Below are positions 1 through 44,545 of a stretch of DNA of 44,545 nucleotides, piece after piece. Positions within the stretch are counted from its first letter, which is position 1. The number at the start of each line of letters is the position of its first letter. Below the pieces are notes generated by a model, which saw only the letters and a program-made list of their open reading frames with translations, was not told the DNA's origin and did not search any database. The position numbers and the translations under genes are program-made. Origin of the DNA: a virus (taxonomy: Duplodnaviria; Heunggongvirae; Uroviricota; Caudoviricetes). The stretch lies in IMG/VR virus record IMGVR_UViG_2737471829_000005, one strand, 5' to 3'.

Positions 1-22
1 GATTTATAGAATTATATAACCA
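1..22 (+). promoter_or_regulatory. Copy of the recurrent AT-rich motif (ATAGAATTATATAA-like) just upstream of the ParA-like gene; cut by the window start
   Basis: gatttatagaattatataacc matches the core motif seen upstream of several other operons. Confidence 0.35.
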
Positions 23-27
23 AACAC

Positions 28-696
28 ATGGAGTCTCGACAAATGACTATCTCTGTAGGTATTTTCAACGGAAAAGGCGGCGTAACCAAATCAACAATTG
101 CCCGTGCTTTAGCAGTTGCTTATGCAAAGGCTGGCTGGAATGTATGCCTGATCGATATGGATGTGCTTAACGGAACGGTAACGCGTTGGGTACAACGCAG
201 AATGGCCAACAATATCGAACCAGCAATCGCGGCGCAGCCGTGCGGCACACCATCACAAGTCCAGAAAATCATCGAATCAGAAATATACGACCTGGTTATC
301 GTCGATGGCGGTGCCTACGCATCTGAATCAGTACCGAAGCTCTCTGAATTTCTGGATATGGTTATTTTGCCAACCAGATTCTCTACCGATGACCTGGAAA
401 CCACCGTTAACACAGCTCACGGCATCGTTAAAAAGGGTGTACCAATCAAGAAAATTTGCATGGTGTTTTCCGGCGCGGCTGAAAACGAAGCTGACTATAT
501 TGAAGCCCAAGAGTACCTGGCTAATACGCCATACTTTGTTGTCGATAAGTACATTCCCCACAAGCCAGCTCTGAGCAAAGCTCAGGATAAGGGCTTAAGC
601 CTCATTGAGTGCTCATACGTTGCGCCACGCAAAAAGGCAGACGACGTTATTCAGGGGATTATCAACCAGCTTGAGGCTCTGACTACTGCCGCGTAA
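28..696 (+). CDS. ParA/ParF-like partition ATPase; true start may be the Met at 43
   Basis: 222-aa ORF with deviant Walker A GIFNGKGGVTKST; followed by a small RHH-like ORF; GGAG lies 9 nt before the Met at 43. Confidence 0.8.
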   Translation: MESRQMTISVGIFNGKGGVTKSTIARALAVAYAKAGWNVCLIDMDVLNGTVTRWVQRRMANNIEPAIAAQPCGTPSQVQKIIESEIYDLVIVDGGAYASESVPKLSEFLDMVILPTRFSTDDLETTVNTAHGIVKKGVPIKKICMVFSGAAENEADYIEAQEYLANTPYFVVDKYIPHKPALSKAQDKGLSLIECSYVAPRKKADDVIQGIINQLEALTTAA

Positions 697-728
697 TATA
701 TAATTATAGTTTTATAGATTTATATAAG
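696..728 (+). promoter_or_regulatory. AT-rich repeat block between the ParA-like and ParG-like genes; candidate operator or centromere-like site
   Basis: atatataattatag ... tatagatttatataag, two motif-like half sites. Confidence 0.3.
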
Positions 729-739
729 AGGGGATACAC

Positions 740-988
740 ATGGCCGCACCATCAAAACCACCAAAGAAGAACAGCAAAGGCGTACCGCCATCGATCGAAC
801 AACCGCAGGTTTTCGACCCGACTGAAACGCCAACCAGAACCAAATCAGGTGGGGCACAAATGGCGTTTAACGTCGACCCTGAATTTAAACGCGAGTACAA
901 AACGTTCGCCAGCTCAATGGATATGTCATTGAAAGAAGTGCTGACAAAATCTTTTGAGTTACTCAAGGCTCAATACAACCAGAAGTAA
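740..988 (+). CDS. ParG-like small ribbon-helix-helix DNA-binding protein, partner of the ParA-like ATPase
   Basis: 82-aa ORF directly after the ATPase; basic unstructured N-terminus and RHH-like C-terminus. Confidence 0.55.
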   Translation: MAAPSKPPKKNSKGVPPSIEQPQVFDPTETPTRTKSGGAQMAFNVDPEFKREYKTFASSMDMSLKEVLTKSFELLKAQYNQK

Positions 989-1208
989 GAGAAGGTGACG
1001 GCCTCCAGCGCCAACTGTTGGCCGTCGCGACACAACAAGGGGAATTTGTTATGTCCGAGCAACAATATACACGGTTACTAAAAACTCGTCTAATAGACCT
1101 CAAACGGCTGCAAGCTGGTCGCTTATTTGCCCTGCTATCCACCAGGCCAGAATGGGTACGTGAAGCAGTTCTGAAAGGCTTAATGCGCTCAAGCGTTTAA
1201 ATTCAACC

Positions 1209-1233
1209 ATAAAAAAGGCCCCCGAAGGGGCCT
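1209..1233 (-). terminator. Intrinsic terminator; functional on the minus strand, hairpin also present on plus
   Basis: aggcccc-cgaa-ggggcct, 7-bp GC stem, preceded by A6 on plus, giving a U-run on minus. Confidence 0.55.
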
Positions 1234-1238
1234 AATCG

Positions 1239-1361
1239 CTACTTGCTGCTAATGTTTATCGTCACATTCAGAGCGTTATCAGTAATCTTCCAACCCTCCC
1301 CATGTGGCGTAAACAAAGCTCCAGTAACAACGATAAAAATACACATGTAGTATTTTTTCAT
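1239..1361 (-). CDS. Small hydrophobic peptide of about 40 aa (MKKYYMCIFIVVTGALFT...); possible membrane peptide or type I toxin candidate
   Basis: Internal ATG at 1361 with AAGGG RBS 7 nt upstream; hydrophobic N-terminus; terminator directly downstream. Confidence 0.25.
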   Translation of the reverse strand: MKKYYMCIFIVVTGALFTPHGEGWKITDNALNVTINISSK

Positions 1362-1425
1362 TGTGTGGCCCTTACAGGCCGTTTCACGGCATCCCCACCG
1401 ACGAAAATGACGCGAGAGCAAGCAC

Positions 1426-1445
1426 GCTGTTTGTGCCTGCGTGGT
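1426..1445 (+). repeat. Direct repeat copy 1 (gctgtttgtgcctgcgtggt)
   Basis: 19/20 identical to 1676-1695, 250 bp apart, in an ORF-poor region. Confidence 0.5.
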
Positions 1446-1633
1446 ACGGCAAGTGGATAATCCTTTCCTGAAAGTCAGTGCCCGGGTGCGAATCGGCGGA
1501 AAGGCCCCAAGCCATATTACACGTCATACCCTTCATAATGAAGGAATAAAAAACGCTTTTATTACATAAGATTACACGTAAATAAGTTAAAAACCTTCAT
1601 TTTGCATGAGCTAATGAGCTAAATTTTTTTATA

Positions 1634-1651
1634 TGAATAGTGGACTATTCA
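1634..1651. promoter_or_regulatory. Perfect 8-bp inverted repeat tgaatagt-gg-actattca; operator-like
   Basis: Palindrome lying between the two direct repeats. Confidence 0.35.
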
Positions 1652-1675
1652 CCTCAGTTGGGTAAGAATGTAGTT

Positions 1676-1695
1676 GCTGTTTGTGCTTGCGTGGT
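1676..1695 (+). repeat. Direct repeat copy 2 (gctgtttgtgcttgcgtggt)
   Basis: 19/20 identical to 1426-1445. Confidence 0.5.
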
Positions 1696-1751
1696 TGTAT
1701 TAGTACAACGACGTTATGCTGAAAGGACCGCGAATCCGATCAGCACGAAAG

Positions 1752-1779
1752 AACCGTCCTCAAAAGGACGGTTTTTTTG
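1752..1779. terminator. Intrinsic terminator; strong on plus, overlaps the stop of the minus-strand HTH gene
   Basis: aaccgtcc-tcaaaa-ggacggtt followed by T7. Confidence 0.6.
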
Positions 1780-2332
1780 TTTCTCCCCCTTCCTTCCCAA
1801 ATGATTCAAATGTTAATGAGAGTGAATCATTTGATATGTTCGATTTAGCGCCGTTATCGACCCAATTTCTGTATGCTTCATCACAACAGTACCTTACAGC
1901 AGTTGGAGTAACAGGGATGCCGCCCCCAAATGAGAATCCCATTGAGCTAATGCTAACTCTTTCGAATGGCCTATTTCTCAATGCTTCAAACCCCTTGCTA
2001 TTAAAGTAACGCAGCATCAGAGGTAAAAGGTTATCCTCGTCCTGACTGATTGTTCCAGGGAAAAAGTAGTAACCATAACGGTTAAATTCGGGAATAAGAT
2101 TTTCTACCAATGACATGAAATTCACTGGAGTAATATTAAGGGCTGTGAAAGCACCAAAAAGGGCGTCAACTGTTAATACAGACTGCCCGTTCTCTATCTT
2201 TGTCCATGCGTTTGGTGTTTTTCCAGCAGCTTGAGCCAGCACTCCTTGATGCACACCTCTTTCTAGCCTAAGTTCTTTTATGATCATTAGGTGAATTGTT
2301 GAAAAACATGAGTTTTTTGACTGTTCAATCAT
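1760..2332 (-). CDS. HTH (XRE-like) transcriptional regulator with C-terminal domain, divergent from the antirepressor operon; candidate immunity repressor
   Basis: 190-aa ORF; N-terminal helix-turn-helix-like segment LAQAAGKTPNAWTKIENGQS. Confidence 0.55.
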   Translation of the reverse strand: MIEQSKNSCFSTIHLMIIKELRLERGVHQGVLAQAAGKTPNAWTKIENGQSVLTVDALFGAFTALNITPVNFMSLVENLIPEFNRYGYYFFPGTISQDEDNLLPLMLRYFNSKGFEALRNRPFERVSISSMGFSFGGGIPVTPTAVRYCCDEAYRNWVDNGAKSNISNDSLSLTFESFGKEGGETKKPSF

Positions 2333-2514
2333 TTTTTATCCCCATACTGAATTTTTTCTTGTTCCCGAATTTAACAAAATTCCACAACTCAGGACTGATT
2401 GATTCCTTACAGGAACTATACATTCCCATTTTTAGCATATCAAGAAAATTAAAAGCCCCGCATTCAAACCCACACTATGTGGTTGTCTCTGTTAAAATCC
2501 CGCCGTATTGACAT

Positions 2515-2616
2515 AAATGCGCCATTGGTGGACACTTTCCGAGCCGTAGCAAAATCTACGGCCGGGATTAGCCTCCTGAATAACACGATGGCGCATACCG
2601 CGTTAGCGGTTTTTTT
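2515..2616 (+). ncRNA. Candidate small regulatory RNA upstream of the small ORF and antirepressor (P1 c4-like position)
   Basis: TTGACA at 2508-2513; internal hairpin gccgtag...ctacggc; terminator-like hairpin plus T-run at 2597-2616; the -10 is poor. Confidence 0.25.
2597..2616 (+). terminator. Short intrinsic-terminator-like hairpin with T-run
   Basis: accgc-gtta-gcggt followed by T6. Confidence 0.4.
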
Positions 2617-2778
2617 ATGCGTAGAGCACTGTTACGCCCAAATTATGGTGGGTCGTACAGGGGCGGAGAAATCCGCGCCGGTTCGTCATTGTGTCCGGTA
2701 AGGCTAACCCTGTACGGCTCACCACCATTTGATTAGCCTCGAATGGCGGTGATAGTTCCATATACTGGAGATATCACA

Positions 2779-2970
2779 ATGACAAACCTACCCCATGACT
2801 ATTACGTCAACCTCGTAAAGATCCTTCTCAAGAAAGCCTCATACGCCGATAAATTCCGCCTGGCTGAAATCATCGAGCGCGAAGCTATGCGCATCGCCAG
2901 CAACGATAACGCTGTTTCTGACGCAAAAATCTCCCTCGTAACCAAAGTAGTTATGGGAGGTGCAAAATGA
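2779..2970 (+). CDS. Small protein (63 aa) overlapping the antirepressor start; Icd-like position
   Basis: ATG at 2779 with GGAG 8 nt upstream; stop overlaps the antirepressor ATG (ATGA). Confidence 0.45.
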   Translation: MTNLPHDYYVNLVKILLKKASYADKFRLAEIIEREAMRIASNDNAVSDAKISLVTKVVMGGAK

Positions 2971-4112
2971 AAACGCTTCCGACCGTTAACACCCTACAGC
3001 CTATCCTGCATAACCAAATCCCTGTCATTACTACCGAGTTACTAGCACAGCTTTACGGCACTGAGCCGGTGCGTATTCGCCAGAATCATCATGAGAACAA
3101 AGCACGTTTCGTTGAAGGGAAACACTTTTTCAAAGTTGTTGGTAATGACCTTAAAGAATTGCGGGTAGCTTTAAACTACTCTCAAAATCCAGTTTCACCT
3201 AAAGTCCGCTCCCTCATCCTCTGGACAGAACGCGGGGCTGCACGTCACGCTAAAATGCTCGAAACCGATCAGGCGTGGGATGTATTCGAACGGCTGGAAG
3301 ACTGCTACTTCAACCAGAACGCGCAAACGGCCGCGACCGTAACCGTCTCACCAAACAATGCTCGTGAGGTTGTCGATACGCTCAACGCTAAACCAATGTA
3401 TTACATTAAGGTGTGCAACAACGAGCCACTCACAACCTCAGCCGATGTTGCCCAGGCATTCAGCACCACAAACAATTCCATCGTTATGGCCATCGATGCG
3501 TTACGCATTCCTCGCACAGCTGCGGCGCGTCACTTCTTTAAAGAGCAACGACCGCTGGAAGGAAGCGACCGCGAAATAACAATCTATCGCATGACAAAAG
3601 ACGGATTTACCTTGCTCATGGAGAGCATCGACGGTCCAAGCGTGAAAGATATCAAGCTGGCCTACATTGAAGCCTTTAACGCTATCAGCAGCGTGTTAAA
3701 AACACAGTACGAGCGTGATCTGGCTAAACGACTATACCAGGAAAAAACGATTATCCGCGCGGCAACAGAGCATAATCGGCTATTAACGGAACCGAACTAC
3801 AGGAAGGAACTAATCAAGGAGTTTGACAAGGCAACAGGGAAAACCAAAGCGGCGCTAAGTCTGCCAGCAATGACTCAGGAAAATGTGATATCAGCCTTAC
3901 TTCTTGATCTGCTCAGAAACGCCAGAGCACTTATCAGCTTTGACGAAAACCTGAATCCTCAGCTCAAGCTACTACCACCGACAGGCAAAGTAGTCGACCA
4001 AGCAGATCACAACAGCATACTCAGCGTACTGGATGCAAACCTGCCAGCCAGGACACTACAGGATCTGATAAAAACATGTGCTGATAAGCTGGCACAGAAA
4101 AGCAGACCATAA
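2967..4112 (+). CDS. Phage antirepressor (Ant-like; ORF6N/AntA-type N-terminal domain)
   Basis: 381-aa ORF; N-terminal region typical of antirepressor/Rha-type proteins; terminator directly downstream. Confidence 0.65.
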   Translation: MKTLPTVNTLQPILHNQIPVITTELLAQLYGTEPVRIRQNHHENKARFVEGKHFFKVVGNDLKELRVALNYSQNPVSPKVRSLILWTERGAARHAKMLETDQAWDVFERLEDCYFNQNAQTAATVTVSPNNAREVVDTLNAKPMYYIKVCNNEPLTTSADVAQAFSTTNNSIVMAIDALRIPRTAAARHFFKEQRPLEGSDREITIYRMTKDGFTLLMESIDGPSVKDIKLAYIEAFNAISSVLKTQYERDLAKRLYQEKTIIRAATEHNRLLTEPNYRKELIKEFDKATGKTKAALSLPAMTQENVISALLLDLLRNARALISFDENLNPQLKLLPPTGKVVDQADHNSILSVLDANLPARTLQDLIKTCADKLAQKSRP

Positions 4113-4116
4113 CTAC

Positions 4117-4149
4117 AAGGGGCTACGGCCCCTTACTCTTTTCTCTCTT
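4117..4149 (+). terminator. Intrinsic terminator ending the antirepressor operon
   Basis: aaggggc-tacg-gcccctt followed by a T-rich tract. Confidence 0.6.
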
Positions 4150-4850
4150 ATCAACACCAGAGACTTTCTGAAAATCCTTTCGAATAGCGTCAGCGTCACG
4201 CGCCAAGCCCATACTCGAACGTGTCGCCATATGACGAAAATGATCAACTGCCGGAAACAAAGAAATAATGGACCCAATAGCTTGCAGCAAACTCGCTTTT
4301 CTACGCATCATAATTCCACCATAACCGATAGCCACCCTTCAGACACAACCCCCCCTCCCCCCATACAGGGTGCCCTTTACCGGAGTTCCGGCCCCTTCTC
4401 AAAAGCATCAAAAAAAGCTCGAGATCGAGTACCGGAACTCATGCCACCAGATAGCTCCACATCGTTTCCAATGCTTCGCCGCCGTGTGCGCCCTGTGGCC
4501 CACAATCATGCCATTGGTCGTCTGATATACCTTCTTCTGCTCATTGAGCACAGGCGAGTTGTCGCACTCCTGCCTTTCTCAGACTCGACTTAGTTTAGAT
4601 CGCTGTTCCTAGCTTGCGTCAGCACACTTTCCCCTTGTACGCATACCCGCGCGCCACTCCGCCCAAAAACACCGAACCCAACGAAGTGGCAAAGACAACG
4701 ACGCGAGCGTGAGTCTGAAACAGGCACCAGTAAAAAAGGGGTTGCAGGCGCAAAAAGATTTGATTATCTTTAGACGCAAGAAAGCCGCCCCAATCAAGAG
4801 GTGTCTTTTTAAATCCAGCCTACCAAGCAAGATTTAAATTTCAGACTGAA

Positions 4851-4880
4851 AACCGCCCGGCAAGGCGGTTTTTGTCTTTC
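4851..4880. terminator. Intrinsic terminator, likely bidirectional
   Basis: aaccgcc-cggcaa-ggcggtt with T-run on plus and A-run upstream. Confidence 0.6.
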
Positions 4881-4921
4881 TGGCGCTTACATTACACCAC
4901 CATAAAACGATCCGTAAAGGA

Positions 4922-5194
4922 TCATTTGATCCCTTGTTCCAATTCTGACGACACTTTAACCTTTTCCCATACAAGGGTTTGCAGCCTTAACAGAATCGCA
5001 TCTTTATCAAGGTGTGAAAGATCCTTAACCATATCGTCAAACGACAGAACGCGAATGGCCATCTCAATGACCCTCGGCGGCTCCCCCTTCTCATATCGCT
5101 TATATGTAGCCAACGATATCCCAAATTCTTCGGCGGCTCGCTCCTGCGTCCAGTTCATCCCACGACGCCATAATTTCAATTCATAACCCGTCAT
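4922..5194 (-). CDS. HTH (XRE-family) DNA-binding protein
   Basis: ATG at 5194 with AGGAGG RBS; HTH motif WTQERAAEEFGISLATYKRYEKG. Confidence 0.65.
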   Translation of the reverse strand: MTGYELKLWRRGMNWTQERAAEEFGISLATYKRYEKGEPPRVIEMAIRVLSFDDMVKDLSHLDKDAILLRLQTLVWEKVKVSSELEQGIK

Positions 5195-5222
5195 AGCATC
5201 CTCCTCGCACAATATTAACACT

Positions 5223-5249
5223 CGCAAAGTGTCAAAATGACACTTTGCG
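5223..5249. promoter_or_regulatory. Perfect 12-bp inverted repeat cgcaaagtgtca-aaa-tgacactttgcg between the 126-aa gene and the HTH gene; operator or attenuator hairpin
   Basis: Palindrome read directly; sits in a 60-bp intergenic gap. Confidence 0.5.
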
Positions 5250-5257
5250 CATTGTGT

Positions 5258-5638
5258 TTACTTAACGAGGAATAAAAATGGTTTATTGTTCGGCGGTGTA
5301 ATCGGGGCTGGCTCGCTTTTGCTCATGCGATCAGTGTACCAGGCCAGCTCCTTGTCAAAGTAAGCCTGATTAAAATAGGCCATGAATGTAGTTTCAAATC
5401 CATAACGACCGCTAATACGCAGCATCTGATTGCCGTTCTCTGTTTCCAGATATACCTGGGCACGTTCCTGATTCTCCTTCAGCCAGGTTAAAGCCTCATC
5501 GCACGAGGACACACGGTACTCATCATCGTAGCCGTCATCGATGCGGCTTGAAGAAGAACGGCAAATCACGCCAACAGAACCAGCCAGGATAGTTTGAATT
5601 TTAAGGAAAGCATTTTTGCGGATTTTAATCATGCTCAT
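5258..5638 (-). CDS. Hypothetical protein (126 aa), first gene behind conserved leader cassette A
   Basis: ORF begins directly at the conserved leader RBS. Confidence 0.5.
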   Translation of the reverse strand: MSMIKIRKNAFLKIQTILAGSVGVICRSSSSRIDDGYDDEYRVSSCDEALTWLKENQERAQVYLETENGNQMLRISGRYGFETTFMAYFNQAYFDKELAWYTDRMSKSEPAPITPPNNKPFLFLVK

Positions 5639-5755
5639 CGGGTTATCTCCGGTTTAACCAGGGCGGGTATCGCTCGGTTTCGGTTATAACCTTAGGAAAT
5701 TTTTTCCCACCTGTAAAGCATTTTTTATATAAATATATAATTATATAATTCTATG
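5639..5755 (-). repeat. Conserved promoter-leader cassette, copy A
   Basis: More than 90% identical to 37715-37823 and 44444-44545; holds the AT-rich motif, a TTTACA hexamer, GGGAAAAAATTTCC, and a leader ending at GGAG and ATG. Confidence 0.8.
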
Positions 5756-5801
5756 AGCACAAAAAAGCCCCTTTGCAACAGGGGCTTATCATTCGTTCTG
5801 A

Positions 5802-6101
5802 TCAGATGTTAAACGCTATTCGTTTTCCTGTGGGAAGCTCAACATCCAGGCTTAATTTGCCTCCCATAGCTTCAACGTAACGCTTTAATGTCGCCAGCTT
5901 TAAATCATTTCCGCGCTGCTCCAGCTTTGTTACTGCTGGCTGGCTTATACCCATCGCCTCAGCAACCTGTTTTTGTGATAACTGGAGTTCTTCACGCATC
6001 ATCTGCAAGCCGACCTCAAGAATCATCTCATCTGCCATTTCTTTAATTCGCGCCTGGCTTTCAGGTGAACGGCTGGCAATCACCTCATCTAATGTTCTCA
6101 T
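5802..6101 (-). CDS. HTH (XRE-type) antitoxin, HigA-like
   Basis: 99-aa ORF with HTH motif; overlaps the upstream toxin-like gene by 1 nt. Confidence 0.7.
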   Translation of the reverse strand: MRTLDEVIASRSPESQARIKEMADEMILEVGLQMMREELQLSQKQVAEAMGISQPAVTKLEQRGNDLKLATLKRYVEAMGGKLSLDVELPTGKRIAFNI

Positions 6102-6448
6102 TACTTGCTCTCCAGTGTGTTCAGATGTGCTGCAAACTCATCCTCAGCTATACGCACCAGTTTTTCATAAAACCGTTTATCGTTACTTTTGTCTCCTGCA
6201 CAAAGAACGATGGCCCGGCGAATCGGATCGAACGCATAAAAGGCTCTTATCGGACGGCCAGAAAACTGAACGCGAAGCTCTTTCATATTTTTGTACCGAG
6301 AACCTTTTACGGTATCGGCATATGGCCTGGGTAACTCAGGTCCGTAAACCTGTAGCTTTTTCAAATCAGCCAAAACCTTTTCCTGAAGAGCGTCTTCTTG
6401 CTCATTTAGCCAGTCGTCAAATCGCTGGCTAAAAAGTACCGTCCACAT
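6101..6448 (-). CDS. RelE/HigB-superfamily toxin (Gp49-like addiction-module killer)
   Basis: About 115 aa; toxin-first order with HTH antitoxin downstream; ATG at 6448 (the ORF track start at 6454 is TTG). Confidence 0.65.
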   Translation of the reverse strand: MWTVLFSQRFDDWLNEQEDALQEKVLADLKKLQVYGPELPRPYADTVKGSRYKNMKELRVQFSGRPIRAFYAFDPIRRAIVLCAGDKSNDKRFYEKLVRIAEDEFAAHLNTLESK

Positions 6449-6456
6449 GCTCAATC

Positions 6457-6503
6457 CTATAACCTGTAGTTTATATCACTAACTATATAACCTGTGGGTT
6501 ATA
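6457..6503. promoter_or_regulatory. Operator-like repeats upstream of the toxin-antitoxin operon
   Basis: Direct repeat tataacctgt twice plus inverted repeat tataacc-tgtg-ggttata, overlapping the toxin RBS region. Confidence 0.45.
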
Positions 6504-6692
6504 ATTTCAAGAAAAACGGGGCTATTTAACATAATGGACGTTATCGGCACCACCGGATCACCGTTCATTGTCGGATCTAAAAAATCCGCTCAAAAGATCA
6601 TGTTTTCCTGGGCGTTTTCCACCGTTTTTTATGTTGCTTATTTGTTAATGAAATCTCGTTTTCAGTTTCGCCTCATTTTCGACGCGAAAGCC

Positions 6693-6968
6693 CTATTTTT
6701 GTGACTTTACTCCTGGCATATGGACTTCCCAGCGACGAATCCCCATAGCTGCGCAAAAATCAGCCACATAATTCAATCCCGCCCATTCGCGGATACCACC
6801 ACGGGCTTTTTCAATGAAAACGGCAATCCCTTTTTTATTGAGAGCAAAAAGCCGCCAGCTTTTTGTCACTTCGTCCTGGGTAGCCACAACACAAGTGAAA
6901 GCTCCCATGCGATACAGGTCCAAGAACTCTTTGCGTGTTTTGCGTACAAGTTCCATAACAAACCTCAT
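6693..6968 (-). CDS. Hypothetical protein; start ambiguous (6968 or 6956)
   Basis: ORF coupled to the upstream gene. Confidence 0.4.
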   Translation of the reverse strand: MRFVMELVRKTRKEFLDLYRMGAFTCVVATQDEVTKSWRLFALNKKGIAVFIEKARGGIREWAGLNYVADFCAAMGIRRWEVHMPGVKSQK

Positions 6969-6979
6969 ATTTGCATGTT

Positions 6980-7267
6980 TCAAACATCTGTTTTGTTATC
7001 AATGAAGATTAACCCTAACCCAGCGAAGTAACACAGCAGCGCCCAGGCTGCATACGGAATGCTGGATCTGGATGTGGACTCCTTTAACATCTGCCAATTG
7101 CGAACATTGCGACTATCTTTTAAGCCAAGTTTTTTGGCCAACTGCGAGCCGCTCATTCCGGTCAGGCCAATGACTGCCCGAACTTCTCCACATGTAGGAG
7201 ACTCCCATTCATCCGCTTTTTTTAAACAAGCCGGATTCAACATTTTTAAAACAGTATCTTTATCCAT
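6980..7267 (-). CDS. Small HTH-like protein with C-terminal hydrophobic segment (candidate membrane-anchored DNA-binding protein)
   Basis: HTH-like LTGMSGSQLAKKLGL and C-terminal IPYAAWALLCYFAGLGLIF; ATG at 7267 with GGAGA RBS. Confidence 0.4.
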   Translation of the reverse strand: MDKDTVLKMLNPACLKKADEWESPTCGEVRAVIGLTGMSGSQLAKKLGLKDSRNVRNWQMLKESTSRSSIPYAAWALLCYFAGLGLIFIDNKTDV

Positions 7268-7513
7268 AACCATCTCCATTTATTATATCTACGATGGTAG
7301 GAAATCTTTTCCTATGTGGCAATAGAAATTTACTACATTGCGTATAAGACAACTTTTCTATGTCTAATAGGAAATGATGTTTCTTACGTTTTATCGCGTT
7401 CTGATGGCTACTGTGTGCGTATTTATCGACGTTTATTGATAAGGCTCCCCCTTCCTCCTGCAAAGCCCGGCCGTAGGCCTTATTTCGTCCTTATATAAAT
7501 TGATTTTGTATAG

Positions 7514-7625
7514 TTCGAAACGTGCCGTTTCGAAAAGGATGATCAGGCTACTCCATGCCTCCGGCAAGTGCCGGAGGAGGTATATTTGAGCGTAGCGACT
7601 CGAACCGGCGCGAGCTTTAGCTCGC
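7514..7625. other. Cluster of three palindromic hairpins downstream of repA
   Basis: ttcgaaacg-tgc-cgtttcgaa (7514-7534), cctccggc-aagt-gccggagg (7558-7577), gcgagct-tt-agctcgc (7610-7625). Confidence 0.4.
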
Positions 7626-7629
7626 TGCA

Positions 7630-7909
7630 AGGGCGAACATATTCACAGGCAAAGCCTGCGTAAGTTAAATAAAGAAAGTTTTAATAAAAGAAAGTGATTT
7701 TGCATTTATTTGTTTAGTGCATCTATTATAAAAAACCATTTGCATATACATATCAAAACTGTGGATAACTTGATTAGTTGATACCTGTAAAGGCGATATT
7801 TTTGCTGAGTTCAGGTTTAGAGAAAATTAATTTAGCTTGTTTTTTGAACAGCTATTTTTTTGCGACGTAGATAATCCTCCGGTAAAACCGGATTCATCAT
7901 TCAGGTGAG
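7630..7909. other. Candidate vegetative origin (oriV) of the IncFII-type replicon
   Basis: AT-rich ORF-free tract just downstream of repA with a perfect DnaA box and repeated ttgcat elements. Confidence 0.45.
7760..7768 (-). promoter_or_regulatory. DnaA box, perfect consensus TTATCCACA on the minus strand
   Basis: tgtggataa on plus. Confidence 0.5.
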
Positions 7910-8887
7910 TTAATGTTGGAGTGATTTCCAGGTCTTTCTTAGCCTGTTATAACGCTGCTCAACGAGGGATCGTAAATATGCAAGGTCAGCACCAGGATAC
8001 ATGCCATCAGCAAATTCCTGGCTAACCTCTCTAGTGATTTGATGACGAAGTTCGGCCTCTCCCTTTTCCTGAACAAGACGCGCAGCTCTCTCCGCTGCTT
8101 TCTGTTTTGCCTTTATCTCTCTGGCCGTCTTCCTCTGACGCCATACATTCTCCATCTGCTCCTGAATAACAATACGCTTATAATCAGCCTCCGTTATCGC
8201 TTTTTTAAGCCGTTCGCTATTCTTCGCATTGAAGTAATTAAGTTTCTGGCTAACCGCACGTCTCCATGCTTGTTCAGTAATACCAACGGTTTCCAGCAGT
8301 TGATCACGAATCTCTATTTTCGCTGGCCAATACTGTTTATTCACCCGATCCCAGCGACGTTCATAATCAATAAAACCTAACGCTTTCAGTTGCGACAACG
8401 CCCTTGTACAGCGCGTTATAGACTTGTTCCCAGCTTCGGATACGGTAGACAGGCCGCAAAAATCAGCCAACGCCTCAGCACTAGCCAGAACCCGCTTAGA
8501 AATGATGTTTACATGGTGCAAAATCGCAGCGATCACAGCATTAATCGCCCGACGACGATGCTCGTTTATCCGGCGCTTCCGCTCTGACGGTTGATTAACG
8601 TAGAACGCAACCTCACACGTAAGATCACGCCCATTAATGCGCTGTAAAGCATCAGATAACACCAGCGGCAGCTTGTGCGTATGGTGCTTTGGAGGCTGGA
8701 ACTCCGGCGACAAATTACAAACGTAAGCTGAACGTAGAGACGGCATTGGTCTATCCATATGTTCGCTCTTGCGTCCACGGAAAACCAACGTATAATGGGA
8801 GTTGTCGAGGCGCCCATGGTTAATTGTTGGTTTTCCGTGGATGTCGCAAGAAGCCCGCAGATTTATCTGCGGGCTTTTTGTTTCCAT
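7910..8887 (-). CDS. repA: Replication initiator RepA, IncFII (RepA1) family; true start may be internal near 8758
   Basis: Central block CGLSTVSEAGNKSITRCTRALSQLKALGFIDY matches the conserved core of IncFII RepA1 as recalled; basic coiled C-terminus. Confidence 0.75.
   Translation of the reverse strand: METKSPQINLRASCDIHGKPTINHGRLDNSHYTLVFRGRKSEHMDRPMPSLRSAYVCNLSPEFQPPKHHTHKLPLVLSDALQRINGRDLTCEVAFYVNQPSERKRRINEHRRRAINAVIAAILHHVNIISKRVLASAEALADFCGLSTVSEAGNKSITRCTRALSQLKALGFIDYERRWDRVNKQYWPAKIEIRDQLLETVGITEQAWRRAVSQKLNYFNAKNSERLKKAITEADYKRIVIQEQMENVWRQRKTAREIKAKQKAAERAARLVQEKGEAELRHQITREVSQEFADGMYPGADLAYLRSLVEQRYNRLRKTWKSLQH
8769..8796 (+). promoter_or_regulatory. Near-consensus sigma70 promoter antisense to the repA 5' region
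   Basis: TTGCGT, 16-bp spacer, TATAAT. Confidence 0.55.
8803..8880 (+). ncRNA. Candidate CopA-like antisense RNA of about 78 nt
   Basis: Promoter 8769-8796 and strong terminator 8853-8883 bracket a short plus-strand transcript antisense to the repA 5' end. Confidence 0.5.
8853..8883 (+). terminator. Intrinsic terminator of the candidate antisense RNA
   Basis: gcccgcag-atttat-ctgcgggc followed by TTTTTGTTT. Confidence 0.65.
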
Positions 8888-8922
8888 ATCTGGTCACTTT
8901 CCAACCAGACACCCACAATCAT

Positions 8923-8939
8923 AACCACGTTACGTGGTT
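8923..8939. promoter_or_regulatory. Perfect 8-bp inverted repeat aaccacgt-t-acgtggtt upstream of repA; operator candidate
   Basis: Palindrome read directly; two GATC sites nearby at 8982-9000. Confidence 0.35.
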
Positions 8940-9068
8940 TTAAGAGAACTCTACCACAACACTTTCGGTCATGCACGAAGTCTCTCACTGATCGAACGAT
9001 AATCCACCAGTAAAAGGATCTAAATTGGATCTCGTTTTGCGAGCATCATACTACTGGCCTAACTCCAG

Positions 9069-9623
9069 TCAATGATTCCCAGCCGGAAACCTGCGGTAAA
9101 GCGTGGATAAGGTAACATCGAAGATAATCGCTATCCGCTTACGTGAAACACCATTCGCAATAAGCCTTCCGATCTGTTCCCATTGCTCTGGTGCCAGCTT
9201 TGAGCGACGTCCTCCTATCCTGCCGTTAGCCCTTGCCACCGCCAATCCTGCACGCGTTCTTTCAATCATATTTTCCCGCTCCATCTCTGCGACTGCACTC
9301 AGCATCGTGTAGGCAAAGCGGCCAATTGAAGTGCTAATTTTTATCCCTTCCGTAATCGAAATAAACTCAATGTTGTTTGATAAAAAATGGTTAAGTAAAT
9401 CAACAAGATGAATCAGAGAACGCCCCATTCGATCCAGCTTCCAGACAATAACCGTATCGCCCGGCCGTAGCACCTTAAGTAGCTTATCAAGCCCTGGCCG
9501 TTTTGATTTAGCACCGGATATTTTATCTTCAAAAATCCGGTCACATCCTGAACTCCTGAGCGCCTCCAGTTGTAATTCCAAATTCTGGTCAAAAGTTGAC
9601 ACCCTCGCATAACCATATTGCAT
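9069..9623 (-). CDS. Serine DNA invertase of the Cin/Gin/Hin/Pin family
   Basis: 184-aa ORF starting MQYGYARVSTFDQ with catalytic serine context and C-terminal HTH; lies next to an inverted-repeat-flanked tail-fibre segment. Confidence 0.9.
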   Translation of the reverse strand: MQYGYARVSTFDQNLELQLEALRSSGCDRIFEDKISGAKSKRPGLDKLLKVLRPGDTVIVWKLDRMGRSLIHLVDLLNHFLSNNIEFISITEGIKISTSIGRFAYTMLSAVAEMERENMIERTRAGLAVARANGRIGGRRSKLAPEQWEQIGRLIANGVSRKRIAIIFDVTLSTLYRRFPAGNH

Positions 9624-9696
9624 ACTTTCTAAACCGCGATTGTTGCTAAAAGCGGGAAAAAATATCGTTCAGACGACACAGAGGCAATTCGCAAAA

Positions 9697-9769
9697 ACCT
9701 CGGTTTACAGGAAACGGTAAATCAGGCTTCTGGTGCGTTGCAGAAAAACCAGAATGGCGCAGATATTCC
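9697..9769. repeat. Left inverted repeat of the invertible segment; contains the crossover site
   Basis: 73 bp, reverse complement identical to 12679-12751. Confidence 0.85.
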
Positions 9770-10658
9770 GGGAAAAGATACCTTCACCAAAAATATTGGG
9801 GCCTGCCGCGCATATAGCGCATGGCTGAATATTGGTGGCGATAGTCAGGTCTGGACAACCGCGCAATTTATTTCGTGGCTGGAGAGTCAGGGAGCATTTA
9901 ACCATCCTTACTGGATGTGCAAAGGCTCATGGGCTTATGCAAATAATAAGGTCATTACAGATACAGGTTGCGGAAATATTTGTCTTGCAGGTGCTGTGGT
10001 GGAAGTTATTGGCACTCGCGGCGCAATGACCATACGCGTTACCACGCCGAGCACGTCCAGCGGTGGCGGAATTACTAACGCTCAATTCACTTATATTAAT
10101 CATGGTGATGCTTATGCTCCTGGCTGGCGACGAGACTACAACACGAAAAATCAACAACCTGCATTTGCTTTAGGGCAAACAGGAAGCACTGTCGGAAATG
10201 ATAAAGCTGTTGGCTGGAACTGGAATAGCGGGGTCTATAACGCAAACATTGGTGGCGCATCGACATTAATCCTCCACTTCAATATGAATGCGGGGAGCTG
10301 CCCTGCTGTACAGTTCCGCGTGAATTACAGGAACGGCGGCATTTTTTATCGTTCAGCGCGTGATGGTTATGGATTTGAGGCTGACTGGTCAGAGTTTTAC
10401 ACCACGACCCGCAAACCCTCTGCGGGAGATGTTGGTGCATACACGCAGGCAGAATGTAACTCAAGGTTTATTACAGGTATTCGCCTTGGCGGTCTGTCAT
10501 CTGTTCAGACATGGAATGGCCCCGGCTGGTCTGACAGGTCAGGTTATGTCGTTACGGGTTCAGTTAACGGAAACCGTGATGAATTAATTGATACAACACA
10601 GGCAAGGCCAATTCAGTATTGCATTAATGGGACGTGGTATAACGCGGGGAGTATTTAA
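9738..10658 (+). CDS. Alternative tail-fibre C-terminal variable segment (Sv'); silent in this orientation
   Basis: Shares the junction peptide ASGALQKNQNGADIP and a similar C-terminus (PIQ.YINGTWYN) with the expressed fibre; no own promoter or start. Confidence 0.75.
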   Translation: MQKNQNGADIPGKDTFTKNIGACRAYSAWLNIGGDSQVWTTAQFISWLESQGAFNHPYWMCKGSWAYANNKVITDTGCGNICLAGAVVEVIGTRGAMTIRVTTPSTSSGGGITNAQFTYINHGDAYAPGWRRDYNTKNQQPAFALGQTGSTVGNDKAVGWNWNSGVYNANIGGASTLILHFNMNAGSCPAVQFRVNYRNGGIFYRSARDGYGFEADWSEFYTTTRKPSAGDVGAYTQAECNSRFITGIRLGGLSSVQTWNGPGWSDRSGYVVTGSVNGNRDELIDTTQARPIQYCINGTWYNAGSI

Positions 10659-10660
10659 CG

Positions 10661-11194
10661 ATGATGCACTTAAAAAACATTACTGCTGGCAACCCTAAAA
10701 CAAAAGAGCAATACCAGCTAACAAAGCAATTTAACATCAAATGGCTTTATTCAGATGATGGAAAAAACTGGTATGAGGAACAAAAGAATTTCCAGCCAGA
10801 CACTTTGAAAATGGTCTATGACCATAACGGCGTTATTATTTGTATTGAAAAGGATGTTTCAGCAATTAATCCGGAAGGCGCAAGCGTCGTTGAATTACCT
10901 GATATTACAGCAAATCGCCGGGCTGATATTTCGGGGAAATGGTTGTTCAAAGATGGCGTAGTGATAAAGCGAACTTATACCGAGGAAGAGCAGAGGCAAC
11001 AAGCGGAAAATGAAAAGCAAAGCCTGCTACAGCTCGTCAGGGATAAAACCCAGCTATGGGACTCACAGCTACGGCTGGGTATCATTTCCAACGAGAATAA
11101 ACAAAAATTAACCGAGTGGATGCTCTATGCGCAGAAGGTCGAATCCACAGACACCTCCAGCCTGCCAGTAACGTTTCCAGAACAACCAGAATGA
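10661..11194 (+). CDS. Tail-fibre assembly chaperone (U'), alternative copy
   Basis: 177 aa; paralogue of 11223-11750. Confidence 0.8.
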   Translation: MMHLKNITAGNPKTKEQYQLTKQFNIKWLYSDDGKNWYEEQKNFQPDTLKMVYDHNGVIICIEKDVSAINPEGASVVELPDITANRRADISGKWLFKDGVVIKRTYTEEEQRQQAENEKQSLLQLVRDKTQLWDSQLRLGIISNENKQKLTEWMLYAQKVESTDTSSLPVTFPEQPE

Positions 11195-11197
11195 AAC

Positions 11198-11226
11198 AAG
11201 GCCCGCTATCGGGCCTTAATTTTTAT
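11198..11226. terminator. Bidirectional terminator between the convergent chaperone genes
   Basis: aaggcccg-ctat-cgggcctt followed by a T-rich run. Confidence 0.55.
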
Positions 11227-11750
11227 TCAGGCTTTTGTGGCCATTCAGGATTTGCCGTATCCACACGGCTGACCAGAACGCTGTAGCGTTCCCATGCTTC
11301 CAGTCGTGTGCGTTCCTCGTCTGTTGCCATATTCAGCCTGACAGCGCGTTCCAGCGGCTGGATGACTGATTCAGCTTCGGAAATCAACGCGGCCTTTTGT
11401 GATTCGGCCTGTTGTTGCTGTTCGTCAGCCGTATAAATCCGCTTAATCACAGCACCATCCTTAAACATCCATTTACCTGAGTCATCAGCACGTCGGTTGG
11501 CGGTAATATCAGGAACCTCGACAACGCTAAAACCTTCAGGGTTAAGCGTGGAGGCATCTTTGGTGATGGCGGCAATAATATTATTTTCGTCGTATACAAT
11601 CTTTATGGTGTCGTCCTGAAAGTTATTTACTTCCTCATACCAGTTTTTACCGTCTTCTGTATATAACCAGATAACATCAAAATTCTTTGTTAGCTGATAT
11701 TGCTCTTTTGTTTTTGGATTTCCTGACTTAATATTTTTTAAATGCTGCAT
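11223..11750 (-). CDS. Tail-fibre assembly chaperone (U), expressed copy
   Basis: 175 aa; paralogue of U'; directly downstream of the tail-fibre gene. Confidence 0.8.
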
Positions 11751-11753
11751 AAT

Positions 11754-14108
11754 TTACACCTGTGCGACGTTATACCATGTGCCATTGATGTATTTTTGTA
11801 TTGGTCTGAAGATGGCTTCATCATCGCCATCTACTTCACCAATGATTCTTAATCCGGTAATTGCGTGTCCGGCTTTTTCATAACGACCACCACGCGCCAT
11901 CAATTGAACAACACGCGTACCCAGGCGAACATCTTTCACATAACGGGAATCAAAGTTACCGTAATCCGAGGGGTTAACACGCCCTGTAATATTTATGGTT
12001 TTATTACTTTGAATGCTGCCGGAGACAAAGCGCATAACATGGACGTTATTAGCATAAACGTCCAGATTACCGTCGCCATTTTGTTTAAAGCCCGTGTCAT
12101 TATCACCCAAAACAATCGAGTTACCGCCAAGAGCACTGGATGTTCCGATGCCCAGTGCACCATTCAATTGACCTCCAGATAATGACAACGCCCCAACATC
12201 AGCAGCAGTCGGTTTAATGTGCGAACTGTAAATTACATATACAGTTCCATCTGTCAGGCCTTTTGGTTTATTCGCTGTATAAGTTGGTGATGTATGAATC
12301 GTTACGCTGGCGTTACTGGTATAATCCCACTGAATATTAACACCTGTGGCGTAATTACCTATTTCAACATAAACATCATAGGTATCACCGGATGTATTCA
12401 CCCATGCAAAATTAGTAAATCCAACCGATGTCCGTCGCCATAACGCACCAGTAAGACCTTTTGGATTTCCATTTCCCGCACGAAGAACAAGTTCAGATAT
12501 ACCAGCCTGCATAGGGGAGTTAACATTATATCCAGCACCACCAATCAGGCTTATGTAAACCACGGAACTGGCCTGGGGCATGGTTACAGTTGCCAGCCTG
12601 AACCATCCTGTACCACCACTAAAAGACATGGTTGTTGAATTTGTTGCTCCAATATTGCGCAGGAATAATCTTTTATCAGGAATATCTGCGCCATTCTGGT
12701 TTTTCTGCAACGCACCAGAAGCCTGATTTACCGTTTCCTGTAAACCGAGGTATTCGATAACGGCGGCAACGGTCGATTTCGCAAGAATATCCCGCCCGAC
12801 TTTTGTCAGAGTTGCCAGGCTGGCGACATCATTCCCCGTAAAATACGGAAACCTGTCTGCCGCAGTAGCAAGCCCGGCCAGCGCCGTCAGGGTGGCATCT
12901 TTCGGTTGCTTACCCGCAAGCGCGTTAGTCATGGTGGTCGCAAAATTCGGGTCGTTGCCCAACGCCGCAGCCAGCTCGTTCAGCGTATTTAGTGCGTCAG
13001 GCGACGAGTCCACGAGGGCAGCGATCGCAGCCATAACATAAGCCGTGCTTGCGATCTGAGTATTGTTAGTACCTTTTGGCGCAGTTGGTGTTGTTGGTGT
13101 TCCGGTCAGCGCAGGACTGTTTAAGGGCGCTTTCTTGTTCGTTTCATCCATTACCGCCTTAACAGCTTTTGGTGTCGCAGCCAGCGTTTCAGACGTGCTG
13201 TTAGTGGCACTACTGAGCTGAGTTATTCCCCTTACAGTCAGTGAAGCTACAGGCACATTTGTTATCTGCTCCCACGAATGCGTGTGATTGGACGGAGCCT
13301 TTCCGGCCGCAAGATCATACGCTGCCTTAACAGCCTTTGGTGTTGCTGCTAGCGTTTCAGACGTGCTGTTGGTGGCACTACTGAGCTGAACAATCCCTTT
13401 TCGCGCTGTGGTAGCGTCCTGTGCGGTGTATTTAGCGTTAGCAAGGTCATATGCTGCCTTAACAGCCTTAGGCGTCGCAGCAAGCGTTTCAGACGCGCTA
13501 TTGGTGGCGCTGCTAAGTTGAACAAAGCCTTTTGAGGTTAAAGTTGCATCAGGATGATTACGTGATTGCTCATGTTTCACAATGGCTTGCTTAAGCCGCT
13601 TTGCTGAAACAGCAAGGGAATCATCTGTACCTGCCTCAATTTCTTGTTCATTAGCAAATCTTGCCACCCCAACAACAGTTTCGGTCGCGGGAGGATTAAT
13701 AAACTCAATATCACCAAATGTAATATTTTTAGTATCAAGAGTCTTAATTGCTATATCACTTGATATTAAAGCGATAGTAGATGATGCTTTATTTATTATT
13801 GCTTGTTCTTGTGAGTATACAGCAAACAACGCCCCCTTATTCGTATACAATCCTATTGTATGGACAACATACTCATCTTTACTATCATCCTTCGCTGTTA
13901 CATGAATTGTATCAGGGGAAACAACTTTGCCACCTATTGTGGTAAGTCGTTTTATTTCGTTTGTTATATTTGTTTGTGAGGTTGACGTGACATAATATCT
14001 ACTACCTAAACCAACAGAAACAATCTCAACTTTATTTGTTCCTGTTTTGTTGGCATTAACCAGCTCCTGACGCCCGGCGTCAGTCATCGTAAATAATAAT
14101 TTACTCAC
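11754..14108 (-). CDS. Tail fibre protein (S); constant N-terminal part outside, variable C-terminal part inside the invertible segment
   Basis: 784 aa; repeat-rich; crossover repeat lies inside the ORF at 12679-12751. Confidence 0.85.
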   Translation of the reverse strand: MSKLLFTMTDAGRQELVNANKTGTNKVEIVSVGLGSRYYVTSTSQTNITNEIKRLTTIGGKVVSPDTIHVTAKDDSKDEYVVHTIGLYTNKGALFAVYSQEQAIINKASSTIALISSDIAIKTLDTKNITFGDIEFINPPATETVVGVARFANEQEIEAGTDDSLAVSAKRLKQAIVKHEQSRNHPDATLTSKGFVQLSSATNSASETLAATPKAVKAAYDLANAKYTAQDATTARKGIVQLSSATNSTSETLAATPKAVKAAYDLAAGKAPSNHTHSWEQITNVPVASLTVRGITQLSSATNSTSETLAATPKAVKAVMDETNKKAPLNSPALTGTPTTPTAPKGTNNTQIASTAYVMAAIAALVDSSPDALNTLNELAAALGNDPNFATTMTNALAGKQPKDATLTALAGLATAADRFPYFTGNDVASLATLTKVGRDILAKSTVAAVIEYLGLQETVNQASGALQKNQNGADIPDKRLFLRNIGATNSTTMSFSGGTGWFRLATVTMPQASSVVYISLIGGAGYNVNSPMQAGISELVLRAGNGNPKGLTGALWRRTSVGFTNFAWVNTSGDTYDVYVEIGNYATGVNIQWDYTSNASVTIHTSPTYTANKPKGLTDGTVYVIYSSHIKPTAADVGALSLSGGQLNGALGIGTSSALGGNSIVLGDNDTGFKQNGDGNLDVYANNVHVMRFVSGSIQSNKTINITGRVNPSDYGNFDSRYVKDVRLGTRVVQLMARGGRYEKAGHAITGLRIIGEVDGDDEAIFRPIQKYINGTWYNVAQV
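12679..12751. repeat. Right inverted repeat of the invertible segment, inside the tail-fibre ORF
   Basis: Reverse complement identical to 9697-9769. Confidence 0.85.
13156..13527 (-). repeat. Three tandem coding repeats (about 70 nt conserved cores) inside the tail-fibre gene
   Basis: Encode the repeated peptide SSATNS.SETLAATPKAVKA. Confidence 0.7.
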
Positions 14109-14138
14109 GCTTAATTCCTTGAATTAACAAATTGCGAA

Positions 14139-14720
14139 TTAGCACTCGCCAATTAATCGTACATAAGACACAGGCTGACAAGCACCAACAATACCGACAC
14201 CACCAGAAACATTGGCTGCTTGCGAAAATGTAAATAATGTTCTTGCCGACTTTGCGCTCTTGATACTTCTTAACGTATCTTCCAACATTTCTTTCGAAGG
14301 AACGGCACCATCAAAAGAGTTAATCGAAGCAACAATTGAGGCTGTATATGGCTCGCCAGGTGGTGATGTTTCAAACCATTCTGTTATGTTTACCTCTCCA
14401 CCCAAGCTATTTACTACATCTTCAACCGCTGCCCTTGTACCCTTTATTCGCTTTGTTCGTATTATTGATTTAAAAACAGAACGCTTTAACGATACAGGCC
14501 AACTATCCCTCCATGTATCAGCATTCCATTGCCAAGCTAAATGATCGAGAACAACTGAGTCCAGGTTATCAACAACGCTATATATTTCTGTCTTATATAT
14601 TAAATTGTTAATTGCTTGTAGTTCATCATCGATAGCTTTCGACATAGCTATCACGTTCGGATCTCTAGCTAAGTTAGGAGGTAAAACATCCAACAAGCTA
14701 ACATTAAAGATATCAGCCAT
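14139..14720 (-). CDS. Baseplate/tail protein, P2 gpI family
   Basis: 193 aa; LAWQWNADTWRDSWP and ITEWFETSPPG resemble conserved gpI blocks. Confidence 0.8.
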   Translation of the reverse strand: MADIFNVSLLDVLPPNLARDPNVIAMSKAIDDELQAINNLIYKTEIYSVVDNLDSVVLDHLAWQWNADTWRDSWPVSLKRSVFKSIIRTKRIKGTRAAVEDVVNSLGGEVNITEWFETSPPGEPYTASIVASINSFDGAVPSKEMLEDTLRSIKSAKSARTLFTFSQAANVSGGVGIVGACQPVSYVRLIGEC

Positions 14721-15837
14721 CCTCTAACCCCGCATACTGGCAATTTATATTTCTCTCTCTGGCGACCTGCGTCTCTCCAACCACAGTAAATACAGGACTT
14801 GATATTTCTAATCTTTTAGCCCCAGCATTTTTTAAACGTTGAATAATTTCATCTGGATTTATATCTCTTCCCATAACCGAACGTTGCCATTGTTTATACT
14901 CATCAATAGCTTTCTCAACCTCACTTTGAATTAATGTTGTTCTGTTTTTGTCCGATGAGTTAATCCAGTATTTAATTACTATATCGTATTCAATGCTCTC
15001 TGGTTTCTTAACAAGAACTTTATCTGTGAATGGTCGAATATTAGTTGCAGAGAGAACGCTATTTATCTGCTCCAATAGTTCATCAGAAGGTATATCTCCG
15101 TTCTCTAACAAAGAACGGATTTCTACAGTTCCGGGCGATGGTGTATATACATTCACATCTTTTATATTCTGATTGGCTGTTCTTGTCCAATATTTATAAG
15201 AATCCTCCGGCCCTGCTGTAGACAGTTTTTCCGGCGACAGTTTTATTCTTTCAGCATAATTATCATCTGACTCTGTATCAGCACCAGAATTAGATGTTGT
15301 TAGATTCCTTACGCTGGAAACATACGGCAACGGAGTCACCAACTCATTTATTTGCCCTGGTAAAAAGCCATTCCCCGATAAACCAGGTATAACAGCATAT
15401 CCTGAGACTGTACCAACTGTTTTCCCAGCAGGTATTTCCAACAAAACATCTGTTTGGAAAATAACACCATTTCCAGTTGAAACTTGAGTGCCAGAAGGTA
15501 TTGTATATATCCCCGATAATTTTGTTGACAGATTAAACTCAAATGTAGTCAAGGCAGATTGAGCTTCCAGCCTAGGCGTATCCGTCAGATAGCCTATATG
15601 GTCGAGATATTCACCTTCACCATATGTAAGAAGGTTTTGTTTTGCAGAAAAATCGATAGCTTTTCTTTGCTGTATAATAATCTCACACAATGATAAGATG
15701 AATAATCTACGTGGATCAGCAGGTGCTAATGTTTCACCTGTTATACTCTCAAAAGCCCTGATTGAACGAGTTGTTATATCAGTCGGGTTAGAATCTGCGA
15801 AAGTAATATCTGGCAAACCACCACGCGGCAACGTCAT
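14713..15837 (-). CDS. Baseplate J-like protein (P2 gpJ / Mu gp47 family)
   Basis: 374 aa; position between W-like and I-like genes. Confidence 0.75.
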   Translation of the reverse strand: MTLPRGGLPDITFADSNPTDITTRSIRAFESITGETLAPADPRRLFILSLCEIIIQQRKAIDFSAKQNLLTYGEGEYLDHIGYLTDTPRLEAQSALTTFEFNLSTKLSGIYTIPSGTQVSTGNGVIFQTDVLLEIPAGKTVGTVSGYAVIPGLSGNGFLPGQINELVTPLPYVSSVRNLTTSNSGADTESDDNYAERIKLSPEKLSTAGPEDSYKYWTRTANQNIKDVNVYTPSPGTVEIRSLLENGDIPSDELLEQINSVLSATNIRPFTDKVLVKKPESIEYDIVIKYWINSSDKNRTTLIQSEVEKAIDEYKQWQRSVMGRDINPDEIIQRLKNAGAKRLEISSPVFTVVGETQVARERNINCQYAGLEDG

Positions 15838-16154
15838 TCTCTAACTCCTATCACAAGTTTTGGCCTAATAAAACCATCAGAAACGTCCGTTCTTTCAAAA
15901 GTAACAGAATGGATAATCGCTCTAGGCTCAAACTCACTAATTTTTTGAATTATTTCTCGTGTTGCTGTAGCAATAAAAATTGGACTGGGGCTATCAACAA
16001 GACTTGAATTAACTCCTAATTTTCTGGCATATGGTACAGTGCCAATCTGAGTATTAATAATAGTAGAGACATTTTGCAAAACTTCTTCTACAACTGTTTT
16101 GGGCGACCAATCAATCGAGTAAGAAGGTGATGATATGGTAAACGTATTATTCAT
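15834..16154 (-). CDS. Baseplate wedge protein (gpW / gp25-like)
   Basis: 106 aa; conserved position. Confidence 0.65.
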   Translation of the reverse strand: MNNTFTISSPSYSIDWSPKTVVEEVLQNVSTIINTQIGTVPYARKLGVNSSLVDSPSPIFIATATREIIQKISEFEPRAIIHSVTFERTDVSDGFIRPKLVIGVRE

Positions 16155-16618
16155 AATAATTTACCTAACGCACTTCTAGTTTTTGACTCTATATTGCCAG
16201 CAATATCAACTAATGCTTCTTTCAGAGAGGTCTGTCCGACTTCCTGTAATTTAATGCCGACGATAATCACTCGCGGATTCCCAGTTGGACCGAAATAAGT
16301 CCATGATTCCTCTATATCTGTAATTATAAAATTACCAAAATACTGAATACCAATTACAACAGGATTTACTTCCTGAATTGATTGCATTGTCCTAAGTAAT
16401 GAAAGCGCAGCCAATGGAACAATGCCAAGTGTTGTATCCAACCGCATATTAAAACTAACTTCATCCAGATCTGGACCTATATCCTCCAGAACAGGTTTAA
16501 GCCCAATAACATCATGGCGCGCTACACGACGCTTTGACGTCCTTTTAAAATTGTTGAACGTATTCACTACTATTGATGAGGCAACAAAAGGCATTGTACC
16601 AAGCATACCCACAATCAT
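16151..16618 (-). CDS. Baseplate/tail-associated protein, family uncertain
   Basis: 155 aa; coupled between V-like and W-like genes. Confidence 0.5.
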   Translation of the reverse strand: MIVGMLGTMPFVASSIVVNTFNNFKRTSKRRVARHDVIGLKPVLEDIGPDLDEVSFNMRLDTTLGIVPLAALSLLRTMQSIQEVNPVVIGIQYFGNFIITDIEESWTYFGPTGNPRVIIVGIKLQEVGQTSLKEALVDIAGNIESKTRSALGKLL

Positions 16619-17235
16619 GCCTGAGCCTCCGTTGTCGAAGCGTATTCCCCCTGAGCTGTGTGATGGTGGCCTTTAGATTTAATCCCATCAACATCTATAT
16701 CACCACCAACAACCTTAACATTCCCAGAAATTGTAGCTGCGACACCTCCAGCAGAAGATCCTTTCATTCCACCTTTGAAGGTTAGTAATCCTTCAACTGT
16801 AGCATTTCCGGTAATGATGGTTTCTGGAGCATCAATAGTTACGGTTCCTGTAGCCTTAACGGTTACATCTCCGACAGCATCAACAAGGAGTAAATTAGAT
16901 TCTCTGTCTATCTCAATACGAGTTCCGTTATTAAATCTAATGACGCGTTTATTAACAGTATTAGATGGCGGCTTCTGTGTTTCATCATAAAAACTACCAA
17001 GAATAAAACCTTGTTGCGGCCCTGCGGGATGAAAGATACACAAAACTTGCTCACCAATATCTGGCATCCAGTAATCAGCATTCTTATCTGTATTTTTCAC
17101 AATAACTGATAACTTTGCCGAAGTGACGTTATCCTGATCATCGAAAGTAACTCTTGCTGTAACATCACCATCATCAATATCAGAAACAACGCCAACTCTT
17201 ATAGTCTGACGTAATAATGTTTCTAAATCATTCAT
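16615..17235 (-). CDS. Baseplate assembly protein V-like (spike/hub)
   Basis: 206 aa; Gly-rich C-terminus typical of gpV-type spikes. Confidence 0.7.
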   Translation of the reverse strand: MNDLETLLRQTIRVGVVSDIDDGDVTARVTFDDQDNVTSAKLSVIVKNTDKNADYWMPDIGEQVLCIFHPAGPQQGFILGSFYDETQKPPSNTVNKRVIRFNNGTRIEIDRESNLLLVDAVGDVTVKATGTVTIDAPETIITGNATVEGLLTFKGGMKGSSAGGVAATISGNVKVVGGDIDVDGIKSKGHHHTAQGEYASTTEAQA

Positions 17236-17237
17236 AA

Positions 17238-18239
17238 TTAATACCCATTAATTACTCTTCGGACATCAATCGAGGTGGTATAACCACTAGCCCCAATTGA
17301 ATGCACAGCTTTCGATATAAGATATTTTCCAGAAAATAAACCGAATCCGTCCAGATTTATAGTTACACCAGCTACCAATCTGGTGTCTCCAACCAATACT
17401 AAAGATCCGGTATTTTGATATCTATTTTTAAGCCGCAAAGCAGCCTTTGCCTTACGTTTTGCTTCATCTAAATTAGCTACCAGTTTTCTTATCTTAAGAT
17501 TCGACCCTTCTTCTACGGATGGATCTACCCAAGTATACGAAAGCGACTTTCTTTTTTTAGGTACGCGATATTTGCACGTGCAACTTTTATACAAATCTGT
17601 AGATTGTGTGCTAAAGCTATATCTGATTATCTCATCAATACCTAACGTAAGCGTAGCGATAGGATCTTTTTGCTCAAACATCTCTTGAGCAAATATTATT
17701 AATTGGCTATCAGTGACCTTTAACGACAACCCTTCATCCTGGCAAAGTCGATGGAGAAATTTTAAATCGCTTTCCTCCATTTGATCTTCACGCGCATAAT
17801 ATGGATTACTATCACCATCAATAAGAAACAACAGTTCAAGGTTAGCTAATTTAGCTATAGAAGTTGCTATATCTTTAAGAGTTGTTTTTTCCCATGCATT
17901 ACTTTTTAAATCACGTCTAATGCCTGATGAAACAGGAACAGAAACAGCAGTCACCTCAACAACAGAAGGTGGTCCAGAGCAAGTTATGCCATCCACCTGG
18001 AATTTCCCGCACTCAAGGACGATTTGATTTATAGGCTTAAAGCTCAAATCAATAAAATCACCCTTTTTAGGTGTCCAGTCTCCAGACCATTTCCCATCAT
18101 CATTTTTTAATATAATAGAAATATCATCGACCTGACCATCTTCATTATCTGTATAAGACATTGACAAAACATCAGGTGACATATGAGCGGTAATATTTAC
18201 ATTCTGATATATAACATCAAAAAGCGTTTTACGTAACAC
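17238..18239 (-). CDS. Tail protein, P2 gpD (late control D) family
   Basis: 333 aa; C-terminal GFGLFSGKYLISKAVHSIGASGYTT pattern. Confidence 0.7.
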   Translation of the reverse strand: MLRKTLFDVIYQNVNITAHMSPDVLSMSYTDNEDGQVDDISIILKNDDGKWSGDWTPKKGDFIDLSFKPINQIVLECGKFQVDGITCSGPPSVVEVTAVSVPVSSGIRRDLKSNAWEKTTLKDIATSIAKLANLELLFLIDGDSNPYYAREDQMEESDLKFLHRLCQDEGLSLKVTDSQLIIFAQEMFEQKDPIATLTLGIDEIIRYSFSTQSTDLYKSCTCKYRVPKKRKSLSYTWVDPSVEEGSNLKIRKLVANLDEAKRKAKAALRLKNRYQNTGSLVLVGDTRLVAGVTINLDGFGLFSGKYLISKAVHSIGASGYTTSIDVRRVINGY

Positions 18240-18447
18240 TATTGCGTCTCCACGGAGGCAAATTGTTTACTGATATTGGCATAACCGGAGCATCAGGAAC
18301 TTTAAGAATAATTCCCGCAGAAAAAAGCACCGTAAAGCGGTGCTCAGTATTAGCATCAATAAGAAGATAAGACAGGTACTCATTACCATACAACTTTAAC
18401 GCGATACTATCCCATGAGTCCCCTTGAACCGTTCTATAATCATCCAA
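18229..18447 (-). CDS. Tail protein X-like (LysM-like)
   Basis: 72 aa; between tape measure and gpD-like gene. Confidence 0.65.
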   Translation of the reverse strand: MDDYRTVQGDSWDSIALKLYGNEYLSYLLIDANTEHRFTVLFSAGIILKVPDAPVMPISVNNLPPWRRNSVT

Positions 18448-21232
18448 AACTTAATCTCCGTTGTTGGAACATATGAGCACTCAATTTCTTCTCAAAATCA
18501 GAATATCCCGCATCTAATGCTCTTTTAGCTGCCGCCTCAGTTTCCTTTGGTGAACCAGCCGGAAGATTGATTACAGGTGAATAGGTTATTCCACCAGTCA
18601 CAGCGTTAACGTTCTGGCGAGGTCCAGAAGTCCCGGCGGCAGATATCCCGTGAGGTGATAAATTTGATTGCCCGAACTTGGTTGCTATTGCATTCTGTAA
18701 GCTGTTATTCCTGCTAACACCTGATGCCAGAGTAGTCATTATTGCACCACCTGACTTTGTTAGCTGTGAGAATGGACCTTTTTTCGCGTCAGAGAACGGT
18801 AAATACTCACGTACAGAAGAAAAAACGCCTTTCACTTCATTAATTAAAGCATTTGCTTTTGATTTTATCCCAATGATTAACGTCTCAATTATTTTTGCAC
18901 CTGACTCACTCCAGTTTATTCCAGATAAATAAGCCGTTACAGATTGGAATGCTCTTATAAAGAGTCCAACTGGCGAAAAACGCATAAAAACAGATACCAG
19001 TGTATCTATGATTTTCTTTCCTGTTTCGCTCCAGTTAATGCCAGAAAGGTAATTTGTTGTAAGTTTAAATGCTTTAATTAAGAACGGAAGCGGAGACATC
19101 CATTTAAAAGCACTAATTAATGTACTGTAAATTCTTACTCCTGCCGAACTCCAGTTTATGTTGGAAAGATAATCCCATGCTTTACCAAATATAGATATAA
19201 TCCATCCATTGAGATCAAAGTTTAAGATAAAGTTTTTTATAGTCTCAAACGATTTAACTGTATATTCCTTAACAGAAGGCCAAACTCTGACAGCATAATC
19301 TCTGATCTTATCCCAGTTCTGATAGAGCAATATTCCTGCGGCAACCAGCGCAGATATAGCCATCTGAATCCACCCGAAGGGTGTTAGCTTTGTCGCTACA
19401 GATAAAGCCAGCATAGCTACCCTACACGCTATAACCACACTTTTCATGGTTAGAAACGCACCTGCCGCCATCACTATCTGAGACACAAAATTGGGGTTGT
19501 TAGCTACAAATTCACTAATTTTTGTAATCAGCGGAACCAAAACACTAAGCGCGGCATTCAAAGCAGGTTGCAAGGCCTGACCAAAACTTAATGATGCATT
19601 GCTAGCCTGAATACGTAATTGTTTCAATCGCTCCGCATTATCTTTCGTTATGTTGGCAAAATCGCGGTCAATAACAGCACTTCCAGCTCCAAGAGATGTT
19701 GCTTTGATTCTCTGGTATTCCTTCCAGTTTTGAATCATCGGACGAACAAAGTTCTGAACCTGCATATCGCCAAATAGTTCACCAAGTAACTTCTGATCTC
19801 CGTTCTTAGTCATTTTCATGACAGAATGCATTGCAGCTTCGAATGGATTCTTCCCTTTTTTCTGCGCTGTTGTGACAATTTTATATAAATCTACACCGAA
19901 ATTTTTCTTTGCTTTTTTTAGTGTTTCAGGGGAAAGTATTTTTGCCAAAAAGTTGTTCATATTATTAGCAGCCTCATCCGAAGTTGCAGCACCTTTGCGA
20001 GCTATCTGCAAAGCTGCCCCCATCGTCGCGGCGGCTTCTTTACCTCCCATTTTTAATGCCTGGAACTGAGCACCAAGCACAGGAAGATTTTTGGCCATAT
20101 CTTTAAATTCAAAGTTTCCCTCTTTCCCTGCCTGAACCAGAATCCCCATTGCAGACTTCATTTGAGATGGATCAATCTTCAATGAGTCACTTAATGTAAA
20201 TGATGCTTTCGAGACATCGAGGATATCAGAGCCAGTAGCTGTAGCTGTTCGCCCAATAGTTAGTAGATTCGCCTGAGCCTCTTTATAATCCTGCCCAGCA
20301 GCGACGAGAAAACCCTGAGCGGCCTGAATATCAGATGCAAACTGGTTGGTGGCCGTTCCGGTAACAAGCATCGCCTGCCCCATCGCCTGAACTTCTTCCG
20401 GCTTCATATCTGCCGTAAGACCAATCATTTTGTTTTCACGATTGAAATTTGCTGCATTGTTAGCAGCAGCAAATGCACCAGCCGCTACAGCACCAGTTTG
20501 TAATCCTGACCTTACAAGTTGACTCTTTGCCTCACCAAGATGCTCTCGCTTCAATTCACGCTGCCTTTCCAACGCGCGGTTTAACTCCTCCTGAGCACGT
20601 TTTACTGCAAGAACATTTTTCCGTGCTTCAGCCAACGCATTTTTATAACTGTTAATTTTATCAATACGTTGTTTTTCTAATGCCCGGTTAAGTTCCTCCT
20701 GCTGTTTTTTCACTTGCTGAACATTTGCTCTGGCTAAAGCCAAAGCCGTTCTGTAGCGGTTAACCTGCTCAACGCTACGGGCCTGAGCCTCACGATTACG
20801 ATCAATGCTTGCTTTAAGCTCTTTCTCTCTTGAGGCCAAAGCTCTGGCAGATGTATCAGCTCCCTGATACGCAGACTTTAAAGCGGCCAGTTCTTCACGC
20901 TGAGAACGTAGTGATGCTCGTAAATTTGATGAATGTGTTTTTGCCTTCTCAAAGTCACGAAGCATCGCTCTGGTTGGATTGGCCGTGTTTTTTATTTGCT
21001 TCTGTAACTCTTCAACGCGAGCGGCAGCTTTATGATATTCGAGGGCAGTCTGTCCAACCTTTACTTTTACAGATTGTAGCTTTTGAATTTCCCCATGTTC
21101 TTTCGTTAATCCAGCAAGCTCGGCATTTAATTTAGCAACAGCCTGATTAGCTGTAGTAAAACTTTTGGGGAGAGAGGCGGCAACTTTGCCGCCAATTTCA
21201 AAAGCCAGCTTAAAGTTCTTATTGCTGGCCAT
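18440..21232 (-). CDS. Tail tape measure protein
   Basis: 930 aa; coiled-coil-rich N-terminal half and hydrophobic segments; follows the frameshifted chaperone pair. Confidence 0.85.
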   Translation of the reverse strand: MASNKNFKLAFEIGGKVAASLPKSFTTANQAVAKLNAELAGLTKEHGEIQKLQSVKVKVGQTALEYHKAAARVEELQKQIKNTANPTRAMLRDFEKAKTHSSNLRASLRSQREELAALKSAYQGADTSARALASREKELKASIDRNREAQARSVEQVNRYRTALALARANVQQVKKQQEELNRALEKQRIDKINSYKNALAEARKNVLAVKRAQEELNRALERQRELKREHLGEAKSQLVRSGLQTGAVAAGAFAAANNAANFNRENKMIGLTADMKPEEVQAMGQAMLVTGTATNQFASDIQAAQGFLVAAGQDYKEAQANLLTIGRTATATGSDILDVSKASFTLSDSLKIDPSQMKSAMGILVQAGKEGNFEFKDMAKNLPVLGAQFQALKMGGKEAAATMGAALQIARKGAATSDEAANNMNNFLAKILSPETLKKAKKNFGVDLYKIVTTAQKKGKNPFEAAMHSVMKMTKNGDQKLLGELFGDMQVQNFVRPMIQNWKEYQRIKATSLGAGSAVIDRDFANITKDNAERLKQLRIQASNASLSFGQALQPALNAALSVLVPLITKISEFVANNPNFVSQIVMAAGAFLTMKSVVIACRVAMLALSVATKLTPFGWIQMAISALVAAGILLYQNWDKIRDYAVRVWPSVKEYTVKSFETIKNFILNFDLNGWIISIFGKAWDYLSNINWSSAGVRIYSTLISAFKWMSPLPFLIKAFKLTTNYLSGINWSETGKKIIDTLVSVFMRFSPVGLFIRAFQSVTAYLSGINWSESGAKIIETLIIGIKSKANALINEVKGVFSSVREYLPFSDAKKGPFSQLTKSGGAIMTTLASGVSRNNSLQNAIATKFGQSNLSPHGISAAGTSGPRQNVNAVTGGITYSPVINLPAGSPKETEAAAKRALDAGYSDFEKKLSAHMFQQRRLSFG

Positions 21233-21237
21233 TAGTA

Positions 21238-21420
21238 TTAATCCTCATTAAACACATCAATCCATGCGACGATTCGCCTCAACCGAAGCGAAAGCCAGTA
21301 GGATATAGGTGTTGATTGAGATGATTGAGATAGAGAACTCGCGGCCCTCATTATTTGCTTATCAATAGGTTTTTGCTCATCAAAACCTACGAGAGCAAAA
21401 AATTCTGTACCTTTTGACAA
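21238..21420 (-). CDS. Tail assembly chaperone extension (E' part of a predicted E+E' frameshift product)
   Basis: ORF in the -1 frame overlapping the 3' end of the gpE-like gene; slippery T TTT TTG at 21396-21402. Confidence 0.55.
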   Translation of the reverse strand: MSKGTEFFALVGFDEQKPIDKQIMRAASSLSQSSQSTPISYWLSLRLRRIVAWIDVFNED

Positions 21421-21668
21421 ACTTTAACAAAGTCTTTCGCTGGCAATCCATTCAGATACTCTATTGGACGGCCAATACAGCGAGCAGCCAAGGCTGCATG
21501 GACTTTATTATCAAGTGATGTTTGAACTGAAACATGCCCTTGAGATTGCAGTAAGTCCGATACCTCTAAAATATCACTGCCTTTTAGGTTGTCTAAATCA
21601 AGGTTGAGTTCAGTCACCGGCTCAAAGTCTTCAAAACGATATTCTTTACTTAATTTAACGGTTTCCAT
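21387..21668 (-). CDS. Tail assembly chaperone (P2 gpE-like)
   Basis: 93 aa; acidic; just upstream of the tape measure gene. Confidence 0.7.
   Translation of the reverse strand: METVKLSKEYRFEDFEPVTELNLDLDNLKGSDILEVSDLLQSQGHVSVQTSLDNKVHAALAARCIGRPIEYLNGLPAKDFVKVCQKVQNFLLS
21396..21402 (-). other. Predicted -1 programmed frameshift slippery heptamer (T TTT TTG on minus)
   Basis: Heptamer in the 34-nt overlap between the gpE-like ORF and the downstream -1-frame ORF. Confidence 0.5.
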
Positions 21669-21677
21669 TTTGTCACC

Positions 21678-22199
21678 TTATAAACCTAAATCATCACGAA
21701 CGCTTTTTAATATATCTTCACCATCAAAGATACAAATAAAGTTCAACTTATCAATTTCCAAGACTTCTTTTCCATCAATAAATAATTTGATATAGAGAAC
21801 TTCAAATTCATTCTCTGAATCAGTAGCCTTTGCCACCTGTAGCGAACCTAAATCCAGTTTTTTAGGGTTTAGCTTCATTGAAGCCCGAATAGGAACCGTT
21901 TTATATTTTCCTGTTCCTGCATCATAAACCTGCTGGCTACCGCGAAAATCTACCTGATGAGATGAGGATAGAAATAATTTTGTACCAGCAGAGGTCAGAG
22001 TTCGCCATTTAAGAGAGACGGTCATTGGTTTGAAATGCCCCAGCGTTCCGCTCTCAAGCTCTCCAGCGATACCTGCACCACTAACTGTCTCTGTCATCAT
22101 CTCAATTGATGGCAGCTTTGCGTCAGCAACACCGATAATACGGTTTCCTTCACCGTATACTGTAAAGTTAATAAGTCTCTCAGGAATTTGATTGCTCAA
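21678..22199 (-). CDS. Tail tube protein
   Basis: 173 aa, directly downstream of the sheath gene. Confidence 0.7.
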   Translation of the reverse strand: MSNQIPERLINFTVYGEGNRIIGVADAKLPSIEMMTETVSGAGIAGELESGTLGHFKPMTVSLKWRTLTSAGTKLFLSSSHQVDFRGSQQVYDAGTGKYKTVPIRASMKLNPKKLDLGSLQVAKATDSENEFEVLYIKLFIDGKEVLEIDKLNFICIFDGEDILKSVRDDLGL

Positions 22200-22215
22200 A
22201 GCAACCTCCTATTAT

Positions 22216-23679
22216 TTATTCAGAAAACAAGTTCAGCAGATAATCAGGATTATATTCCATGACGAACTCTATATCTCTGGCAGGTGAGAATGGTGTCATT
22301 TTCACATGGAATTTAACAATCCCGTCCATCAATGACGTAATCGTGTTTTCAGACTGATCAAAGGTAACAACACCACCTGCAATATCCTGATTACCTGTGA
22401 GGCCGTTAAGCCAAATATTCGCACTAGTAACAATCGATTCAATTAATCGACGGTTTGCAGGATTGTCTATTTTTGACCAATGCGAAAGAATTAACGTATT
22501 ACCCACCCAGTTAAACATACGTCGGCAAACACGAAATGCGTCTTTGGGGTCTGTAGATGTTGGATAAATAGCATTACGGTTTCCCCATGATTTCCAACCA
22601 TCAAAATTAAGGCTTGTTACAATCCCCTGTCCATTTAAGTAGTTTGCCTGGCTAATGTTAAGCCATACCTCACTGCCATCTTTACGTACAGCACCGTCCA
22701 TCTGTAGTTTTATATTTGACGGAGAACGTGATGGAATATCACCATACTGACTATCCAGCAAGCATGTTGCGGCCGCTAAATGGGTTGAGTGATGGTAAAT
22801 ATTGTCACCAAGTTTCACCATCGGCCAGCACACTGTCTGGTTAGCTGCCATATGATTATTGTTCTGCTTCCATTCAGGAACAGCAGAATAATCACTGATA
22901 GTAGATTTATCAGTCGGCGCATCGGTGATAGCTTCTGCTTTGAACAATTCACTAATCAGCGCAGCTTTAGCCGCCATTAGCTGGCCAACTTCACTATCAG
23001 AACTAAATCCAGGCGCAATCACTTGTCCTGGAACTAGTTTGAAGCGGGGATAAACATCCGACAGTAACTCAAGCCCCGTATTCGCTTTAGTGTTGGAATC
23101 CACACCACCAATAATATCGTTTTTAGTTACAGCCCCGGGATCAAGATGCGTATAACTAACCTTAAGAGTGGCGTCTTTTTCAGTAATTTTTCCTCCGCTA
23201 ATAGCGGTAATGACCGTATAGCCATTATCATCCAGCGCCAGTACATAATCTGTATCAACCGTTAACCCTGGAGAATCACCATCTGCTTTTTTCACAACAA
23301 CAGATTTATATAAGACACCATCGTTAGAGAGCGTACCTTTCCCGCCAGAAAGTTTTACTACCTCATCAGTTACGTCTTTCTTATGCTTTGCTGGATCAAG
23401 CACATTGATAAATACAACTGGCGCAATACCATATATTCCAAATGCGACTTTAATTACTTCGCTTAAAGTATATTTCTCGAAGTTTGTGCTATATCCTATT
23501 TTAGATACGGCCTCTGCGTATGTATAAGCAATGATAGGTTTATTTACCGCTGAGGCTGGATCTTCTAACTGATTAACAGGAGCTGTACCAAATGCGACAA
23601 TCAACCCAGCACTAACTTGTACTGGAGGAGTTATAGATGTAGCCAGCTCAGATATATAAATACCGTGGCGATATCCCAT
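22216..23679 (-). CDS. Contractile tail sheath protein
   Basis: 487 aa; size and position; N-terminus MGYRHGIYISE typical of sheath proteins. Confidence 0.85.
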   Translation of the reverse strand: MGYRHGIYISELATSITPPVQVSAGLIVAFGTAPVNQLEDPASAVNKPIIAYTYAEAVSKIGYSTNFEKYTLSEVIKVAFGIYGIAPVVFINVLDPAKHKKDVTDEVVKLSGGKGTLSNDGVLYKSVVVKKADGDSPGLTVDTDYVLALDDNGYTVITAISGGKITEKDATLKVSYTHLDPGAVTKNDIIGGVDSNTKANTGLELLSDVYPRFKLVPGQVIAPGFSSDSEVGQLMAAKAALISELFKAEAITDAPTDKSTISDYSAVPEWKQNNNHMAANQTVCWPMVKLGDNIYHHSTHLAAATCLLDSQYGDIPSRSPSNIKLQMDGAVRKDGSEVWLNISQANYLNGQGIVTSLNFDGWKSWGNRNAIYPTSTDPKDAFRVCRRMFNWVGNTLILSHWSKIDNPANRRLIESIVTSANIWLNGLTGNQDIAGGVVTFDQSENTITSLMDGIVKFHVKMTPFSPARDIEFVMEYNPDYLLNLFSE

Positions 23680-23969
23680 TATTTAATCTCCATGATAGAA
23701 GAAGAAACTCTAGAGTACATTACATACTCGACACTGGTTTTATCAGAAAGTCTTTTTGCTGCATCTGCAAAATCACTGGTTGCCACAAACAAACACTTTG
23801 CACCAGGAATATGTGATATTAATTTTTTACACTCTGGAGATAAGCCATTCTTAAATAGTTTATGCTTCAAAATTGAGAGTTGAGGGATTGTTGGTCCTAT
23901 ATATACAAATGTTTGAGCAACATCTTCCTTCTTTTCTATATCTTCTTTACTACTTTTCTTATTAGCCAT
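23679..23969 (-). CDS. Hypothetical protein between head and tail modules
   Basis: 96-aa ORF, coupled. Confidence 0.45.
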   Translation of the reverse strand: MANKKSSKEDIEKKEDVAQTFVYIGPTIPQLSILKHKLFKNGLSPECKKLISHIPGAKCLFVATSDFADAAKRLSDKTSVEYVMYSRVSSSIMEIK

Positions 23970-24455
23970 TTAGATAAACTCCTGAGACTGAATATTCTGA
24001 GGCTTTAATACTAGCCACGTTCCAGTTGCTTCCGTTATCCAATATGGATATGGTTGATCATCAAACATTCGCCATCTGATATCACCCTGAAAGAGAAATT
24101 TCTCTTCAAGTAAAGGCTTCTCCTGAAAATGAAACATCATCCTTTCAAGAAGAGCCATTACCCATTCATATCCAGTATGGTCCTCACAAAAACCACCTAG
24201 AAGAAACTTAACCTTAACTTCATCCGTTTCAGGCTGCATTCCTCCTTCCGTGGGCCTGATAATCACATGAGGAAATTCTGGCGGTTTATCTGGAGATGGT
24301 TGTGATTTAGGAGGCAAGTACCCTTTAAATATTGTTGGAACAAACAATTTAATATCGCTGTCTGTTTCATCATAAGGAGGCCCCTGCACTAATAAATCAT
24401 GGAAAACCTCATGTTCCAACCGATTTTTTATTGCATCTATCAAAAGATTAATCAA
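23970..24455 (-). CDS. Hypothetical structural protein (possible tail completion or neck)
   Basis: 161-aa ORF in structural operon. Confidence 0.5.
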   Translation of the reverse strand: MINLLIDAIKNRLEHEVFHDLLVQGPPYDETDSDIKLFVPTIFKGYLPPKSQPSPDKPPEFPHVIIRPTEGGMQPETDEVKVKFLLGGFCEDHTGYEWVMALLERMMFHFQEKPLLEEKFLFQGDIRWRMFDDQPYPYWITEATGTWLVLKPQNIQSQEFI

Positions 24456-24796
24456 ATCGGCATTCCTCTGTTAGTATTAACAGTGAGAGTTATTTCCAAT
24501 ACACCAACATTATCTGATACTTCATCAACAATATAATTTTTACCGTTGATTTTCATTGACTGGTCTTTGACAGGGAGAACAGGAAAATCTTTTCTTGAAA
24601 CAAATAATATTATTTGCCCCTGATTTATTCCCTCTGCAAACTCAGCATATGAGCGTTTATTCCGCTCATGAATAAGGTCTGTATCAATAACGGCAAGGAT
24701 ATCCTTGCCGTCTATGTTATATGTATCGGCAAACTCTTTTTCATTGAGGAATATTGCAGAAATGTCTTGCGCTATAACCTCTTTGAAGGAGTTCAT
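24452..24796 (-). CDS. Hypothetical structural protein (possible head-tail connector)
   Basis: 114-aa ORF, coupled. Confidence 0.5.
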   Translation of the reverse strand: MNSFKEVIAQDISAIFLNEKEFADTYNIDGKDILAVIDTDLIHERNKRSYAEFAEGINQGQIILFVSRKDFPVLPVKDQSMKINGKNYIVDEVSDNVGVLEITLTVNTNRGMPI

Positions 24797-25188
24797 TACT
24801 TCTTATTACCTTTTTTTTGCGTTGATTTTTTCGCATTACTGGTATCAGAAGTAGCTACAGATTCAGATGAATCATCAGCAACCATTTCCTCATTGCCGCC
24901 ATCATCCTCAAACTCAACCTCGAATACACAGCTACCCGCCTCCGTTCGCGTAATCAACCCCGCGTCCACAGCATCATTAACAGCAGATGCGTATCCATGC
25001 TCAAAAGCTAACTTAGCAGCATCATAGCCCCCAGCCGATGCCAAATCACCATCCTCTTTGGTGGCAATAGCATGTCCTGACGCAATCAGTTCGGCAATTC
25101 TGGAGTTATCCATTAGCCCATTAAGCAAACGGCCCGCTTTTAGCGAGCCGTGGCTTATCGTATCAATGTTTTTAATCAGTCTGGCCAT
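24796..25188 (-). CDS. Hypothetical structural protein with acidic C-terminus
   Basis: 130-aa ORF just downstream of the capsid gene. Confidence 0.5.
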   Translation of the reverse strand: MARLIKNIDTISHGSLKAGRLLNGLMDNSRIAELIASGHAIATKEDGDLASAGGYDAAKLAFEHGYASAVNDAVDAGLITRTEAGSCVFEVEFEDDGGNEEMVADDSSESVATSDTSNAKKSTQKKGNKK

Positions 25189-26232
25189 TTAAACCACCTT
25201 AGCCACCAGATAGGCATCAGCCACACCAGGATTAGGCAGTGGAGATGACTTCATGGCAACATAACGGCCAGCCGGCTTACGAGTTACCCAAGTGTCTGGA
25301 ACTCGTGGTGACTCAACAATCGTTAGAGTCTTTTCGGCGTCATCTACAAGCTCTACAGCACCATACAGCATCGTTCCTCGACCAGGAGAGCCAAAGAGGA
25401 TCTTATCTTCCGGTACTAATGGTTCAGGTTTTCCTGTTTTATCATTGCGAATAAGTTCGTCGTAACCATAAAAATCGACACCTTCAAGATTGCCATAATG
25501 AGTTACGCCTTCTTCTAACTCTTTAGGCTCAATATACCCAAGCTCTTTTCGGCGATTATCAAGATATTTAGTTACTGCTTCATTTTTAACGAAGGCATCA
25601 ACAACTTTTGCGCCCATTACGGCAACACGAGGTGTAAAACCTGAAGTTAGTGATACCCGACGTTTCCAGTTGCGAACATTGACCAACGGATCTGATTTTG
25701 CTGCACTCCATAAATCATCACCTGTCAGCTCAAGATATGGTTTATCTCCTTCCTCTTCAGGCCAAAAATAAACTGTGTCATCCACTCCTTCACCAACAAT
25801 ATCAACCTGCCCCGTAAACAAGACTTGTGCACACATCCATTCTTCACGGCGGTTAACCATTTCATCAAGCTCAAGCAAATCTTTACCTAATTGCTCGGCG
25901 GCTCGTTCTTCTGGCGATTTTGCGTTGTAAATATTCTCACCCGGAAGCCTGTTTAAAAGCAGCTCTGCTGTTGTTACCAAATCAGGTGCAACAAGCGGCG
26001 GCTCCAGAGTTCTCGTTACAAAGCCGCGTCGCTCAACGGTTTTTGAACCAAAACCTTTACCAACAAACGGAGCCATAGTACGGCCACCGCGAACAAAATC
26101 CAGATCAACTTTCTTTGTATTAAAGGTCTGAACACCAGGAAAAAAGGTACGAAGAAGAAAACGACGAGCCTTGAAATTCTGAATAACAGGCTCAAGCATC
26201 GTACGTCGTTCAAAAATATCAATATTCGGCAT
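25189..26232 (-). CDS. Major capsid protein, lambda gpE-like family
   Basis: 347 aa; FLLRTFF and other blocks resemble lambda E; position after protease and decoration genes. Confidence 0.85.
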   Translation of the reverse strand: MPNIDIFERRTMLEPVIQNFKARRFLLRTFFPGVQTFNTKKVDLDFVRGGRTMAPFVGKGFGSKTVERRGFVTRTLEPPLVAPDLVTTAELLLNRLPGENIYNAKSPEERAAEQLGKDLLELDEMVNRREEWMCAQVLFTGQVDIVGEGVDDTVYFWPEEEGDKPYLELTGDDLWSAAKSDPLVNVRNWKRRVSLTSGFTPRVAVMGAKVVDAFVKNEAVTKYLDNRRKELGYIEPKELEEGVTHYGNLEGVDFYGYDELIRNDKTGKPEPLVPEDKILFGSPGRGTMLYGAVELVDDAEKTLTIVESPRVPDTWVTRKPAGRYVAMKSSPLPNPGVADAYLVAKVV

Positions 26233-26252
26233 AAAAATACGACCTCTTTATA

Positions 26253-26636
26253 TTATGCAGATGGATTTTGTTGTGCGGTATTAAGGAATATTCCAACCTT
26301 CCGGCAAGCCAGATATACATCGGCAACTTTTGCTGATTCAGGAAGTATAACCGCATGTGCATTGAACATTCCGGTCAGCCATGCTGTTCCGACTTGCGCT
26401 GAATCAGTCGCATCAATATTGTGTTGAGCGATACAATACGGTTCTTTTGCCTCCCCTTCACCAGAGAGATTTATTGGCGCCACAGTGACAACATTTGTTG
26501 TCTGATCAATACTGACAAAAGCAAGTAACTCACCCCGTTTTACTTTACCGCTGGCAAGTTTAATACTTGTTGGAATTGCTGGCATACCACCAGAAATAAT
26601 CAGATTATCTGGTTCAAATGAAAAAGACTCTCGCAT
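26253..26636 (-). CDS. Head decoration protein (gpD-like)
   Basis: 127 aa between protease and capsid genes. Confidence 0.6.
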   Translation of the reverse strand: MRESFSFEPDNLIISGGMPAIPTSIKLASGKVKRGELLAFVSIDQTTNVVTVAPINLSGEGEAKEPYCIAQHNIDATDSAQVGTAWLTGMFNAHAVILPESAKVADVYLACRKVGIFLNTAQQNPSA

Positions 26637-26645
26637 AAACTCACC

Positions 26646-27734
26646 TTAATTTTTATCGCGGTTTTTAAATACTGACCCAATAACATTTTTTACTGCTTCA
26701 GCCTGTTTGTTACCGTTGTTTTCTGGTTGATTAACATCAACTGAATCATTCACCTCACTTGCGTCTTCTTGCCGTTGATTAAGAAAGTTTTTGTTACGCG
26801 CTCGCTCTGCATTCATAATTTCCAAAGCAAGTTCAGCCGCAGAAACTCCTGTTTTGAATTTTGCATTCTTAACCAGGTCGTCATGACCAGGAATCACGCT
26901 ATTCTCGATTGTTTCAATGCGCTCGCGTTCTGATTTAACGCCCTCGTCTTTACCAGCATTAAAAACCTGATTGTATAATTCTGGATATTTATTTTTTAAT
27001 TCATCAAGAGTCACAATATCGTCCTCATTTTGTTCATTTGATTCAGTAGATAACTCATTTTTATTTTGCGGCAACTTTGCGAGTGAATCAGGTAATTTTG
27101 AAAACCTTGATGCTTCAAAAGTTATTCCATTAAGAGAAAGCATCCCTTCTTTTATAGAAGCGGATAAGCGTATTGGTTTTTCAACTTCGTCAGCAAATCC
27201 AAGCTCTACAGCCTCTTCTGCATTTAGCCATGTTTCCTGATCCATTAGTTCAATTAATTTATCCTCAGAAAGCCCTGTTTTCTCCTTATATGCAGATAAA
27301 ATACTATTGCGTATCTTATCCATCATCTCAGCAATATCACGCAATTCATCCGCATCGCCAGCAGCAAATGTCCACGGATTATGGATCATCATCATAGCAT
27401 TAGATGGGATAATAATTTTATCACCCGCCATTGCAATAATAGTTGCAGCCGATGCAGCAATCCCGTCGATATAAACCGTAATATTCGCCTTATGACGCTT
27501 TAATGATGAAAGAATAGCTTGAGCAGTAAAAACAGAACCACCATAACTATTAATTTTTACGTTGATAGTATTTGATGAAATATCATTTAATTTATTAACT
27601 ATGTCAGAAGAAGAAACCTCATCAAATTCACCAATATACCCGTAAATTAAAAGTTCAGCCGGAGAGTCATCTTCACCCGTGCTATTTTTTATTTCCCACC
27701 AATTAGGCATCATCAGTCTCCATATTTTGTTCAT
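26646..27734 (-). CDS. Head maturation protease / scaffold (S49/ClpP-like, lambda gpC-like)
   Basis: 362 aa; ClpP/SppA-like core GGSVFTAQAI...IDGIAASAATIIAMAGD. Confidence 0.8.
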   Translation of the reverse strand: MNKIWRLMMPNWWEIKNSTGEDDSPAELLIYGYIGEFDEVSSSDIVNKLNDISSNTINVKINSYGGSVFTAQAILSSLKRHKANITVYIDGIAASAATIIAMAGDKIIIPSNAMMMIHNPWTFAAGDADELRDIAEMMDKIRNSILSAYKEKTGLSEDKLIELMDQETWLNAEEAVELGFADEVEKPIRLSASIKEGMLSLNGITFEASRFSKLPDSLAKLPQNKNELSTESNEQNEDDIVTLDELKNKYPELYNQVFNAGKDEGVKSERERIETIENSVIPGHDDLVKNAKFKTGVSAAELALEIMNAERARNKNFLNQRQEDASEVNDSVDVNQPENNGNKQAEAVKNVIGSVFKNRDKN

Positions 27735-29277
27735 TTACCTCAGAAACAGGAGGTGTAATAAGCCCCAACTCACGGCGAGCATTCTCTTCTCTGCCACAGA
27801 TTTGTGCGGTTTCTTCCCAGTTAAGACCTGACATTTCAGCCGCTTCCTTTTCACGGGTAGAGAATGTTTCCTCAACACGCAGTTTTGCAGCTTTAACTTC
27901 TTTAAGGGGATCTAATTGGCCTTGTGATGGGCCATACCATTGGGCACCGCTCCATGCAGCGCGATATTCAGGACCATAAAAAAAACCAGGGGCAATAACA
28001 CGGCCTTTTGCAACGGCTTCGGCCAACCATTCCTCATAGATCGGTTGGCAAAATGACTGAACCATCCAGTCACGTCGCATACGGAACATTTTCCAGGCTT
28101 CAAGTAATGCGGCCCTGCTAGCGCTATAACTTGCTGTAAAATGCTTTACCAAGAGTTCGTAAGGGAGTTCTAAAGCAGCCCCAATTTGACGGCATATGGC
28201 GACAACAAAACCATCAAATGCCGTATTTGGTCGCCCGGGATTTGCTGTATCTATCGACTCACCTTCACCCAAACTTACTATGGAGCCATTCCCCATTTCT
28301 TGGGTGTTATCATCATGGTTATCGATCTGCTCGTACTGAGGGATACCTGATTCACCTACTGGTCCATCAGGAGCGTCTGTTTTAATAAAGACTGTAAACA
28401 TCCCTGACACAACCGCAGCAACCAATTCAGCATCGGTGTATCGTCCTAACTGCTTCAATGCTTCAATTACAGGAGCAAGGACAGGAACGCCACGACGTTG
28501 CCCAGGCCTTTCAAAATCCTGCATGACATGCAGAATATTTCTTCTTCCTGTTTTACTCCCATATGCGGGAATACGTTCCCACTTGCGGGTTACAAAACCA
28601 GAAGTCCCGGCTGGGTGATGTTTTGCAACCCAGTACGCCACAGGCTCGCTAAATTCACCAACCTCTACGCCACCGTAAAGATTTGGTATAAAACGATCCT
28701 CTGGATTGCAAACACGATCACCTTCAATTAAATAGACGCACAAATCATATATAACACCCTTACGCTTAATAACTGGTAGCGCAGCAAATATATCGCCAGA
28801 TGTTAACGCAGATATTTGGACCAATGATTGCAATTGTCCAAAAGTACACATTCTTGATGCATCACAATTTGGAGAATCAGCCCATAATCTAAACTCACGC
28901 TCAACATGCTTTTCCCATGCTCGCGCTTCTTCCTGCGTCATCCCCAAAAAATCGGCATCAATGTTCGCATTTAGTTTTAAACCGGAACCAACAACGTTTG
29001 TCCTGATAGTTTTTATTGCGCCAACCGATAGCGGGTTTCCCATGAAGAGATCACGAGAACGCTCACGCAATTTATCTATATTTTTAACAATATCATCATC
29101 AGGAGAACCAGCTTTACTAAACCAACCCCTTAATGATTTTTTATGAGTGCTTGCACCATGACGTGAATATCCAAGGTTATTAATACCTTCAAGTGCTTCT
29201 AACCGTTTTCTTGCCAAAGCTCGATTTAATGCCCTCTGAGGTGAAAACGGCGCAATAACTCGATCAAGAATATTCAT
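27703..29277 (-). CDS. Portal protein (lambda gpB-like)
   Basis: 524 aa; position between gpW-like and protease genes. Confidence 0.85.
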   Translation of the reverse strand: MNILDRVIAPFSPQRALNRALARKRLEALEGINNLGYSRHGASTHKKSLRGWFSKAGSPDDDIVKNIDKLRERSRDLFMGNPLSVGAIKTIRTNVVGSGLKLNANIDADFLGMTQEEARAWEKHVEREFRLWADSPNCDASRMCTFGQLQSLVQISALTSGDIFAALPVIKRKGVIYDLCVYLIEGDRVCNPEDRFIPNLYGGVEVGEFSEPVAYWVAKHHPAGTSGFVTRKWERIPAYGSKTGRRNILHVMQDFERPGQRRGVPVLAPVIEALKQLGRYTDAELVAAVVSGMFTVFIKTDAPDGPVGESGIPQYEQIDNHDDNTQEMGNGSIVSLGEGESIDTANPGRPNTAFDGFVVAICRQIGAALELPYELLVKHFTASYSASRAALLEAWKMFRMRRDWMVQSFCQPIYEEWLAEAVAKGRVIAPGFFYGPEYRAAWSGAQWYGPSQGQLDPLKEVKAAKLRVEETFSTREKEAAEMSGLNWEETAQICGREENARRELGLITPPVSEVNEQNMETDDA

Positions 29278-29513
29278 AAATCTCTTATCACCACTCGTTT
29301 AATTCGTGGGCCTCGGCGTATACCTGCTGATAATCTTTCTACTTCATTACGCCAGTAATCCATCTCTTTTCTGACTTCTGATAAATCCGCACGAGTTAAC
29401 TGCCGCGTACCAAATTTATATGACTGACCGCCAATAGCAATAGCGCGATATGCTTCCCGCCAGACAGATAACATCTCTCTGGCTTCAGTCAGAGAAAATG
29501 CTTCATTGTTCAT
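29274..29513 (-). CDS. Head-tail joining protein (lambda gpW-like)
   Basis: 79 aa between TerL and portal. Confidence 0.7.
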   Translation of the reverse strand: MNNEAFSLTEAREMLSVWREAYRAIAIGGQSYKFGTRQLTRADLSEVRKEMDYWRNEVERLSAGIRRGPRIKRVVIRDL

Positions 29514-29524
29514 TTATATTTCCT

Positions 29525-31381
29525 CTATATGGTTACGCCTTTACTTATAACTCTACGGCGTCTTCTACGTATACCTGACGAGTTCTGCACATACACATTA
29601 CCTCGCATTTCCTGTTCGGCAAGCCAGTTAAAATTAGGGTTCAGAATTTCCATCGCGGCAGTTGCATAGTTACGGCAATCAAGAGGCTCGTTACGCTCGT
29701 AGACTTTCACCCACTTTTCTTTTGTCTGCCCATTTTTATATTCAAATATTTTTTTCTCTGATAATAGTCCTTTAAAGTATTCAGTATCATATCCTCTGTC
29801 AGAATCTAATGGGAAATGCATATAACCAGGACCAGGATCATGTAGTTTAATTCTTGCCATGATGGTCCCTTTACCATCATCAACCCCCAAATTAAACAAC
29901 ATAGCACCCACACGGTTATTATTACTTGGCTTTCCTATAAATGGTAAACCTACCCCACCACGCCCCCTGATAGAGTATATTCGCCTTGATTCTCTCGGCT
30001 TAGTAAAACGATATACCTCTGTCGTAAAATGCCCACCAGAGTCAATACAAACAGAAGAAATCTGTAATTTTCGACCGTCACGGAATGACCAGCTACGGAG
30101 TAAGTATTCATCAAGTTGTTTCCAGACAACATCTTGTGCGGGATCACCTGGGAATATTTTATATTCTATCCCCCATGACTCCTTACCTTTTCCCCAACCG
30201 ACCAATTCACAAACTAAATACGTGTCCTGTACGTCAACACCAGCACTTAACAATAAAACATCATCTGGTAAAAACTCTTCAAACCTTATTCTGCGTTGCA
30301 ACAAGTATTCAGGATCGATATCGTCTTTAGCATCCTCTTTCCATGGCTCACCCAGCTTAAGGTTAATAAACTCCATTAATCCATTTTTATCGCGGTTTCT
30401 GGTTGCTTCCGTAAATTCTTCAACCAGCTCTGACAATGCAACCCACGGGGAGTAAAGACTGTTAATATGAAAACCAACAATACCTTTAACTCCAGTATGT
30501 TCAGCTATCCATACCCCCTTTGCCAACCAATCAACGTCTGGTTTACCAGATCCGCGCATAATCCCGCCGCACTCACAGCACTCATATCTGGCCGTTTCCG
30601 GTAACGCCTCACCTGAATCGCTCTTATCCCATCTGACTTGCGACCATTTCATCACCTGCATGGTGCCACAACATGGACAAGGAACATGGTAGTAACGCTG
30701 ATCGGAGAGCTTAAACCACTTGTGGATTTTGCTCGTTTCCTCCAAAACAGGAGTAGAAACAAAAACTTTCTTACGATTATGAAAGTTGGTAGTACGCTGA
30801 ATACCTAGTTTTAGTGGGTCGCCCTCCTGCGTCACACCATAACGATCAATCTCATCAGCTAACAGTATTCGAATTGGCCTGGATGCAAGACCTGCTGGGG
30901 AATTAGCACCAACAAGTGCTATATATCCACCAGCGTAATGCTTCATACGTATAGTCGTGCTGGACTTTTTGGCTGCACCGCGCCCCTCTTTCCCTTCATG
31001 CAGCTTGTGTTTCAAACCAGGGGAATATTTGAACGTCGGATCAATACGCTCCTTTGAAAAAGCCTCAGCCGCCTCTACCGTTGGATAAATCATCAACTGA
31101 GGAGATGGCTCCTGATCTGCAAAGTAACCCATAACATTTAGCTGTAATTCGGATTTACCAATTTGCGAGCTACATTGCATCACTACTGTTTCTGTATCAG
31201 CGTCACCAATAACATCCATTGGTTCACGCAAATATGGCACTCGGCTTGTACGCCACGGCCCTGGCTCTGGAGACGTTCCCGGCGCTACATGACGATACTT
31301 ATCAGCCCATTCGGAAACAGTTAGCCGTGATTTAGGGCGAAGCGCACGGAAAAAAGCGGTGCTCCATACTGTTTCGCCCAT
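29525..31381 (-). CDS. Terminase large subunit (lambda gpA-like)
   Basis: 618 aa; Cys-cluster region CPCCGT...CCECG and ATPase/nuclease architecture. Confidence 0.9.
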   Translation of the reverse strand: MGETVWSTAFFRALRPKSRLTVSEWADKYRHVAPGTSPEPGPWRTSRVPYLREPMDVIGDADTETVVMQCSSQIGKSELQLNVMGYFADQEPSPQLMIYPTVEAAEAFSKERIDPTFKYSPGLKHKLHEGKEGRGAAKKSSTTIRMKHYAGGYIALVGANSPAGLASRPIRILLADEIDRYGVTQEGDPLKLGIQRTTNFHNRKKVFVSTPVLEETSKIHKWFKLSDQRYYHVPCPCCGTMQVMKWSQVRWDKSDSGEALPETARYECCECGGIMRGSGKPDVDWLAKGVWIAEHTGVKGIVGFHINSLYSPWVALSELVEEFTEATRNRDKNGLMEFINLKLGEPWKEDAKDDIDPEYLLQRRIRFEEFLPDDVLLLSAGVDVQDTYLVCELVGWGKGKESWGIEYKIFPGDPAQDVVWKQLDEYLLRSWSFRDGRKLQISSVCIDSGGHFTTEVYRFTKPRESRRIYSIRGRGGVGLPFIGKPSNNNRVGAMLFNLGVDDGKGTIMARIKLHDPGPGYMHFPLDSDRGYDTEYFKGLLSEKKIFEYKNGQTKEKWVKVYERNEPLDCRNYATAAMEILNPNFNWLAEQEMRGNVYVQNSSGIRRRRRRVISKGVTI

Positions 31382-31386
31382 GAGGT

Positions 31387-31947
31387 TTATTCTTCCTGCT
31401 TAATAAATCGGGATTCCTGGAGCGCCTGGAGCGCAAAATTAATCTCGTCTTCAATAATGCGTTCGATCTCCCTAGCTGTTTTGCCTTCACAACGGGGAGC
31501 TGCTCTTGGAGCAATACTAAATAAGCGGCTACGCAATTCATTAGCTGCCAGAAATGCATCATCCCTGACCGCATCTTTAGCGATGAGAGAGCCTTCCTTT
31601 TCTTCAAATTCAAGGCGTTTCAGCTTTGCCTGATAAATTTTTTCTGCGGTCTTAGCCTTGTTGAATTGCACCGCAACACCGGAAGTACCACCAGCTAATC
31701 CGGCATCATCAGCGGGTAACTCTGGTTGTTCCGAAGATATCCCATGCCCTCTTTTTCCGTTTTCAGCAGATACCTCACGACCAACCTGTCGGCTCGCTTC
31801 ATAAGCCGCACTTGCTTTATCAAAATCCAGCTTGCCGCTTTTCAGCACTGGAATGCGACCGGAACGACAGAGCTTCGTAACCATTGCCGGAGAAATACCT
31901 TTCCGGCGGGCAAACTCTGACTTACTGACGATGGCCATTACTTGCAA
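31387..31947 (-). CDS. Terminase small subunit (Nu1-like, N-terminal HTH)
   Basis: 186 aa; N-terminal HTH SKSEFARRKGISPAMVTKL; immediately upstream of TerL. Confidence 0.75.
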   Translation of the reverse strand: MQVMAIVSKSEFARRKGISPAMVTKLCRSGRIPVLKSGKLDFDKASAAYEASRQVGREVSAENGKRGHGISSEQPELPADDAGLAGGTSGVAVQFNKAKTAEKIYQAKLKRLEFEEKEGSLIAKDAVRDDAFLAANELRSRLFSIAPRAAPRCEGKTAREIERIIEDEINFALQALQESRFIKQEE

Positions 31948-32528
31948 CCATTAGCAAGATACTGAACAAATCCCTCATGCGTTTCATGCGCGTCGTGGTA
32001 CTGACGATAAACATCCAGCAACAATGCAATTTCCATATCCGTCGCGGGAATACGTTCTTTATCAATAGCCAGGTACTTAATTTGAACAACAGGGGAAGAA
32101 TTATCGTCTTCTTCCTGCGGCTGTTCATCGCTTAACATTTCGTCAAGCTCTGCATCATTAAACCCAAGCAGATCAATATCAAAATCATCATCCATTAACT
32201 CTTTGACTTCTTCGGCCAGAAGCTGCATATCCCAGCCAGCATTTAAGGCCAGCTTGTTATCTGCAATCCTGTAAGCCTTCTTCTGTTTTTCAGAAAGGTT
32301 ACTCAACCGAATCGCCGGAACTTTATCCATTTCAAGAATTTCGGCTGCTGCAAGCCGACCATGCCCCGCAATCAGTTCATTCTTTTCATCGATCAGCACA
32401 GGATTAGTGAAACCGAACTCACGGATACTGTTCACCAACTGTTCAACCTGCTCATCTGAATGAGTCCGTGAATTTTTGGCGTATCTGAGCAGCTTACCGA
32501 CTGGTAAATATTCGATTTTTAGAGCCAT
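31938..32528 (-). CDS. ParB/Srx-like N-terminal domain protein (paralogue of 35195-35818)
   Basis: 196 aa; GHGR motif AGHGRLAAA; full-length paralogy with the third ParB-like protein. Confidence 0.75.
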   Translation of the reverse strand: MALKIEYLPVGKLLRYAKNSRTHSDEQVEQLVNSIREFGFTNPVLIDEKNELIAGHGRLAAAEILEMDKVPAIRLSNLSEKQKKAYRIADNKLALNAGWDMQLLAEEVKELMDDDFDIDLLGFNDAELDEMLSDEQPQEEDDNSSPVVQIKYLAIDKERIPATDMEIALLLDVYRQYHDAHETHEGFVQYLANGCK

Positions 32529-33085
32529 TTTTTAACCGCCATAACACAACAGGTTAAAGAAAACTGTTTAACTTATTGATACTAAAAGAGAAAAATGACG
32601 ATCTTTTTACTCATAAAAAATCACACAAACCAGCATAATCATCTGATTTTATTAAGTTTTTATAAGTGAAAAGGATCTTGAGATGGTGTTTTGGTTAAAA
32701 GATTGGATGTATTTGCATGATTTATAACGATTTTTATCAGAACAACATCACATTGGTTAAAGATCTGCGCGTATCTTGATGATCTAAAAGAAAATTCTCT
32801 ACTTTCTTTTCACCATCACAAGCACAGCAAAAAATCACGTTTTCCCAATATTTTTCAATGAGATGGGTAAATTTCTTTTACCGCAACTTTTAACCTAACT
32901 TTTTTCACGTTTAGCTAGCCGAATATCGGGGTTCGAATGACCCGCATCCAACGCTTTTGGCCAGAAGGACCCAATTCTGCCGGACGATGAAACGATGCTC
33001 GTGCTCCCCCACAGACAGCCAGCGAGCGACGCTACAGAACACAGTGAATACACCCTGCATAACAACACCATCAACCACACGATGA
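32529..33085. other. AT-rich ORF-free intergenic region with four GATC sites upstream of the packaging genes; candidate late promoter or packaging-site region
   Basis: No credible ORF; GATC at 32600, 32674, 32762 and 32781. Confidence 0.3.
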
Positions 33086-33805
33086 TTAACGAGAGAACGT
33101 CTTAGAAAGGATGTCATCAATAGCCTTTGTGACTTCATCAGCAAACGCATCCTCACCAGCACGCAGCGCCACGCCATGCCAATCAAGACGCTGCGAATAG
33201 TTAGGTTGCTGGATGAACGTAAGGATCAACGTAGGACGCCGCCCAACGCGCTGCCAGACGCCTGGTTGAAGCGGGTTACTTGTACCAGGTCGAACAACAA
33301 AAAACTCCGTAGGCTTGCCCTGACGGCGATTTTGATGCGCATCTCGCTGAACTCTTAGGCCAGATAAGACCTGCTGTAATTGCCCCCGCGAAATATTCCC
33401 GTATTTGTCCAGCTTTGCGCCGGGACCAGGAGCAAGCTGCCAGCCGTTAGGCAAATATCCACCAGCCCTTAGCGCCCCTTCTGAGCGTTTGTACTGTCGT
33501 TGGCCACCTTCGATTTGCGGAGTCAACGTTACAGGGGCTGGCGTTCCTCCCCATTCACGAGCATACACAATGGCTGTAGGATCACTCTTCTTTGCGGCCA
33601 AAACGTAAGTAGAGTTCTGAATCCACGGCGTGGGCCTGTCAAATACCCGATTAATTTCATTCTTAATCGCAGCCTGAGAAGCCTTTGCCGTTCTGGTTGC
33701 CGCAAGCGCCATTGCGAACGGCAATTCGCGTTCTTCAAGGCGCTGGAGTTGTCGTTGAATATCCTGAGAAGAAAAATCCATCTTTATCTCAATTCTGTCA
33801 GCCAC
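33086..33805 (-). CDS. Hypothetical protein (239 aa)
   Basis: Long ORF downstream of the ParB-methyltransferase fusion. Confidence 0.55.
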   Translation of the reverse strand: MADRIEIKMDFSSQDIQRQLQRLEERELPFAMALAATRTAKASQAAIKNEINRVFDRPTPWIQNSTYVLAAKKSDPTAIVYAREWGGTPAPVTLTPQIEGGQRQYKRSEGALRAGGYLPNGWQLAPGPGAKLDKYGNISRGQLQQVLSGLRVQRDAHQNRRQGKPTEFFVVRPGTSNPLQPGVWQRVGRRPTLILTFIQQPNYSQRLDWHGVALRAGEDAFADEVTKAIDDILSKTFSR

Positions 33806-33821
33806 CAGCGCCTCCTACACA

Positions 33822-35201
33822 CTACTTAATCAACGGCCGGAAAGCCGCCAGCACATCATCAGATCGTCCGATTGTTGAACCACCAGGCAACGGCAACTCA
33901 AACTCAAAACGAACAGCTTTCTCCAGACTCGCCCAACTAAGGGAATCATCGTTAATGACGTGCAAATACCAGCTCTTACAGTTGAATATTGACCGCTTAA
34001 TCCTGAAACCATGTACACAACACAACTGCTTCACTTCATCATCAGAGTGAAACTTCTGGTAAAACCAGTGCCCCTTCCGGTACAACGCGGTAAAACCGTT
34101 ATGATCAATAAAATAAAGCCGGCTTTTGGAACTCGCCGCTTGTGTTTGCTTCAGGACTGTTTCCAGCTCTCCACGGCTACGACCAGAAAAGAATATTGAC
34201 CCACCAGCTTTACACAGGCCTTTCAGAACCGTCAGAACGGACCATTCAGCCTCAACACTATCGACCGAGTTCAAAACGCTATCGCAAATCACGTAGTCGT
34301 AACGCCCTCGCGTTTTTAAGTCGTCCACCAGCGTATCAATCATCCGGTTTGTTGCGGTCCTATCCAGAGTGTTTCCAGCGCCCTTACGGCGGAAAAGCTC
34401 GAGATCATGCAGGTTATATCCCTTTGCCCTGAGCATTCGCGCGTAGTCTCCCTGCCCCGAACCAAAATCAATTCCTCTTGGAGTCTTGGCAATGATCGGG
34501 AGGATCAACGACTCATACAGGTTTGATTTCAGGCTGCCACCATTACGCAACCGCATAAGCTGCGCATACGTCTGGATGTATGTTGTTTTCTCCAGATGAG
34601 AATACTCAAATACACCATAAGTTTTATTCAGATAACTTTGGTATTTTTCCTTCTCAACATCAGGGATCACAAACACCGTTAGCGGTGTGCGCGTCATCTT
34701 CGCTGCTAATGCATACTGAGCACAGTGAATAACCTCGCCAGACTGAGTAGCAACACAACCACCCCACGGACCATACTTGATAACCAGTTCCGCTATGTTC
34801 TTTCGAACATATGCCATTTTCGCGCGCATATTGCCTGAGATCTGGCTTGCCGATACCTGAACAAAACCATGCTTATCTTCCAGACCGGACACCCTGCAAC
34901 GCTCATCTCCGCTATCAAAATCCGTTCCGTTATGCAGTTGGTTAAACCGTACTTCGTCGTATACCGTCGTTTCACAGGGCAACACATACACCGCAGCACG
35001 CGTTATTCCCAACTTACGTAGCGCCTTCGTCCTTTGGTGTCCCGCCACCAGCAAATCGCCGCGCACTATCAATGGCTTCACAAGCCCTAGCTCCCTGACG
35101 CTTTCCGCCAGCCTCGCAAGATCATCCTCACCGATAAAACGCGGGTTATATTCCGCACCGCGTAGGTGCGTTATGTCGTAATTGAGGTGAAGCATCAGCA
35201 C
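33822..35201 (-). CDS. Fusion protein: N-terminal ParB/Srx-like domain plus C-terminal class I SAM-dependent methyltransferase
   Basis: 459 aa; N-terminal GHQRTKA; C-terminal IDFGSGQG and YDYVICDSVL Rossmann motifs; no DPPY-type amino-methyltransferase motif seen. Confidence 0.7.
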   Translation of the reverse strand: MLMLHLNYDITHLRGAEYNPRFIGEDDLARLAESVRELGLVKPLIVRGDLLVAGHQRTKALRKLGITRAAVYVLPCETTVYDEVRFNQLHNGTDFDSGDERCRVSGLEDKHGFVQVSASQISGNMRAKMAYVRKNIAELVIKYGPWGGCVATQSGEVIHCAQYALAAKMTRTPLTVFVIPDVEKEKYQSYLNKTYGVFEYSHLEKTTYIQTYAQLMRLRNGGSLKSNLYESLILPIIAKTPRGIDFGSGQGDYARMLRAKGYNLHDLELFRRKGAGNTLDRTATNRMIDTLVDDLKTRGRYDYVICDSVLNSVDSVEAEWSVLTVLKGLCKAGGSIFFSGRSRGELETVLKQTQAASSKSRLYFIDHNGFTALYRKGHWFYQKFHSDDEVKQLCCVHGFRIKRSIFNCKSWYLHVINDDSLSWASLEKAVRFEFELPLPGGSTIGRSDDVLAAFRPLIK

Positions 35202-35818
35202 ACCTCCCCAGCCAGCAATGCGGATACAAATCCGATATAGCTGCCATTATCATCAACATAACGAGACACCGCGCAGTCAAAACGATCCGCTTCCTCATCC
35301 GTTGCCGGGATTTTATGACCTCCAAATGACAGGTACTGAACTTTTACGCCTGATTTGGCCTCATCCTTCTCAAATGGGATATCCATACCCTCTGTGTCAT
35401 CGTAGACCGCCGCACTCAATAAGTTATCCAGTTCGCGCTGAGTAAAACCAATTGAGTCCAGAGCAAAATCATCGGCCGCAAGATCTGCAAGCTCCGCGCT
35501 TAACAACTCTTCATCCCAACCAGCATTCAGCGGAATACGGTTGTCGGCCAGACGATATGCCTTCTTCTGATTCTCCGTTAGCCCTTCCAGAACAATGCAG
35601 GGAACATCATCCATCCCCAACTGAGTGGCCGCAGCAATTCGACCATGACCAGCAATTACAACGTTGTTCTCGTCTATCAGGATCGGATTAGTCCATCCGT
35701 ACTCCTGTATGCTGGCAACAATCTGATCTACCTGCTCCACGGAGTGTGTGCGAGCGTTCTTTTCATAACCAATCAACACAGAAAGTGGTAAAGAAACCAC
35801 ATTAAGATGTTTTGTCAT
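35195..35818 (-). CDS. ParB/Srx-like N-terminal domain protein (paralogue of 31938-32528)
   Basis: 207 aa; AGHGRIAAA; conserved C-terminal IPATDEE block shared with its paralogue. Confidence 0.75.
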   Translation of the reverse strand: MTKHLNVVSLPLSVLIGYEKNARTHSVEQVDQIVASIQEYGWTNPILIDENNVVIAGHGRIAAATQLGMDDVPCIVLEGLTENQKKAYRLADNRIPLNAGWDEELLSAELADLAADDFALDSIGFTQRELDNLLSAAVYDDTEGMDIPFEKDEAKSGVKVQYLSFGGHKIPATDEEADRFDCAVSRYVDDNGSYIGFVSALLAGEVC

Positions 35819-35963
35819 GCCGTTTATCCGCTAAAATCCCCTCGCTTGTGCAAGCAAGTGGGCCTCGGTTTGTATCCACGGCACCCTGTGGGTATGAATG
35901 ACTGTCGTCAGGTCGCAACTGACGGCGGTCGCCCACCTTCCAGTAATAAAAAAGCCACCAGCA

Positions 35964-35989
35964 TTAACTCCACAGCGAGCTGGAGTTAA
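35964..35989. promoter_or_regulatory. 9-bp inverted repeat ttaactcca-N8-tggagttaa upstream of the ParB-like/late gene block
   Basis: Perfect palindrome in the 235-bp intergenic region. Confidence 0.35.
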
Positions 35990-36052
35990 TGAGGCAGCTT
36001 TGGTTTGCGCATTATCGCAGCCCCTGGTAAGCACAAGAGCTGCTGTAATGCT

Positions 36053-36084
36053 AAAAAAACAAAACCACCCGCAGGTGGTTTTAT
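36053..36084. terminator. Bidirectional intrinsic terminator at the end of accessory operon B
   Basis: aaaaccacc-cgca-ggtggtttt. Confidence 0.6.
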
Positions 36085-36110
36085 AAATAAATAGCAAACA
36101 GGTATCTGCA

Positions 36111-36518
36111 CTAATCAGATAAACCAAACTTCTTCTTTGCCAATGACTTGAGAAGTTCTACACCAACATCCTTCATAACAGCCAATGGCTCATTGCTAAT
36201 TTCTTTTAGTCTAGCGAAAACATCTTTGCTCTCTAGTGCACAGGCAAAATCCTGTCCCTCTGTAGTCAATCTAATATCTACATCAACAGTCCTCATTCCT
36301 GCAAAAAAATTAACATAGCCAAGACGCAGAGGATCACGCGTTTCCATCTTCATATTGCTGATAAAACCTTGCTCAATCAATTGCATATAATGAAACATGC
36401 CCTTTTCTGAGGCTATATCAAACCCCGCATCTCTTAGTTGATTTACTGTTATGAACGTGCTTTCTGAATCCAAAAACACAGTCAGCATCTTTTTTAGATA
36501 ATCTAGATCGGTGCGCAT
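36111..36518 (-). CDS. Hypothetical protein (about 135 aa)
   Basis: ATG at 36518 with AAGGAGG RBS. Confidence 0.55.
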   Translation of the reverse strand: MRTDLDYLKKMLTVFLDSESTFITVNQLRDAGFDIASEKGMFHYMQLIEQGFISNMKMETRDPLRLGYVNFFAGMRTVDVDIRLTTEGQDFACALESKDVFARLKEISNEPLAVMKDVGVELLKSLAKKKFGLSD

Positions 36519-36604
36519 TTTACCCTCCTTAAATGGAACGCAAATGTTACACAACCTTTAAAAAAGACACATTGTTTTATTTATGCCTCATTTTAATCGA
36601 CCAA

Positions 36605-36757
36605 TTACTGCCTAAATTTATCAATCAATAATTGCTCCCGCTTACGCCGAAAAGCTCTCTGCGCCACTAAGATGCGCCACAGAACACCAGCGATAACCAC
36701 CAGCGAGATACAAAAACACACGGCCACAACCATCAGAAAAATGCCAACACCATTCAT
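36605..36757 (-). CDS. Small membrane protein (50 aa; MNGVGIFLMVVAVCFCISLVVIAGVLW...)
   Basis: Not in the ORF track (under 60 aa); ATGA overlap with the upstream ORF; single transmembrane segment and basic C-terminus. Confidence 0.4.
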   Translation of the reverse strand: MNGVGIFLMVVAVCFCISLVVIAGVLWRILVAQRAFRRKREQLLIDKFRQ

Positions 36758-36960
36758 GAAACTATCCATTCTTCAATGAATATCTCCAGTAATGTCAAGA
36801 GATACGCCATCCCCAGCGCGGTTCCTACCGATATAGCTAAGACAAACCTCAAAGATAACGAGGTGTCTTTCGCTTTTCTCCAGACGTAAGCGCCAGCCAG
36901 AAATACCAACAAATCTCTTATTGGAAGCGGAAACCAGAACAAATCACTCGGCAAGTCCAC
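36754..36960 (-). CDS. Small membrane protein (68 aa)
   Basis: Two hydrophobic segments; coupled to neighbours. Confidence 0.45.
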   Translation of the reverse strand: MDLPSDLFWFPLPIRDLLVFLAGAYVWRKAKDTSLSLRFVLAISVGTALGMAYLLTLLEIFIEEWIVS

Positions 36961-36962
36961 GG

Positions 36963-37418
36963 TTATATCCTTCCATTCATTTTTATCGGATGACCAGATA
37001 GCCTTACGCAGTTGAGCTGTAAAGCTCCGGTATCAACTAACTGATCAACTAACATGATTAGAGCTTCATATTCAGACTGATAGCTAACCTGACGCATTCG
37101 ACCGCCGTTGTTCTCCAGAATGTCGGCCACCTTTGCAGCCAACTCGCTTAGACAGGAGAACTTATTCCCATATATCGTTTTATACTCGCGCTTCTGGCAT
37201 TCTTCGGCTTGCGGCTGGTTATCGAGAGCTATCAGCGACCGATGGCTATCAAGGAAGTCCACAATCTCATTCAGGCACTCTTTGGCTGCCTCATCGTGAC
37301 TTTTTCCGTATGCTTCATGGAGGACTTTCATCCTCATCATTGCTCCGTCACACATAATCGAAAGCGCGTAAAGCACATCACTAATCGCCATTTCTTTTTT
37401 GGTGCTTGTCGAAGGCAT
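36963..37418 (-). CDS. Hypothetical protein (151 aa)
   Basis: ATG at 37418 with AAGGAGA RBS, just after an internal terminator. Confidence 0.55.
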   Translation of the reverse strand: MPSTSTKKEMAISDVLYALSIMCDGAMMRMKVLHEAYGKSHDEAAKECLNEIVDFLDSHRSLIALDNQPQAEECQKREYKTIYGNKFSCLSELAAKVADILENNGGRMRQVSYQSEYEALIMLVDQLVDTGALQLNCVRLSGHPIKMNGRI

Positions 37419-37443
37419 CCCATGTTCTCCTTTGTCTGGATGT

Positions 37444-37469
37444 AAAAAAGCCCCGGCAATTGCCGAGGC
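37444..37469 (-). terminator. Intrinsic terminator inside operon B, between its first and second genes
   Basis: Minus-sense gcctcggc-aauu-gccggggc (8-bp stem) followed by U6. Confidence 0.6.
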
Positions 37470-37492
37470 TCGTTGTTCGTTATCGTTACGGT

Positions 37493-37714
37493 TTAATGCT
37501 CGCGTCGTCCGGCGACAACTTCGGATTTGTATTTCAGGTCGCCCAGCAAGAATTGCAGCTTAAGCATCTTTGCCGCCGTGTAGTTCCCTGATTCCACAAC
37601 CTCTTTCATGAGGTCATAAACGGCCGCTACATCATCAGCCAGGAACTCTTTGCGTTGCTGATCAGTCGCACGTTTGAAGGAAATACGCATTACTTTACGG
37701 TCTTGTTCTTTCAT
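37493..37714 (-). CDS. Hypothetical small protein (73 aa), first gene behind leader cassette B
   Basis: ATG directly at the conserved leader RBS. Confidence 0.55.
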   Translation of the reverse strand: MKEQDRKVMRISFKRATDQQRKEFLADDVAAVYDLMKEVVESGNYTAAKMLKLQFLLGDLKYKSEVVAGRREH

Positions 37715-37823
37715 CGGGTTATCTCCGGTTTAACCAGGGCGGGTATCGCTCGGTTTCGGGTATAACATTAGGAAATTTTTTCCCACCTGTAAAGTACTTT
37801 TTATATAAATATATAATTCTATG
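37715..37823 (-). repeat. Conserved promoter-leader cassette, copy B
   Basis: More than 90% identical to copies A and C. Confidence 0.8.
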
Positions 37824-38406
37824 ACACTTGCCAGAGAGCATCATGCAACTGGATACCTCCGTTGCACTGGTTGCCCCAGCCATGCCAGCCATCAGGTAAA
37901 TCACCGCGAGCAAACAGCTCAATACGAGGAACATCACCTAACAGTCTTACCAGCTTGTCACGAACCACATCAGGCTTCCGTGAATGTTCCAGACGAGGCG
38001 ATGTAAACGACTGAATGATCCCCGCATCAAGGCGGGTCGGCAGTTTGCCTTTTACCGCAAACAAGCAATCTTCACTGTTCGCACGAGTCATATGCCCCAT
38101 CCCCATCACCAGCTTATCTGGCTGTCGGCTACCACATTTGTTCCATGTGAAGCCCTTCATGGTCATCAGCCTGAACCCCCATGCTTTCACCACCAGCAAC
38201 GCTTCTTCTGGCTGAGTCGGAACCCACCACATGGCCAACAAACACGATTCAGGATTAGCAAGCTGCCAGACAGGAATACGAGCAATCTCCTCAGCTTTCA
38301 TCGTTGGATACTTAAAACCAGCTCCACGATTCCCATCCTTACACTTGTCTTTGTATTCCCAGGGGGGATCTGCATAAATCAGATTAAACAATGCAATTGC
38401 CTCCAT
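37819..38406 (-). CDS. MT-A70 family N6-adenine DNA methyltransferase
   Basis: 195 aa; DPPW catalytic motif near the N-terminus (LIYADPPWEY). Confidence 0.8.
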   Translation of the reverse strand: MEAIALFNLIYADPPWEYKDKCKDGNRGAGFKYPTMKAEEIARIPVWQLANPESCLLAMWWVPTQPEEALLVVKAWGFRLMTMKGFTWNKCGSRQPDKLVMGMGHMTRANSEDCLFAVKGKLPTRLDAGIIQSFTSPRLEHSRKPDVVRDKLVRLLGDVPRIELFARGDLPDGWHGWGNQCNGGIQLHDALWQVS

Positions 38407-38462
38407 GTTAGTTGTGCCTCCGGCGCTTATCTCCGGCAGTCATAACGCTGGCCAGCTCTACA

Positions 38463-38507
38463 GCAAACACAACGAAAAGGGCACTAACCAGACTGATTAA
38501 TGCCCTT
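38463..38507 (-). terminator. Intrinsic terminator about 200 nt downstream of the tRNA
   Basis: Minus-sense aagggcauuaauc-agucu-gguuagugcccuu (13-bp stem, two G-U) followed by a U-rich tract. Confidence 0.5.
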
Positions 38508-38714
38508 GCCTGTTGTGTGCCGGATATCGCCCGACAACGCTGTTTTGGTAACACGGCTACAGTTCCGTGCCGCTCCAGCTTTTACCCCTTTGCGGATAAC
38601 AGGCCCTGCCTGTACTCACTAACCAACGGCTTCCCGAAATGTGCACCAGGCACGCATAAAGATGAGCACGAAGAAGTAACTCCACCGCGCTTATCTTTAT
38701 GTGTGAGGGTGAAT

Positions 38715-38790
38715 TGGTGGCCCCTACCGGATTTGAACCGATGACCGTGCGATTATGAGTCGCCTGCTCTAACCACTAAGCTAAGGGGCC
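38715..38790 (-). tRNA. tRNA with CAU anticodon (Ile2-like or Met elongator; not distinguishable by eye)
   Basis: Reverse complement is GGCCCCTTAGCTTAGTGGTTAGAGCAGGCGACTCATAATCGCACGGTCATCGGTTCAAATCCGGTAGGGGCCACCA: 7-bp acceptor stem, D-arm, CTCATAA anticodon loop, GGTTCAAATCC T-arm, encoded CCA. Confidence 0.85.
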
Positions 38791-38801
38791 ATATTTGATT
38801 T

Positions 38802-38882
38802 GTTTGTCTGGTGTGGCGCCGCGCACGAAAATCCCAGCCAATAAATTCAGGATTTTTGGGCGCGGCGGCATATCAGACAAAC
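38802..38882. repeat. Long imperfect palindrome (33-nt arms, 28/33 matching, 15-nt centre) just upstream of the tRNA
   Basis: gtttgtctggtgtggcgccgcgcacgaaaatcc / ggatttttgggcgcggcggcatatcagacaaac. Confidence 0.6.
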
Positions 38883-38929
38883 ATGGTTGATGCGTGCGCC
38901 CATGAGAAAAGCGCATAGAATGTTGTAAC

Positions 38930-38965
38930 TATATATTTATATAATTATAGAAATATATATTACTT
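38930..38965. promoter_or_regulatory. AT-rich recurrent motif copy; candidate promoter for the tRNA unit
   Basis: ctatatatttatataattatagaaatatatattac. Confidence 0.35.
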
Positions 38966-39169
38966 TCGGCAGTTGATTTCCCATGCCCTGTTATGAGCCA
39001 GAATATCTTTCTTTGTCTGGCGGTCCATAACATCGATATCGTGATCAGTCAGGTAGATGGGCTTTACCCAATCACAGGCGGTATCAACCACCACCGGGAC
39101 GCTTCCATGACTCCCGCAGCTCGCGATCAACATCGTCATCAGCCATATGGTTAACACTCTGCTGTACAT
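38960..39169 (-). CDS. Outer-membrane spanin (Rz1-like lipoprotein)
   Basis: 69 aa; signal peptide with lipobox LIASC; overlaps the 3' end of the Rz-like gene in another frame. Confidence 0.55.
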   Translation of the reverse strand: MYSRVLTIWLMTMLIASCGSHGSVPVVVDTACDWVKPIYLTDHDIDVMDRQTKKDILAHNRAWEINCRK

Positions 39170-39362
39170 TCCCCACCTCTTTTGTCACTTCTATACGCCG
39201 CTCCGCAGTGGCTTTTACGGCGGCTGCATTCTCATTAATGCGCTGCTTTTCAGCTTCATCTTCGGCCTTTTCTCGCCCCTTCATACGACCAAAACCAAAT
39301 GCGCCGAATGCAACCAATATAATGGTGCCGATAAATGACAAAACGGCTTTCAAACCAGTCAT
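39084..39362 (-). CDS. Inner-membrane spanin (Rz-like)
   Basis: 92 aa; N-terminal transmembrane segment then charged coiled region; follows the endolysin gene. Confidence 0.5.
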   Translation of the reverse strand: MTGLKAVLSFIGTIILVAFGAFGFGRMKGREKAEDEAEKQRINENAAAVKATAERRIEVTKEVGNVQQSVNHMADDDVDRELRESWKRPGGG

Positions 39363-39901
39363 ACCACCACTCGCTCTTTCATCCAGCCATAGACAAACGA
39401 CTCATTTGCTTCGCGTTTCTCCGCCAGGTCCAGATAACGGTCGCCCTGCGTACAGTTAAGGGCCGTCAGCATTACCCGTTCGCCGTCTTTTCCCCGATTC
39501 CCAAGATAAGCACGTAATGCCGCAATGGTGCGCGGGCCGATTCGCCCATCCACATCCATATCTGGATACAACTTCCCGCCACGGTTGAAAACATTCAGCC
39601 AACGTTGAAGCATCTTCGTAGCCACAGTCGGCCCCATGTTGACGCCCGTATCGCACATCTCAGCCGCAATATCAGGGGAAAATTGCGCCACCTGGTCAAA
39701 ACGAGGCCCATACCAATAATCACCTTCAAGAATCATCAGAGCCTGTTCTCGCGTCAGATCTCGCATATCGCCACGGTATCCGTGAGCACGGGCAGTATTC
39801 TGAGTGATGCCCCACATTGTTGGGCCTCCCTTGTCGTCAGGGTGATCAACATAACCACCCTCTTTTCCAAGAATGCTGTTAAAAATCTCATCTTTGGTCA
39901 T
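39359..39901 (-). CDS. Endolysin, GH108-type muramidase with C-terminal peptidoglycan-binding domain
   Basis: 180 aa; N-terminal GKEGGYVDHPDDKGGPTMWGIT block characteristic of GH108. Confidence 0.8.
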   Translation of the reverse strand: MTKDEIFNSILGKEGGYVDHPDDKGGPTMWGITQNTARAHGYRGDMRDLTREQALMILEGDYWYGPRFDQVAQFSPDIAAEMCDTGVNMGPTVATKMLQRWLNVFNRGGKLYPDMDVDGRIGPRTIAALRAYLGNRGKDGERVMLTALNCTQGDRYLDLAEKREANESFVYGWMKERVVV

Positions 39902-40220
39902 GATTAAATCCTAATGCGTCAACTATCCGCGCCAGATTGCCCCTGAAATACAGAACAACGATGCAGATAATCAGATTTCCAATAACCACCAGCCAGTGGG
40001 ATTCTTGATAAAGACCGAACACATAACGGAAGGGAACATTGGCGTATACAATGACGTAGATATAAGCCAGAAAGGAAACAAATGGACGATGCCTGGAGTC
40101 TTTCCGTCGATAAAGCATCAGCGCCATTACTATTACTGTGCAAAGCACCGCATTAATCAGTGCTGACGGGTCACTGCTTACCATTTGAACCCCCTCCACG
40201 TAAGCGGGAAAGCATTCCAA
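39888..40220 (-). CDS. Membrane protein of the lysis cassette (holin or antiholin candidate)
   Basis: About 100-110 aa with hydrophobic helices; between holin-like gene and endolysin. Confidence 0.5.
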   Translation of the reverse strand: MECFPAYVEGVQMVSSDPSALINAVLCTVIVMALMLYRRKDSRHRPFVSFLAYIYVIVYANVPFRYVFGLYQESHWLVVIGNLIICIVVLYFRGNLARIVDALGFNHDQR

Positions 40221-40566
40221 AGATGCTACCGAGATCCTGGCTGTTTACGAACGTGAGGATTTTAATGGTCAATGCAGCCACAATAACCGCACCAAGCGCA
40301 TCCAGAGGACGATCGTTGTAGCTGGTCCATTTGGCAAGAAATGAGCCAACTAACGGCGCTCCAATCACTCCAACAATGAACGATGTAAAGAAATAGCCAA
40401 TCAGCTTGAGACGGCTAATATTCACCGCTGTAGCAACATAGAAAACAGCGCCAGCAAATGCCCCGAATACAACGCCGTAATCAATACCAGTTGCAATACC
40501 AAAAACGCTGGCACCCATCAGGCCACCAGCAGCAACGGCCGTACCGGAAATTGGTTCTGCTGACAT
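40171..40566 (-). CDS. Holin-like membrane protein
   Basis: 131 aa; several Gly/Ala-rich transmembrane segments and charged C-terminus; first gene of the lysis cassette. Confidence 0.55.
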   Translation of the reverse strand: MSAEPISGTAVAAGGLMGASVFGIATGIDYGVVFGAFAGAVFYVATAVNISRLKLIGYFFTSFIVGVIGAPLVGSFLAKWTSYNDRPLDALGAVIVAALTIKILTFVNSQDLGSIFGMLSRLRGGGSNGKQ

Positions 40567-40580
40567 TGAAATCCTCGTTA

Positions 40581-40610
40581 AAAAAAAAGCCCCGCCGAAA
40601 AAGGCAGGGC
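40581..40610 (-). terminator. Intrinsic terminator immediately upstream of the holin RBS (lambda tR'-like placement)
   Basis: Minus-sense gcccugcc-uuuuuc-ggcggggc (one mismatch) followed by U8, then GAGGA RBS and ATG. Confidence 0.55.
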
Positions 40611-40952
40611 TTCATAAAGCAACAAATTACGCGGTAATCGCTTAACGCAGTTTTACTACGTTAAATGAAACACTACACCCAGTTACCACCTAAAACAAGG
40701 TTTTCTCATAAAAAAACCTTCAAATCGTGGTTAATCGATCAATAAAAAAACAATACTCAACTTTTTGCCAAACGAACATCCCGGCCAGGACTTCCATAAT
40801 ATTCGCCGATATGCCACTGCTTAAGTTGAGTAATCTTCTCCAACTTAACTCCCATAGAGTCCAGTTTCTGCCATGTTTTCGGTTGTATGTGCTTCATTAT
40901 CCGCTCTGAATATCTGAATACTGCTCGTAATCGCATGGCTTCTCACTACAGC

Positions 40953-41396
40953 TTATATATGTTCACGACTGGACTTCCAGAATATCCACGCCAGATCAAC
41001 ATTCGGGTCCTGGTAATTCATCCCTTCGTTGGCACGAAGCAATAATGTTTCATGGTCTTTATCACCCGCATGAAACCTGACAAGTGCTTCGAACTTTTCG
41101 CGACCATCATCCGGCACTACCGGCTCTGGTTGGATAGTGACGTTGGCAAAGGCAGCACGCAAACCGGCCTTAATTTCCTCTACTTCATCAGCGCCTAGCG
41201 ATGAATCTGACAATGCGTGATGGAATGCGTAAGCCATGTCGTCGTTTACTGCAACCGGCTCGACTTCCAGCGCTGCCAGAGCAATTCGTGCCAGTTCTTC
41301 CGCTTCTTCTGCTGGCAGTACAACGTTGCTACCAGGTCCGTATGTTTCGCGCCACTGCTTGATTGTCAGCAGTCGCTCTTTGGTAATAGTGGTCAT
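40953..41396 (-). CDS. Hypothetical acidic protein (147 aa)
   Basis: ORF coupled to the upstream Cys-rich ORF. Confidence 0.5.
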   Translation of the reverse strand: MTTITKERLLTIKQWRETYGPGSNVVLPAEEAEELARIALAALEVEPVAVNDDMAYAFHHALSDSSLGADEVEEIKAGLRAAFANVTIQPEPVVPDDGREKFEALVRFHAGDKDHETLLLRANEGMNYQDPNVDLAWIFWKSSREHI

Positions 41397-41602
41397 TTGT
41401 TAATCCTCAAAACTTTATGCCCGGGCGCAAAAGCACGCGTTTTGTCTTTGCTTATTCGCCAGCCATCCTTGCGCGCCTCTTTTGCACAACCAGACCATGA
41501 CGTACCGATATACTCACCGAAGTCTGGCACTGGATATACACCTTCCGTACACTGGCGGCAGTCACAATAGAGATGCATGGTGTAACTTGCGGCAATAGCC
41601 AT
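41393..41602 (-). CDS. Small Cys-rich protein (69 aa; C-x-C-x2-C ... C), possible zinc-binding regulator
   Basis: ATG at 41602 with AAGGAGA RBS; motif YCDCRQC...SGC. Confidence 0.45.
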   Translation of the reverse strand: MAIAASYTMHLYCDCRQCTEGVYPVPDFGEYIGTSWSGCAKEARKDGWRISKDKTRAFAPGHKVLRINK

Positions 41603-42028
41603 ATCACTCTCCTTTAGTGCGCAAATGGTTTTTCCAGCGGTTTTGCGCCGCGCTGGGCTTTTTGCAAAAACCACAATCCATCATCCCGTAATGTTTCATT
41701 AACCCCATCCGTCGGTTGCTGAGTCTCACCCACTGCCAGACGCCAGGAGCGTTTCTACGAACTAACAGAATCTTTGCTTTACGGTTTTTCATCGTTTGCC
41801 CCCTGCTTTTCTGCCCTTAACACCATGCGAGAACCATCATCCAGCTCCCAATTGATTTCACCGCCTTCTGCCATGACAAGATGCCAAACGAGTTGTGCGG
41901 CCTCGTTGGTTACATCACGACCGCGATCATTGCCTACACGGCGTTTTGTTCCGTCACCTAAATCGCGCATTTTGGCCAACACGATGGTTTTTGATAGCGG
42001 TGAAAAACCAAGCTGTAGCCGTGCGGAA

Positions 42029-42649
42029 TTACTCACTGTTTGCCCCCTGAATACGTTTAAACTCAATTACCCATACCCACGGGTTAGATAGCCAGTTCTC
42101 TTGCCCGTAAATACCGCGCCAGATATCACCAAAACCAACGCGATAAACAGCTTCCGGCGGTGTAATCTTGTACGTCGCCGGAGATGCGCCTTCCGCTTTA
42201 GCATCTGCCTCGCTCATGTCATGCAGCCGTTCCACACGCACGTCGATTATTTCCAACAGAATGCGGCTGGCCCAACGTGGCATGTGAATTGACGGGGTCC
42301 AGCCCTCAGCTGGCTTGCTACTATCTGAATAATCAGCCTTGTAATCACACAGTTCAGAAGCCAGAGAGACACCATCTTTGATTTCCTGAATGACATCGTT
42401 ATCCAGCCAAAAAGCGTTGAATGTTTCACGTACCCATATGCGATCACCAACGTTACCGAACGGGCATAAACCATGTTCAGGTGCATCCATAACGTGGGTA
42501 TAGACACCATTGCGTTTCTTTGTCGGTTTACGGATAACCAGGCAGTTATCGGCCCTGACATTTTTTACAGGTCGACGAGTCTGCGTCTTCCTGCCTTCGA
42601 GGATGGCCCTGACCATCGCATCATTAAAAATCATGCCGCGCTCTTTCAT
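42029..42649 (-). CDS. Conserved phage protein with ASCH-like N-terminus (MIFNDAMVRAILEGRKTQTRR)
   Basis: ORF track 42029-42721; start moved to an internal Met to remove overlap with the upstream gene. Confidence 0.45.
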   Translation of the reverse strand: MKERGMIFNDAMVRAILEGRKTQTRRPVKNVRADNCLVIRKPTKKRNGVYTHVMDAPEHGLCPFGNVGDRIWVRETFNAFWLDNDVIQEIKDGVSLASELCDYKADYSDSSKPAEGWTPSIHMPRWASRILLEIIDVRVERLHDMSEADAKAEGASPATYKITPPEAVYRVGFGDIWRGIYGQENWLSNPWVWVIEFKRIQGANSE

Positions 42650-42654
42650 CTTGC

Positions 42655-43020
42655 TCACTTCAACTCCTCCCGACGACGTTCCTGAAGCTCTAGCATTGCG
42701 GCTCGGAAATCCTGCCACCATTCCTCATCTGCAACGGGGGTGTTCCGCTCCAGCACCTTGTCCGCATCGGCGATCAGGTTTGCCAGACTCTTGTCTGAAA
42801 TCTTCGTTACCGGAGTCGTTGGTTGCTCAACCTGCCCGATAGGTTTTATCGTGCTCAAAAGGAGGCGACGGCGGGAAAGTGGTGCCCCACAACGACGGCC
42901 ATCTTCCTTGCGATATGTTTCTTTCGGACCAACACACCAGGTTGTCGGCGTTTCGCGCAACTTCACTCTTTTCTCACCATCATTGGTAATGATTATTCCG
43001 GTATGGGTTTGGATGCTCAT
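42655..43020 (-). CDS. Hypothetical protein (121 aa)
   Basis: Coupled (ATGA overlap) to the upstream winged-helix gene. Confidence 0.5.
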   Translation of the reverse strand: MSIQTHTGIIITNDGEKRVKLRETPTTWCVGPKETYRKEDGRRCGAPLSRRRLLLSTIKPIGQVEQPTTPVTKISDKSLANLIADADKVLERNTPVADEEWWQDFRAAMLELQERRREELK

Positions 43021-43319
43021 GCCACAGCCCCTCTCAACGGCTTAACTTTGGCTAATAAGGTGTTAAACAACATGGAGTTAGGGTTCATGCCAAATGGCAA
43101 TTCCGGTTTAGCGGAGTAGTACAGGCAACCATTTATTTTCCTGGTTGTTATCTGTCCTTCGGCAACCATGCTTCTCAGTCTGCAACGCATAGAGTTCTGC
43201 GACACACCAATGTGCTCCGCGATTACGTCCACTTTTGAACATGGGTGATCGGTCAGGAAATTAATCACATCTTGGGGGTTAATAATTTTGCGTTTCATTG
43301 TCGAGGCGTCCTTATACAT
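43017..43319 (-). CDS. Winged-helix / HTH DNA-binding protein, first gene of an operon headed by the AT-rich motif
   Basis: 100 aa; DVIAEHIGVSQNSMRCRLRSMVAEGQI resembles MarR/GntR-like wHTH. Confidence 0.55.
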   Translation of the reverse strand: MYKDASTMKRKIINPQDVINFLTDHPCSKVDVIAEHIGVSQNSMRCRLRSMVAEGQITTRKINGCLYYSAKPELPFGMNPNSMLFNTLLAKVKPLRGAVA

Positions 43320-43345
43320 TTATATAAATATATAATTCTATATAC
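43319..43345 (-). promoter_or_regulatory. AT-rich recurrent motif copy upstream of the winged-helix operon
   Basis: tttatataaatatataattctatatac. Confidence 0.4.
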
Positions 43346-43365
43346 GGCGGGAGACATCCCGCCGT
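43344..43365. other. Perfect 9-bp stem hairpin downstream of the DUF3560-like gene; terminator candidate without a clean U-run
   Basis: acggcggga-gaca-tcccgccgt. Confidence 0.4.
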
Positions 43366-43375
43366 AGGCTTACTG

Positions 43376-44443
43376 TCAGGCTTTCAATAGCGATTCTTTC
43401 AGATATCGGGCATCAGCCAGGGCATTTGGAGTAATCTTGCGAACCCATGCATTACGGGTTGGACTCCACTTAAAGGCGCGTGATTTAAGCAGCGAACGAA
43501 TGTTTGCCTCTGGTTTGCCAGGGAAATAAAACAGGATGCGGTTATCCTCTGGATCTATCTCCATAGAAAAGTCGTCGTATTCTTCGCGCTGTGCTCCTGT
43601 TACAGACTTGACCGATTCAAGCTCCTTAATACGGCTCTGTAGTCGTTTGATCTCGGCGTTATTGTTGCTCAGTACGTATGAAGGGAATCCGATGCGCCCA
43701 CAGAAATCTCCGGCCAGTAACTCTTTGGCTTCGCTTTCTGTAAACCTGAGATCGATTAATGCAGAAAGCACCTGTAATTGGTCTTTTTTGTATTTGCGAA
43801 TGGCCTTATTTGCGGCCTTCATTTTGACGTGTGACTTCATGCAGCCTTGCAGCTTACGAAGCAACTTAAATAGCGCATCAGGATCATCAGACGAAATTCC
43901 ATTACGACCAACACCTGCGGCTTTGCTCTCGTAGTGTGATGCTTTACTTTCGCATTCAACAAACGCTTTTCTTAATAACGCATCAGCTTTAGACAAACGG
44001 CGGCGATGGCCTTTCGCGCTATAATGGTCAACTAAAATCGGCTGGCCTAACGGGATCACATCCAACAGGTCATGCGCTCGCTTATGCGCTACCGCACCTT
44101 CTTTTCTGGCTTTTTCTGCACGAGCAATATATCGGGCAAGACGCGCGTTCTGGCGTTCCTGATAGGTGTTTACGTAATCATCTCCGCGCTGCTGCTGTTC
44201 AAGCCATGCTTTGCGCAGATCTTCTGTTACGTCCACCAGCTCCGCAGGGATACAACCAGTTTGGGCTTCATAAGAGTAACCATCCTCATAGATACGCCCA
44301 TCATCTTCAACAAAGAAAAAGGTTTCGTGCTCATCGCTTTTGACCATACGACCATTAACATGGCGTAATAGGTAGCCAGTATCAGTGCTTAACAGGCTGT
44401 TAGGGTTGTTGATCCAGTCAGAAATAATTACTTGTTTATTCAT
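43376..44443 (-). CDS. DUF3560-like protein (355 aa), single gene behind leader cassette C
   Basis: LGQPILVDHYSAKGHRRRL and C-terminal FKWSPTRNAWVRK resemble conserved DUF3560 blocks as recalled. Confidence 0.55.
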   Translation of the reverse strand: MNKQVIISDWINNPNSLLSTDTGYLLRHVNGRMVKSDEHETFFFVEDDGRIYEDGYSYEAQTGCIPAELVDVTEDLRKAWLEQQQRGDDYVNTYQERQNARLARYIARAEKARKEGAVAHKRAHDLLDVIPLGQPILVDHYSAKGHRRRLSKADALLRKAFVECESKASHYESKAAGVGRNGISSDDPDALFKLLRKLQGCMKSHVKMKAANKAIRKYKKDQLQVLSALIDLRFTESEAKELLAGDFCGRIGFPSYVLSNNNAEIKRLQSRIKELESVKSVTGAQREEYDDFSMEIDPEDNRILFYFPGKPEANIRSLLKSRAFKWSPTRNAWVRKITPNALADARYLKESLLKA

Positions 44444-44545
44444 CAGATTTCTCCGGTTTAACCAGGGCGGGTATCGCTCGGTTTCGGTTATAACCTTAGG
44501 AAATTTTTTCCCACCTGTAAAGCACTTTTTATATAAATCTATAAT
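44444..44545 (-). repeat. Conserved promoter-leader cassette, copy C; its promoter end is cut by the window end
   Basis: More than 90% identical to copies A and B. Confidence 0.8.

Follow-up and report, generated by a model that had tools for sequence, protein, structure and literature searches.

Tandem arrays of an 8-bp unit dispersed over an Escherichia coli phage-plasmid: candidate centromere and operator sites for a small, predicted ribbon-helix-helix partition protein

Which protein, if any, reads the AT-rich motif that recurs at scattered sites in a phage-plasmid of E. coli? The window, i.e., the whole 44,545-nt stretch analysed here, is a contig of this element of about 48 kb. The core of the original prediction, that a dispersed operon-start motif represents the sites of a single DNA-binding protein, is supported by the architecture and by the covariation found across relatives. 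However, comparison of these sequences indicates that the arrays are most likely bound by a small partition protein, and not by the phage regulators proposed earlier.

All seven places from which the motif had been reported hold it on inspection of the sequence. The copies resolve into tandem arrays of three to four units of 8 bp (Table 1), four being the commonest length; the unit, WTMTAKAW (e.g., TTATATAA), is made up of a 4-bp box, [A/C]TA[T/G], and a 4-bp AWWT spacer. The motif is enriched beyond chance: with up to three mismatches, the 22-mer TTATATAAATATATAATTCTAT has six matches in the window against 0.00 expected (100 dinucleotide shuffles), arrays of at least three units number five against 0.0 in third-order Markov simulations, and arrays of at least two units number 14 against 1.3–1.8 in simulations. 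An independent run of Tandem Repeats Finder gave a period of 8 at 704–724, 5725–5754, and 38926–38959.

Table 1. Arrays, par genes and promoter/leader cassettes in the window (SD, Shine–Dalgarno sequence).
Feature	Position	Strand	Details
parA 5'UTR array, promoter-distal half, cut by window start	1..19	.	..GAT TTATAGAA TTATATAA
parA, 217 aa, Walker-type type Ib partition ATPase without N-terminal HTH	43..696	+	Profile and structure-database matches
Four-unit array between parA stop codon and SD of 82-aa gene	696..727	.	ATATATAA TTATAGTT TTATAGAT TTATATAA
Candidate binder, 82-aa protein	740..988	+	Gene always follows parA
Cassette 1	5639..5717	-	-35 TTTACA 5712-5717, 17-bp spacer, -10 TAAGGT 5689-5694
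Four-unit array upstream of cassette 1	5725..5756	-	TTATATAA ATATATAA TTATATAA TTCTATGA
Cassette 2	37715..37793	-	-35 37788-37793, -10 TAATGT 37765-37770, leader, ATG 37714
Three-unit array upstream of cassette 2	37801..37824	-	Motif match
Four-unit array	38929..38960	-	CTATATAT TTATATAA TTATAGAA ATATATAT
Four-unit array at winged-helix gene	43312..43343	-	TTATACAT TTATATAA ATATATAA TTCTATAT
Cassette 3	44444..44521	-	-35 44516-44521, -10 44493-44498, leader, ATG 44443
Promoter-proximal two units of array upstream of cassette 3, cut by window end	44529..44545	-	TTATATAA ATCTATAA

Both ends of the window fall inside arrays. The two terminal half arrays correspond to full four-unit arrays in a complete E. 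coli relative (L001), one at 12006–12037 upstream of cassette 3 and the other at 15839–15870 (TTCTATAA ATATAGAT TTATAGAA TTATATAA), between the parA -10 hexamer and the SD; they lie about 4 kb apart there, and these 4 kb are absent from the window. Among the 74 complete E. coli genomes with a member of this phage-plasmid family, not one has the end of the window joined directly to its start. The 48,488-bp plasmid NZ_CP009073 of E. coli ATCC 25922 is a member of the family. Complete relatives have eight arrays.

Each copy had been described as lying just upstream of an operon start. This does not hold for the array at 696–727, which is inside the par operon, between the parA stop and the start of the 82-aa gene. 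The remaining copies do border transcription units on their 5' side, and many come right after a terminator, such as the one at 5762–5785, of a HigBA-like operon, before the cassette 1 array or the one at 43344–43366, of the DUF3560 gene, before the array at 43312–43343. The latter abuts the initiation region of the winged-helix gene, GGACGCCTCGACAATG (likely gene start, 43298), and the arrangement of an array followed by GGAnnCCTCGACAA(A)TG is common to this gene, parA, and a Serratia Lar-family gene. The distal unit of the cassette 2 array contains the stop codon of an MT-A70 methyltransferase gene. The array at 38929–38960 has the end of a lysis-region ORF on one side and a structured 138-nt spacer with tRNA-Met (38715–38790, minus strand) on the other, and is kept in L001, vB_YpM_39 (L002), and Salmonella L003. 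Near-identical genomes differ in array length by exactly one 8-bp unit: the cassette 1 array is one unit longer than both the cassette 2 copy and the L001 copy, and vB_YpM_39 has four units at the place equivalent to the cassette 2 array.

The three cassettes are 96–98% identical to each other over 96–112 nt. At cassette 1, 7 bp separate the -35 from the array upstream of it, and the leader of about 44 nt contains a small hairpin, for which there are two covarying pairs, and the SD GGAG, followed by an ATG at 5638; the DUF3560 gene is driven by cassette 3. The promoters described here are consensus readings, and a generic promoter scan did not list them. Salmonella, L017, and Serratia have analogous cassettes.

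Of the proteins encoded in the window, only ParA and the 82-aa protein that follows it have homologues in every one of the relatives compared. ParA (ORF list, 28–696; the likely ATG, at 43, follows a conserved CTCGACAAATG) is a type Ib ParA, and it is kept in every array-bearing relative. It matches Pfam CbiA/ParA/MipZ, its full-length match to NCBIfam ParA_partition scores 78 bits, under the curated cut-off of 180, and its nearest solved partition ATPase is ParF of TP228 (PDB, E 3e-4). The 82-aa protein was missing from the earlier list of candidate binders. Its N-terminal tail, MAxxxKPPKKxxKGxPP, is basic and conserved, and its C-terminal part is predicted to form a ribbon-helix-helix (RHH) domain, with a strand at residues 40–46 (QMAFNVD) and helices at 47–59 and 64–79. 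The AF2 model is a confident beta-alpha-alpha (pLDDT of about 90 at residues 41–80) with a 40-residue disordered tail, and nearly all of the top 50 Foldseek matches listed against the PDB are RHH proteins (CopG, Arc, PutA, AmrZ, ParD), with few exceptions, e.g., MatP and AcrIF25. Among the members of this family (75–90 aa), Pfam RHH_10 is weakly matched by 16 of 48; the Pfam search returned no RHH match for the window protein itself, and in sequence searches neither ParG nor omega nor any solved protein was matched significantly. The predicted combination of an RHH fold and a disordered tail resembles ParG and omega.

The par layout is conserved in complete relatives: terminator, array, 5 to 7 bp, a -35 and a -10 separated by 17 bp, array, SD, parA, array, small gene. 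L001 shows this order, as do Salmonella, Serratia, L017, Vibrio, Salinicola, and Halomonas with lineage-specific units; Salmonella L003, Salinicola L019, and Halomonas L025 each have an equivalent of the array between parA and the small gene, in the unit of their own lineage. The units and the predicted strands of the small proteins pair as follows: TTATATAA with QM(A/S)FNVD in E. coli and Salmonella, TTAAATAA or ATCTTTAT with PMNFNMD in Serratia, AATCTTTA with LMNFNVD in L017, GCACGAAA with PLNFK(V/R) in Vibrio L005 and L024, AGCTATAA with LVNFRW in Salinicola, and ATAACGCT with PLNFRVD in Halomonas. At residue 44, Asn accompanies AT-only or CTAT boxes, and Lys or Arg accompanies boxes that contain G/C. 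By this comparison, the 8-bp unit varies together with the small protein over about seven phage-plasmid lineages, and other co-inherited factors may contribute.

In each lineage, the parA-locus unit also forms arrays at other places in the genome, where approximately zero would be expected. Genome-wide scans gave 6–12 arrays of at least three units per genome, where up to two mismatches per unit were allowed for Vibrio L005 and the Serratia count of 12 represents six places in two registers. TATATA arrays occupy all eight positions in Salmonella L003. Outside par, Halomonas has four arrays; each of the partial loci L017 and L019 has one extra array, and Vibrio L024 has two, both away from parA, with the parA-flanking repeats seen by eye only.

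Small RHH proteins that bind short repeats are known from two partition systems. In TP228 (type Ib, E. coli), ParG binds 4-bp boxes, both direct and inverted, which 4-bp AT-rich spacers bring to a period of 8 bp; each box takes one dimer, and the boxes occur in both the centromere, parH, and the operator, OF (PMC3130281). The likeness extends to the flexible N-terminal tail, the gene order after a small ParA and, if our reading is correct, the use of arrays upstream of the operon as centromere and autoregulatory operator. However, TP228 has a single 20-box cluster upstream of parFG only, whereas the arrays in the window are short and dispersed genome-wide, and its box, ACTC, is unlike the one found here. 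In the Inc18 plasmid pSM19035 of Firmicutes, the omega protein (ParB), which is also a small RHH with an N-terminal tail working with a small Walker ParA (delta), has heptad arrays that overlap three promoters, and ParA activation needs at least four contiguous repeats (PMC9499535); arrays here are mostly of four units. Contiguous short repeats of mixed orientation are shared, and the binding of one dimer per repeat and a dual use as parS centromeres and operators at several promoters would be too. The pSM19035 units are 7-bp heptads, WATCACW, in arrays of 7–10 at three plasmid promoter regions, whereas the window family has 8-bp units, three to four per array, in eight places, among them the borders of lysis, tRNA, and late genes; the two systems show no detectable similarity in sequence.

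Dispersal itself has precedents in systems of other types. In the linear phage-plasmid N15, the centromere of SopB is split into four IR sites scattered over the phage genome (PMC7205306). That system differs in being type Ia, with a large SopA, an HTH SopB and single 16-bp palindromes, and has neither an RHH protein nor tandem 8-bp arrays. SopB binding in N15 reportedly also influences late gene expression. KorB of the IncP plasmid RK2 is a partition protein and a global regulator that acts via about 12 dispersed OB sites at or near promoters; the doubling of roles through scattered operators would be shared, whereas KorB is an HTH protein of the ParB family, and its sites, on a conjugative plasmid, are single palindromes of 13 bp.

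By analogy with pSM19035 omega, TP228 ParG, and N15 SopB, a combined centromere and operator role is the most likely reading, and we think it probable that the arrays serve the 82-aa RHH protein in both ways and also tie other operons to its level. Binding and centromere function are inferred, as are the direction and strength of any transcriptional effect. Each 8-bp unit would bind one dimer, as ParG does with its boxes and omega with its heptads. The parA promoter is bracketed by two arrays, one ending 5–7 bp upstream of the -35 and the other in the 5'UTR, and these, together with the third one between parA and the small gene, would constitute the centromere and autoregulatory operator of a type Ib system. 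The other arrays, which lie in the same position upstream of the -35 of the three cassettes and where two more units begin, would serve as extra centromere sites and make their operons responsive to the amount of partition protein present. At low levels of the protein, e.g., just after cell entry, the AT-rich arrays would be free, perhaps acting as UP elements, so that the promoters would fire; once it has accumulated, the coated arrays would dampen them. It counts against this reading that in Vibrio L005 every dispersed array faces the coding strand a short way upstream of a start codon, an orientation that a pure DNA-site model leaves unexplained.

A less probable alternative is that the small protein binds the arrays only as centromere sites, with multiple sites improving partition, no meaningful effect on transcription beyond parA autoregulation, and placement at operon starts due to intergenic DNA being the sole free space. 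It shares the evidence for binding given above, N15 provides a phage-plasmid precedent, and in Vibrio L005 and L024 and in Halomonas L025 several dispersed arrays lie between late structural genes without a recognisable promoter. However, three arrays each in E. coli/Salmonella and in Serratia are at a fixed 7-bp distance from the cassette -35 despite their different units, and this geometry, which is that of the autoregulated parA promoter, would hardly be kept if the location were purely passive.

It is unlikely that the arrays have no dedicated binder and represent either the AT-rich make-up of promoters, such as UP elements, -10-like hexamers, or curved DNA, or sites for host nucleoid proteins (e.g., H-NS, IHF, or Fis), copied around together with the cassette. 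The arrays at about -43 to -74 of four promoters do overlap the UP-element zone, and in E. coli, Salmonella, and Serratia they are nearly pure A/T, so that part of the effect of the enterobacterial arrays could be protein-independent. Against this stand the strict 8-bp period with defined boxes, the occurrence of arrays in a 5'UTR, directly next to an SD, and in the gap from parA to the small gene, the absence of the motif from the other intergenic regions of the window, and the G/C-containing, non-UP-like GCACGAAA, AGCTATAA, and ATAACGCT at homologous positions in Vibrio, Salinicola, and Halomonas.

Least credible, and very improbable, is a C1-like global repressor among the regulators that the original prediction favoured (HTH proteins at 1760–2332 and 4922–5194, winged-helix protein at 43017–43319 or, from its likely start, 43017–43298): all three have DNA-binding-type domains, weakly matched in the winged-helix protein, and one array abuts the winged-helix gene start, which could indicate autoregulation, but neither Serratia L004 nor Vibrio L005, both with the array architecture intact, has any of the three, the 190-aa HTH protein (1760–2332) lacks a homologue even in Salmonella L003 with its eight arrays, and the equivalent Salmonella array, still at an operon start, precedes a DGQHR gene instead of the winged-helix gene. 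Runs of four tandem 8-bp units are atypical of HTH-dimer sites and are the site type of RHH centromere-binding proteins. A separate dispersed palindrome, ACCAC-N5-GTGGT, seems to serve the cI-like HTH repressor of this family. The P1-type operator network invoked earlier stands as an analogy, with many operators of one protein at operon starts across a phage-plasmid genome, and the window, like P1, carries a C4 antisense RNA element; but the element is not P1-type, and the C1 operator consensus had no match in the window. P1 devotes C1 to immunity, and the operators of this repressor are asymmetric and 17 bp long, whereas the immunity-type network here seems to be that of the palindrome.

The arrays, then, most likely bind the small partition protein, and one protein may thus both segregate the phage-plasmid and tune several of its operons.

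The AT-rich motif dispersed through the window is present at every site at which the original prediction had placed it, and its enrichment exceeds chance: with at most three mismatches, the 22-mer occurs six times versus 0.00 expected. Set in register, its copies are made of head-to-tail 8-bp units, WTMTAKAW (TTATATAA, ATCTATAA, TTATAGAA), in which 4-bp boxes [A/C]TA[T/G] are separated by AWWT. The arrays are three or four units long, and a period of 8 was recovered independently by Tandem Repeats Finder at three of them. The window contains five arrays of at least three units and the E. coli relative p25POL-A (L001) contains eight, versus about 0 in third-order Markov simulations. Genomes that are otherwise 97-99% identical vary by exactly one 8-bp unit in their copies of an array.

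In p25POL-A, the parA promoter can be read as TTTTCA, 17 bp, and TATGCT; one array ends 5 bp upstream of this -35, a second is located between the -10 and the ribosome-binding site, and a third is found in the gap that separates the parA stop codon from the next gene. The predicted parA promoter is bracketed by two 4-unit arrays in this plasmid and in six other lineages, and the window retains the distal half of one of the two. Of the other arrays, three stop 7 bp before the -35 of a promoter/leader cassette, one sits immediately after a terminator and adjoins the region where translation of the winged-helix gene would start, and another (array E) lies upstream of a structured spacer and tRNA-Met. 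The proposed location at operon starts is thus essentially right for most arrays, but not for the one after parA, which lies inside the par operon. Between array E and tRNA-Met there is a long, very stable hairpin, also kept in the Salmonella relative; the 136-nt stretch that contains it folds at -49.2 kcal/mol (z = -4.8, 0/200 shuffles as stable). This hairpin might serve in processing or termination, or might belong to an RNA gene. Coordinates are collected in the table below.

Coordinates of the features discussed (positions in the window unless another element is named)
Feature	Element	Coordinates	Strand
parA	window	43-696	+
82-aa protein gene	window	740-988	+
Array inside the par operon	window	696-727	
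Array E	window	38929-38960	
Hairpin between array E and tRNA-Met	window	38796-38875	-
Folded stretch with that hairpin	window	38790-38925	
HTH protein, 190 aa	window	1760-2332	
Second HTH protein	window	4922-5194	
Winged-helix protein	window	43017-43319	
Cassette -35/-10 spacers	window	5695-5711, 37771-37787, 44499-44515	-
Cassette leaders	window	5639-5683, 37715-37759, 44444-44487	-
[array]-GGAnnCCTCGACAA(A)TG module, parA	window	35-45	+
[array]-GGAnnCCTCGACAA(A)TG module, winged-helix gene	window	43296-43311	-
[array]-GGAnnCCTCGACAA(A)TG module	Serratia L004	~27713-27729, 22094-22111	
ryfA	window	1211-1509	-
Repeats near ryfA	window	~1419-1440, 1683-1702	
Hin/Cin-type invertase	window	9069-9623	-
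Invertible tail-fibre segment	window	9694-13533	
Palindrome ACCAC-N5-GTGGT	window	8924-8938, 2469-2483	
Palindrome ACCAC-N5-GTGGT	E. coli L001	14459, 14561, 15319, 24903, 18444	
Palindrome ACCAC-N5-GTGGT	Salmonella L003	23848, 23931, 23952, 23092, 14712	
isrK	window	2543-2616	+
C4 antisense RNA	window	2641-2729	+
ORF6N/Rha-type antirepressor gene	window	2967-4112	+
Immunity region	E. coli L001	12040-15838	
Dispersed GCACGAAA arrays	Vibrio phage L005	19251-19274, 20694-20717, 26387-26418, 29738-29761, 36529-36576	

The three cassettes are 96-98% identical and drive three unrelated operons. Each is composed of a -35 (TTTACA), a 17-bp spacer, a -10 (TAAGGT), a leader of ~44 nt, the SD sequence GGAG, and an ATG; the -35/-10 assignments are our consensus reading of conserved hexamers at 17-bp spacing, and a generic promoter scan did not list these promoters. 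The spacer contains a conserved inverted repeat (GGGAAAAAATTTCC in E. coli, TAGGAAAATATTTCCTA in Salmonella, TAGGAAAAAAAGTCCTA in Serratia), also carried by the cassettes of the Salmonella, Serratia and IMG/VR (L017) relatives and unchanged where the upstream array unit changes; it may be the site of a second, conserved regulator at the promoter core. In the leader, two base pairs of a small hairpin change in a compensatory way when E. coli, L017, and Serratia are compared (AACC/GGTT, GACC/GGTC, GGCC/GGCC); after the hairpin comes an initiation region, AAACCGGAGATAA-CCGATG, that does not vary, and the leader therefore looks, from its sequence, like a portable expression leader. A second module, in which a conserved translation-initiation region is fused directly to an array, is common to parA, the winged-helix gene and a Serratia Lar-family gene. 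The fixed geometry between array and promoter is retained in both E. coli and Serratia although their units differ, which is the main argument that regulation, and not partition alone, is involved.

The parA gene and its neighbor have the hallmarks of a type Ib partition module. ParA (217 aa) is a Walker ATPase within the ~200-230 aa range of small ParA proteins, without the N-terminal HTH of type Ia; it matches the Pfam CbiA/ParA/MipZ family, and it aligns with 2-200 of the 203 positions of NCBIfam ParA_partition, where its score of 78 bits falls short of the curated cut-off (180). Among solved partition ATPases, ParF of TP228 is the closest to this protein. The gene for the 82-aa protein starts 44 nt downstream of parA, and its product belongs to a family of 75-90 aa proteins in which the N-terminal tail is basic and conserved and the C-terminal segment reads LNFKVxxEFxREFKxFAxxxDMSMxELLxxxFELYK. 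In an AlphaFold (AF2) model based on a 50-sequence alignment, residues 1-40 form a disordered tail, followed by an extended segment and two helices (47-59 and 64-79; pLDDT about 90). Among the best 50 Foldseek matches in the PDB, nearly all were ribbon-helix-helix (RHH) DNA-binding domains, including PutA, CopG, CdbA, Arc, AmrZ, and ParD (target TM 0.65-0.86, rmsd 1-2.4 Å). At the sequence level, no Pfam or NCBIfam family and no PDB chain matched the 82-aa protein significantly, Pfam RHH_10 gave a weak match in 16 of its 48 relatives, and neither phmmer nor a 48-sequence profile found an RHH match among all PDB chains at E up to 10. The protein is thus predicted, from its modeled fold, to consist of an RHH domain and a flexible N-terminal tail, as would suit the partner of ParA in such a module. 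Short tandem repeats beside or overlapping the predicted par promoter, found in p25POL-A and the six other lineages, are a further type Ib trait, and a small HTH-less ParA paired with a predicted RHH protein is typical of modules whose centromere-binding protein resembles ParG or omega.

A full-length Rfam match to the ryfA sRNA (134.6 bits) is found a short way downstream of the par operon; in E. coli, ryfA harbors a locus for a small toxic peptide. Repeats of the form GCTGTTTGTGC(C/T)TGCGTGGT are found nearby.

The layout [array]-promoter-[array]-parA-small gene is found in seven lineages. Each has an 8-bp unit of its own, which varies together with the strand of the small protein predicted to read DNA, and this covariation lends indirect support to binding of the repeats by that protein. 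Over these seven lineages, Asn at position 44 accompanies A/T or CTAT boxes, and Lys or Arg accompanies G/C-containing boxes, a pairing that is chemically sensible. In each lineage the unit found at parA also forms arrays elsewhere in the genome, where ~0 are expected; pVPGX2 is a partial exception, its parA-flanking repeats having been read by eye and not recovered by the scan. A word-index protein search returned only relatives of at least 79% identity, useless for covariation. Searches with a ParA alignment gave a few divergent loci among viral contigs and two among genome contigs, one from a new source but with a par-upstream region near-identical to that of locus L018 and the other duplicating the Salinicola locus. 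On inspection, clear 8-bp arrays could be seen neither in a GC-rich locus with 28% ParA identity (L020) nor in an Erwinia phage (L006), and both were excluded.

Array units and predicted DNA-reading strands of the small protein by lineage
Lineage	Unit	Strand
E. coli / Salmonella	TTATATAA	QM(A/S)FNVD
Serratia	TTAAATAA / ATCTTTAT	PMNFNMD
IMG/VR locus L017	AATCTTTA	LMNFNVD
Vibrio cyclitrophicus phage, V. parahaemolyticus pVPGX2	GCACGAAA / AGCACGAA	PLNFKV, PLNFKR
Salinicola	AGCTATAA	LVNFRW
Halomonas	ATAACGCT / AGCGTTAT	PLNFRVD

In the V. cyclitrophicus phage (L005, 10N.237.312.C11_PE002A), the dispersed arrays all lie on the coding strand, at most a few nt ahead of the start codons of late genes, and 10 of the 11 exact units share one strand. 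A simple model of double-stranded DNA sites does not account for this bias.

UP elements of sigma-70 promoters are A/T-rich tracts at about -40 to -60 that stimulate transcription via the alpha CTD, and the arrays fit in position and A/T composition at the parA promoter and the three cassette promoters. The fit is absent at the array in the 5'UTR, at the one in the spacer between parA and the small gene, and at the G/C-containing units of other lineages. Since the units of several lineages are not AT-rich, UP or -10-like elements, which the original prediction had named as what might explain the motif away, are unlikely to account for the array family.

As binders, that prediction had suggested two HTH proteins and the winged-helix protein. 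The 190-aa HTH protein has no homologue in the Salmonella relative, which has TATATA-type arrays at all eight equivalent places, and all three candidates are missing from a Serratia lambda-like phage-plasmid and the V. cyclitrophicus phage, both of which retain the array architecture; these results argue against them. Among the proteins of the window, only ParA and the 82-aa protein have homologues in all array-bearing elements compared (L003, L004, and L005). The regulators annotated in relatives are cI-like HTH/S24-type proteins; a cI-like repressor was rejected as the array binder because its own intergenic region bears a different palindrome. RepA iterons were rejected as well, since the repA/origin region has no such arrays, which track parA and not repA. 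Last, the P1 C1 operator is a 17-bp asymmetric site (consensus ATTGCTCTAATAAATTT) present at many positions, and the idea of a P1-type network is not supported: this consensus has 0 matches in the window at up to three mismatches, and resemblance to P1, P7 or Mu is confined to the invertible tail-fibre segment.

This segment, which adjoins an invertase gene, holds alternative fibre and assembly genes and is 94-95% identical to the Mu/D108/P1/P7 G/C segments; the phage-plasmid is therefore mosaic in this part. The first 25 kb of the window is 98.6% identical to Yersinia phage vB_YpM_39, and many non-mobilizable E. coli plasmids of ~48 kb, which contain myovirus head, tail, and lysis genes together with repA and parA, are 96-98% identical to the window. 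By these matches, the window is a phage-plasmid. Among 5,426 complete E. coli genomes, 74 carry the family; ATCC 25922, a reference strain, is also a carrier, and members have been isolated as infective phages of Yersinia pestis.

Both ends of the window lie inside arrays, and their join is contiguous in none of the 74 E. coli genomes that carry the family, so the sequence was taken as a linear contig broken at a repeat. A circular genome, with ends joining into a palindromic site, was rejected for the lack of this join and for the ~4 kb that p25POL-A and other complete relatives have between the DUF3560 gene and parA. In p25POL-A, an immunity region without counterpart in the window contains a cI-like HTH repressor gene, an early operon (Ref nuclease, DUF1064), and a 124-aa ORF. 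Most likely the assembly broke at the repeated cassette, and a real deletion of the immunity region is the less likely reading; such cassettes would explain why assemblies of these plasmids break there.

The palindrome ACCAC-N5-GTGGT occurs five times in the window at up to one mismatch (0.47 expected). In relatives, its copies are concentrated in the stretch from the gene for the cI-like repressor to the early operon. It is also found upstream of repA, upstream of the 124-aa ORF that precedes parA, and upstream of a unit in which isrK (Rfam, 68 bits) and C4 antisense RNA (70.8 bits) directly precede the antirepressor gene; these positions are conserved in Salmonella. The palindrome looks like the real operator network of the immunity repressor, whose gene is missing from the window, and the isrK/C4/antirepressor unit is, by its content, a putative secondary immunity module of the P1 immI or isrK-anrP kind.

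Three known systems resemble the arrangement of arrays and par genes. The boxes that ParG of TP228 binds are 4 bp long and set apart by AT-rich spacers of 4 bp; each box, in either orientation, takes one dimer, and such boxes make up both centromere and operator (PMC3130281). Its sites parH and OF are architecturally the closest to the window arrays. Functionally, omega/delta of pSM19035 appears closest: the heptad arrays to which omega binds serve as parS sites and also overlap three promoters, and ParA activation needs at least four contiguous repeats (PMC9499535). For dispersal in a phage-plasmid, the closest is SopB of N15, with four IR sites as dispersed centromere sites (PMC7205306). However, N15 is of type Ia: its SopA is large and binds DNA through an N-terminal domain, its SopB is an HTH protein, and its IR sites are palindromes, whereas the window has a 217-aa ParA, a predicted RHH partner, and tandem 8-bp units; dispersal is the only shared feature. 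The 82-aa protein is not a detectable sequence relative of ParG, omega or SopB, and for this reason we liken it to ParG and omega in its proposed mode of action and do not file it in either family.

By analogy with ParG and omega, dimers of the 82-aa protein would coat each four-unit array. The arrays around parA would be both centromere and autoregulatory operator, the dispersed ones would be added centromere sites like those of N15, and those abutting a -35 would tie their promoters to the level of the protein; we infer its array binding, partition activity, and direction of regulation from these analogies. The broader proposal, which we consider possible rather than probable, is that a previously undescribed family of ParG-like RHH partition proteins acts as master regulator in many unrelated phage-plasmids. 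Each lineage would have scattered arrays of four copies of its own 8-bp unit over the phage genome, and in enterobacteria the arrays would have become part of a portable cassette of array, promoter, and leader. Through them, operons for establishment and those at the lysis and late borders would respond to how much partition protein is present, and by that route to plasmid copy number and to the time elapsed since entry. No paper describing the par system or the repeats of this family was found in full-text literature searches.

Hosts of these phage-plasmids include E. coli, Salmonella, Serratia, Vibrio, Salinicola, and Halomonas. With an 82-aa protein, 32-bp sites, and a natural host, the system is directly testable, and the pairs of unit and strand residue from seven lineages (Asn versus Lys/Arg at 44) form a small natural data set on RHH recognition. 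The arrays could also act as incompatibility determinants between related phage-plasmids. If they are bound by the partition protein, the omega regulon would have a phage-borne counterpart in Gram-negative bacteria, N15 would be joined by a second phage-plasmid with a split centromere, and plasmid segregation would be linked to the control of phage operons.

Follow-up and report, generated by a model that had tools for sequence, protein, structure and literature searches.

A probable incomplete copy of a known contractile-tailed phage-plasmid of Escherichia coli

What kind of element carries a full set of virion genes next to the genes of a plasmid, and is the copy at hand a whole one? The question is raised by the window analyzed here, the complete stretch of 44,545 nucleotides in a Caudoviricetes record (IMGVR_UViG_2737471829_000005). 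A preliminary description, whose gene calls proved largely right, had read it as a phage-plasmid, and this reading stands: virion genes are accompanied by a RepA, a ParA and a toxin-antitoxin pair, no integrase was found in the window or in its complete relatives, and the relatives are plasmids. The same description also took the window for a mosaic of lambda-like, P2/Mu-like and plasmid parts and for a possible linearized circle, and it is on these points that our conclusions differ.

Relatives of the window and the block that it lacks

The window is collinear, at 96-99% nucleotide identity, with the Yersinia phages vB_YpM_39, 41 and 44 (OR545053-55; collinearity assessed on OR545053.1), whose deposited records describe phages obtained on Y. 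pestis; small indels distinguish it from OR545053.1 near 36.9-37.7 kb and 41.4-41.6 kb. Circular plasmids of 47-50 kb, likewise collinear at 96-99%, occur in 72 of 5,426 complete E. coli genomes, including that of ATCC 25922 (a 48,488-bp plasmid, NZ_CP009073.1), and more than 60 plasmids of PLSDB match. Judged by its sequence, the element is not new: it is a known E. coli phage-plasmid of about 48 kb with a contractile tail, of whose family we found no description in the literature. The assemblies point to a plasmid state, so that the prophage would persist as a circular plasmid and not integrate, and the Yersinia phages, as recorded in GenBank, suggest that it is infectious.

The two ends of the window do not overlap, and in each of five relatives examined they are separated by 3.8 kb (33212-37034 in OR545053.1); one of the five is a Salmonella plasmid with a backbone only 69-82% identical to the window. 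The missing block encodes early genes and a CI-like repressor (HTH and S24-like, the S24 match lying below the Pfam cutoff at 18.4 versus 23.3 bits). Nor did a direct end-to-end junction turn up in the 62 related plasmids compared or in three large collections of viral, genome and metagenome sequences. Circular closure, as first suggested, is contradicted by the relatives. Very probably, the window holds only part (about 44.5 of 48-49 kb, or about 92%) of the genome of a known temperate myovirus, which exists as a circular plasmid in Escherichia, Salmonella and Yersinia hosts.

Both break points lie inside AT-rich arrays. The AT-rich end motif noticed at the outset is genuine: TATAAATCTATAAT, with at most 2 mismatches, is present in 13 copies versus 0.70 expected, and the 3' end of the window falls within a 96-nt promoter cassette repeated three times. 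Copy 1 (5646-5741, minus strand; assigned from repeat family D1 and its context) consists of TTTACA-N17-TAAGGT and a shared 5' leader, with an AT-rich array upstream, and is predicted to drive a two-gene operon (4922-5638, minus strand) for a 126-aa protein of unknown function followed by a 101-aa HTH protein. Copy 2 (37722-37817) resides within the minus-strand accessory region, and copy 3 (44450-44545, minus strand) is interrupted in its array by the end of the window. At the other end, a cut remnant of an operator/promoter array (1-27, plus strand) precedes parA, upstream of which relatives have more array copies.

Could the 3.8 kb have been lost in nature? The window would then be a deletion derivative without the CI-like repressor and early genes, either a defective remnant locked in the plasmid state or a virulent mutant. 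The 31-nt imperfect inverted repeats that bound the missing block in relatives, and the position of both break points in AT-rich arrays, would suit such an origin, which we nevertheless consider unlikely: on inspection the joined ends do not resemble a simple repeat-mediated deletion product, none of the collections searched contains the junction, and several IMG/VR contigs of the same family start or stop near the 96-nt cassette, which suggests assembly breaks.

Less likely again is the version first proposed, a complete circle cut open that recently brought together a lambdoid head, a P2/Mu tail and an IncFII plasmid. Lambda, P2 and IncFII family names do occur, and related AT-rich motifs are present at both ends, but the ends, the common inheritance of head and tail, the low similarity to lambda and P2 and the properties of RepA (the last three detailed below) all speak against it, and we regard it as largely refuted. 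As for a prophage integrated in a chromosome, or an assembly that wrongly joins prophage and plasmid, the two outcomes that the preliminary description had named as refuting it, they are hardly credible: one of 95 places at which relatives occur in complete E. coli genomes is chromosomal, but the other 94 are on circular plasmids, at least 58 plasmids of about 48 kb, each closed independently, share the gene order of the window, as do three near-identical deposited phage genomes, and neither the window nor its complete relatives have an integrase.

Head, tail and fibre genes

Profile matches delimit a head and packaging module (25189-32528, minus strand) that encodes, in the order of transcription, a ParB-like nuclease, TerS, TerL of gpA type, a DUF6148 adaptor, the portal, a ClpP-type protease/scaffold, a decoration protein and an E-type major capsid protein. 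TerL combines the two gpA domains (PF05876 and PF20454), the portal is of the lambda family (PF05136), the decoration protein matches phrog_49 (its Pfam HDPD match being below cutoff) and the capsid protein matches Phage_cap_E, which agrees with the earlier account of lambda-family genes in lambda order. Two names in that account have to be dropped: the supposed Nu1-like small terminase matches only phrog_57, neither the Nu1 Pfam family nor lambda Nu1 itself showing similarity to it, and the protein at the gpW position is a DUF6148/phrog_118 protein with no detectable gpW similarity. Downstream are four small head-completion and neck genes (23679-25188, minus strand; phrog_2581, 4089, 5541 and 2551/82). 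A probable cos site (32920-32975, minus strand), overlooked at first, was located by the termini of the linear Vibrio phage R20L record, which align on either side of approximately 32942; the three Yersinia phage records also start there, and the gpA-type terminase probably cuts nearby.

The tail genes listed in the preliminary description are all present by profile matches: sheath (22216-23679, minus strand; phrog_23, E = 1e-95), tube (21678-22199, minus strand; PF04985), assembly chaperone E with its -1 frameshift extension E' (21238-21668, minus strand; PF10109, TAC_7), tape measure (18440-21232, minus strand; PF10145) and a baseplate region (14139-18447, minus strand) whose genes are transcribed in the order X-like, D, V, U, W/gp25, J and I (Pfam matches, X-like by phrog_46). 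The gpU homologue between V and W had escaped notice. Reading of the sequence places the slippery heptamer T_TTT_TTG of E/E' at 21396-21402, the -1 frame ending just short of the tape-measure ATG. Their arrangement, described as P2/Mu order, is that of Mu and not that of P2.

The invertible fibre region is equally well founded. Inverted repeats of 83 nt (9694-9776 and 12672-12754), 95% complementary, bound a segment (9694-12754) adjoined by a serine DNA invertase of Gin/Cin/Hin type (9069-9623, minus strand; Pfam Resolvase and HTH_7). Within it lie alternative fibre C-termini (9738-10658, plus strand; 11754-12672, minus strand) and two fibre assembly genes (10661-11194, plus strand; 11223-11750, minus strand). 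In the current orientation the tail fibre gene spans 11754-14108 (minus strand), has Phage_fiber_2 repeats and is 69% identical in amino acids to part of P2 gpH. Inversion of the segment can switch the host range.

Were head and tail joined recently? From TerL to gpI, gene order is shared and homology is continuous with Vibrio phage R20L (25-66% amino acid identity) and Paenibacillus phage Lily (29-55%), two integrase-bearing phages; neither comparison shows a step in divergence at the head-tail boundary, and two of the four neck genes (24452-24796 and 23970-24455) have homologues in both phages. On this sequence evidence, we consider that head and tail are one old, vertically conserved morphogenetic module, and that the lysogeny module alone was swapped. 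Direct similarity to lambda is confined to TerL and portal (27-28%), and the tail proteins are 25-32% identical to those of P2. The mosaic headline of the preliminary description is therefore correct as to the lambda-family head genes and P2-family tail genes, and misleading as to the joining of separate modules, since R20L and Lily share the block.

Outside these regions, the minus strand carries accessory and DNA-modification genes (33086-38406, by profile matches: a phrog_1924 protein, a ParB_N-methyltransferase fusion, a ParB/Srx protein, a DUF2513 protein and an MT-A70 methyltransferase), a tRNA-Met (CAT) (38715-38790; ARAGORN, Rfam), a lysis cassette of two holins, a GH108 endolysin and a 92-aa ORF (39084-40566; from PGAP annotation of near-identical relatives), and the genes downstream of cassette copy 3 (40953-44443; profile matches), including a DUF3560 protein (43376-44443), matched in its C-terminal part by a PHROG with a primase annotation.

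Plasmid maintenance and lysis-lysogeny control

RepA, named earlier as IncFII, belongs to that group at the level of the Pfam family (PF02387) and no closer. Its gene (7910-8758, minus strand) gives 282 aa from Met44 of an ORF reaching 8887, the RepA called by PGAP in the Salmonella relative having 277 aa. NF040977 is matched at 232 bits versus a cutoff of 70; the strict incFII model, TIGR03474, fails, and the nearest relatives outside the family, encoded by Buchnera pLeu plasmids and by plasmids of the pKPC_UVA01 type, do not exceed 37% identity. A probable origin (7650-7850, minus strand), which this distant IncFII-superfamily RepA would fire in the prophage state, lies downstream of repA at a distance of about 140 bp; it contains the window's single perfect DnaA box (7760-7768), set in a stretch of 68-76% A+T. 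The repA leader (8765-8890) is strongly structured (-69.5 kcal/mol, z = -10.9), and its opposite strand, which has a 20-bp hairpin and then a terminator hairpin, might give rise to a countertranscript resembling CopA; a promoter-like site lies nearby (9072-9045). Rfam CopA did not match, and the one leader frame read by eye has no tap-like peptide. Synthesis of RepA would probably be controlled by the leader structure or by the countertranscript.

Of the ParA/ParG pair first described, ParA is upheld: it is a small Walker-type partition ATPase of 222 aa (28-696, plus strand; Pfam CbiA/ParA/MipZ), with a match to NF041546 (ParA_partition) below cutoff and a weak PDB match to ParF of TP228. ParG is not, the adjacent 82-aa protein (740-988, plus strand) matching no family or fold; its position and its predicted architecture, two helices behind a disordered N-terminal tail, suggest a ParA partner, and the two may segregate plasmid copies. 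The toxin-antitoxin pair (5802-6454, minus strand) was recovered by Pfam as a Gp49/HigB-like toxin (6101-6454; PF05973), annotated as RelE/ParE-family or HigB2 in relatives, and an HTH antitoxin (5802-6101; HTH_3). A further locus, previously missed, is a full-length ryfA/timP-like RNA (1211-1509, minus strand; Rfam RF00126, 134.6 bits), in which a hydrophobic small ORF of 40 aa (1239-1361) sits at the position expected from PMC7667032; it is a candidate type I toxin locus. Both loci might penalize plasmid loss.

Control of lysogeny would depend in part on the CI/LexA-like repressor of the absent block. A second circuit may reside in the window, where a 190-aa HTH regulator (1760-2332, minus strand; Pfam HTH_3/HTH_31) is divergent from an antirepressor operon. 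On the plus strand, this operon region contains an isrK-like RNA (2543-2616; RF01394, 68 bits) and a C4 antisense RNA (2641-2729; RF01695, 70.8 bits), both above the Rfam gathering score, then a 63-aa icd-like ORF (2779-2970) that overlaps by ATGA the antirepressor gene (2967-4112; Pfam ORF6N and Rha, PHROG anti-repressor families). The complement of the C4 loop (2685-2693) is found at 2775-2783, a stretch that includes the ATG at 2779. As in the immI circuit of P1, C4 RNA would mask the ribosome-binding region of the icd-like ORF, whose translation would be coupled to that of the antirepressor. This P1-type control had not been noticed in the preliminary description.

Comparison with known phages and plasmids

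The Yersinia phages and the E. coli plasmids of about 47-50 kb match the window in RepA, ParA, toxin-antitoxin, invertible segment, promoter cassettes and gene order, and differ from it by the 3.8-kb block.

P1 and P7 are also plasmid prophages, with a C4 antisense RNA ahead of an icd-like ORF and antirepressor, a recurrent operator-like motif dispersed over intergenic regions, and a Cin-type invertible fibre segment 94.6% identical in nucleotides to that of the window over 2.2 kb (94-95% for the Mu/D108 G segment and P1/P7 C segment together). Their genome is about twice as large, and their head and tail are different; P1 relies on a RepA with iterons and on ParA/ParB-parS, where the window has a PF02387 RepA and a small ParA, and no Cre/lox was seen in the window. 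The IncFII plasmids R1 and R100 share with it the Pfam family of RepA, a likely origin with a DnaA box downstream of repA, and a structured leader with a possible countertranscript, and are set apart by the strict RepA model and the CopA family, neither of which recognizes the window.

The tail families FI, FII, E/E' with the T_TTT_TTG frameshift, T, U, D, V, W, J, I and X are common to P2, in which V-W-J-I-H-G lie ahead of FI-FII-E-T-U-D and X is in the lysis cluster; P2 has an unrelated head and terminase, and integrates. Mu has the same tail order, from sheath, tube, chaperone, tape measure, hub, spike, wedge and fibre to a G-segment-like invertible region and invertase, but almost no sequence similarity outside the fibre, and its head genes are unrelated; the window has no transposase.

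The TerL-to-gpI block is shared with Paenibacillus phage Lily (Lilyvirus) and with Vibrio phage vB_VpaM_R20L, the termini of R20L being homologous to the probable cos site. Their integrases are of the tyrosine or serine type, and they have neither a RepA/ParA backbone nor a Mu-type invertible segment. The lineage of the window is distinguished from them by a plasmid maintenance module in place of the integrase.

Identity and distribution of the element

The phage-plasmid interpretation of the window is right. The window combines complete virion, packaging and lysis functions (the lysis genes being named from the annotation of near-identical relatives) with the replication and partition genes RepA and ParA; no integrase is found in it, nor in four fully annotated complete relatives, and its relatives are circular plasmids. 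Near-identical genomes have been deposited as Yersinia phages with Y. pestis EV76-CN as host, and by these records the element would form infectious particles. The gene families named in the preliminary description largely stand, as does its phage-plasmid reading, while its mosaic headline, its IncFII label and its circular closure have to be revised.

By megablast, the window is 96-99% identical to, and collinear with, Yersinia phage vB_YpM_39 (OR545053.1, a 49,027-bp circular record), and the siblings vB_YpM_41 and vB_YpM_44 are also close. Among PLSDB entries, more than 60 circular, non-mobilizable plasmids from E. coli, E. fergusonii and E. albertii match as well, with sizes of 46-52 kb. 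The structural region is present in 72 of 5,426 complete E. coli genomes (about 1.3%), where 94 of 95 matching places lie on plasmids of approximately 47-50 kb, as relatives of the window and not as its exact sequence. Carriers include the quality-control strain ATCC 25922 (48,488-bp plasmid). From the collinearity with Yersinia phages and many PLSDB plasmids, and from the 94 plasmid-borne places, we therefore conclude that the window is neither a chimeric assembly nor, lacking an integrase, an integrated prophage, two possibilities that the preliminary description had raised. One of the 95 places is chromosomal.

A Salmonella Weltevreden plasmid (plasmid 3, NZ_LN890526.1, 47,244 bp) has the same architecture, with a RepA 84.7% identical to that of the window and a backbone 69-82% identical at the nucleotide level. 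It is a diverged sister element and shows a family that reaches beyond Escherichia and Yersinia. This family is already known, through many GenBank entries for both phages and plasmids, and carries little weight as a discovery; its practical value is one of context, given its carriage in E. coli genomes and in a quality-control strain. In the literature searchable here we found no paper describing it, and no mention of vB_YpM_39 in any paper searched. Papers on ETEC, on ICU isolates, and on the review and typing of phage-plasmids do not name the family; the ten phage-plasmid groups typed in PMC12977533 do not include it, and the vB_EcoM-613R2 preprint lists a ParB gene and nothing more on it. 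Phage HQ103, a plasmid-like Y. pestis phage considered as a relative, proved to be an unrelated 32-kb peduovirus.

Head, packaging and tail genes

The window had been described as a mosaic of a lambda-like head and a P2/Mu-like tail. A lambda-type head is borne out by a minus-strand large terminase (TerL) with both gpA domains (PF05876 and PF20454), a lambda-family portal (PF05136), a major capsid protein of the Phage_cap_E family (PF03864), and a gene order that agrees with that of lambda. The decoration protein matches phrog_49, its Pfam HDPD score being below the cutoff. Direct resemblance to lambda by tblastn is limited to TerL (28%) and the portal (27%), and the protease is of ClpP type (CLP_protease, 111 bits; Peptidase_S49, 24.2 bits, below the 24.9 cutoff), whereas lambda gpC is of S49 type. 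Two names find no support: the small terminase, called Nu1-like, has phrog_57 as its sole family match, and the gene at the position of gpW encodes a DUF6148/phrog_118 protein. Nu1 and gpW gave no family match and no tblastn match to the lambda proteins, and a PDB search with the DUF6148 protein returned nothing relevant.

As for packaging, the two ends of the linear record of Vibrio phage vB_VpaM_R20L align on either side of window position ~32942, which is also base 1 of all three Yersinia phage records; a conserved cos site is probable at ~32920-32975. Beyond it, and outside the tail cluster, lies a gene (33086-33805, minus strand) for a 239-aa protein matching phrog_1924, annotated as a minor tail protein. 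Three proteins with ParB_N/Srx domains are encoded at 31938-32528, 33822-35201 and 35195-35818, the first adjoining the terminase genes, the second fused to a methyltransferase and the third standing alone; none adjoins parA, and a role as partition ParB should not be assumed. A tRNA-Met (CAT) gene at 38715-38790 (minus strand), between a methyltransferase gene and the lysis cassette, is kept in vB_YpM_39.

The P2/Mu affiliation of the tail holds in part. Pfam and PHROG identify P2 families for the tube FII, TAC_7, the tape measure, X, D, V, gpU, W/gp25, J and I, the sheath being recognised by phrog_23 only; identity to P2 is 25-32% for the sheath C-terminus, the tube, D, V, J and I. The E/E' arrangement and its type of frameshift site are also those of P2: the zero frame reads CAG AAT TTT TTG CTC TCG TAG, with the slippery T_TTT_TTG at 21396-21402, and the -1 frame ends at a stop just ahead of the tape-measure ATG. 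The order of the genes, in contrast, is not that of the P2 record to which it was compared. In the window it runs sheath FI, tube FII, E/E', T, X, D, V, U, W, J, I, fibre H and assembly protein G, whereas P2 has V-W-J-I-H-G ahead of FI-FII-E-T-U-D, and X in its lysis cluster. The order found here is that of Mu, and both clusters end in an invertible segment. The invertible fibre that had been proposed is confirmed: 83-nt inverted repeats at 9694-9776 and 12672-12754 (95% complementary) enclose alternative fibre ends and two assembly genes, and a serine invertase gene adjoins the segment, which is 94-95% identical to the G segment of Mu/D108 and the C segment of P1/P7.

Modular exchange among phages is textbook knowledge. 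The joining of head and tail seen here is not a recent one. The capsid protein and the sheath have the same phages as their closest non-family relatives, and gene-by-gene tblastn over the 22 genes from TerL to gpI matches 19 in vB_VpaM_R20L (25-66% amino acid identity) and 18 in Paenibacillus phage Lily (29-55%), in the same order in both. Against neither phage does the TerL-gpI run show a divergence step at the head-tail boundary. The head and contractile tail therefore form one old module common to Proteobacteria and Firmicutes, which speaks against the mosaic headline. Both phages carry integrases and are without RepA or ParA; the real modular difference of this lineage is its plasmid backbone, which takes the place of the integration module of these relatives.

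The plasmid backbone

The replicon had been assigned to IncFII. RepA does belong to the corresponding family (Pfam IncFII_repA, PF02387, E = 1e-43) and passes NF040977 (232 bits), but equivalence to the RepA of R1/R100 does not stand: with 78.8 bits the protein stays far below the 446.9 that the strict incFII equivalog model TIGR03474 requires. In a tblastn search of 72,556 plasmids, among the 40 records listed of 235 matching at 1e-10, identities of at least 95% are confined to the window's own family; the next match is the single Salmonella Weltevreden plasmid (84.7%), followed at 37% or less by pKPC_UVA01-type and Buchnera pLeu plasmids, and no classical F plasmid is present. Given the failure with TIGR03474 and this low identity outside the family, 'IncFII' is a superfamily label and says nothing on incompatibility group.

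For the repA open reading frame (ORF) at the 7910-8890 locus, listed as 325 aa, Met44 is the probable start, which leaves 282 aa; in the Salmonella relative, PGAP calls a RepA of 277 aa. In the 130 nt upstream, the antisense strand folds into a 20-bp hairpin and a terminator-type hairpin (-69.5 kcal/mol, z = -10.9), and this predicted structure could be that of a CopA-like countertranscript. The Rfam CopA model has no match in the repA region, where an e-value scan gave only a spurious Thr-leader match because of the hairpin-plus-terminator shape. A scan of 1-9700 for promoter consensus sites gave fewer hits than shuffled sequence did and was uninformative, save for one candidate repA promoter. 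The window has a single perfect DnaA box, at 7760-7768; with its position about 140 bp downstream of repA and its surroundings of 68-76% A+T, it marks a likely origin.

ParA was correctly recognised: it is a small Walker-type ATPase of 222 aa with weak similarity to ParF. An 82-aa ORF follows it, a layout of small ATPase then small protein as in ParF/ParG (type Ib). For this partner, searches by family, PDB and fold found no match; a single-sequence model predicts two helices of high confidence and a disordered tail, as a ParG-like protein could have. The toxin-antitoxin pair was likewise found, as a Gp49/HigB-like toxin with an HTH antitoxin. Moreover, a full-length ryfA match (134.6 bits) lies at 1211-1509 (minus strand) and contains, where a TimP toxin is expected, a 40-aa hydrophobic ORF (1239-1361), which suggests a ryfA/timP-like locus that may act as a plasmid-borne type I toxin.

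Window ends and regulatory elements

Both ends of the window lie in copies of an AT-rich promoter motif, as had been noted. Allowing two mismatches at most, 13 copies of TATAAATCTATAAT are present where 0.70 would be expected. Twelve copies are grouped at eight intergenic loci (3-16, 703-724, 5728-5749, 36619-36632, 37804-37817, 38928-38957, 43311-43336 and 44532-44545), overlapping matches being often offset by 8 bp, and the other copy (14461-14474) is inside a gene. One of these arrays separates parA from its partner gene, and another is ahead of parA. Directly downstream of arrays, a 96-nt promoter-and-leader cassette with TTTACA-N17-TAAGGT, a 5' leader common to the copies and a Shine-Dalgarno sequence is repeated three times on the minus strand (5646-5741, 37722-37817 and 44450-44545; 96-98% identity). 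Each copy drives a different minus-strand operon, and the 3' end of the window falls inside the third. The Salmonella relative has the cassette at the three corresponding positions with 86.7% identity, above the 69-82% of the backbone; motif and cassette are both kept better there than the coding backbone.

The simplest reading of a window that stops at these arrays is an assembly break at repeats, and several IMG/VR contigs of the family start or end near the cassette. The motif at both ends had instead been taken as the sign of a linearised circle. The ends have no terminal overlap, a search for their junction in 62 related plasmids and in viral, genome and metagenome collections was negative, and in 5/5 relatives examined, the Salmonella plasmid included, about 3.8 kb intervenes between the two end points (33212-37034 in vB_YpM_39, 27554-31383 in another relative, L001), all of which shows that the window is not a closed circle. 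A deletion between short direct repeats was rejected, inspection of the end sequences failing to reproduce the joined ends.

In the relatives, this block that the window lacks has imperfect inverted repeats of the AT-rich motif, 31 nt long, at its borders. One of its genes is for an HTH protein of 218 aa whose S24 peptidase match is below threshold and which is a candidate CI/LexA-like repressor; a divergent early operon carries genes for a Ref nuclease and a DUF1064 protein. Palindromic AAAACCAC-N-GTGGT repeats are present between the two. The CI/LexA-like gene and these repeats probably constitute the main immunity switch.

The arrays and the thrice-repeated cassette make up the one lead worth following. 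That the arrays form one regulon, through a single DNA-binding protein tying partition to several phage operons, seems to us rather unlikely; by analogy, candidate binders could be the ParG-like partner, in the role that omega plays for pSM19035, or a repressor resembling P1 C1.

A second regulatory region resembles immI of P1. An isrK-like RNA and a C4 antisense RNA, both above their Rfam gathering scores (C4, RF01695, 70.8 bits), occupy 2543-2729. Directly downstream is a 63-aa icd-like ORF whose stop overlaps (ATGA) the ATG of an ORF6N+Rha antirepressor, to which it is coupled in translation, the whole extending over 2543-4112. The C4 loop GTCATTGTG (2685-2693) is complementary over 9 nt to CACAATGAC (2775-2783), which spans the start codon of the small ORF, and a second C4 stretch, AGGCTAA (7 nt), pairs with TTAGCCT on either side of C4. 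We take this layout to be that of the immI c4-icd-ant circuit of P1/P7, and infer an immI-type control of the antirepressor by C4 RNA. The isrK, C4 and ryfA/timP elements and the probable cos site were absent from the preliminary description.

The family would serve as a compact model in three respects: a repeated promoter cassette that would coordinate plasmid and phage functions; a plasmid backbone that would replace the integrase module on an otherwise conserved virion module; and antirepressor control of the P1 type outside P1.

Follow-up and report, generated by a model that had tools for sequence, protein, structure and literature searches.

The locus between positions 1211 and 1779 raises the question of why two near-identical 20-mers, GCTGTTTGTGCCTGCGTGGT (1426-1445) and GCTGTTTGTGCTTGCGTGGT (1676-1695), should lie 250 bp apart next to a short hydrophobic open reading frame. 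The window is the whole stretch of DNA analysed, 44,545 nucleotides of the IMG/VR virus record IMGVR_UViG_2737471829_000005. An earlier note on this DNA had described the pair of 20-mers, a perfect 8-bp palindrome between them at 1634-1651, a strong terminator at 1752-1779 and a 40-aa hydrophobic peptide gene with its own terminator. All of these elements are present. The 20-mers match at 19 of 20 positions, the palindrome is exact, the strong terminator is a real hairpin (1751-1779) with a 16-bp stem, and the open reading frame (1361..1239) is followed on the minus strand by a terminator (1233..1216). Their proposed functions were small RNAs, an operator array or, as the most speculative reading, a type I toxin with an antisense RNA.

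The region 1211-1779 is, judging from its sequence, very probably a type I toxin-antitoxin module of the timPR (ryfA/TimR) family. The module is a divergent, previously unannotated copy of the enterobacterial TimP/TimR pair residing on a ~48-kb phage-plasmid. TimP is a small toxin of the inner membrane silenced by an sRNA, TimR, and its translation and toxicity have been demonstrated for the family (PMC7667032). The ~300-nt timP mRNA was formerly annotated as the sRNA RyfA. Established here are that both RNAs are homologous to their timPR counterparts, that the 20-mers are complementary and covary, and that the architecture of the 5'UTR is conserved. The features of the locus are collected in Table 1.

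Table 1 Features of the timPR-like locus and their positions in the window.
Feature	Position	Strand	Remarks
timP-like toxin mRNA (Rfam ryfA, RF00126)	1211..1509	-	predicted start ~1507; length ~300 nt
Putative timP promoter, -10 element TAATAT	1514..1519	-	7 nt upstream of the GGCC start
Pseudoknot site 1, CACUGAC, upper stem-loop 1	1474..1480	-	partner of site 3
Site 2, GCCGU	1446..1450	-	immediately 5' of the sRNA target; equals C57-G59 of PMC13000454
sRNA target, first 20-mer	1426..1445	-	5 nt of flank, 5' arm and loop of stem-loop 2
Stem-loop 2 hairpin	1440..1418	-	100% paired across relatives
Pseudoknot site 3, GUCGGUG, loop of stem-loop 3	1396..1402	-	partner of site 1
Site 4, ACGGC	1382..1378	-	partner of site 2
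Stem-loop 4, GGCCU-GUAA-GGGCC	1380..1367	-	sequesters Shine-Dalgarno AAGGG (1373..1369)
40-aa TimP-like open reading frame, MKKYYMCIFIVVTGALFTPHGEGWKITDNALNVTINISSK	1239..1361 (including stop)	-	MKK, hydrophobic segment, polar tail
timP mRNA intrinsic terminator	1211..1233	-	identical in 8/8 relatives
Variable AT-rich spacer between divergent promoters	1510..1640		holds palindrome CCTTCAT-A-ATGAAGG, 1530-1544
Palindrome TGAATAGT-GG-ACTATTCA	1634..1651		exact, 8-bp arms; right half contains the sRNA -35
Putative sRNA promoter	1641..1669	+	-35 TGGACT 1641-1646; -10 TAAGAAT 1663-1669; predicted start 1675-1677
TimR-like antitoxin sRNA, ~104 nt	1676..1779	+	seed 1676-1695; conserved body 1717-1745; terminator 1751-1779

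The minus strand from 1509 to 1211 matches the Rfam ryfA model over model positions 1-296 of 296, with a score of 134.6 bits (E=2e-34) and a gathering score of 80. This score is far weaker than the 314.9 bits of the chromosomal copies. Matches of 132-145 bits were also obtained in seven related plasmids and two IMG/VR contigs. In ~2,000 E. coli chromosomes, a stretch annotated as timP matches positions 1309-1507 (blastn), with ~70% identity between the window and the chromosomal stretch. The spacing of the putative timP -10 element agrees with the E. coli TATTAT-N7-GGCC arrangement, and TAAnAT is kept in 8 of 8 relatives, the surrounding spacer being ~60% identical.

TimP-family peptides are encoded by frames of ~38-41 codons at a conserved place in the mRNA and have a hydrophobic N-terminus resembling a signal sequence; the 40-aa frame is at the homologous position. 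The encoded peptide shares 33% identity with E. coli TimP (BLASTP, E=1e-6). It aligns end to end with the NCBIfam model toxic_TimP (NF040796) at E=1.2e-4, and its 22.2 bits are under the curated cutoff of 45; that the curated TimP protein model misses the phage-plasmid peptide constitutes an annotation gap. Residues 4-17 have a Kyte-Doolittle mean of +2.09, and the hydrophobic N-terminus appears signal-sequence-like. The open reading frame is 97-100% identical in eight relatives, with start and stop codons intact. Searched for protein homologues, the peptide matched its own cluster alone, and it is listed in a single E. coli entry, labelled a "hypothetical" or "uncharacterized" protein. It is presumably translated and toxic.

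The timP 5'UTR comprises four stem-loops, with the Shine-Dalgarno sequence in stem-loop 4 (SL4) and a 7-bp pseudoknot between SL1 and SL3 (PMC11228461). In the window, the pseudoknot between sites 1 and 3 retains 7 of 7 pairs in all six sequences compared, including two compensatory pairs relative to E. coli. It was recovered without guidance by a duplex search, both in the relatives and in E. coli, and the site 1 positions correspond to G33/C34 of PMC11228461 and PMC13000454. The SL4 hairpin occupies the same position as the Shine-Dalgarno-trapping SL4 of timP (PMC11228461). Two further interactions have been described, pairing of sites 2 and 4 liberating the Shine-Dalgarno sequence and pairing of sites 1 and 2 representing the inactive state (PMC13000454). 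Of the 7 base pairs between sites 2 and 4, the central 5 occur in every sequence, and the two flanking E. coli pairs are lost. For sites 1 and 2, an A-C mismatch interrupts the equivalent register and the best alternative is a 4-bp pairing in a shifted register, with an energy of -6.5 kcal/mol in the window versus -12.9 kcal/mol in E. coli. Over the six sequences, 91.7% of cells are paired in the 5'UTR structure versus 38-47% with slid partners, a control that favours the structure because the latter was derived from the same six sequences.

The second RNA is encoded on the plus strand. Both TimR copies of E. coli can be aligned with its body and terminator, its fold energy is -46.7 kcal/mol (z=-7.3), and the region is 91-100% identical in relatives. 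The upstream A-tract of the terminator hairpin pairs with the T-tract; a simple terminator scan missed this hairpin because the two tracts extend the stem. An Rfam RNAI match at 1682-1779 (28 bits versus a gathering score of 47) was dismissed as a structural resemblance of the terminator and stem-loop. The proposal of one or two small RNAs thus holds for the TimR-like sRNA, the other transcript being the ~300-nt mRNA.

The 5' region of the timPR sRNA has at least 18 nt of continuous complementarity to the timP 5'UTR and is followed by an intrinsic terminator (PMC7667032). The "direct repeat" of the window is this pair of elements, namely the 5' seed of the sRNA and its target in SL2 of the timP 5'UTR. 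The complementarity is visible as a direct repeat in the DNA because the antitoxin sRNA is divergently encoded and acts in trans. Accordingly, the type I part of the most speculative earlier reading is supported, and the antisense part is amended, the sRNA being trans-acting rather than an overlapping antisense RNA.

Allowing up to three mismatches, the 20-mer matches only these two sites in the 44.5-kb window, compared with a mean of 0.01 in 100 shuffles. Shuffled local segments never gave more than a 15/20 match, and the analytic expectation for such a pair is 2e-6 for the region and 0.055 for the whole window. In timPR loci, the sRNA binds in SL2 at a site over 60 nt before the ribosome binding site, and the distance to the open reading frame is conserved. 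In the window, the target spans +63 to +82 of the mRNA and lies 64 nt before the AUG, compared with 63 nt in E. coli. Seed and 5'UTR form a contiguous 20-bp helix of -40.2 kcal/mol, in which the lone C/T difference between the 20-mers becomes a G-U pair. E. coli TimR and timP form 20 bp at the equivalent 5'UTR position, with -38.7 kcal/mol. Cross pairs between the window and the E. coli chromosomal partners reach 7-10 bp and -19 to -21 kcal/mol, and the seed is predicted to be orthogonal to chromosomal TimR. This seed-versus-UTR analysis replaced a full-length RNAduplex calculation, in which shuffled sequences reached similar energies. In the timPR family, seed and target evolve jointly, which makes their complementarity locus-specific. 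The covariation seen here is drawn from three seed classes among the relatives, which are closely related plasmids; at two positions, a T in both 20-mers is replaced by a C in both (T/T to C/C), and every relative retains a seed/target helix of 18-21 bp.

A consensus promoter scan called neither the timP nor the sRNA promoter, and both assignments therefore rest on conservation. The -35 and -10 elements of the sRNA promoter are the sole invariant islands in the variable spacer, which has a mean identity of ~60% among relatives versus 90-100% for the two RNAs. Within the palindrome, TGGAC.ATT (1641-1649) does not vary; two of the eight relatives carry a deletion of the left arm, and this arm appears to be dispensable. 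An 8-bp palindrome is by itself statistically unremarkable. Neither this palindrome nor that at 1530-1544 has a second copy in the window, and a shared phage operator family for the two was rejected on this ground.

Sixty plasmids, 3 phages and 71 E. coli records carry the locus, in each case at the same position. The ParA-type partition genes are followed directly by the module, and the element also carries a P1-type immI region with a C4 RNA and an Ant-like gene. The element fits none of the ten typed phage-plasmid groups of PMC12977533, from which it differs in size or morphology. A 48.5-kb plasmid of E. coli ATCC 25922 matches at 99.3%, with only the HTH regulator annotated under the match. 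No timPR annotation was found in the records inspected, among them the GenBank entry of Yersinia phage vB_YpM_41 and RefSeq plasmids of E. coli, E. albertii and E. fergusonii. A stricter SL1 pattern identified two IMG/VR contigs, both of the same element, and two E. coli chromosomes in the genome collection; the matches listed for a short degenerate sRNA pattern in IMG/VR were mostly due to chance.

The 20-mers, with or without the palindrome, might instead be DNA operators bound by the HTH protein (1760-2332) or by another repressor, the open reading frame being incidental. The repeats do flank an AT-rich promoter region, the palindrome overlaps the likely -35 element, and the adjoining gene encodes an HTH_3/HTH_31 protein. 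However, this gene is not divergent as the earlier note had it. It is encoded on the minus strand with its 3' end abutting the region, so that it converges on the sRNA gene, and its own promoter-like site (2443..2415) is on the far side. It is also absent from six of the seven relatives that possess both repeats, and in those six isrK is located ~80 nt after the sRNA terminator. The repeats themselves are direct, non-palindromic and 250 bp apart, and the 20-mer occurs at no further site in the window. Each is within a conserved transcribed RNA, one of them in a structured 5'UTR, and they behave as RNA pairing partners both in their covariation and in the G-U pair that results from their C/T difference. 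An operator array for the HTH regulator is thus extremely unlikely.

Two other explanations were considered. The ~300-nt transcript could be mainly a non-coding regulatory RNA, with an open reading frame that is no functional toxin and a short RNA serving as a sponge or regulator. The family has long been annotated as an sRNA and RyfA is treated as such in UPEC/APEC studies, with stress and virulence phenotypes attributed to it in PMC8205139 and PMC13188913; the peptide also falls under the NCBIfam cutoff. Nonetheless, the open reading frame, the Shine-Dalgarno sequence, the hairpin sequestering it and the translation-enabling pseudoknot have all been kept, the frame is nearly invariant (97-100% identity, start and stop intact), and TimP translation and toxicity have been demonstrated in the family (PMC7667032), which together make a mainly regulatory RNA highly improbable. 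Alternatively, the plasmid could have acquired a chromosomal timPR that has since lost expression and persists as an inert relic. [quoted passage not shown] Retention of the locus at one position in the plasmids, phages and E. coli records counted above argues against it, as do the strong conservation of both RNAs beside a fast-evolving spacer, the coordinated changes of seed and target and the invariant promoter islands, and a relic is highly improbable.

For a timPR-family module, the following mechanism is proposed. The minus strand would be transcribed into a ~300-nt mRNA (~1507 to 1211) with a structured 5'UTR (SL1-SL4), SL4 hiding the Shine-Dalgarno sequence, and the divergent promoter, with its -35 element in the right half of the palindrome, would produce the TimR-like sRNA (~1676-1779). 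Pairing would join the first 20 nt of the sRNA to SL2 of the toxin 5'UTR, where it would cover the 5' arm, the loop and the adjoining flank. If the locus works like Salmonella timPR, translation would require the SL1-SL3 pseudoknot and the interaction of sites 2 and 4, which would free the Shine-Dalgarno sequence, and the sRNA bound at SL2 would disrupt the pseudoknot such that the mRNA stays untranslatable.

The neighbouring partition genes and the orthogonal seed suggest stabilisation (addiction) of the phage-plasmid as the most likely role. A killing or addiction role is uncertain because a Salmonella timR deletion strain that expresses endogenous TimP still grows (PMC7667032). Domestication of timPR by the phage-plasmid, as an addiction or life-cycle device, is offered as a tentative and somewhat doubtful proposal. 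If it is correct, the host would be unable to neutralise the plasmid toxin because the seed is orthogonal to chromosomal TimR. TimP would be released upon loss of the element, or when the sRNA promoter is shut off via the palindrome that overlaps its -35 element. Possible outcomes are post-segregational growth arrest or a permeabilised membrane, the latter linked either to induction of the prophage or to superinfection, as abortive infection or exclusion. Owing to the weakened inactive-state pairing of sites 1 and 2, the phage-plasmid mRNA would then be easier to translate than its chromosomal counterpart. A TimP-family toxin would thereby gain its first defined biological role, and timPR its first on a phage-plasmid. 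A mobile timPR that neighbours a partition locus and has an orthogonal seed provides a directly testable setting through plasmid stability and the behaviour upon induction or infection. In addition, the published structural-switch model could be tested on the natural variation offered by the three seed classes and the altered pairings of sites 1-2 and 2-4.

The closest known system is the chromosomal timP/TimR (ryfA/ryfB) of Salmonella, E. coli and other Enterobacterales (RF00126, NF040796). The toxin mRNAs are homologous over their full length, the position and size of the open reading frame are the same, and both systems share SL1-SL4, the SL1-SL3 pseudoknot and the sequestered Shine-Dalgarno sequence. 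The sRNA is likewise divergent in both, with a homologous body and terminator and an 18-20 nt 5' seed directed against SL2, 63-64 nt upstream of the AUG. The chromosomal timPR lies between sseA and sseB, whereas the present copy lies beside the partition genes of a ~48-kb phage-plasmid. The phage-plasmid carries one sRNA copy compared with two on the E. coli chromosome examined, and its SL4 is shorter than the chromosomal counterpart (5 bp, GUAA loop). What is new is that the module is on a phage-plasmid, that it is divergent and that its seed is orthogonal to the chromosomal seed; otherwise, the locus is an ordinary instance of a characterised family and its mechanism is not new.

A similar layout occurs in the E. 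coli type I systems tisB/istR-1, zorO/orzO and shoB/ohsC, which have divergently encoded trans-acting antitoxin sRNAs. In these systems, toxin and sRNA diverge from a shared intergenic region, and the ~18-20 nt complementarity between sRNA and 5'UTR, located well upstream of the ribosome binding site, is visible as a DNA repeat. They have no sequence homology to timPR. Moreover, the tisB, zorO and shoB mRNAs need 5' processing for translation, and their toxins lack a signal-sequence-like N-terminus. Translation of the timP mRNA is controlled by a structural switch and a pseudoknot (PMC11228461). [quoted passage not shown] In modules of this kind, cells that lose the plasmid are killed or arrested because the antitoxin RNA is shorter-lived than the toxin mRNA. 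However, Sok is an overlapping antisense RNA that acts via the mok leader open reading frame, the hok mRNA is 3'-processed, and there is no homology between the two systems. The phd/doc system of phage-plasmid P1, although of type II (protein antitoxin) and unrelated to timPR in sequence and mechanism, is likewise a toxin-antitoxin addiction module on a plasmid prophage.

An Rfam scan of the window returned a full-length match to ryfA (RF00126) on the minus strand (134.6 bits; gathering score 80; E = 2e-34); judged by sequence, this stretch is a timP-family toxin mRNA. The ryfA transcript, since renamed timP, is an mRNA that encodes a toxic 38-aa protein of the inner membrane carrying a Sec-type signal sequence; it is repressed by the divergently encoded sRNA TimR (PMC7667032). 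In its 5' region, TimR is complementary without interruption to 18 nt of the timP 5'UTR, at a site >60 nt upstream of the RBS. Every enterobacterial homologue examined has such a complementary sequence upstream on the other strand, with an intrinsic terminator after it (PMC7667032). Positions 1309-1507 of the window are ~70% identical (blastn) to a timP-annotated stretch of ~2,000 E. coli chromosomes, and the encoded 40-aa peptide shares 33% identity with E. coli TimP (E = 1e-6). The NCBIfam toxic_TimP model (NF040796) aligns to the peptide end to end with 22.2 bits, under the curated cutoff of 45, which is probably why PGAP omits it. A conserved TAAnAT precedes the GGCC start of the toxin mRNA by 7 nt, the same placement as in E. 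coli.

Locations of features in the window
Feature	Coordinates	Strand	Remark
ParA-type partition operon	28-988		
60-aa ORF	1018-1200		
ryfA (RF00126) match	1509..1211	-	
Toxin mRNA terminator	1233..1216	-	follows 40-aa ORF
40-aa ORF	1361..1239	-	
Hairpin corresponding to SL2	1440..1418	-	
20-mer, timP 5'UTR copy	1426-1445		
CCTTCAT-A-ATGAAGG palindrome	1530-1544		
Half-site copy of this palindrome	1594-1608		
Palindrome TGAATAGT-GG-ACTATTCA	1634-1651		
TGGAC.ATT island	1641-1649		
GTAA.AAT island	1662-1669		
Predicted sRNA start	1675-1677	+	first base of repeat
20-mer, sRNA copy (seed)	1676-1695	+	
sRNA terminator hairpin	1751-1779	+	16-bp stem
HTH_3/HTH_31 gene	1760-2332	-	
19-nt inverted repeat	2081-2099 / 2357-2375		95% complementary
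Promoter-like TTGATA-17-TATAGT	2443..2415	-	
P1-type immI immunity region	2543-4112		
c4-a1b1 target match	2530-2582		sub-threshold
isrK-like RNA	2543-2616		68 bits
C4 antisense RNA	2641-2729		70.8 bits
Small ORF in immI	2743-2970		
ORF6N/Phage_pRha Ant-like protein	2967-4112		
tRNA gene	38718-38790	-	tRNA-Met in phage record

All features listed in the earlier note are present in the window. The two 20-mers differ by a single C/T mismatch at a separation of 250 bp; at up to 3 mismatches the 44.5-kb window has no further match (shuffle mean 0.01), shuffles of both local segments reached at most 15/20 identities, and the analytic expectations are 2e-6 for the local sequence and 0.055 across the full window. 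Since the minus strand encodes the toxin mRNA and the plus strand carries the second 20-mer just ahead of a terminator, the direct repeat in DNA amounts to RNA–RNA complementarity. The RNAs GCUGUUUGUGCUUGCGUGGU (plus strand) and ACCACGCAGGCACAAACAGC (minus strand) form a contiguous 20-bp helix (-40.2 kcal/mol), in which the C/T difference becomes a G-U wobble. The terminator of the plus-strand RNA was confirmed; its A-tract pairs with its T-tract and so extends the stem to 16 bp, which is why a simple terminator scan missed the hairpin. The sRNA target comprises the 5' flank, 5' arm and loop of the hairpin that corresponds to SL2, the TimR-binding stem-loop of timP (PMC11228461). With +1 set at 1507, the target spans +63 to +82 and lies 64 nt before the AUG; the E. 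coli chromosomal equivalent, a 20-bp helix with the cognate TimR copy, is 63 nt upstream of the AUG. 3' of the seed, the plus-strand RNA (1717-1745 and the terminator) can be aligned to both TimR copies of E. coli, and it folds much more stably than shuffled sequences do (z = -7.3).

Cross pairs between the seed or target of the window and the E. coli chromosomal partners span just 7-10 bp, and one of the chromosomal TimR copies matches 11 bp at another place in the plasmid UTR, outside SL2. In terms of predicted base pairing, the plasmid seed and the E. coli chromosomal system are orthogonal. The chromosomal locus of E. coli NZ_CP029574 (reverse complement, 1400-1905) contains two tandem TimR-like genes and a remnant timP 5' end, with Rfam IS128 (RF00125) spanning the stretch between the two genes; the distal copy alone carries the 20-bp match to timP, and the proximal one matches over 11 bp.

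The published mutational coordinates G33/C34, C57-G59, G102/C103 and G125 (PMC11228461, PMC13000454) fit the E. coli sequence exactly and could therefore be used to map sites 1-4, the pairing stretches within the 5'UTR. For the SL1-SL3 pseudoknot, E. coli has CGCUGGC:GCCAGUG, the plasmid relatives have CACCGAC:GUCGGUG and the window has CACUGAC:GUCGGUG; each sequence forms 7/7 pairs, with compensatory double changes at two of them. Across the 5'UTR structure 91.7% of cells pair, versus 38-47% with the partners slid, a comparison of only six sequences from which the structure itself was derived and whose plasmids are closely related. SL4 (GGCCU-GUAA-GGGCC) is predicted to sequester the Shine-Dalgarno AAGGG. 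The central 5/7 of the site 2-4 pairs are kept, and the site 1-2 'inactive-state' pairing is weaker (-6.5 versus -12.9 kcal/mol). Translation of timP occurs only with the pseudoknot and the site 2-4 interaction formed (PMC11228461, PMC13000454). By homology, the plasmid mRNA would be translated only when both form, and sRNA binding at SL2 would disrupt the pseudoknot and block translation (PMC11228461, PMC13000454).

The 600-bp region was found in 60 PLSDB plasmids (59 from Escherichia), all 46-51 kb and non-mobilizable, the 48.5-kb plasmid of E. coli ATCC 25922 among them, as well as in 71 E. coli RefSeq records, three Yersinia pestis myophages (vB_YpM_39, 41 and 44) and two IMG/VR contigs. 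Two tested stretches (1000-2500 and 1200-1800) are 99-100% identical to E. coli and E. albertii plasmids and to phages isolated on Y. pestis EV76, and this near-identity points to a phage-plasmid of broad enterobacterial host range. By size and morphology the element matches none of the ten typed phage-plasmid groups. In phage record OR545054.1, a HigB2-like type II toxin and a small gene next to it are annotated (26556-27202), hence a second toxin–antitoxin module on the element, as is a Hin-type invertase beside the tail-fibre region.

In an alignment of the window with seven plasmids (82-98% identity), both RNAs are 90-100% conserved and the intervening spacer (1510-1640) is ~60% identical. 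The two islands that are invariant in this variable spacer would represent the -35 and -10 elements of the sRNA promoter. Three classes of 20-mer can be distinguished, with joint changes in both copies at two positions: the timP 5'UTR and sRNA copies read GCTGTTTG and GCTGTTTG in the window, (A)CCGCTTG and GCCGCTTG in JE86_p3, and GCTGCTTG and GCTGCTTG in AR0067. The seed/target helix measures 18-21 bp in every relative.

The earlier note had read the repeats as a possible operator array for a divergent HTH regulator. The HTH gene is in fact convergent on the repeat region, and the operator array was rejected because 6/7 relatives retain both repeats without this gene; in these six, isrK follows the sRNA terminator by ~80 nt. 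The palindrome overlapping the predicted -35 is exact and has no further copy within the window; its left arm is deleted in 2/8 relatives, its right half, with the -35, is invariant, and it may act as an operator on the sRNA promoter. Two further readings, RyfA acting only as a non-coding RNA and the locus being an inert relic, are disfavoured by the conserved ORF, Shine-Dalgarno sequence and SL4, and by the conserved pseudoknot, promoter islands and seed/target covariation.

The interval from the sRNA terminator to immI holds the HTH gene as a variable insert; E. albertii pEA32_4 has another HTH gene there instead. The final codons of the window's gene extend into the bidirectional terminator of the sRNA. 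Of the 19-nt inverted repeat, one arm is inside the HTH ORF; the other is in the 5' leader of the gene, with the promoter-like sequence upstream of this leader arm. Both arms would be on one mRNA, so they may engage in long-range intramolecular pairing or form an operator half-site pair. The CCTTCAT palindrome lies about the expected position of the timP promoter -35, with a third half-site copy 64 bp off; the motif occurs six times in the window, above every shuffle (mean 1.4), and the palindrome is found only in relatives with the window-type spacer. Between the partition genes and the timP terminator, the 60-aa ORF has no match in Pfam or NCBIfam; a 49-aa ORF overlapping it is annotated as hypothetical in some relatives.

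The module is located directly downstream of the partition operon and upstream of immI. The partition-operon location and the orthogonal seed make plasmid stabilisation (addiction) the most likely role, with the caveat that in a Salmonella timR deletion endogenous TimP expression still permits growth (PMC7667032). The plasmid timPR copy is unannotated in every record inspected, its peptide is labeled only "hypothetical" or "uncharacterized", and no connection between timPR and phage-plasmids was found in the searched literature. The timPR family and its mechanism are already known; the plasmid copy is a new, divergent and mobile timPR locus.

Follow-up and report, generated by a model that had tools for sequence, protein, structure and literature searches.

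The immI operon of phages P1 and P7, reportedly described by Citron and Schuster in 1990 and 1992, has the order c4, icd and ant1/ant2. In P1, RNase P cuts at the 5' end of c4, and the resulting RNA, stable and about 77 nt long, acts in trans to repress ant; Rho polarity operates as well. In phage P4, the processed CI RNA, which comes from an untranslated leader, pairs with repeated targets (seqA and seqC) on both sides of itself in the same transcript, as is predicted for the locus described here. CI targets replication genes, whose transcription it terminates, and neither an antirepressor nor a leader ORF is involved. The P4 immunity analogy was also drawn by the authors of the study on Gifsy-1 (PMC4825925). 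There, IsrK activates AnrP translation in trans through an a1:a' helix that includes G28/C162 and G31/C159, and a processed RNA, STnc1160, is located where C4 lies (PMC4825925). Both IsrK and the RNA at the C4 position are abundant in lysogens (PMC7067206). The c4 antisense RNA and c4-a1b1 motifs were described by Weinberg et al. 2010 (PMC2864571; RF01695, RF03163), and a review from 2025 continues to treat IsrK and c4 as two systems (PMC12197685).

The window analyzed here is the whole 44.5-kb stretch of DNA from an E. coli phage-plasmid of about 48 kb. This element has a P2-like tail and an IncFII-type RepA, is not a punavirus, and in this respect is unlike P1. To judge from its sequence, the region in Table 1 is very probably an immI-type "secondary immunity" module, made up of a pair of small RNAs, a leader ORF and the gene of an antirepressor. 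Its features are far beyond chance level, with Rfam E-values of about 1e-12 and pairings that covary across homologues. The module is an ordinary representative of a phage immunity switch that is already known, had formerly escaped annotation, and adds nothing to what is known in principle.

An earlier sequence-only reading of this DNA had listed an HTH regulator divergent from the module, a TTGACA hexamer on the plus strand, an RNA with hairpins and a short terminator, a 63-aa ORF overlapping the antirepressor start, and a terminator after the antirepressor. Every listed feature was found in the sequence. Its likening of the arrangement to c4-icd-ant was right as to a system of the P1 kind, but the parts were misassigned, the putative decoy RNA having been taken for the antisense RNA. 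The idea that a structured RNA may control the antirepressor through a small upstream ORF, as in immI, agrees with the C4 RNA that Rfam places there.

Table 1. Positions of the module features in the 44.5-kb window.
Feature	Position	Strand	Basis or remark
HTH regulator gene, 190 aa	1760-2332	-	ORF; Pfam HTH_31/HTH_3
Module promoter	2508-2536	+	Sequence; -35 TTGACA 2508-2513, 17-nt spacer, -10 GACACT 2531-2536
IsrK / c4-a1b1-type small RNA, 74 nt	2543-2616	+	Rfam isrK, 68 bits; three hairpins, the last being the terminator
a1, TTAGCCT	2568-2574	+	Loop of IsrK hairpin 2 (fold)
b1, CACGATGGC	2584-2592	+	After a1 in IsrK
IsrK intrinsic terminator, ACCGCGTTAGCGGT then T7	2597-2616	+	Terminator call
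C4 antisense RNA	2641-2729	+	Rfam C4 (RF01695), 70.8 bits, cut-off 45
b', GTCATTGTG	2685-2693	+	In 13-nt loop (2682-2694) of C4 hairpin 2
a', AGGCTAA	2701-2707	+	In 8-nt unpaired junction (2700-2707) of C4
a2 target, TTAGCCT	2733-2739	+	Exact reverse complement of a'; just after C4
SD-sequestering hairpin (GGAG 2767-2770)	2749-2777	+	Predicted fold; 3' arm overlaps b2
b2 target, CACAATGAC	2775-2783	+	Spans ATG 2779-2781 of the 63-aa ORF
orf63, 63-aa leader ORF	2779-2970	+	SD GGAG 2767-2770; PHROG 7886 full length, E = 2e-47
Antirepressor gene ant, 381 aa, ORF6N + Rha	2967-4112	+	Pfam ORF6N (PF10543) and Phage_pRha (PF09669); PHROG anti-repressor families; start overlaps orf63 stop in ATGA 2967-2970
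Operon-end terminator hairpin	4117-4134	+	Terminator call; common to a convergent small ORF

Promoter region and the first RNA

The -10 box of the module promoter ends 7 nt upstream of the RNA start, the same geometry as in the annotated P1 promoter P1c4. In other loci, IsrK is preceded by boxes of the TTGAC.../TATATT type, whose distance from the RNA start matches that seen here. Two observations count against the main explanation: the -10 box is weak, with 3 of 6 consensus positions, and a promoter scan of the region did not call this promoter. The same kind of scan showed no promoter-like site between the IsrK terminator and orf63. On the minus strand, a promoter-like TTGATA-17-TATAGT (2443-2415) lies on the side of the HTH gene. 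This gene is absent from the nearest relative (L022), and the similarity of NZ_AP022164 to the window begins only at about 2466. An operator search in the divergent promoter region (2300-2560) found short weak repeats only and, unlike in P1, where the primary repressor C1 controls the promoter by way of the operator Op51, no C1 operator is evident at the module promoter.

The first RNA matched the Rfam covariance model isrK (RF01394) above its cut-off (68 bits vs 50), while the match to c4-a1b1 (RF03163) at 2530-2582 reached 36.7 bits, under the cut-off of 46.7. The isrK model covers the terminator hairpin too and passes where the c4-a1b1 model falls short; it also picks up the P1 a1b1 leader, with 35 bits. 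Gifsy-1 IsrK and the P1 c4 a1b1 leader are one and the same element.

The sequence-only reading held that this promoter-proximal RNA, of about 100 nt, is itself a c4-like antisense repressor of the ribosome-binding region of the small ORF. The promoter, hairpins and terminator are present, and the RNA has a 10-nt sequence in common with the region upstream of the ORF. This repeat, GATTAGCCTC, is real: it occurs exactly twice in the window, where shuffles predict 0.04 matches and none of 100 reached two. Its copies begin at 2566 and 2731 (the second spanning 2731-2740), the positions first reported being off by one. The repeat is, however, direct and not inverted, being the a1/a2 copy pair. IsrK holds both a1 and b1, same-sense copies of both C4 targets, so that its possible pairing partner is C4 and not the ribosome-binding region. 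The RNA-RNA interaction check that had been suggested gave the same picture, the best duplex of IsrK with the orf63 translation-initiation region (2730-2800) being equalled by 223 of 300 shuffles, vs none of 300 for the duplex of C4 with the orf63 start region. The complementarities of 8-9 nt noticed earlier do exist, but their partner is the C4 RNA ahead of the small ORF and not its ribosome-binding site. One consists of 7 bp between TTAGCCT and AGGCTAA (a1 and a'), and the other of 9-11 bp, including two G-U pairs, around CACGATGGC and GTCATTGTG (b1 and b'). Rfam calls the first RNA isrK/c4-a1b1 and places C4 at 2641-2729, and covariation (see below) ties the first RNA to C4. It is thus highly improbable that the first RNA is the c4 equivalent.

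The C4 RNA and its targets

The C4 match is full length (model positions 1-87), with a score close to that of P1 (68.8 bits in P1, 70.8 bits in the window). C4 lies upstream of the antirepressor gene, on the same strand. The minimum-energy fold (-46.6 kcal/mol, z = -6.35) is the family consensus, a tRNA-like long closing stem around two hairpins, and a' and b' are precisely the segments that are unpaired in it. This true C4, downstream of the IsrK terminator, had been overlooked in the first reading. By homology with the annotated P1 c4 RNA, mature C4 would be about 2647-2726. An acceptor-like stem and a 3' CCACC tail are present in the window C4 as in P1 c4, and by this analogy C4 appears to have the structural prerequisites for excision from a longer transcript.

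Between the b2 target and the C4 loop there are 9 Watson-Crick pairs. The target lies on the start codon of orf63, unlike b2 of P1, which lies on the SD; this counts against the main explanation. The SD-hairpin architecture is also predicted in the relatives L017, L018 and L020, with differing inner stems.

The P1 record is annotated in the order promoter, a1, b1, c4, a2, b2, icd and ant. The window follows P1/P7 immI in having a promoter, an a1/b1 leader with a terminator-like end hairpin, C4, a2/b2, a small ORF and an antirepressor gene, whose start and the stop of the leader ORF overlap by 4 nt. The locus also resembles isrK-orf45-anrP of Gifsy-1, with an IsrK above the Rfam cut-off, a C4-family RNA about 25 nt later, an a1:a' helix and an SD hairpin. 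As for the Weinberg motifs, one copy of each is present in canonical order and orientation upstream of the antirepressor gene, although the c4-a1b1 copy is under its cut-off.

The leader ORF and the antirepressor

The orf63 sequence is conserved among relatives, with 0-5 nt differences in 192. No Pfam, NCBIfam or Icd match was found for it, and the window leader ORF differs in this from P1/P7 immI. The HMM comparison with the Icd (cell-division inhibitor) family that had been proposed was negative: the NCBIfam model NF033153 misses orf63 and detects the P1 Icd control with 52.6 bits, and BLASTP against P1 Icd was empty. By sequence, then, orf63 is best regarded as a positional analogue only of icd. 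An AlphaFold2 model made without an alignment has two helices and a mean pLDDT of 63, too poor for a fold search; orf63 is modelled as a small, conserved helical protein. Gifsy-1 differs from the window in lacking such a separate conserved 63-aa ORF between C4 and the antirepressor gene. An equivalent of its orf45 was also sought. The Gifsy-1 frame begins within the C4 segment, has 45 codons and ends in ATGA at the start codon of the antirepressor gene; in the window the corresponding frame is closed by a stop within C4, after 18 codons.

The antirepressor is full length, its 381 aa aligning end to end with the 383-position PHROG 8244. Its N-terminal 159 aa are 53% identical to Gifsy-1 AnrP (E = 2e-48), and ORF6N is present in both. 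The window protein has an extra Rha domain, and the antQ and isrJ neighbours of Gifsy-1 are missing. Homology to P1 Ant1 was rejected: BLASTP gave no significant alignment, and P1 Ant1 belongs to PF03374 (KilAC domain), unlike the PF10543 and PF09669 domains of the window protein. There is a strong SD of its own, GGGAGGTG, at 2955-2962, and no significant local structure that would sequester it was found. Dependence of ant on orf63 translation is therefore not assured, and this, like the lack of Icd homology in orf63, counts against the main explanation.

Covariation of the pairing sites and proposed regulation

The three a sites (a1, a' and a2) covary both in 22 curated loci and in 89 viral contigs. 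The curated loci contain 8 a' types and 16 b' types, and in all of them a1 is the reverse complement of a' and identical to a2. For a1, the sequence was taken directly in L017-L019 and by an anchor pattern in the other loci. In alignment A1, made with MAFFT from 18 sequences of this set, 92.9% of the cells in the a1:a' helix are paired and 6 of 7 pairs show compensatory double changes. None of 500 shuffles was as good, and pairing dropped to 23-51% when the partner was slid. A1 places a' of two P1-type sequences one column off and splits a2 by gaps; a2 and b were therefore assessed by anchor-based analysis and by comparing cognate with non-cognate pairs. Duplex energies for a were about -9 kcal/mol for cognate pairs vs -5 for non-cognate ones, and for b about -12 vs -6 to -7 kcal/mol. 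In the 89 independent IMG/VR contigs, with 12 a' types among them, a sequence exactly complementary to a' was present upstream in 87 and downstream in all 89, vs 13/979 upstream and 1/979 downstream for non-cognate a' types. In each of 20 further loci, C4 comes directly after isrK.

These data bear on the reading in which the role of the C4-like segment is confined to cis, within a translationally silent fold of the read-through mRNA that IsrK binds and opens in trans, with no processed C4 acting in trans. This was demonstrated for isrK-orf45-anrP with compensatory mutants in the a1:a' helix; mRNA refolding accounts for regulation there, and no processed C4 working in trans is invoked (Hershko-Shalev et al. 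2016, PMC4825925). Moreover, extra STnc1160, expressed constitutively, did not counteract IsrK (PMC4825925). Both results count against the main explanation, and the window shares with Gifsy-1 the IsrK, the a1:a' helix and an SD hairpin, here at orf63. However, a2 and b2 track a' and b' no less closely than a1 and b1 (89/89 contigs), and an IsrK:C4 helix acting in cis needs neither. The C4 fold also retains two traits of P1 c4, which RNase P processes, namely the tRNA-like stem and the CCACC tail at the 3' end, and the orf45 frame used by the Gifsy-1 model is closed after 18 codons in the window. We consider this reading, in its pure form, unlikely but worth weighing; the two models are not mutually exclusive.

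The module could also be a decayed remnant with recognisable RNAs that regulates nothing in this plasmid prophage now. Several close relatives (L018, L020 and L022) have a split antirepressor gene or one recorded as a pseudogene, and the -10 box is weak. In the window, by contrast, the promoter, both RNAs, the four target sites, orf63 and full-length ant are all intact. Compensated changes set the a/b sequences apart from those of relatives at each of the three sites, which requires selection on pairing. Loss of function is accordingly hard to credit.

In the immI-type reading that we prefer, the single promoter would drive the whole module. The majority of transcripts would go no further than the terminator, yielding the IsrK-like RNA of 74 nt, and read-through transcripts would carry the tRNA-like C4, followed by orf63 and ant. 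C4 would be cut out of these transcripts, and its two unpaired segments would pair with a2 and with b2 across the orf63 start codon, in a region probably already partly closed by the hairpin. With orf63 untranslated, ant would not be made. As the ant start overlaps the orf63 stop, this loss may come about through lost translational coupling, Rho polarity, or both. IsrK carries a1/b1 mimics of a2/b2 and may therefore compete for C4. IsrK in excess would relieve the block, and the antirepressor would then move the prophage towards lytic growth, as shown for IsrK and AnrP in Gifsy-1. Candidate targets of Ant are the 190-aa HTH protein and a CI-like XRE regulator that relatives carry immediately beyond the window. 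The a and b sequences would constitute a specificity barcode, different from one related element to the next, comparable to the a and b sequences that set specificity in P1/P7 heteroimmunity.

The edge of the barcode cassette is exactly the orf63 start codon, and the RNA region is 81-90% identical among relatives. It seems that the cassette is swapped, or diversifies, as one block. The a' type ACGCCAA is common to Gifsy-1, many Stx phages and the Yersinia phage vB_YpM_41, unlike the AGGCTAA of the window. The latter a' type and the b' loop found here are absent from the 89 sampled viral contigs.

Both RNAs lack annotation in the inspected RefSeq/GenBank records of this phage-plasmid family, so that its lysis-lysogeny control is invisible at present. 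The 48.5-kb plasmid of the E. coli reference strain ATCC 25922, a relative with 90% identity, belongs to this family. Treating IsrK and the P1 c4 leader as one system allows both bodies of experimental work to be read together. We tentatively suggest, as a possibility with somewhat less than even chances, that IsrK-type RNAs are dedicated C4 decoys (anti-antisense RNAs) and that the barcode defines immunity groups linking or insulating co-resident prophages and phage-plasmids. If so, elements with a common barcode would cross-repress or cross-induce each other's antirepressors, and the element studied here, with an a' type and b' loop absent from the sampled contigs, would be insulated. The barcode is readable straight from sequence, and could be used to foresee cross-immunity or cross-induction between prophages of the same cell.

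RNA elements ahead of the leader ORF

The window was scanned with Rfam at curated thresholds, and a separate permissive scan was run for sub-threshold matches. At curated thresholds, isrK scored 68 bits (cut-off 50) and the adjacent C4 antisense RNA 70.8 bits (cut-off 45). The permissive scan added c4-a1b1 (RF03163, 'a1, b1 targets of C4 antisense RNA') at 2530-2582, which overlaps isrK and lies under its cut-off at 36.7 bits. The sequence-only reading had described a divergent HTH gene, a TTGACA hexamer, hairpins with a short terminator, a 63-aa ORF (orf63) overlapping the antirepressor gene (ant) and an end terminator, all of which are in the sequence. It had taken the promoter-proximal RNA for the c4 equivalent of a P1-type c4-icd-ant module. 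The Rfam matches identify that RNA as IsrK, an a1b1 leader, and place C4 3' of the IsrK terminator, within what had been called the region before the small ORF. The observation is thus confirmed and the likeness to P1 holds in the kind and order of elements, but the RNA assignment was wrong. Folded alone, C4 adopts the family consensus (-46.6 kcal/mol, z = -6.35), predicted as two hairpins inside a long tRNA-like closing stem, leaving unpaired the loop at 2682-2694 (13 nt) and the junction at 2700-2707 (8 nt). In the window, C4 retains the acceptor-like stem and the CCACC tail at its 3' end.

Features of the antirepressor module and of other elements in the window
Feature	Position	Strand	Basis
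ryfA element	1211-1509	-	Rfam, full length, 134.6 bits (cut-off 80)
HTH gene	1760-2332	-	Pfam HTH_3/HTH_31
-35 box TTGACA	2508-2513	+	Sequence; 17-nt spacer to -10
Weak -10 box GACACT	2531-2536	+	Sequence
IsrK / a1b1-type RNA, 74 nt, three hairpins	2543-2616	+	Rfam isrK RF01394; last hairpin a terminator followed by seven T
a1, TTAGCCT	2568-2574		Loop of IsrK second hairpin
b1, CACGATGGC	2584-2592		IsrK; 9-11 pairs with b', two of them G-U
C4 antisense RNA	2641-2729	+	Rfam RF01695
b', GTCATTGTG	2685-2693		C4 loop; exact complement of b2
a', AGGCTAA	2701-2707		C4 junction; exact complement of a2
a2, TTAGCCT	2733-2739		mRNA target
Conserved box, GGCGGTGA	2745-2752		Between a2 and b2
b2, CACAATGAC	2775-2783		mRNA target; contains the orf63 ATG
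orf63, 63 codons	2779-2970	+	ORF; GGAG upstream
Antirepressor gene (ant), 381 codons	2967-4112	+	ORF; ATGA overlap with orf63; ORF6N and Rha domains; PHROG anti-repressor families
Terminator hairpin	4117-4134	+	Sequence
Toxin-antitoxin pair, overlapping genes	5802-6454	-	Gp49/HigB-like toxin (PF05973) and HTH_3 antitoxin
tRNA gene, anticodon CAU	38718-38790	-	Rfam tRNA, 65.8 bits; tRNA-Ile in the NZ_AP022164 annotation

The 190-aa HTH gene (1760-2465 compared) is present in L017 (Yersinia phage vB_YpM_41) and the related locus L019 and is missing from the closest relative, NZ_AP022164 (L022), whose similarity starts only at about 2466. It is therefore a variable accessory of the module and not a fixed part. 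A direct repeat (TTAAAAGCCC / TTAAAATCCC, 2449-2458 and 2492-2501, 43 nt apart) has one copy next to a promoter-like site for the HTH gene on the minus strand and its second copy just 5' of the -35 box of the IsrK promoter; the copies may be candidate operator half-sites or a chance match. Relatives encode a CI-like XRE regulator just outside the window, next to its start.

Pairing and covariation of the RNA elements

Following the P1 GenBank annotation, the unpaired C4 segments are named a' and b', their mRNA targets a2 and b2, and the same-sense copies in IsrK a1 and b1; together they form a barcode. The 10-nt direct repeat of the sequence-only reading (GATTAGCCTC) is real, occurring twice in the whole 44.5-kb window (shuffles predict 0.04), although its copies start at 2566 and 2731, one base from the positions first reported. 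It corresponds to a1/a2, which share TTAGCCT. Because it holds same-sense copies of the targets, IsrK can pair with C4 and not with the mRNA. In duplex tests against 2730-2800, C4 was equalled by none of 300 shuffles, while the best IsrK duplex was no better than chance (223/300), so the pairing claimed between the first RNA and the small-ORF RBS region is not borne out; the IsrK:C4 duplex was equalled by 3/300. The IsrK region was rejected as the C4 antisense repressor, being same-sense to the targets and having the C4 family match 3' of its terminator.

The orf63 SD lies within a predicted local hairpin (2749-2777) whose outer stem includes the 5' part of b2; three relatives share this predicted architecture with different inner stems. 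The conserved box between a2 and b2, found as GGTGGTGA in nearly all loci (columns ~219-227 of A1, an alignment of 18 IsrK-C4 sequences), shows complementarity to the 3' arm (TCACCACC) of the stem that closes C4 and also forms the 5' arm of the SD hairpin. Both sides of this pairing are altered in P1-type loci (GGTAGCAGG with CCTGCCACC). The box may pair in an alternative way and so couple RBS opening to C4 folding or processing.

Twenty additional loci were fetched from Stx-converting and other lambdoid phages, Gifsy-1, phiV10, cdtI, a P1-like phage, vB_YpM_41, three E. coli plasmids of ~48 kb and one chromosomal prophage, and all 20 carry isrK followed by C4 ~20-25 nt later. With P1 and the window, these 22 loci contain 8 a' types and 16 b' types. 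In every one a1 equals a2 and the reverse complement of a' (19 by anchor-based script, three read directly from sequence), and cognate duplexes are more stable than non-cognate ones by ~3.5 kcal/mol for a and ~5 kcal/mol for b. In A1, which draws on part of these loci, 92.9% of the cells in the a1:a' helix are paired, with compensatory double changes at 6 of its 7 pairs; none of 500 shuffles was as good, and sliding the partner lowered pairing to 23-51%. An exact-pattern scan of IMG/VR gave at least 120 further loci, 89 of which were parsed with full flanks. Among the matches listed, these 89 have 12 a' types and 32 b' loops; the exact a' complement occurs upstream in 87/89 and within 30 nt downstream in 89/89, against 13/979 and 1/979 for non-cognate a' types as control. 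There b' likewise favours its own partners, and the a' type and b' loop of the window are absent from these loci.

In two IMG/VR contigs, complete promoter-IsrK-C4-target cassettes stand in tandem, as three copies at 656-bp spacing in L053 and as two in L093, each copy with a short gene 3' of it. The a'/b' barcode differs per copy, so several immunity specificities lie adjacent in one phage.

Comparison with P1 and Gifsy-1 and a proposed control

The P1 GenBank record has the order of the window: promoters P2c4 and P1c4, a1, b1, c4 RNA, a2, b2, icd and ant1. In that record ant1 overlaps the stop of icd, as ant does that of orf63. The distance from -10 to RNA start is 7 nt in both. P1 DNA scores 68.8 bits for C4 and 51 bits for c4-a1b1 in Rfam, and its a1b1 leader is also matched by isrK (35 bits), terminator-like hairpin included; this leader and IsrK thus belong to one kind of element. 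The proteins of the two modules differ. Against an Icd-like nature of the 63-aa ORF, orf63 had no BLASTP similarity to P1 Icd, and the NCBIfam Icd model, which gave 52.6 bits on P1 Icd as control, did not match it. Nor was the window antirepressor similar to P1 Ant1, whose domain is KilAC instead of ORF6N and Rha. These BLASTP and domain/model searches rule out the module proteins as homologues of P1 Icd and Ant1.

The N-terminal ORF6N domain of the window antirepressor is 53% identical to AnrP of Gifsy-1. There, PisrK yields short IsrK and, by read-through, a translationally silent isrK-orf45-anrP mRNA, and IsrK in trans switches on translation of orf45 and, by coupling, of anrP (Hershko-Shalev et al., PMC4825925). 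Helix b-I, proved with the compensatory mutants G28A/C162U and G31A/C159U (PMC4825925), is the a1:a' pairing found in the window. A processed stable RNA, STnc1160, is located 3' of IsrK (PMC4825925), and the Rfam C4 match in Gifsy-1 falls exactly there (L014 1501-1584), a position that suggests STnc1160 is C4. Both RNAs show high expression in lysogens of Gifsy-1 in every condition tested (PMC7067206). While orf45 has 45 codons, starting inside C4 and ending on the anrP ATG, the equivalent frame of the window closes after 18 codons, and the leader position is held by the separate 63-aa ORF, as by icd in P1.

This analysis shows to which families the RNAs belong, how they fold, which segments are complementary and covary, and how the genes are arranged; beyond this, we propose the following control as the most likely one. 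The promoter output would be mostly short IsrK, and C4 would be excised from a read-through precursor; in P1 the C4 excision cut is made by RNase P. Binding of C4 to a2 and b2 would occlude the orf63 start and so keep the antirepressor off, silencing ant by lost coupling, Rho polarity or both. IsrK would compete for C4 via a1 and b1, and its excess would derepress ant. Against this scheme stand a -10 box that is weak, a strong SD of ant's own, over which no significant sequestering structure was found, and the failure of additional STnc1160 to antagonise IsrK in Gifsy-1 (PMC4825925).

Variation within the phage-plasmid family

The window, which covers most of a ~48-kb phage-plasmid of E. coli, carries ParA, an IncFII-family RepA, a Gp49/HigB-like toxin with HTH antitoxin and tail genes like those of P2. 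Many E. coli plasmids match it at 91-99% identity, and Yersinia phages vB_YpM_39/41/44 at 93-95%. The ryfA element, located between the HTH gene and the partition genes, encloses a small hydrophobic ORF (within 1239-1421) and is present in all four relatives examined (L017-L020); it may stabilise the plasmid prophage in the manner of a type I toxin-antitoxin element. PGAP annotates the toxin-antitoxin pair in L022 as a RelE/ParE toxin and an HTH protein. In the plasmids L018 (2031-3299) and L020 (2005-3147) and in L022 (45280-46425), all otherwise very similar, PGAP annotates the antirepressor gene in two pieces, as an ORF6N pseudogene and a distinct Rha-family CDS; in the window the 381-aa protein is intact. 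The splits may reflect inactivation in some plasmid prophages. The isrK and C4 RNAs are unannotated in the inspected RefSeq/GenBank records (L017-L022), and a 'hypothetical protein' CDS of vB_YpM_41 (L017 2687-2974) passes through C4 into orf63.

The orf63 DNA differs at 0-5 of 192 nt among seven family members, and vB_YpM_41 encodes exactly the same protein, whereas identity over 2500-2800 is only 81% with that phage and about 88-90% with several plasmids. The differences cluster in a1/b1, a'/b' and a2/b2 and end at the orf63 ATG. A sharp mosaic boundary lies at this start codon (2779-2970 versus 2543-2778, loci L017-L022). Five family members carry four barcode combinations.

The locus is an unannotated instance of the already known C4/IsrK (immI-type) antirepressor control modules and will not surprise a specialist. 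Of modest value are the equation of IsrK with the P1 a1b1 leader, the quantified three-site covariation of the barcode, and its diversification observed inside one phage-plasmid family. Within this family the RNA region is a hot spot of variation, a pattern that fits diversification or exchange of immunity specificity, like that of P1 versus P7.

Follow-up and report, generated by a model that had tools for sequence, protein, structure and literature searches.

The locus and its carrier

The locus lies just beyond the antirepressor gene (2967-4112, with ORF6N and Rha domains) in a window of 44,545 nucleotides, by which we mean the whole stretch of viral DNA analysed here (IMGVR_UViG_2737471829_000005). 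Upstream of this gene are isrK (2543-2616, plus strand) and the C4 antisense RNA (2641-2729, plus strand), both at or above the Rfam gathering threshold, and then a 63-aa ORF. This region, with the antirepressor gene, is a P1-type immI circuit. In relatives the c4-a1b1 target matches slightly under the Rfam threshold. Directly 3' of the antirepressor gene is the terminator hairpin of its operon (4117-4134, plus strand), which has a T-rich tail and is listed on both strands by the terminator scan. As modelled, it would be usable both ways and would also stop minus-strand read-through from the origin we propose below. Next come a slot for accessory genes and a conserved non-coding block. The HigBA toxin-antitoxin pair adjoins the block region. 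A complete Xer site is found nearby, in the intergenic stretch after higB (6524-6551, minus strand). It reads GGTGCCGATAA-CGTCCA-TTATGTTAAAT, that is, a XerC arm, a 6-bp spacer and a perfect XerD arm, and is probably the multimer-resolution site of the plasmid form.

The window is about 99.8-99.9% identical over the region to the Yersinia pestis myophages vB_YpM_39, vB_YpM_41 and vB_YpM_44, which are circular and about 49 kb. It also matches plasmids of about 48 kb from E. coli, E. fergusonii, E. albertii and Klebsiella aerogenes, and Salmonella plasmids of about 48 kb match it at 88-90%. Near-identity to isolated phages and to plasmids alike implies that the window is a phage-plasmid. The family is carried by 72 of 5,426 complete E. 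coli genomes, including ATCC 25922 (plasmid NZ_CP009073), and is common in clinical E. coli. A protein scan identifies an IncFII-family RepA (7910-8887, minus strand), and ParA (28-696) is recognised by a domain/protein match. The window also encodes a Hin-type invertase and tail, head and terminase genes. The element is a temperate myovirus and a plasmid, with the block that we will argue is of ColE1 type next to its antirepressor operon, alongside the IncFII RepA replicon. A 32-kb deletion derivative retains both RepA and the block, and does not separate the two replicons.

Two further RNA genes were seen in the window. Between the partition genes and a 190-aa helix-turn-helix protein there is a strong ryfA RNA match (1211-1509, minus strand, 134.6 bits), and a tRNA gene is found in the phage late/accessory region (38718-38790, minus strand, Rfam tRNA, 65.8 bits). 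Twenty proteins were scanned, with the structural genes left out, and no recognisable phage initiator or helicase is among them; the scan gave only methyltransferases with ParB-like domains and a DUF3560 protein. This last protein (355 aa, 43376-44443, minus strand) has a C-terminal half that matches phrog_19458, labelled 'primase', at E=1.3e-35. It is the sole hint of a phage-encoded replication protein among those scanned.

The conserved block and its surroundings

The preliminary description of this DNA treated 4150-4880 as one ORF-poor segment bounded by two terminators. The segment is not uniform. Its left third is an accessory ORF, and the conserved unit runs from about 4337 to about 4925, beyond the right edge first drawn. 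Both terminators are real, but the right-hand one (4847-4874, plus strand, a strong terminator with a U tail in the terminator scan) belongs inside the conserved unit and not at its edge. The claim that there is no convincing ORF survives at 4337-4880, where no credible long one is seen, but 4123-4311 on the minus strand is a 62-aa hypothetical ORF annotated in OR545053 and NZ_CP009073 (GenBank/RefSeq). This ORF has only a weak PHROG match. Depending on the family member, the slot between the antirepressor terminator and the block holds the 62-aa ORF, an unrelated 211-214-aa phrog_23465 gene, or nothing. The same slot lies at 2316-2951 in L005, at 2312-2956 in L004 and at about 2985-3000 in L003. 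In L003, L029 and L030 the hairpin equivalent to 4117-4134 directly adjoins the block. Judged from this comparison the slot (4123-4336) is a replaceable hotspot for accessory genes, and the 62-aa ORF is outside the predicted origin.

Conservation breaks sharply at about 4337 in all clades, and rightwards of this point there is one block to about 4925. It is whole in 72 of the 72 E. coli records that have it, in 62 PLSDB records and in 3 isolated Yersinia phages, and no record listed has an annotated feature beneath it. Against the Salmonella versions the block has 80-97% identity in 60-nt windows, while the genes beside it, for the helix-turn-helix protein, the 126-aa protein and HigBA, have 53-80% between E. 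coli and Salmonella. About 70 substitutions separate the two versions of the block. Codon periodicity is absent in every sub-segment and there are several 1-nt indels. A comparative alignment was one of the checks proposed at the outset, and it gives what a non-coding reading expects, conservation free of codon periodicity. The block is under selection as non-coding sequence, and it is conserved more than the neighbouring genes.

The description of the segment as GC- and C-rich is borne out. GC content is 0.53-0.55 against about 0.45-0.49 nearby, and the GC skew of the plus strand is about -0.3 at 4200-4650. The 9-bp inverted repeat that it reported is also there and is perfect (GAGTTCCGG/CCGGAACTC, at 4383-4391 and 4432-4440). 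An origin of the iteron or DnaA-box kind can be rejected, as the repeats are only short two-copy chance matches and GC is higher than the local average. Operator-like repeats common to the primer promoter described below and the rest of the window are at chance level.

Searches by blastn of phages, plasmids and E. coli genomes with the whole block and with its origin-proximal 134 nt found only the same family. The block is absent from a one-genome-per-species collection, whether sought by DNA pattern or through the 126-aa protein encoded next to it. Viral and metagenome collections yielded no more than a few variants of intermediate sequence (L014, L026, L030 and L035). Two of these carry natural deletions. 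In L030 (Ga0308157_10026280) a 50-nt deletion corresponds to window 4643-4692 and cleanly removes a covarying hairpin, and in L035 (ERZ791802 NODE-7666) a 22-nt deletion corresponds to window 4566-4587. These deletions could mark dispensable modules of the primer RNA.

Homology to ColE1-like origins

We compared the block with ColE1-like origins by profile searches. A profile made from ColE1 (NC_001371) and 7 ColE1-like origins at 75-81% blastn identity to it has a single significant nhmmer match in the 44.5-kb window (4941 to 4849, minus strand, E=1.2e-5). This match spans an RNA II promoter, with its GATC-flanked -35 and its -10, and stem-loop 1. The primer-RNA promoter (4889-4923, minus strand) aligns base for base with the RNA II promoter of ColE1. 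Its -35, TTTACG (4913-4918, minus strand), is inside the palindrome GATCCTTTACGGATC, which has two Dam sites (4909-4912 and 4920-4923), and its -10 is TGgTGTAATGT (4889-4899, minus strand). In the -35 region the palindrome AAAGGATCTTCTTGAGATCCTTTT of ColE1, also with two GATC sites, lies over AAATGATCCTTTACGGATCGTTTT of the block. At the -10, GCGTAATCT lies over GTGTAATGT, and at stem-loop 1 of RNA II, AAAAAACCACC...GGTGGTTTT lies over AAAAACCGCC...GGCGGTTTT. A scan for the sigma-70 consensus gave 0 matches in the block. It was blank because its thresholds exclude TGTAAT and TATCTT, the latter being the -10 of the antisense promoter discussed below.

This match is specific to one site. Across 340 kb of related loci the ColE1 profile scores at least 14 bits only at the promoter and stem-loop 1, in 37 of 37 copies and in all clades. 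The next-best class, at 6 bits, is unrelated terminators. The reciprocal search agrees, since a profile of the block finds the same site of ColE1-like plasmids (E=1.3e-6). It also finds two MOBP plasmids of 5.6-7 kb (L048 and L049, E=3.9e-9), which score 589 bits with the ColE1 profile. A BLAST search with the 106-nt promoter segment returns about 1,700 plasmid records outside the family. Among the matches listed most are 2-12 kb, and the best is 75% over 93 nt (E=1e-4) in a 7-kb ColE1-like plasmid.

The other end of the block has its own similarity. The origin-proximal part of the primer RNA (4376-4493, minus strand) aligns with the last ~115 nt of ColE1-type RNA II. In five ColE1-like sequences, and in L048 and L049 as well, the block profile finds weak but colinear matches over the ~115 nt that precede the origin. 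A second ColE1 profile was stripped of the promoter and stem-loop 1, and its scores were compared with those of 400 dinucleotide shuffles. In the colinear origin-proximal segment it scores 10.3 bits in L026, which 0 of 400 shuffles reach; for L014, SalW and SalC the score is reached by 1, 2 and 3 of 400 shuffles. The stripped profile reports no match in the window's own copy, and the variants that do match are 88-91% identical to that copy. One of these alignments extends to the switch motif (GGAAA), with GGAGCCTATGGAAA over GGAAC-TCCGGAAA. The predicted RNA-to-DNA switch (RNase H / Pol I) has the form GG(T/G)AAA, and in the window we place it at GGTAAA (4381 to 4376, minus strand).

Between the two ends, similarity of the central ~300 nt of the primer RNA to ColE1 was not detected. 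Local and global pairwise alignments of the block to ColE1 with shuffles were not significant or uninformative, and a six-frame translation comparison of the block with the ColE1 origin gave noise.

There is also the geometry to consider. In ColE1 a G-rich RNA segment near -265 and a template C-run near -20 are needed for a persistent hybrid. The G-runs of ColE1 are at -267/-262 and -20/-15. When the switch is set at GGTAAA, the block has GGGG runs at -258/-255 (4631-4634, minus strand) and at -19/-16 (4392-4395, minus strand). The first of these is in a 40-nt segment (4612-4651, minus strand) that holds AAGGGGAAAG and is invariant between the E. coli and Salmonella clades. By analogy, the AAGGGGAAAG segment is a candidate for the G-rich RNA element that pairs with the template C-run near -20. 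The conserved block also has a tail past the predicted switch (4337-4375, minus strand). In this tail there is a near-invariant 14-nt G-run, GGGGGGAGGGGGGG (4349-4362, on the RNA-like minus strand), that is 14-27 nt beyond the switch. This run may stabilise or anchor an R-loop. The true switch could even be inside the tail, at the long G-run.

The predicted primer and antisense RNAs

Homology at both ends, the fold and covariation together define a predicted primer RNA, the counterpart of RNA II, at 4376-4884 on the minus strand. With a start at 4881-4884 its length would be about 506-509 nt, against 555 in ColE1, and over the first ~105 nt it is complementary to the predicted antisense RNA. 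The fold has a z-score of -2.5.

We examined five helices across the family. In these, 95.3% of cells are paired, against 34-59% in slid controls; the pairing, the covariation score and the double-change count are each higher than in any of 500 shuffles. The most variable is a hairpin at 4653-4690 of the minus strand, with a 9-bp stem (arms 4653-4661 and 4682-4690) and a C/A-rich loop of 20 nt. Both sides have changed in 5 of its 9 pairs, yet 98% of cells remain paired. Its 7 distinct variants retain 8-9 of 9 pairs if read on the minus strand and 6-9 of 9 if read on the plus strand; where the plus strand has a C.A mismatch, the minus strand has G.U. The 9-bp inverted repeat behaves the same way, with a Salmonella change that reads as A.C on the plus strand but as G.U on the minus. 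Compensatory and G.U changes of this kind support the minus strand as the functional RNA strand.

Not every candidate structure held up. A long-range inverted repeat (4566-4586/4711-4731) is lost in the Salmonella alignment, and its 5' arm is deleted in L035. A small hairpin, CTCGAGATCGAG at 4419-4430, is inconsistent between clades. A strand comparison of the whole block by RNAalifold was set aside, since it is biased by the strand of structure prediction and has only 43 shared pairs.

The counterpart of RNA I would be on the plus strand. A weak candidate promoter can be read from the sequence at 4742-4770, with TTGCAG (4742-4747), a 17-nt spacer and TATCTT (4765-4770). It is conserved and matches the consensus at 7 of 12 positions, which is below the threshold of the consensus scan. 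At 4742-4776, 33 of 35 columns are invariant and the clades differ only in the spacer. From this we infer an antisense start at about 4777. The fold and the terminator give a predicted antisense RNA of ~105 nt (4777-4881, plus strand). It folds into three stem-loops (4780-4809, 4810-4836, and the terminator at 4843-4877), as the 108-nt RNA I of ColE1 does, with a z-score of -4.0, and the Salmonella version has the same architecture. Relative to the primer RNA it would begin ~105 nt in and end at the primer start. Between clades, each of the three stem-loops varies in its loop, and the middle one also varies in its upper part; stems 1 and 3 are invariant. Variation is only marginally enriched at unpaired positions (p=0.058). 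Loop differences between clades are as expected of incompatibility determinants.

It must be said that an Rfam scan, which the preliminary description had suggested for a structured RNA, finds nothing credible in the block at gathering or E-value thresholds. The RNAI family (RF00106) gives 18.1 bits and E=1.9 at 4802-4875 (plus strand), under its gathering threshold of 47, and has no match at E<=5 in L003, L004, L026 or L030.

Competing explanations

We argue that window 4337-4925 is probably a diverged ColE1-type, RNA-primed replication origin on the minus strand, beside an IncFII RepA replicon. The preliminary description had offered a structured non-coding RNA or a lytic origin as separate options. 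On our reading both were right in kind and are one and the same ColE1-type origin, though its place on the minus strand and its limits were missed, and a lytic role is no more than plausible. The promoter with stem-loop 1 and the origin-proximal ~115 nt are homologous to ColE1-like origins, and the geometry matches. As a statement about sequence, homology to these origins and a shared architecture can be held with good confidence. We hold the activity of the block as an origin with less, by analogy. The start sites, the antisense promoter, the R-loop, the dependence on RNase H and Pol I, and origin activity itself would follow from what is known of ColE1 biology. Several points can be raised against a ColE1-type origin. 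Among them are the low Rfam RNAI score, the weak antisense promoter, the central ~300 nt without similarity to ColE1, the lack of a match of the stripped profile in the window's own copy, the missing rom/rop gene and the marginal enrichment of variation at unpaired positions. In addition, the RepA replicon could suffice for maintenance, and a multicopy origin might be costly on a 48-kb replicon.

The alternative that survives best is a relic: a small ColE1-like plasmid would have co-integrated long ago, and the block left from it, recognisable at both ends, would no longer fire. It would then persist by hitch-hiking, or because pieces of it such as the terminator and promoter serve neighbouring genes. 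Co-integrates of ColE1 with large plasmids are common, and the working state of their origins is an open question (PMC8683028). The central primer RNA cannot be aligned to ColE1, the element has a RepA replicon, and cargo like that of small plasmids (the HigBA pair and the Xer site) is nearby. However, dead sequence should decay no slower than synonymous sites, and this block is more conserved than the flanking coding genes, which differ by 20-45% across clades. There is almost no variation in the two promoters, the G-runs or the switch motif, a stem covaries while the loops diverge, and the block is intact in every family member found. We consider a relic unlikely.

Another scenario has no part for replication. 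In this one the block is a regulatory RNA locus, with the plus strand (about 4777-4881) encoding an Hfq-type sRNA and the minus strand a long structured leader or 3' UTR that would control the downstream accessory gene or the upstream helix-turn-helix gene. The plus-strand RNA does combine stem-loops with an A/U-rich stretch and a U-tailed terminator. Small RNAs occur in the immunity regions of prophages, as isrK and C4 do here 2 kb upstream, and the minus-strand RNA continues into a variable ORF. But that ORF is missing in some members with an intact block, and a regulatory locus leaves the colinear ColE1 homology at two ends and the matching G-run geometry unexplained. We find this rather less credible than a relic.

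It is very improbable that the block is a decayed or unusual protein-coding gene, or the site-specific recombination site that the preliminary description allowed for: the ORFs found mechanically (171 aa at 4078-4593, plus strand; 47 aa at 4408-4551, minus strand) lack third-position bias and are broken by frame-shifting 1-nt indels between clades, and the XerC-arm-like TGCGTACAA at 4635-4645 is a half-site that has no adjoining XerD arm and occurs at chance rate, while the complete Xer site of the element is the one at 6524-6551.

Proposed mechanism and role

If the block is a working ColE1-type origin, replication would proceed as follows. The sigma-70 promoter at 4889-4918 would start a primer RNA of ~505 nt at about 4881-4884, and this RNA would fold while elongating leftwards. 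Two elements would help to keep it paired with the template, the G-rich loop near -258 and the GGGG/C-run near -19. RNase H would then cut the hybrid near GGTAAA (about 4376), or perhaps at the long G-run, as much as 40 nt to the left, and DNA polymerase I would extend the cut RNA toward the antirepressor gene. The ~105-nt antisense RNA (4777-4881, plus strand) would pair with the 5' end of the primer, prevent its maturation and set copy number and incompatibility.

Since the IncFII RepA replicon is also present, the ColE1-type block would be a second replicon. The scan revealed no phage initiator or helicase, and the block is beyond the antirepressor operon, as the lytic replicon is in P1, so a vegetative role is plausible by analogy. 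It may just as well serve maintenance, copy number or incompatibility. More tentatively, the block may be the vegetative (lytic) origin, with the genome amplified by host RNA polymerase, RNase H and Pol I through R-loop priming, and the antisense RNA of a prophage may act in trans as immunity or incompatibility at the level of replication against superinfecting relatives. We regard this as possible but would not bet on it. If it were true, the diverged loops of the E. coli and Salmonella lineages would define hetero-immune groups. More generally, a ColE1-type origin may explain the family's genome amplification or copy-number control, and it predicts RNA-based incompatibility between related elements.

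Comparison with known systems

The block shares many features with replicons of the ColE1, pMB1 and p15A type. The RNA II promoter has its -35 in a GATC...GATC palindrome and is followed by the -10. Stem-loop 1 doubles as the RNA I terminator, and there is a predicted antisense RNA of ~105 nt with three stem-loops. The G-runs near -260 and -20, the GGxAAA switch motif and the aligned origin-proximal ~115 nt are all in place, and as in ColE1-type replicons no initiator protein is encoded within the unit. There are differences too. Unlike them, the block has diverged so far that blastn fails over most of its length and the Rfam RNAI model stays under threshold. Its G-runs are GGGG where those of ColE1 are GGGGGG, it has the 14-nt G-run just past the predicted switch, and its primer RNA is about 50 nt shorter. 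The element has no rom/rop, mob or colicin genes.

Both ColE1 origins and the co-integrates that carry them are well documented (Ares-Arroyo et al. 2021, PMC8683028). These authors describe ColE1-type origins in replicons of more than 25 kb that have a Rep-based replicon, and such origins often go unnoticed by annotators (PMC8683028). Our element resembles these co-integrates in that a ColE1-type origin is embedded in a large replicon with a second, Rep-based one. The origins of the co-integrates were caught by the authors' profiles and usually come with rop, colicin or transposon cargo and recent IS/Tn junctions (PMC8683028), whereas our block has diverged in step with the phage backbone across the E. 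coli and Salmonella lineages. Six family plasmids that had been deposited earlier are absent from the tables of the 1,035-plasmid ColE1 census (PMC8683028). PLSDB replicon typing gives none for the family members fetched, and MOB-suite assigns no replicon type to the PLSDB records NZ_LN890526.1, NZ_CP044178.1 and NZ_CP028194.1, despite their IncFII-family RepA and ColE1-type block. Replicon typing and origin censuses miss diverged ColE1-type origins.

In the phage collection only 11 records have canonical ColE1 origins, and the majority of these resemble sequence from cloning vectors or small contigs that are unrelated. Three deposited phage genomes, MZ375336.1 (Salmonella phage seszw, 31443-32050), MT446410.1 (Escherichia virus TH38) and OR474059.1, contain pMB1/ColE1 origins that are near-canonical, with 91-96% identity to ColE1. 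These three are likely vector or plasmid contamination, or engineered constructs.

Phage P1 is a useful comparison for position. Its lytic replicon, kilA-repL/oriL, is downstream of the immI region (c4-icd-ant). The initiator there is the RepL protein, oriL is inside repL, and repL is transcribed in the same direction as ant. As in P1, the replication element predicted here is just beyond the antirepressor operon of a C4-controlled immunity region, and the likeness is one of position. The block differs from the P1 replicon in having no rep gene, in its predicted RNA priming and in its opposite orientation. Phage-plasmids are usually described with a plasmid replicon and a phage lytic replicon that are both protein-initiated. 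If our reading is true, a host-dependent, RNA-primed ColE1-type origin in an infectious 48-kb myovirus is a different design.

A precedent in kind comes from the cluster A mycobacteriophages, whose RNA-based extrachromosomal prophage origins were called the first of their kind (Wetzel et al. 2020, PMC7157519). They too are temperate phages maintained as plasmids that replicate via a non-coding RNA, as is predicted here, and not an initiator protein. However, their hosts belong to another phylum, no ColE1 homology is claimed for them and they lack RepA (PMC7157519), while the present element has RepA and the predicted RNA-based origin. Our literature search found no paper describing a ColE1-type origin of this phage-plasmid family. 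ColE1-type origins themselves are known, and the block is best explained as a diverged version of one in an unusual carrier, a phage-plasmid.

Follow-up and report, generated by a model that had tools for sequence, protein, structure and literature searches.

Three promoter-leader cassettes of a tailed phage-plasmid resemble the kil promoters of IncP-1 plasmids and probably form a KorC regulon

Introduction

We wanted to investigate why a short untranslated leader is repeated almost unchanged in front of genes that have nothing in common. The locus lies in a stretch of 44,545 nucleotides from a virus of the Caudoviricetes (IMG/VR record IMGVR_UViG_2737471829_000005), which we call the window. 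An earlier note, made from the sequence alone, had described three near-identical promoter-leader cassettes. It proposed either selection on the leader itself, through a shared regulator, riboregulation or an antitermination signal, or a portable module placed in front of accessory genes. We compared the cassettes with those of related phage-plasmids and with promoters of conjugative plasmids.

Results

The cassette is present in three copies throughout a phage-plasmid family

The cassette occurs as three direct copies (5635-5754, 37711-37822 and 44440-44545), all in minus-strand orientation; the upstream part of the third is cut off by the end of the window. The earlier note had put their identity above 90%, and alignment gave 96-98% over 96 nt. 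The 38-nt leader CCGAAACCGAGCGATACCCGCCCTGGTTAAACCGGAGA is identical in all three cassettes; it has three exact occurrences, while none is expected by chance. Exactly three exact occurrences in the window were also counted for GGGAAAAAATTTCC, and its total count was reached in none of 100 shuffles. The first genes encode a 126-aa protein, a 73-aa protein and a 355-aa DUF3560 protein and are mutually unrelated, as had been claimed.

The window covers most of a circular element of approximately 48 kb. This element carries structural genes of the myovirus type along with RepA, ParA, higBA and a DNA invertase. Identity to the Yersinia phages vB_YpM_39, 41 and 44 was 98-99%, and the same level was seen with about 60 complete plasmids, one of which is the 48.5-kb plasmid carried by E. 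coli ATCC 25922. All three copies recur in each of about 60 independent complete phage-plasmids of ~48 kb from E. coli, E. albertii, E. fergusonii, Klebsiella aerogenes and Salmonella, as well as in the three Yersinia phage (myophage) genomes. Therefore the copies are not an assembly artefact, and the cassette belongs to the related replicons as well. Exact-pattern scans of IMG/VR for the leader returned nothing beyond the same two cassette types. One scan of genome contigs gave five single matches in unrelated MAGs, which is about the chance expectation for a 19-mer, and a search for related loci with the ParB-methyltransferase returned close relatives only.

Within each lineage, all three copies shared lineage-specific substitutions (in the centre of the operator, and GATACCCGCCC versus GATAGTCGCCC). 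Between the E. coli and the Salmonella lineage, the core promoter and leader were 88-91% identical, while the flanks were 58-76% identical. The cassette is an island of conservation relative to its flanks.

Each cassette resembles a repressible promoter with a structured leader

The elements of the three cassettes are as follows.

5722-5753, minus strand: AT array of cassette 1, four phased 8-bp iterons (ATAGAATT ATATAATT ATATATTT ATATAAAA) adjoining the -35 hexamer
5689-5717, minus strand: core promoter of cassette 1, with -35 TTTACA (5717-5712), a 17-nt spacer and -10 TAAGGT (5694-5689)
5693-5709, minus strand: putative KorC-type operator of cassette 1, TGGGAAAAAATTTCCTA, a 17-bp dyad overlapping the first two bases of the -10
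5656-5679, minus strand: leader hairpin of cassette 1, AACCGAGCG-AUACC-CGCCC(U)GGUU
5636-5650, minus strand: Shine-Dalgarno (SD) sequence GGAG (5650-5647) and ATG (5638-5636) of the 126-aa gene
37711-37822, minus strand: cassette 2, with three AT iterons, -35 (37793-37788), putative operator (37785-37769), -10 TAATGT (37770-37765), hairpin (37755-37732), SD (37726-37723) and ATG (37714-37712)
44440-44545, minus strand: cassette 3, with -35 (44521-44516), putative operator (44513-44497), -10 (44498-44493), hairpin (44483-44460), SD (44454-44451) and ATG (44443-44441)

Judged by these elements, the best reading of each cassette is a repressible sigma-70 promoter followed by a 5' UTR. The TTTACA hexamer, the AT-rich block, the RBS and the ATG were all found where the earlier note had placed them, with GGAG as the SD sequence. 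Its description of the AT-rich block was right as to presence and missed that the block is an iteron array held in common with the partition locus. The -10 hexamers TAAGGT and TAATGT are weak matches to the consensus. The spacer holds a 17-bp palindrome, TGGGAAA-AAA-TTTCCTA in the window and the E. coli type; in the Salmonella lineage the operator is a perfect 17-bp palindrome, TAGGAAA-ATA-TTTCCTA. The leader is ~45 nt long and contains a hairpin and then the SD sequence. The promoter layout of cassette 1 matches that of the IncP-1 klcA and kleA promoters.

The window encodes a KorC homologue with a putative operator of its own

6980-7267, minus strand: korC homologue, a 95-aa HTH protein with pairwise homology to IncP-1 KorC
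7294-7322, minus strand: promoter of the korC homologue, TTGCCA-17-TACCAT, with a fourth operator, TAGGAAAAGATTTCCTA, at 7298-7314

The 95-aa protein shared 52.5% identity with KorC of the IncP-1 plasmid pA1 (E=4e-23); for R702 KorC the value was 47% (E=4e-22). A tblastn search against plasmids matched 3,928 records, and the best matches outside the phage-plasmid family were annotated as korC. The assignment rests on pairwise homology, because Pfam and NCBIfam contain no KorC model; R702 KorC itself was also without a match there. Among 50,697 phage records, KorC homologues were detected only in the three Yersinia phages, with one weak match in addition.

The fourth operator was found by searching for the dyad GGAAA-N3-TTTCC. 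It lies immediately upstream of the 95-aa ORF, in the same spacer position as in the cassettes, and is conserved in complete genomes of the E. coli type and the Salmonella type. Its promoter carries neither the shared leader nor AT iterons. Since the promoter of the korC homologue has the same operator, the protein would be autoregulated. Genomes of the E. coli, Salmonella and Serratia lineages each have four operators, three in the cassettes and one in the korC promoter.

The Serratia lineage is represented by pJSRIV006_2, a siphovirus-type phage-plasmid with the same backbone of RepA, Par, CI and early operon. Its KorC homologue shows 32% identity and has its own operator, TAGGATAAAAAGTCCTA. 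Its three cassettes carry TAGGAAAAAAAGTCCTA and the leader CGGCCGGGCATACCGCCAAGGCCAAACCGGAGATAAACCCGATG, which again makes four operators in all.

These findings agree with the shared regulator proposed in the earlier note, as GGGAAAAAATTTCC is the core of a 17-bp KorC-type operator and the window encodes a KorC homologue with an operator of its own. The link to the KorC regulon had not been recognised there.

The cassettes are homologous to the IncP-1 klcA, kleA and kleC promoters

We read the IncP-1 operator and promoter sequences directly from the plasmid records (pA1 klcA and kleA). The IncP-1 klcA, kleA and kleC promoters have the form TTGACA-GGC-TAGGGCATTTTGCCCTA-ATAT...GGCCGGGCATACCGCCCAGGTC..ACCGGAGAA..CCGATG and align with the cassette from the -35 hexamer to the ATG. 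The pA1 kleA promoter reads AAGTTTAGCTAAAGTGC-TTGACA-GGC-TAGGGCATTTTGCCCTA-ATAT-AGCACTAGAAGGCCGGGCATACCGCCCAGGTCAGATACCGGAGAAAGTCCG-ATGAGC, and the cassette set beside it reads TATATAAAAAGTGC-TTTACA-GG-TAGGAAAATATTTCCTA-TGGT-AGTAACCAGAAACCGAGCGATAGTCGCCCTGGTTAAACCGGAGAAAACCCG-ATGAGC. The two correspond in the -35 context, in the 17-bp TAGG-N9-CCTA dyad, in the leader and in the SD/ATG context. The operators occupy the same position and read TGGGAAAAAATTTCCTA in the E. coli type, TAGGAAAATATTTCCTA in the Salmonella type and TAGGGCAT(T/A)(T/A)TGCCCTA in pA1 and R702.

In RP4, KorC and KorA repress klcA, kleA and kleC, and klcA is among the most tightly repressed genes, with approximately 120-220-fold induction in fresh transconjugants (PMC7314908). 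In pOXA-48, a predicted KorC site lies between the -35 and -10 of korC's own promoter, and korC is required for maintenance (PMC12365149).

Homologous copies were identified with nhmmer at klcA, kleA and kleC of R702 and in four copies in Marinobacter pHP-42. Further copies were found in E. coli IncP-like plasmids (41-46 kb), a 29-kb Klebsiella plasmid, pYKCS045, and plasmids of Xanthomonas, Xylella, Vibrio and Acidovorax. A profile built solely from 22 conjugative-plasmid copies was used to search 137 kb. Cassettes 1 and 2 of the window were detected (E=7e-6 and 9e-6), as were two of the three copies in genome L002 and all three Serratia cassettes (E=4e-11 to 5e-8), and nothing else was reported in the 137 kb; the third copy of the window and that of L002 were not reported. 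With a leader-only profile, the window scored E=0.003-0.008 and the Serratia intermediate E=4e-7. A loose operator pattern and an IncP-type leader pattern gave chance matches only, none of which was confirmed by nhmmer. One of the elements considered, H99, was a possible IncN plasmid but turned out to be IncP-like.

In many plasmid families the homologous module precedes klcA, kleA, kleC and various genes without known role, and within the phage-plasmid family two alleles occur behind cassette 2. The portable module of the earlier note is thereby supported, as the search of phage-plasmid and plasmid genomes placed the cassette before varying cargo. We also observed that the conjugative plasmid NZ_CP037908 carries a cassette truncated by IS26, with the cut inside the operator.

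The AT iterons are shared with the partition locus

28-696, plus strand: ParA, small Walker-type
1-25: AT iteron array, the downstream half of the parA promoter region, the remainder of which lies outside the window
699-722: AT iteron array in the parA-parB spacer
740-988, plus strand: 82-aa ParB/ParG-like protein, candidate binder of the AT iterons
43315-43340, no strand assigned: additional AT iteron array that separates the DUF3560 gene from the following gene
38924-38963, no strand assigned: additional AT iteron array upstream of a tRNA gene

Arrays of at least three phased units were found at exactly eight syntenic loci in the complete genomes of the E. coli type and the Salmonella type, while 0.06 were expected. 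Two of the eight lie on either side of the parA promoter, one separates parA from the 82-aa gene, three belong to the cassettes and two are elsewhere. The par locus encodes a ParA of 217-222 aa with the 82-aa gene downstream, and has iterons on both sides of the promoter and between the genes. It has the type Ib layout: a small Walker ParA, a small downstream CBP gene and iterated promoter sites. In a model of the 82-aa protein the N-terminal half is disordered, and an extended segment and then two helices come after it; database searches gave no confirming match. The predicted fold is compatible with a ribbon-helix-helix protein of the ParG/omega type. In IncP-1 the KorA operator GTTTAGCTAAAC adjoins the -35 hexamer, and in the phage-plasmid the 8-bp AT units hold that place.

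The AT block could instead be a generic UP element, or a site for IHF or the nucleoid protein H-NS, given its AT-richness and its place directly upstream of the -35. We consider this possible but rather unlikely, as the phased 8-bp units recur at only eight loci, three of which are in the par locus, and the sequence of the units changes together with the ParA/ParB-like pair in Serratia. The upstream AT repeats of pJSRIV006_2, of the AAATATTTA type, differ from those of the E. coli type and match the repeats flanking its own parA promoter; therefore the upstream repeats co-vary with the partition locus. Moreover, the units are retained with a diverged par pair in an unrelated conjugative plasmid, NZ_CP037908, in which ParA is 46% and the ParB-like ORF 39% identical and the same AT units are present at the par locus. 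From these sequence relations, binding of the AT iterons by the 82-aa ParG-like protein seems most likely.

The leader contains a hairpin with compensatory changes

Single-sequence folding of the leader was unremarkable (z = -1.3 to -2.3). In an alignment of 26 sequences we identified a hairpin with the outer helix GGCC/GGUC, the inner helix GGGC/GCCC, a 5-nt loop and one bulge. Pairing was observed in 95% of the alignment cells, and in at most 51% with the partners slid. Covariation-aware structure prediction had been called for in the earlier note: changes on both sides were present in four of the eight pairs, a value reached by 1-3 of 500 shuffles, and RNAalifold independently predicted the same helix. 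The compensatory changes include A-U in place of G-C at the closing pair of the phage-plasmid hairpins, GAGU/ACUC in place of GGGC/GCCC in one E. coli IncP-like plasmid, and again A-U for G-C in one Vibrio plasmid; one pair of the hairpin was seen as G-U, A-U or G-C. Alignment thus gives moderate evidence that the leader hairpin is maintained by covariation. It is only moderate because the independent events are few, namely the phage-plasmid clade, one E. coli IncP-like plasmid and one Vibrio plasmid. A second helix of 3 bp, formed by CGG of the SD region with CCG before the AUG, was invariant. The hairpin starts 1-9 nt from the predicted 5' end. We did not obtain any match at the gathering score for the leader in Rfam, where the best hit was an unrelated family (E=0.4).

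Selection might act on the promoter and operator only, with a leader that has no function of its own and copies homogenised by gene conversion of the 110-bp repeats. The lineage-specific substitutions common to all three copies are a mark of concerted evolution, identity over ~100 bp suffices for conversion by RecA, and a Ref nuclease is encoded by the element. But the leader can still be recognised in elements of IncP-1, Xanthomonas, Xylella, Vibrio, Marinobacter and Serratia, and its hairpin carries compensatory changes. Further, the cassettes of pJSRIV006_2 are only 75-91% alike, that is, un-homogenised, yet they keep the hairpin, the SD sequence and the spacing, which speaks for selection in addition to any gene conversion. 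We regard homogenisation of a functionless leader as improbable. Selection on the leader, as the earlier note had supposed, agrees with its conservation above that of the flanks, its persistence out to IncP-1 and the compensatory changes in the hairpin.

Other regulators of the palindrome or the leader

The palindrome could be bound by a regulator other than KorC, as the element encodes several HTH proteins: the CI-like HTH/S24 repressor, a 190-aa HTH protein (1760-2332) or the HTH protein of cassette 1. In length, in its TAGG...CCTA ends and in its place within the promoter, however, the dyad agrees with the IncP-1 KorC operator, and it precedes the korC homologue itself in three lineages. 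We did not find it in the intergenic region beside the CI-like repressor gene, and the whole genome L002 has four sites only. A different binder is therefore quite improbable.

The antitermination signal of the earlier note would make the cassettes late promoters served by a Q-like antiterminator, with the dyad as Q-binding element and the leader as pause or loading site. The dyad is placed much as the lambda Q-binding element is, AGCGAT near the start of the transcribed region looks like a -10-like pause element, and behind cassette 2 come a short gene and then a strong terminator, upstream of the packaging genes. Yet no Q-family domain was detected among ~30 proteins scanned, AGCGAT is not conserved in the homologues, and the module is homologous to simple repressible promoters of IncP-1; we found no evidence of antitermination and regard this reading as very unlikely. 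Equally unlikely is riboregulation in its antisense form, with the leader as the target of a trans-acting RNA such as the C4-type RNA that the element encodes together with isrK homologues at 2543-2729, as the C4-leader duplex (-33.7 kcal/mol) equals the mean of shuffled leaders (-32.8 +/- 4.3) and genome-wide no non-self complementary site did better than z ~ -4 among 6406 windows, as expected for the extreme of so many draws.

Genes behind the cassettes

4922-5638, minus strand: cargo of cassette 1, a 126-aa protein (5258-5638, phrog_8090) and an HTH_3 protein (4922-5227)
~4847-4874: terminator-like hairpin closing the cassette 1 operon
5787-5765: strong terminator upstream of cassette 1
37448-37714, minus strand: cargo of cassette 2, a 73-aa gene (37493-37714) with a strong terminator (37471-37448) directly behind it
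40586-44443, minus strand: cargo of cassette 3, a DUF3560 protein (43376-44443), about seven small genes and a terminator (40613-40586)

The 355-aa protein matched Pfam DUF3560 (E=8e-31). PHROGs and Pfam searches did not assign a function to the cargo proteins. Cargo proteins were considered as KlcA, KlcB or Kle homologues and ruled out as such by BLASTP, which gave nothing better than E=0.3 against KlcA, KlcB, KleA and KleE of pA1. In most relatives, an allele of 89-97 aa stands in place of the cassette 2 gene and has only the first eight codons in common with it. Cassette 2 begins at the stop codon of an MT-A70 methyltransferase gene, with no terminator in between. Because no terminator lies upstream of cassettes 2 and 3, read-through from the upstream operons may also contribute to the expression of their cargo. 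The structural and lysis genes are not obviously under the cassette promoters.

Discussion

A KorC regulon of establishment-type operons, with cassettes homologous to the klcA, kleA and kleC promoter-leader modules of IncP-1, is in our view the probable explanation of the three cassettes, and all rivals fit the data less well. It draws on the homology of regulator, operator, promoter and leader, the four operators, the covariation of the hairpin and the sharing of iterons with par, as seen by sequence comparison. From these we infer KorC binding, repression, the timing of expression and a function of the hairpin.

The dyad T(G/A)GGAAA-N3-TTTCCTA, 17 bp long, fills the spacer and overlaps the -10, and would be the operator of the KorC homologue encoded at 6980-7267. 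Binding there would exclude RNA polymerase. The homologue would control its own promoter through the same operator. The 82-aa partition protein would sit on the AT iterons, probably as a co-repressor, and such dual repression would be tied to the partition operon. When the DNA enters a naive cell without repressors, the three operons would fire briefly; afterwards the three strong promoters would be silenced in the established plasmid-prophage state. The operons expressed in this transient way would be those of the 126-aa and HTH proteins, of the 73-aa protein, and of DUF3560 with its small genes.

The conserved 5'-proximal hairpin followed by the SD sequence suggests a post-transcriptional role, and on general grounds stabilisation of the mRNA or control of translation start is likeliest, the latter in the sense of efficient initiation. 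We would tentatively go one step further. The hairpin with its SD context (GGCCGGGC-loop-GCCC(A)GGUC..ACCGGAGA..CCGAUG, together with the phage-plasmid form) might be an undescribed cis-acting RNA that travels with KorC promoters across IncP-1-like plasmids and phage-plasmids and sets the strength or duration of the burst, with the partition protein replacing KorA as co-repressor. We put this forward as a possibility that is doubtful as a whole. If true, the virus would use a plasmid-style zygotic-induction circuit tied to its segregation machinery. In a literature search, which covered few of the older subscription-journal papers on RK2, we found no description of a kil-leader hairpin, of KorC in phage-plasmids, or of the replacement of the KorA operator by par-linked iterons. 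The comparison exposes the conserved hairpin in the classical IncP-1 kil promoters as well, where neither Rfam nor the searched literature describes it.

The analysis assigns a candidate regulator and logic to three operons without known function in a common phage-plasmid family of E. coli and Salmonella. A regulatory module of broad-host-range conjugative plasmids thus appears to be present also in a tailed phage, where it would presumably operate in a similar way. By analogy with klcA, the cargo genes are candidates for establishment or anti-defence functions.

The closest known systems are the KorA/KorC promoters of IncP-1 (RK2/RP4, R702, pA1). The regulators are homologous, with 47-52% identity, and in both systems the spacer holds a 17-bp TAGG-N9-CCTA dyad that overlaps the -10, promoter and leader recur in several near-identical copies per replicon, and the leader hairpin, SD context ACCGGAGA and CCGATG are homologous. 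In both, a second operator, putative in the cassettes, adjoins the -35 and is common to the promoter of the partition or central-control operon (PMC7314908). They differ in the host, which is here a myovirus-type phage-plasmid and not a conjugative plasmid, and in the inner operator bases, GGAAA here and GGGCA in IncP-1. Here 8-bp AT iterons stand in place of the KorA operator GTTTAGCTAAAC, and korC has a separate promoter whereas in IncP-1 it is the last gene of the klcA operon, and the cargo is unrelated to klcA or kle.

KorC homologues of IncU RA3 and IncL pOXA-48 are global or autoregulatory repressors (PMC12365149, citing Ludwiczak et al. 2013). One KorC site was found in pOXA-48, while there are four here, three of them with the shared leader. 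The CUP elements of IncN, bound by ArdK, are repeated conserved upstream sequences with a repressor site before diverse leading-region genes (PMC6289460, citing Delver and Belogurov 1997). Their likeness to the cassette is one of function only.

Centromere-binding proteins double as global repressors in omega of pSM19035, ParG of TP228 and KorB of RK2, and these systems have short iterated sites at the par promoter and at promoters of other operons. The iterons described here differ in having a period of 8 bp and being AT-only, and the 82-aa protein is a candidate binder. In the phage-plasmid P1, one repressor, C1, controls several scattered operons of the plasmid-prophage; C1 and KorC are unrelated proteins with unrelated operators, and the P1 operons have no common leader.

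In summary, KorC regulons are already well known in IncP-1 and IncU, and the cassette is their homologue at the level of sequence. What appears to be new is the tailed phage-plasmid as host, the link of the AT iterons to par with the KorA operator replaced by them, and the conserved, unannotated leader hairpin.

Possible cargo exchange and the regulatory backbone

The cargo gene behind cassette 2, one of three near-identical minus-strand promoter-leader units in the window, is allelic within the phage-plasmid family. It encodes 73 aa in 4 loci versus 89-97 aa in 15 loci. We compared the allele of the window (37493-37714) with that of L002, a related complete genome (40577-40846), and observed that the two diverge just past codon 8. 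A breakpoint at this position suggests that cargo was swapped at cassette 2, with the cassette serving as anchor.

The Serratia element pJSRIV006_2 (NZ_CP074139) is a 44-kb phage-plasmid whose tail genes are of the lambda-like siphovirus type. It has the RepA/KorC/Par/CI/Ref-nuclease backbone in common with the myovirus-type element of the window, and therefore this plasmid-regulatory backbone spans different virion modules. In the Serratia element a Lar restriction-alleviation gene has one of the AT arrays (27659-27711) immediately upstream. The window has two more AT iteron arrays outside par and the cassettes, at 38924-38963 and 43315-43340. After the latter comes ...CCTCGACAATG, similar to the context of the parA start, GTCTCGACAAATG (window 30-45).

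NZ_CP037908 is a conjugative E. coli plasmid carrying cfr. At 3990-4060 a relE/HTH pair precedes a cassette of the E. coli type, with AT iterons, TTTACA and GGTGGGAAAAA. The IS26 inverted repeat GGCACTGTTGCAAA cuts this cassette off within the operator.

Other genes and repeats of the window

In the cassette-1 operon a perfect 27-bp palindrome, CGCAAAGTGTCA-AAA-TGACACTTTGCG (5223-5249), separates the 126-aa gene from the HTH gene; it may be the operator of that HTH protein or an RNA hairpin. The following genes were also identified:

6693-6956, minus strand, 87-aa ORF (phrog_4595) overlapping the stop of the korC homologue
31938-32528, minus strand, gene with a ParB/Srx N-terminal domain
33822-35201, minus strand, gene with a ParB/Srx N-terminal domain
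35195-35818, minus strand, gene with a ParB/Srx N-terminal domain

The 87-aa ORF is probably co-transcribed with the korC homologue. The ParB/Srx-domain genes, one of which is a methyltransferase fusion, are flanked by cassette 2 and the terminase genes. Internal direct repeats, three copies each, were found in the tail-fibre gene (93 nt, 13141-13533) and the tape-measure gene (45 nt, 120-nt spacing, 18891-19175).

RNA homologues and an immI-like region

A full-length homologue of ryfA, a type I toxin-associated RNA family, was detected at 1211-1509 (minus strand, 134.6 bits), with the par locus on one side and the HTH gene listed below on the other. Within 2543-2729 (plus strand), isrK (68 bits) and C4 antisense RNA (70.8 bits) were matched at Rfam gathering level. 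The neighbouring genes are:

1760-2332, minus strand, 190-aa HTH gene
2743-2970, plus strand, 75-aa ORF directly downstream of both RNA matches
2967-4112, plus strand, 381-aa ORF6N/Rha antirepressor-like ORF, downstream of the matches together with the 75-aa ORF

The RNA matches and the two ORFs downstream have the layout of the P1/P7-type immI (c4-icd-ant).
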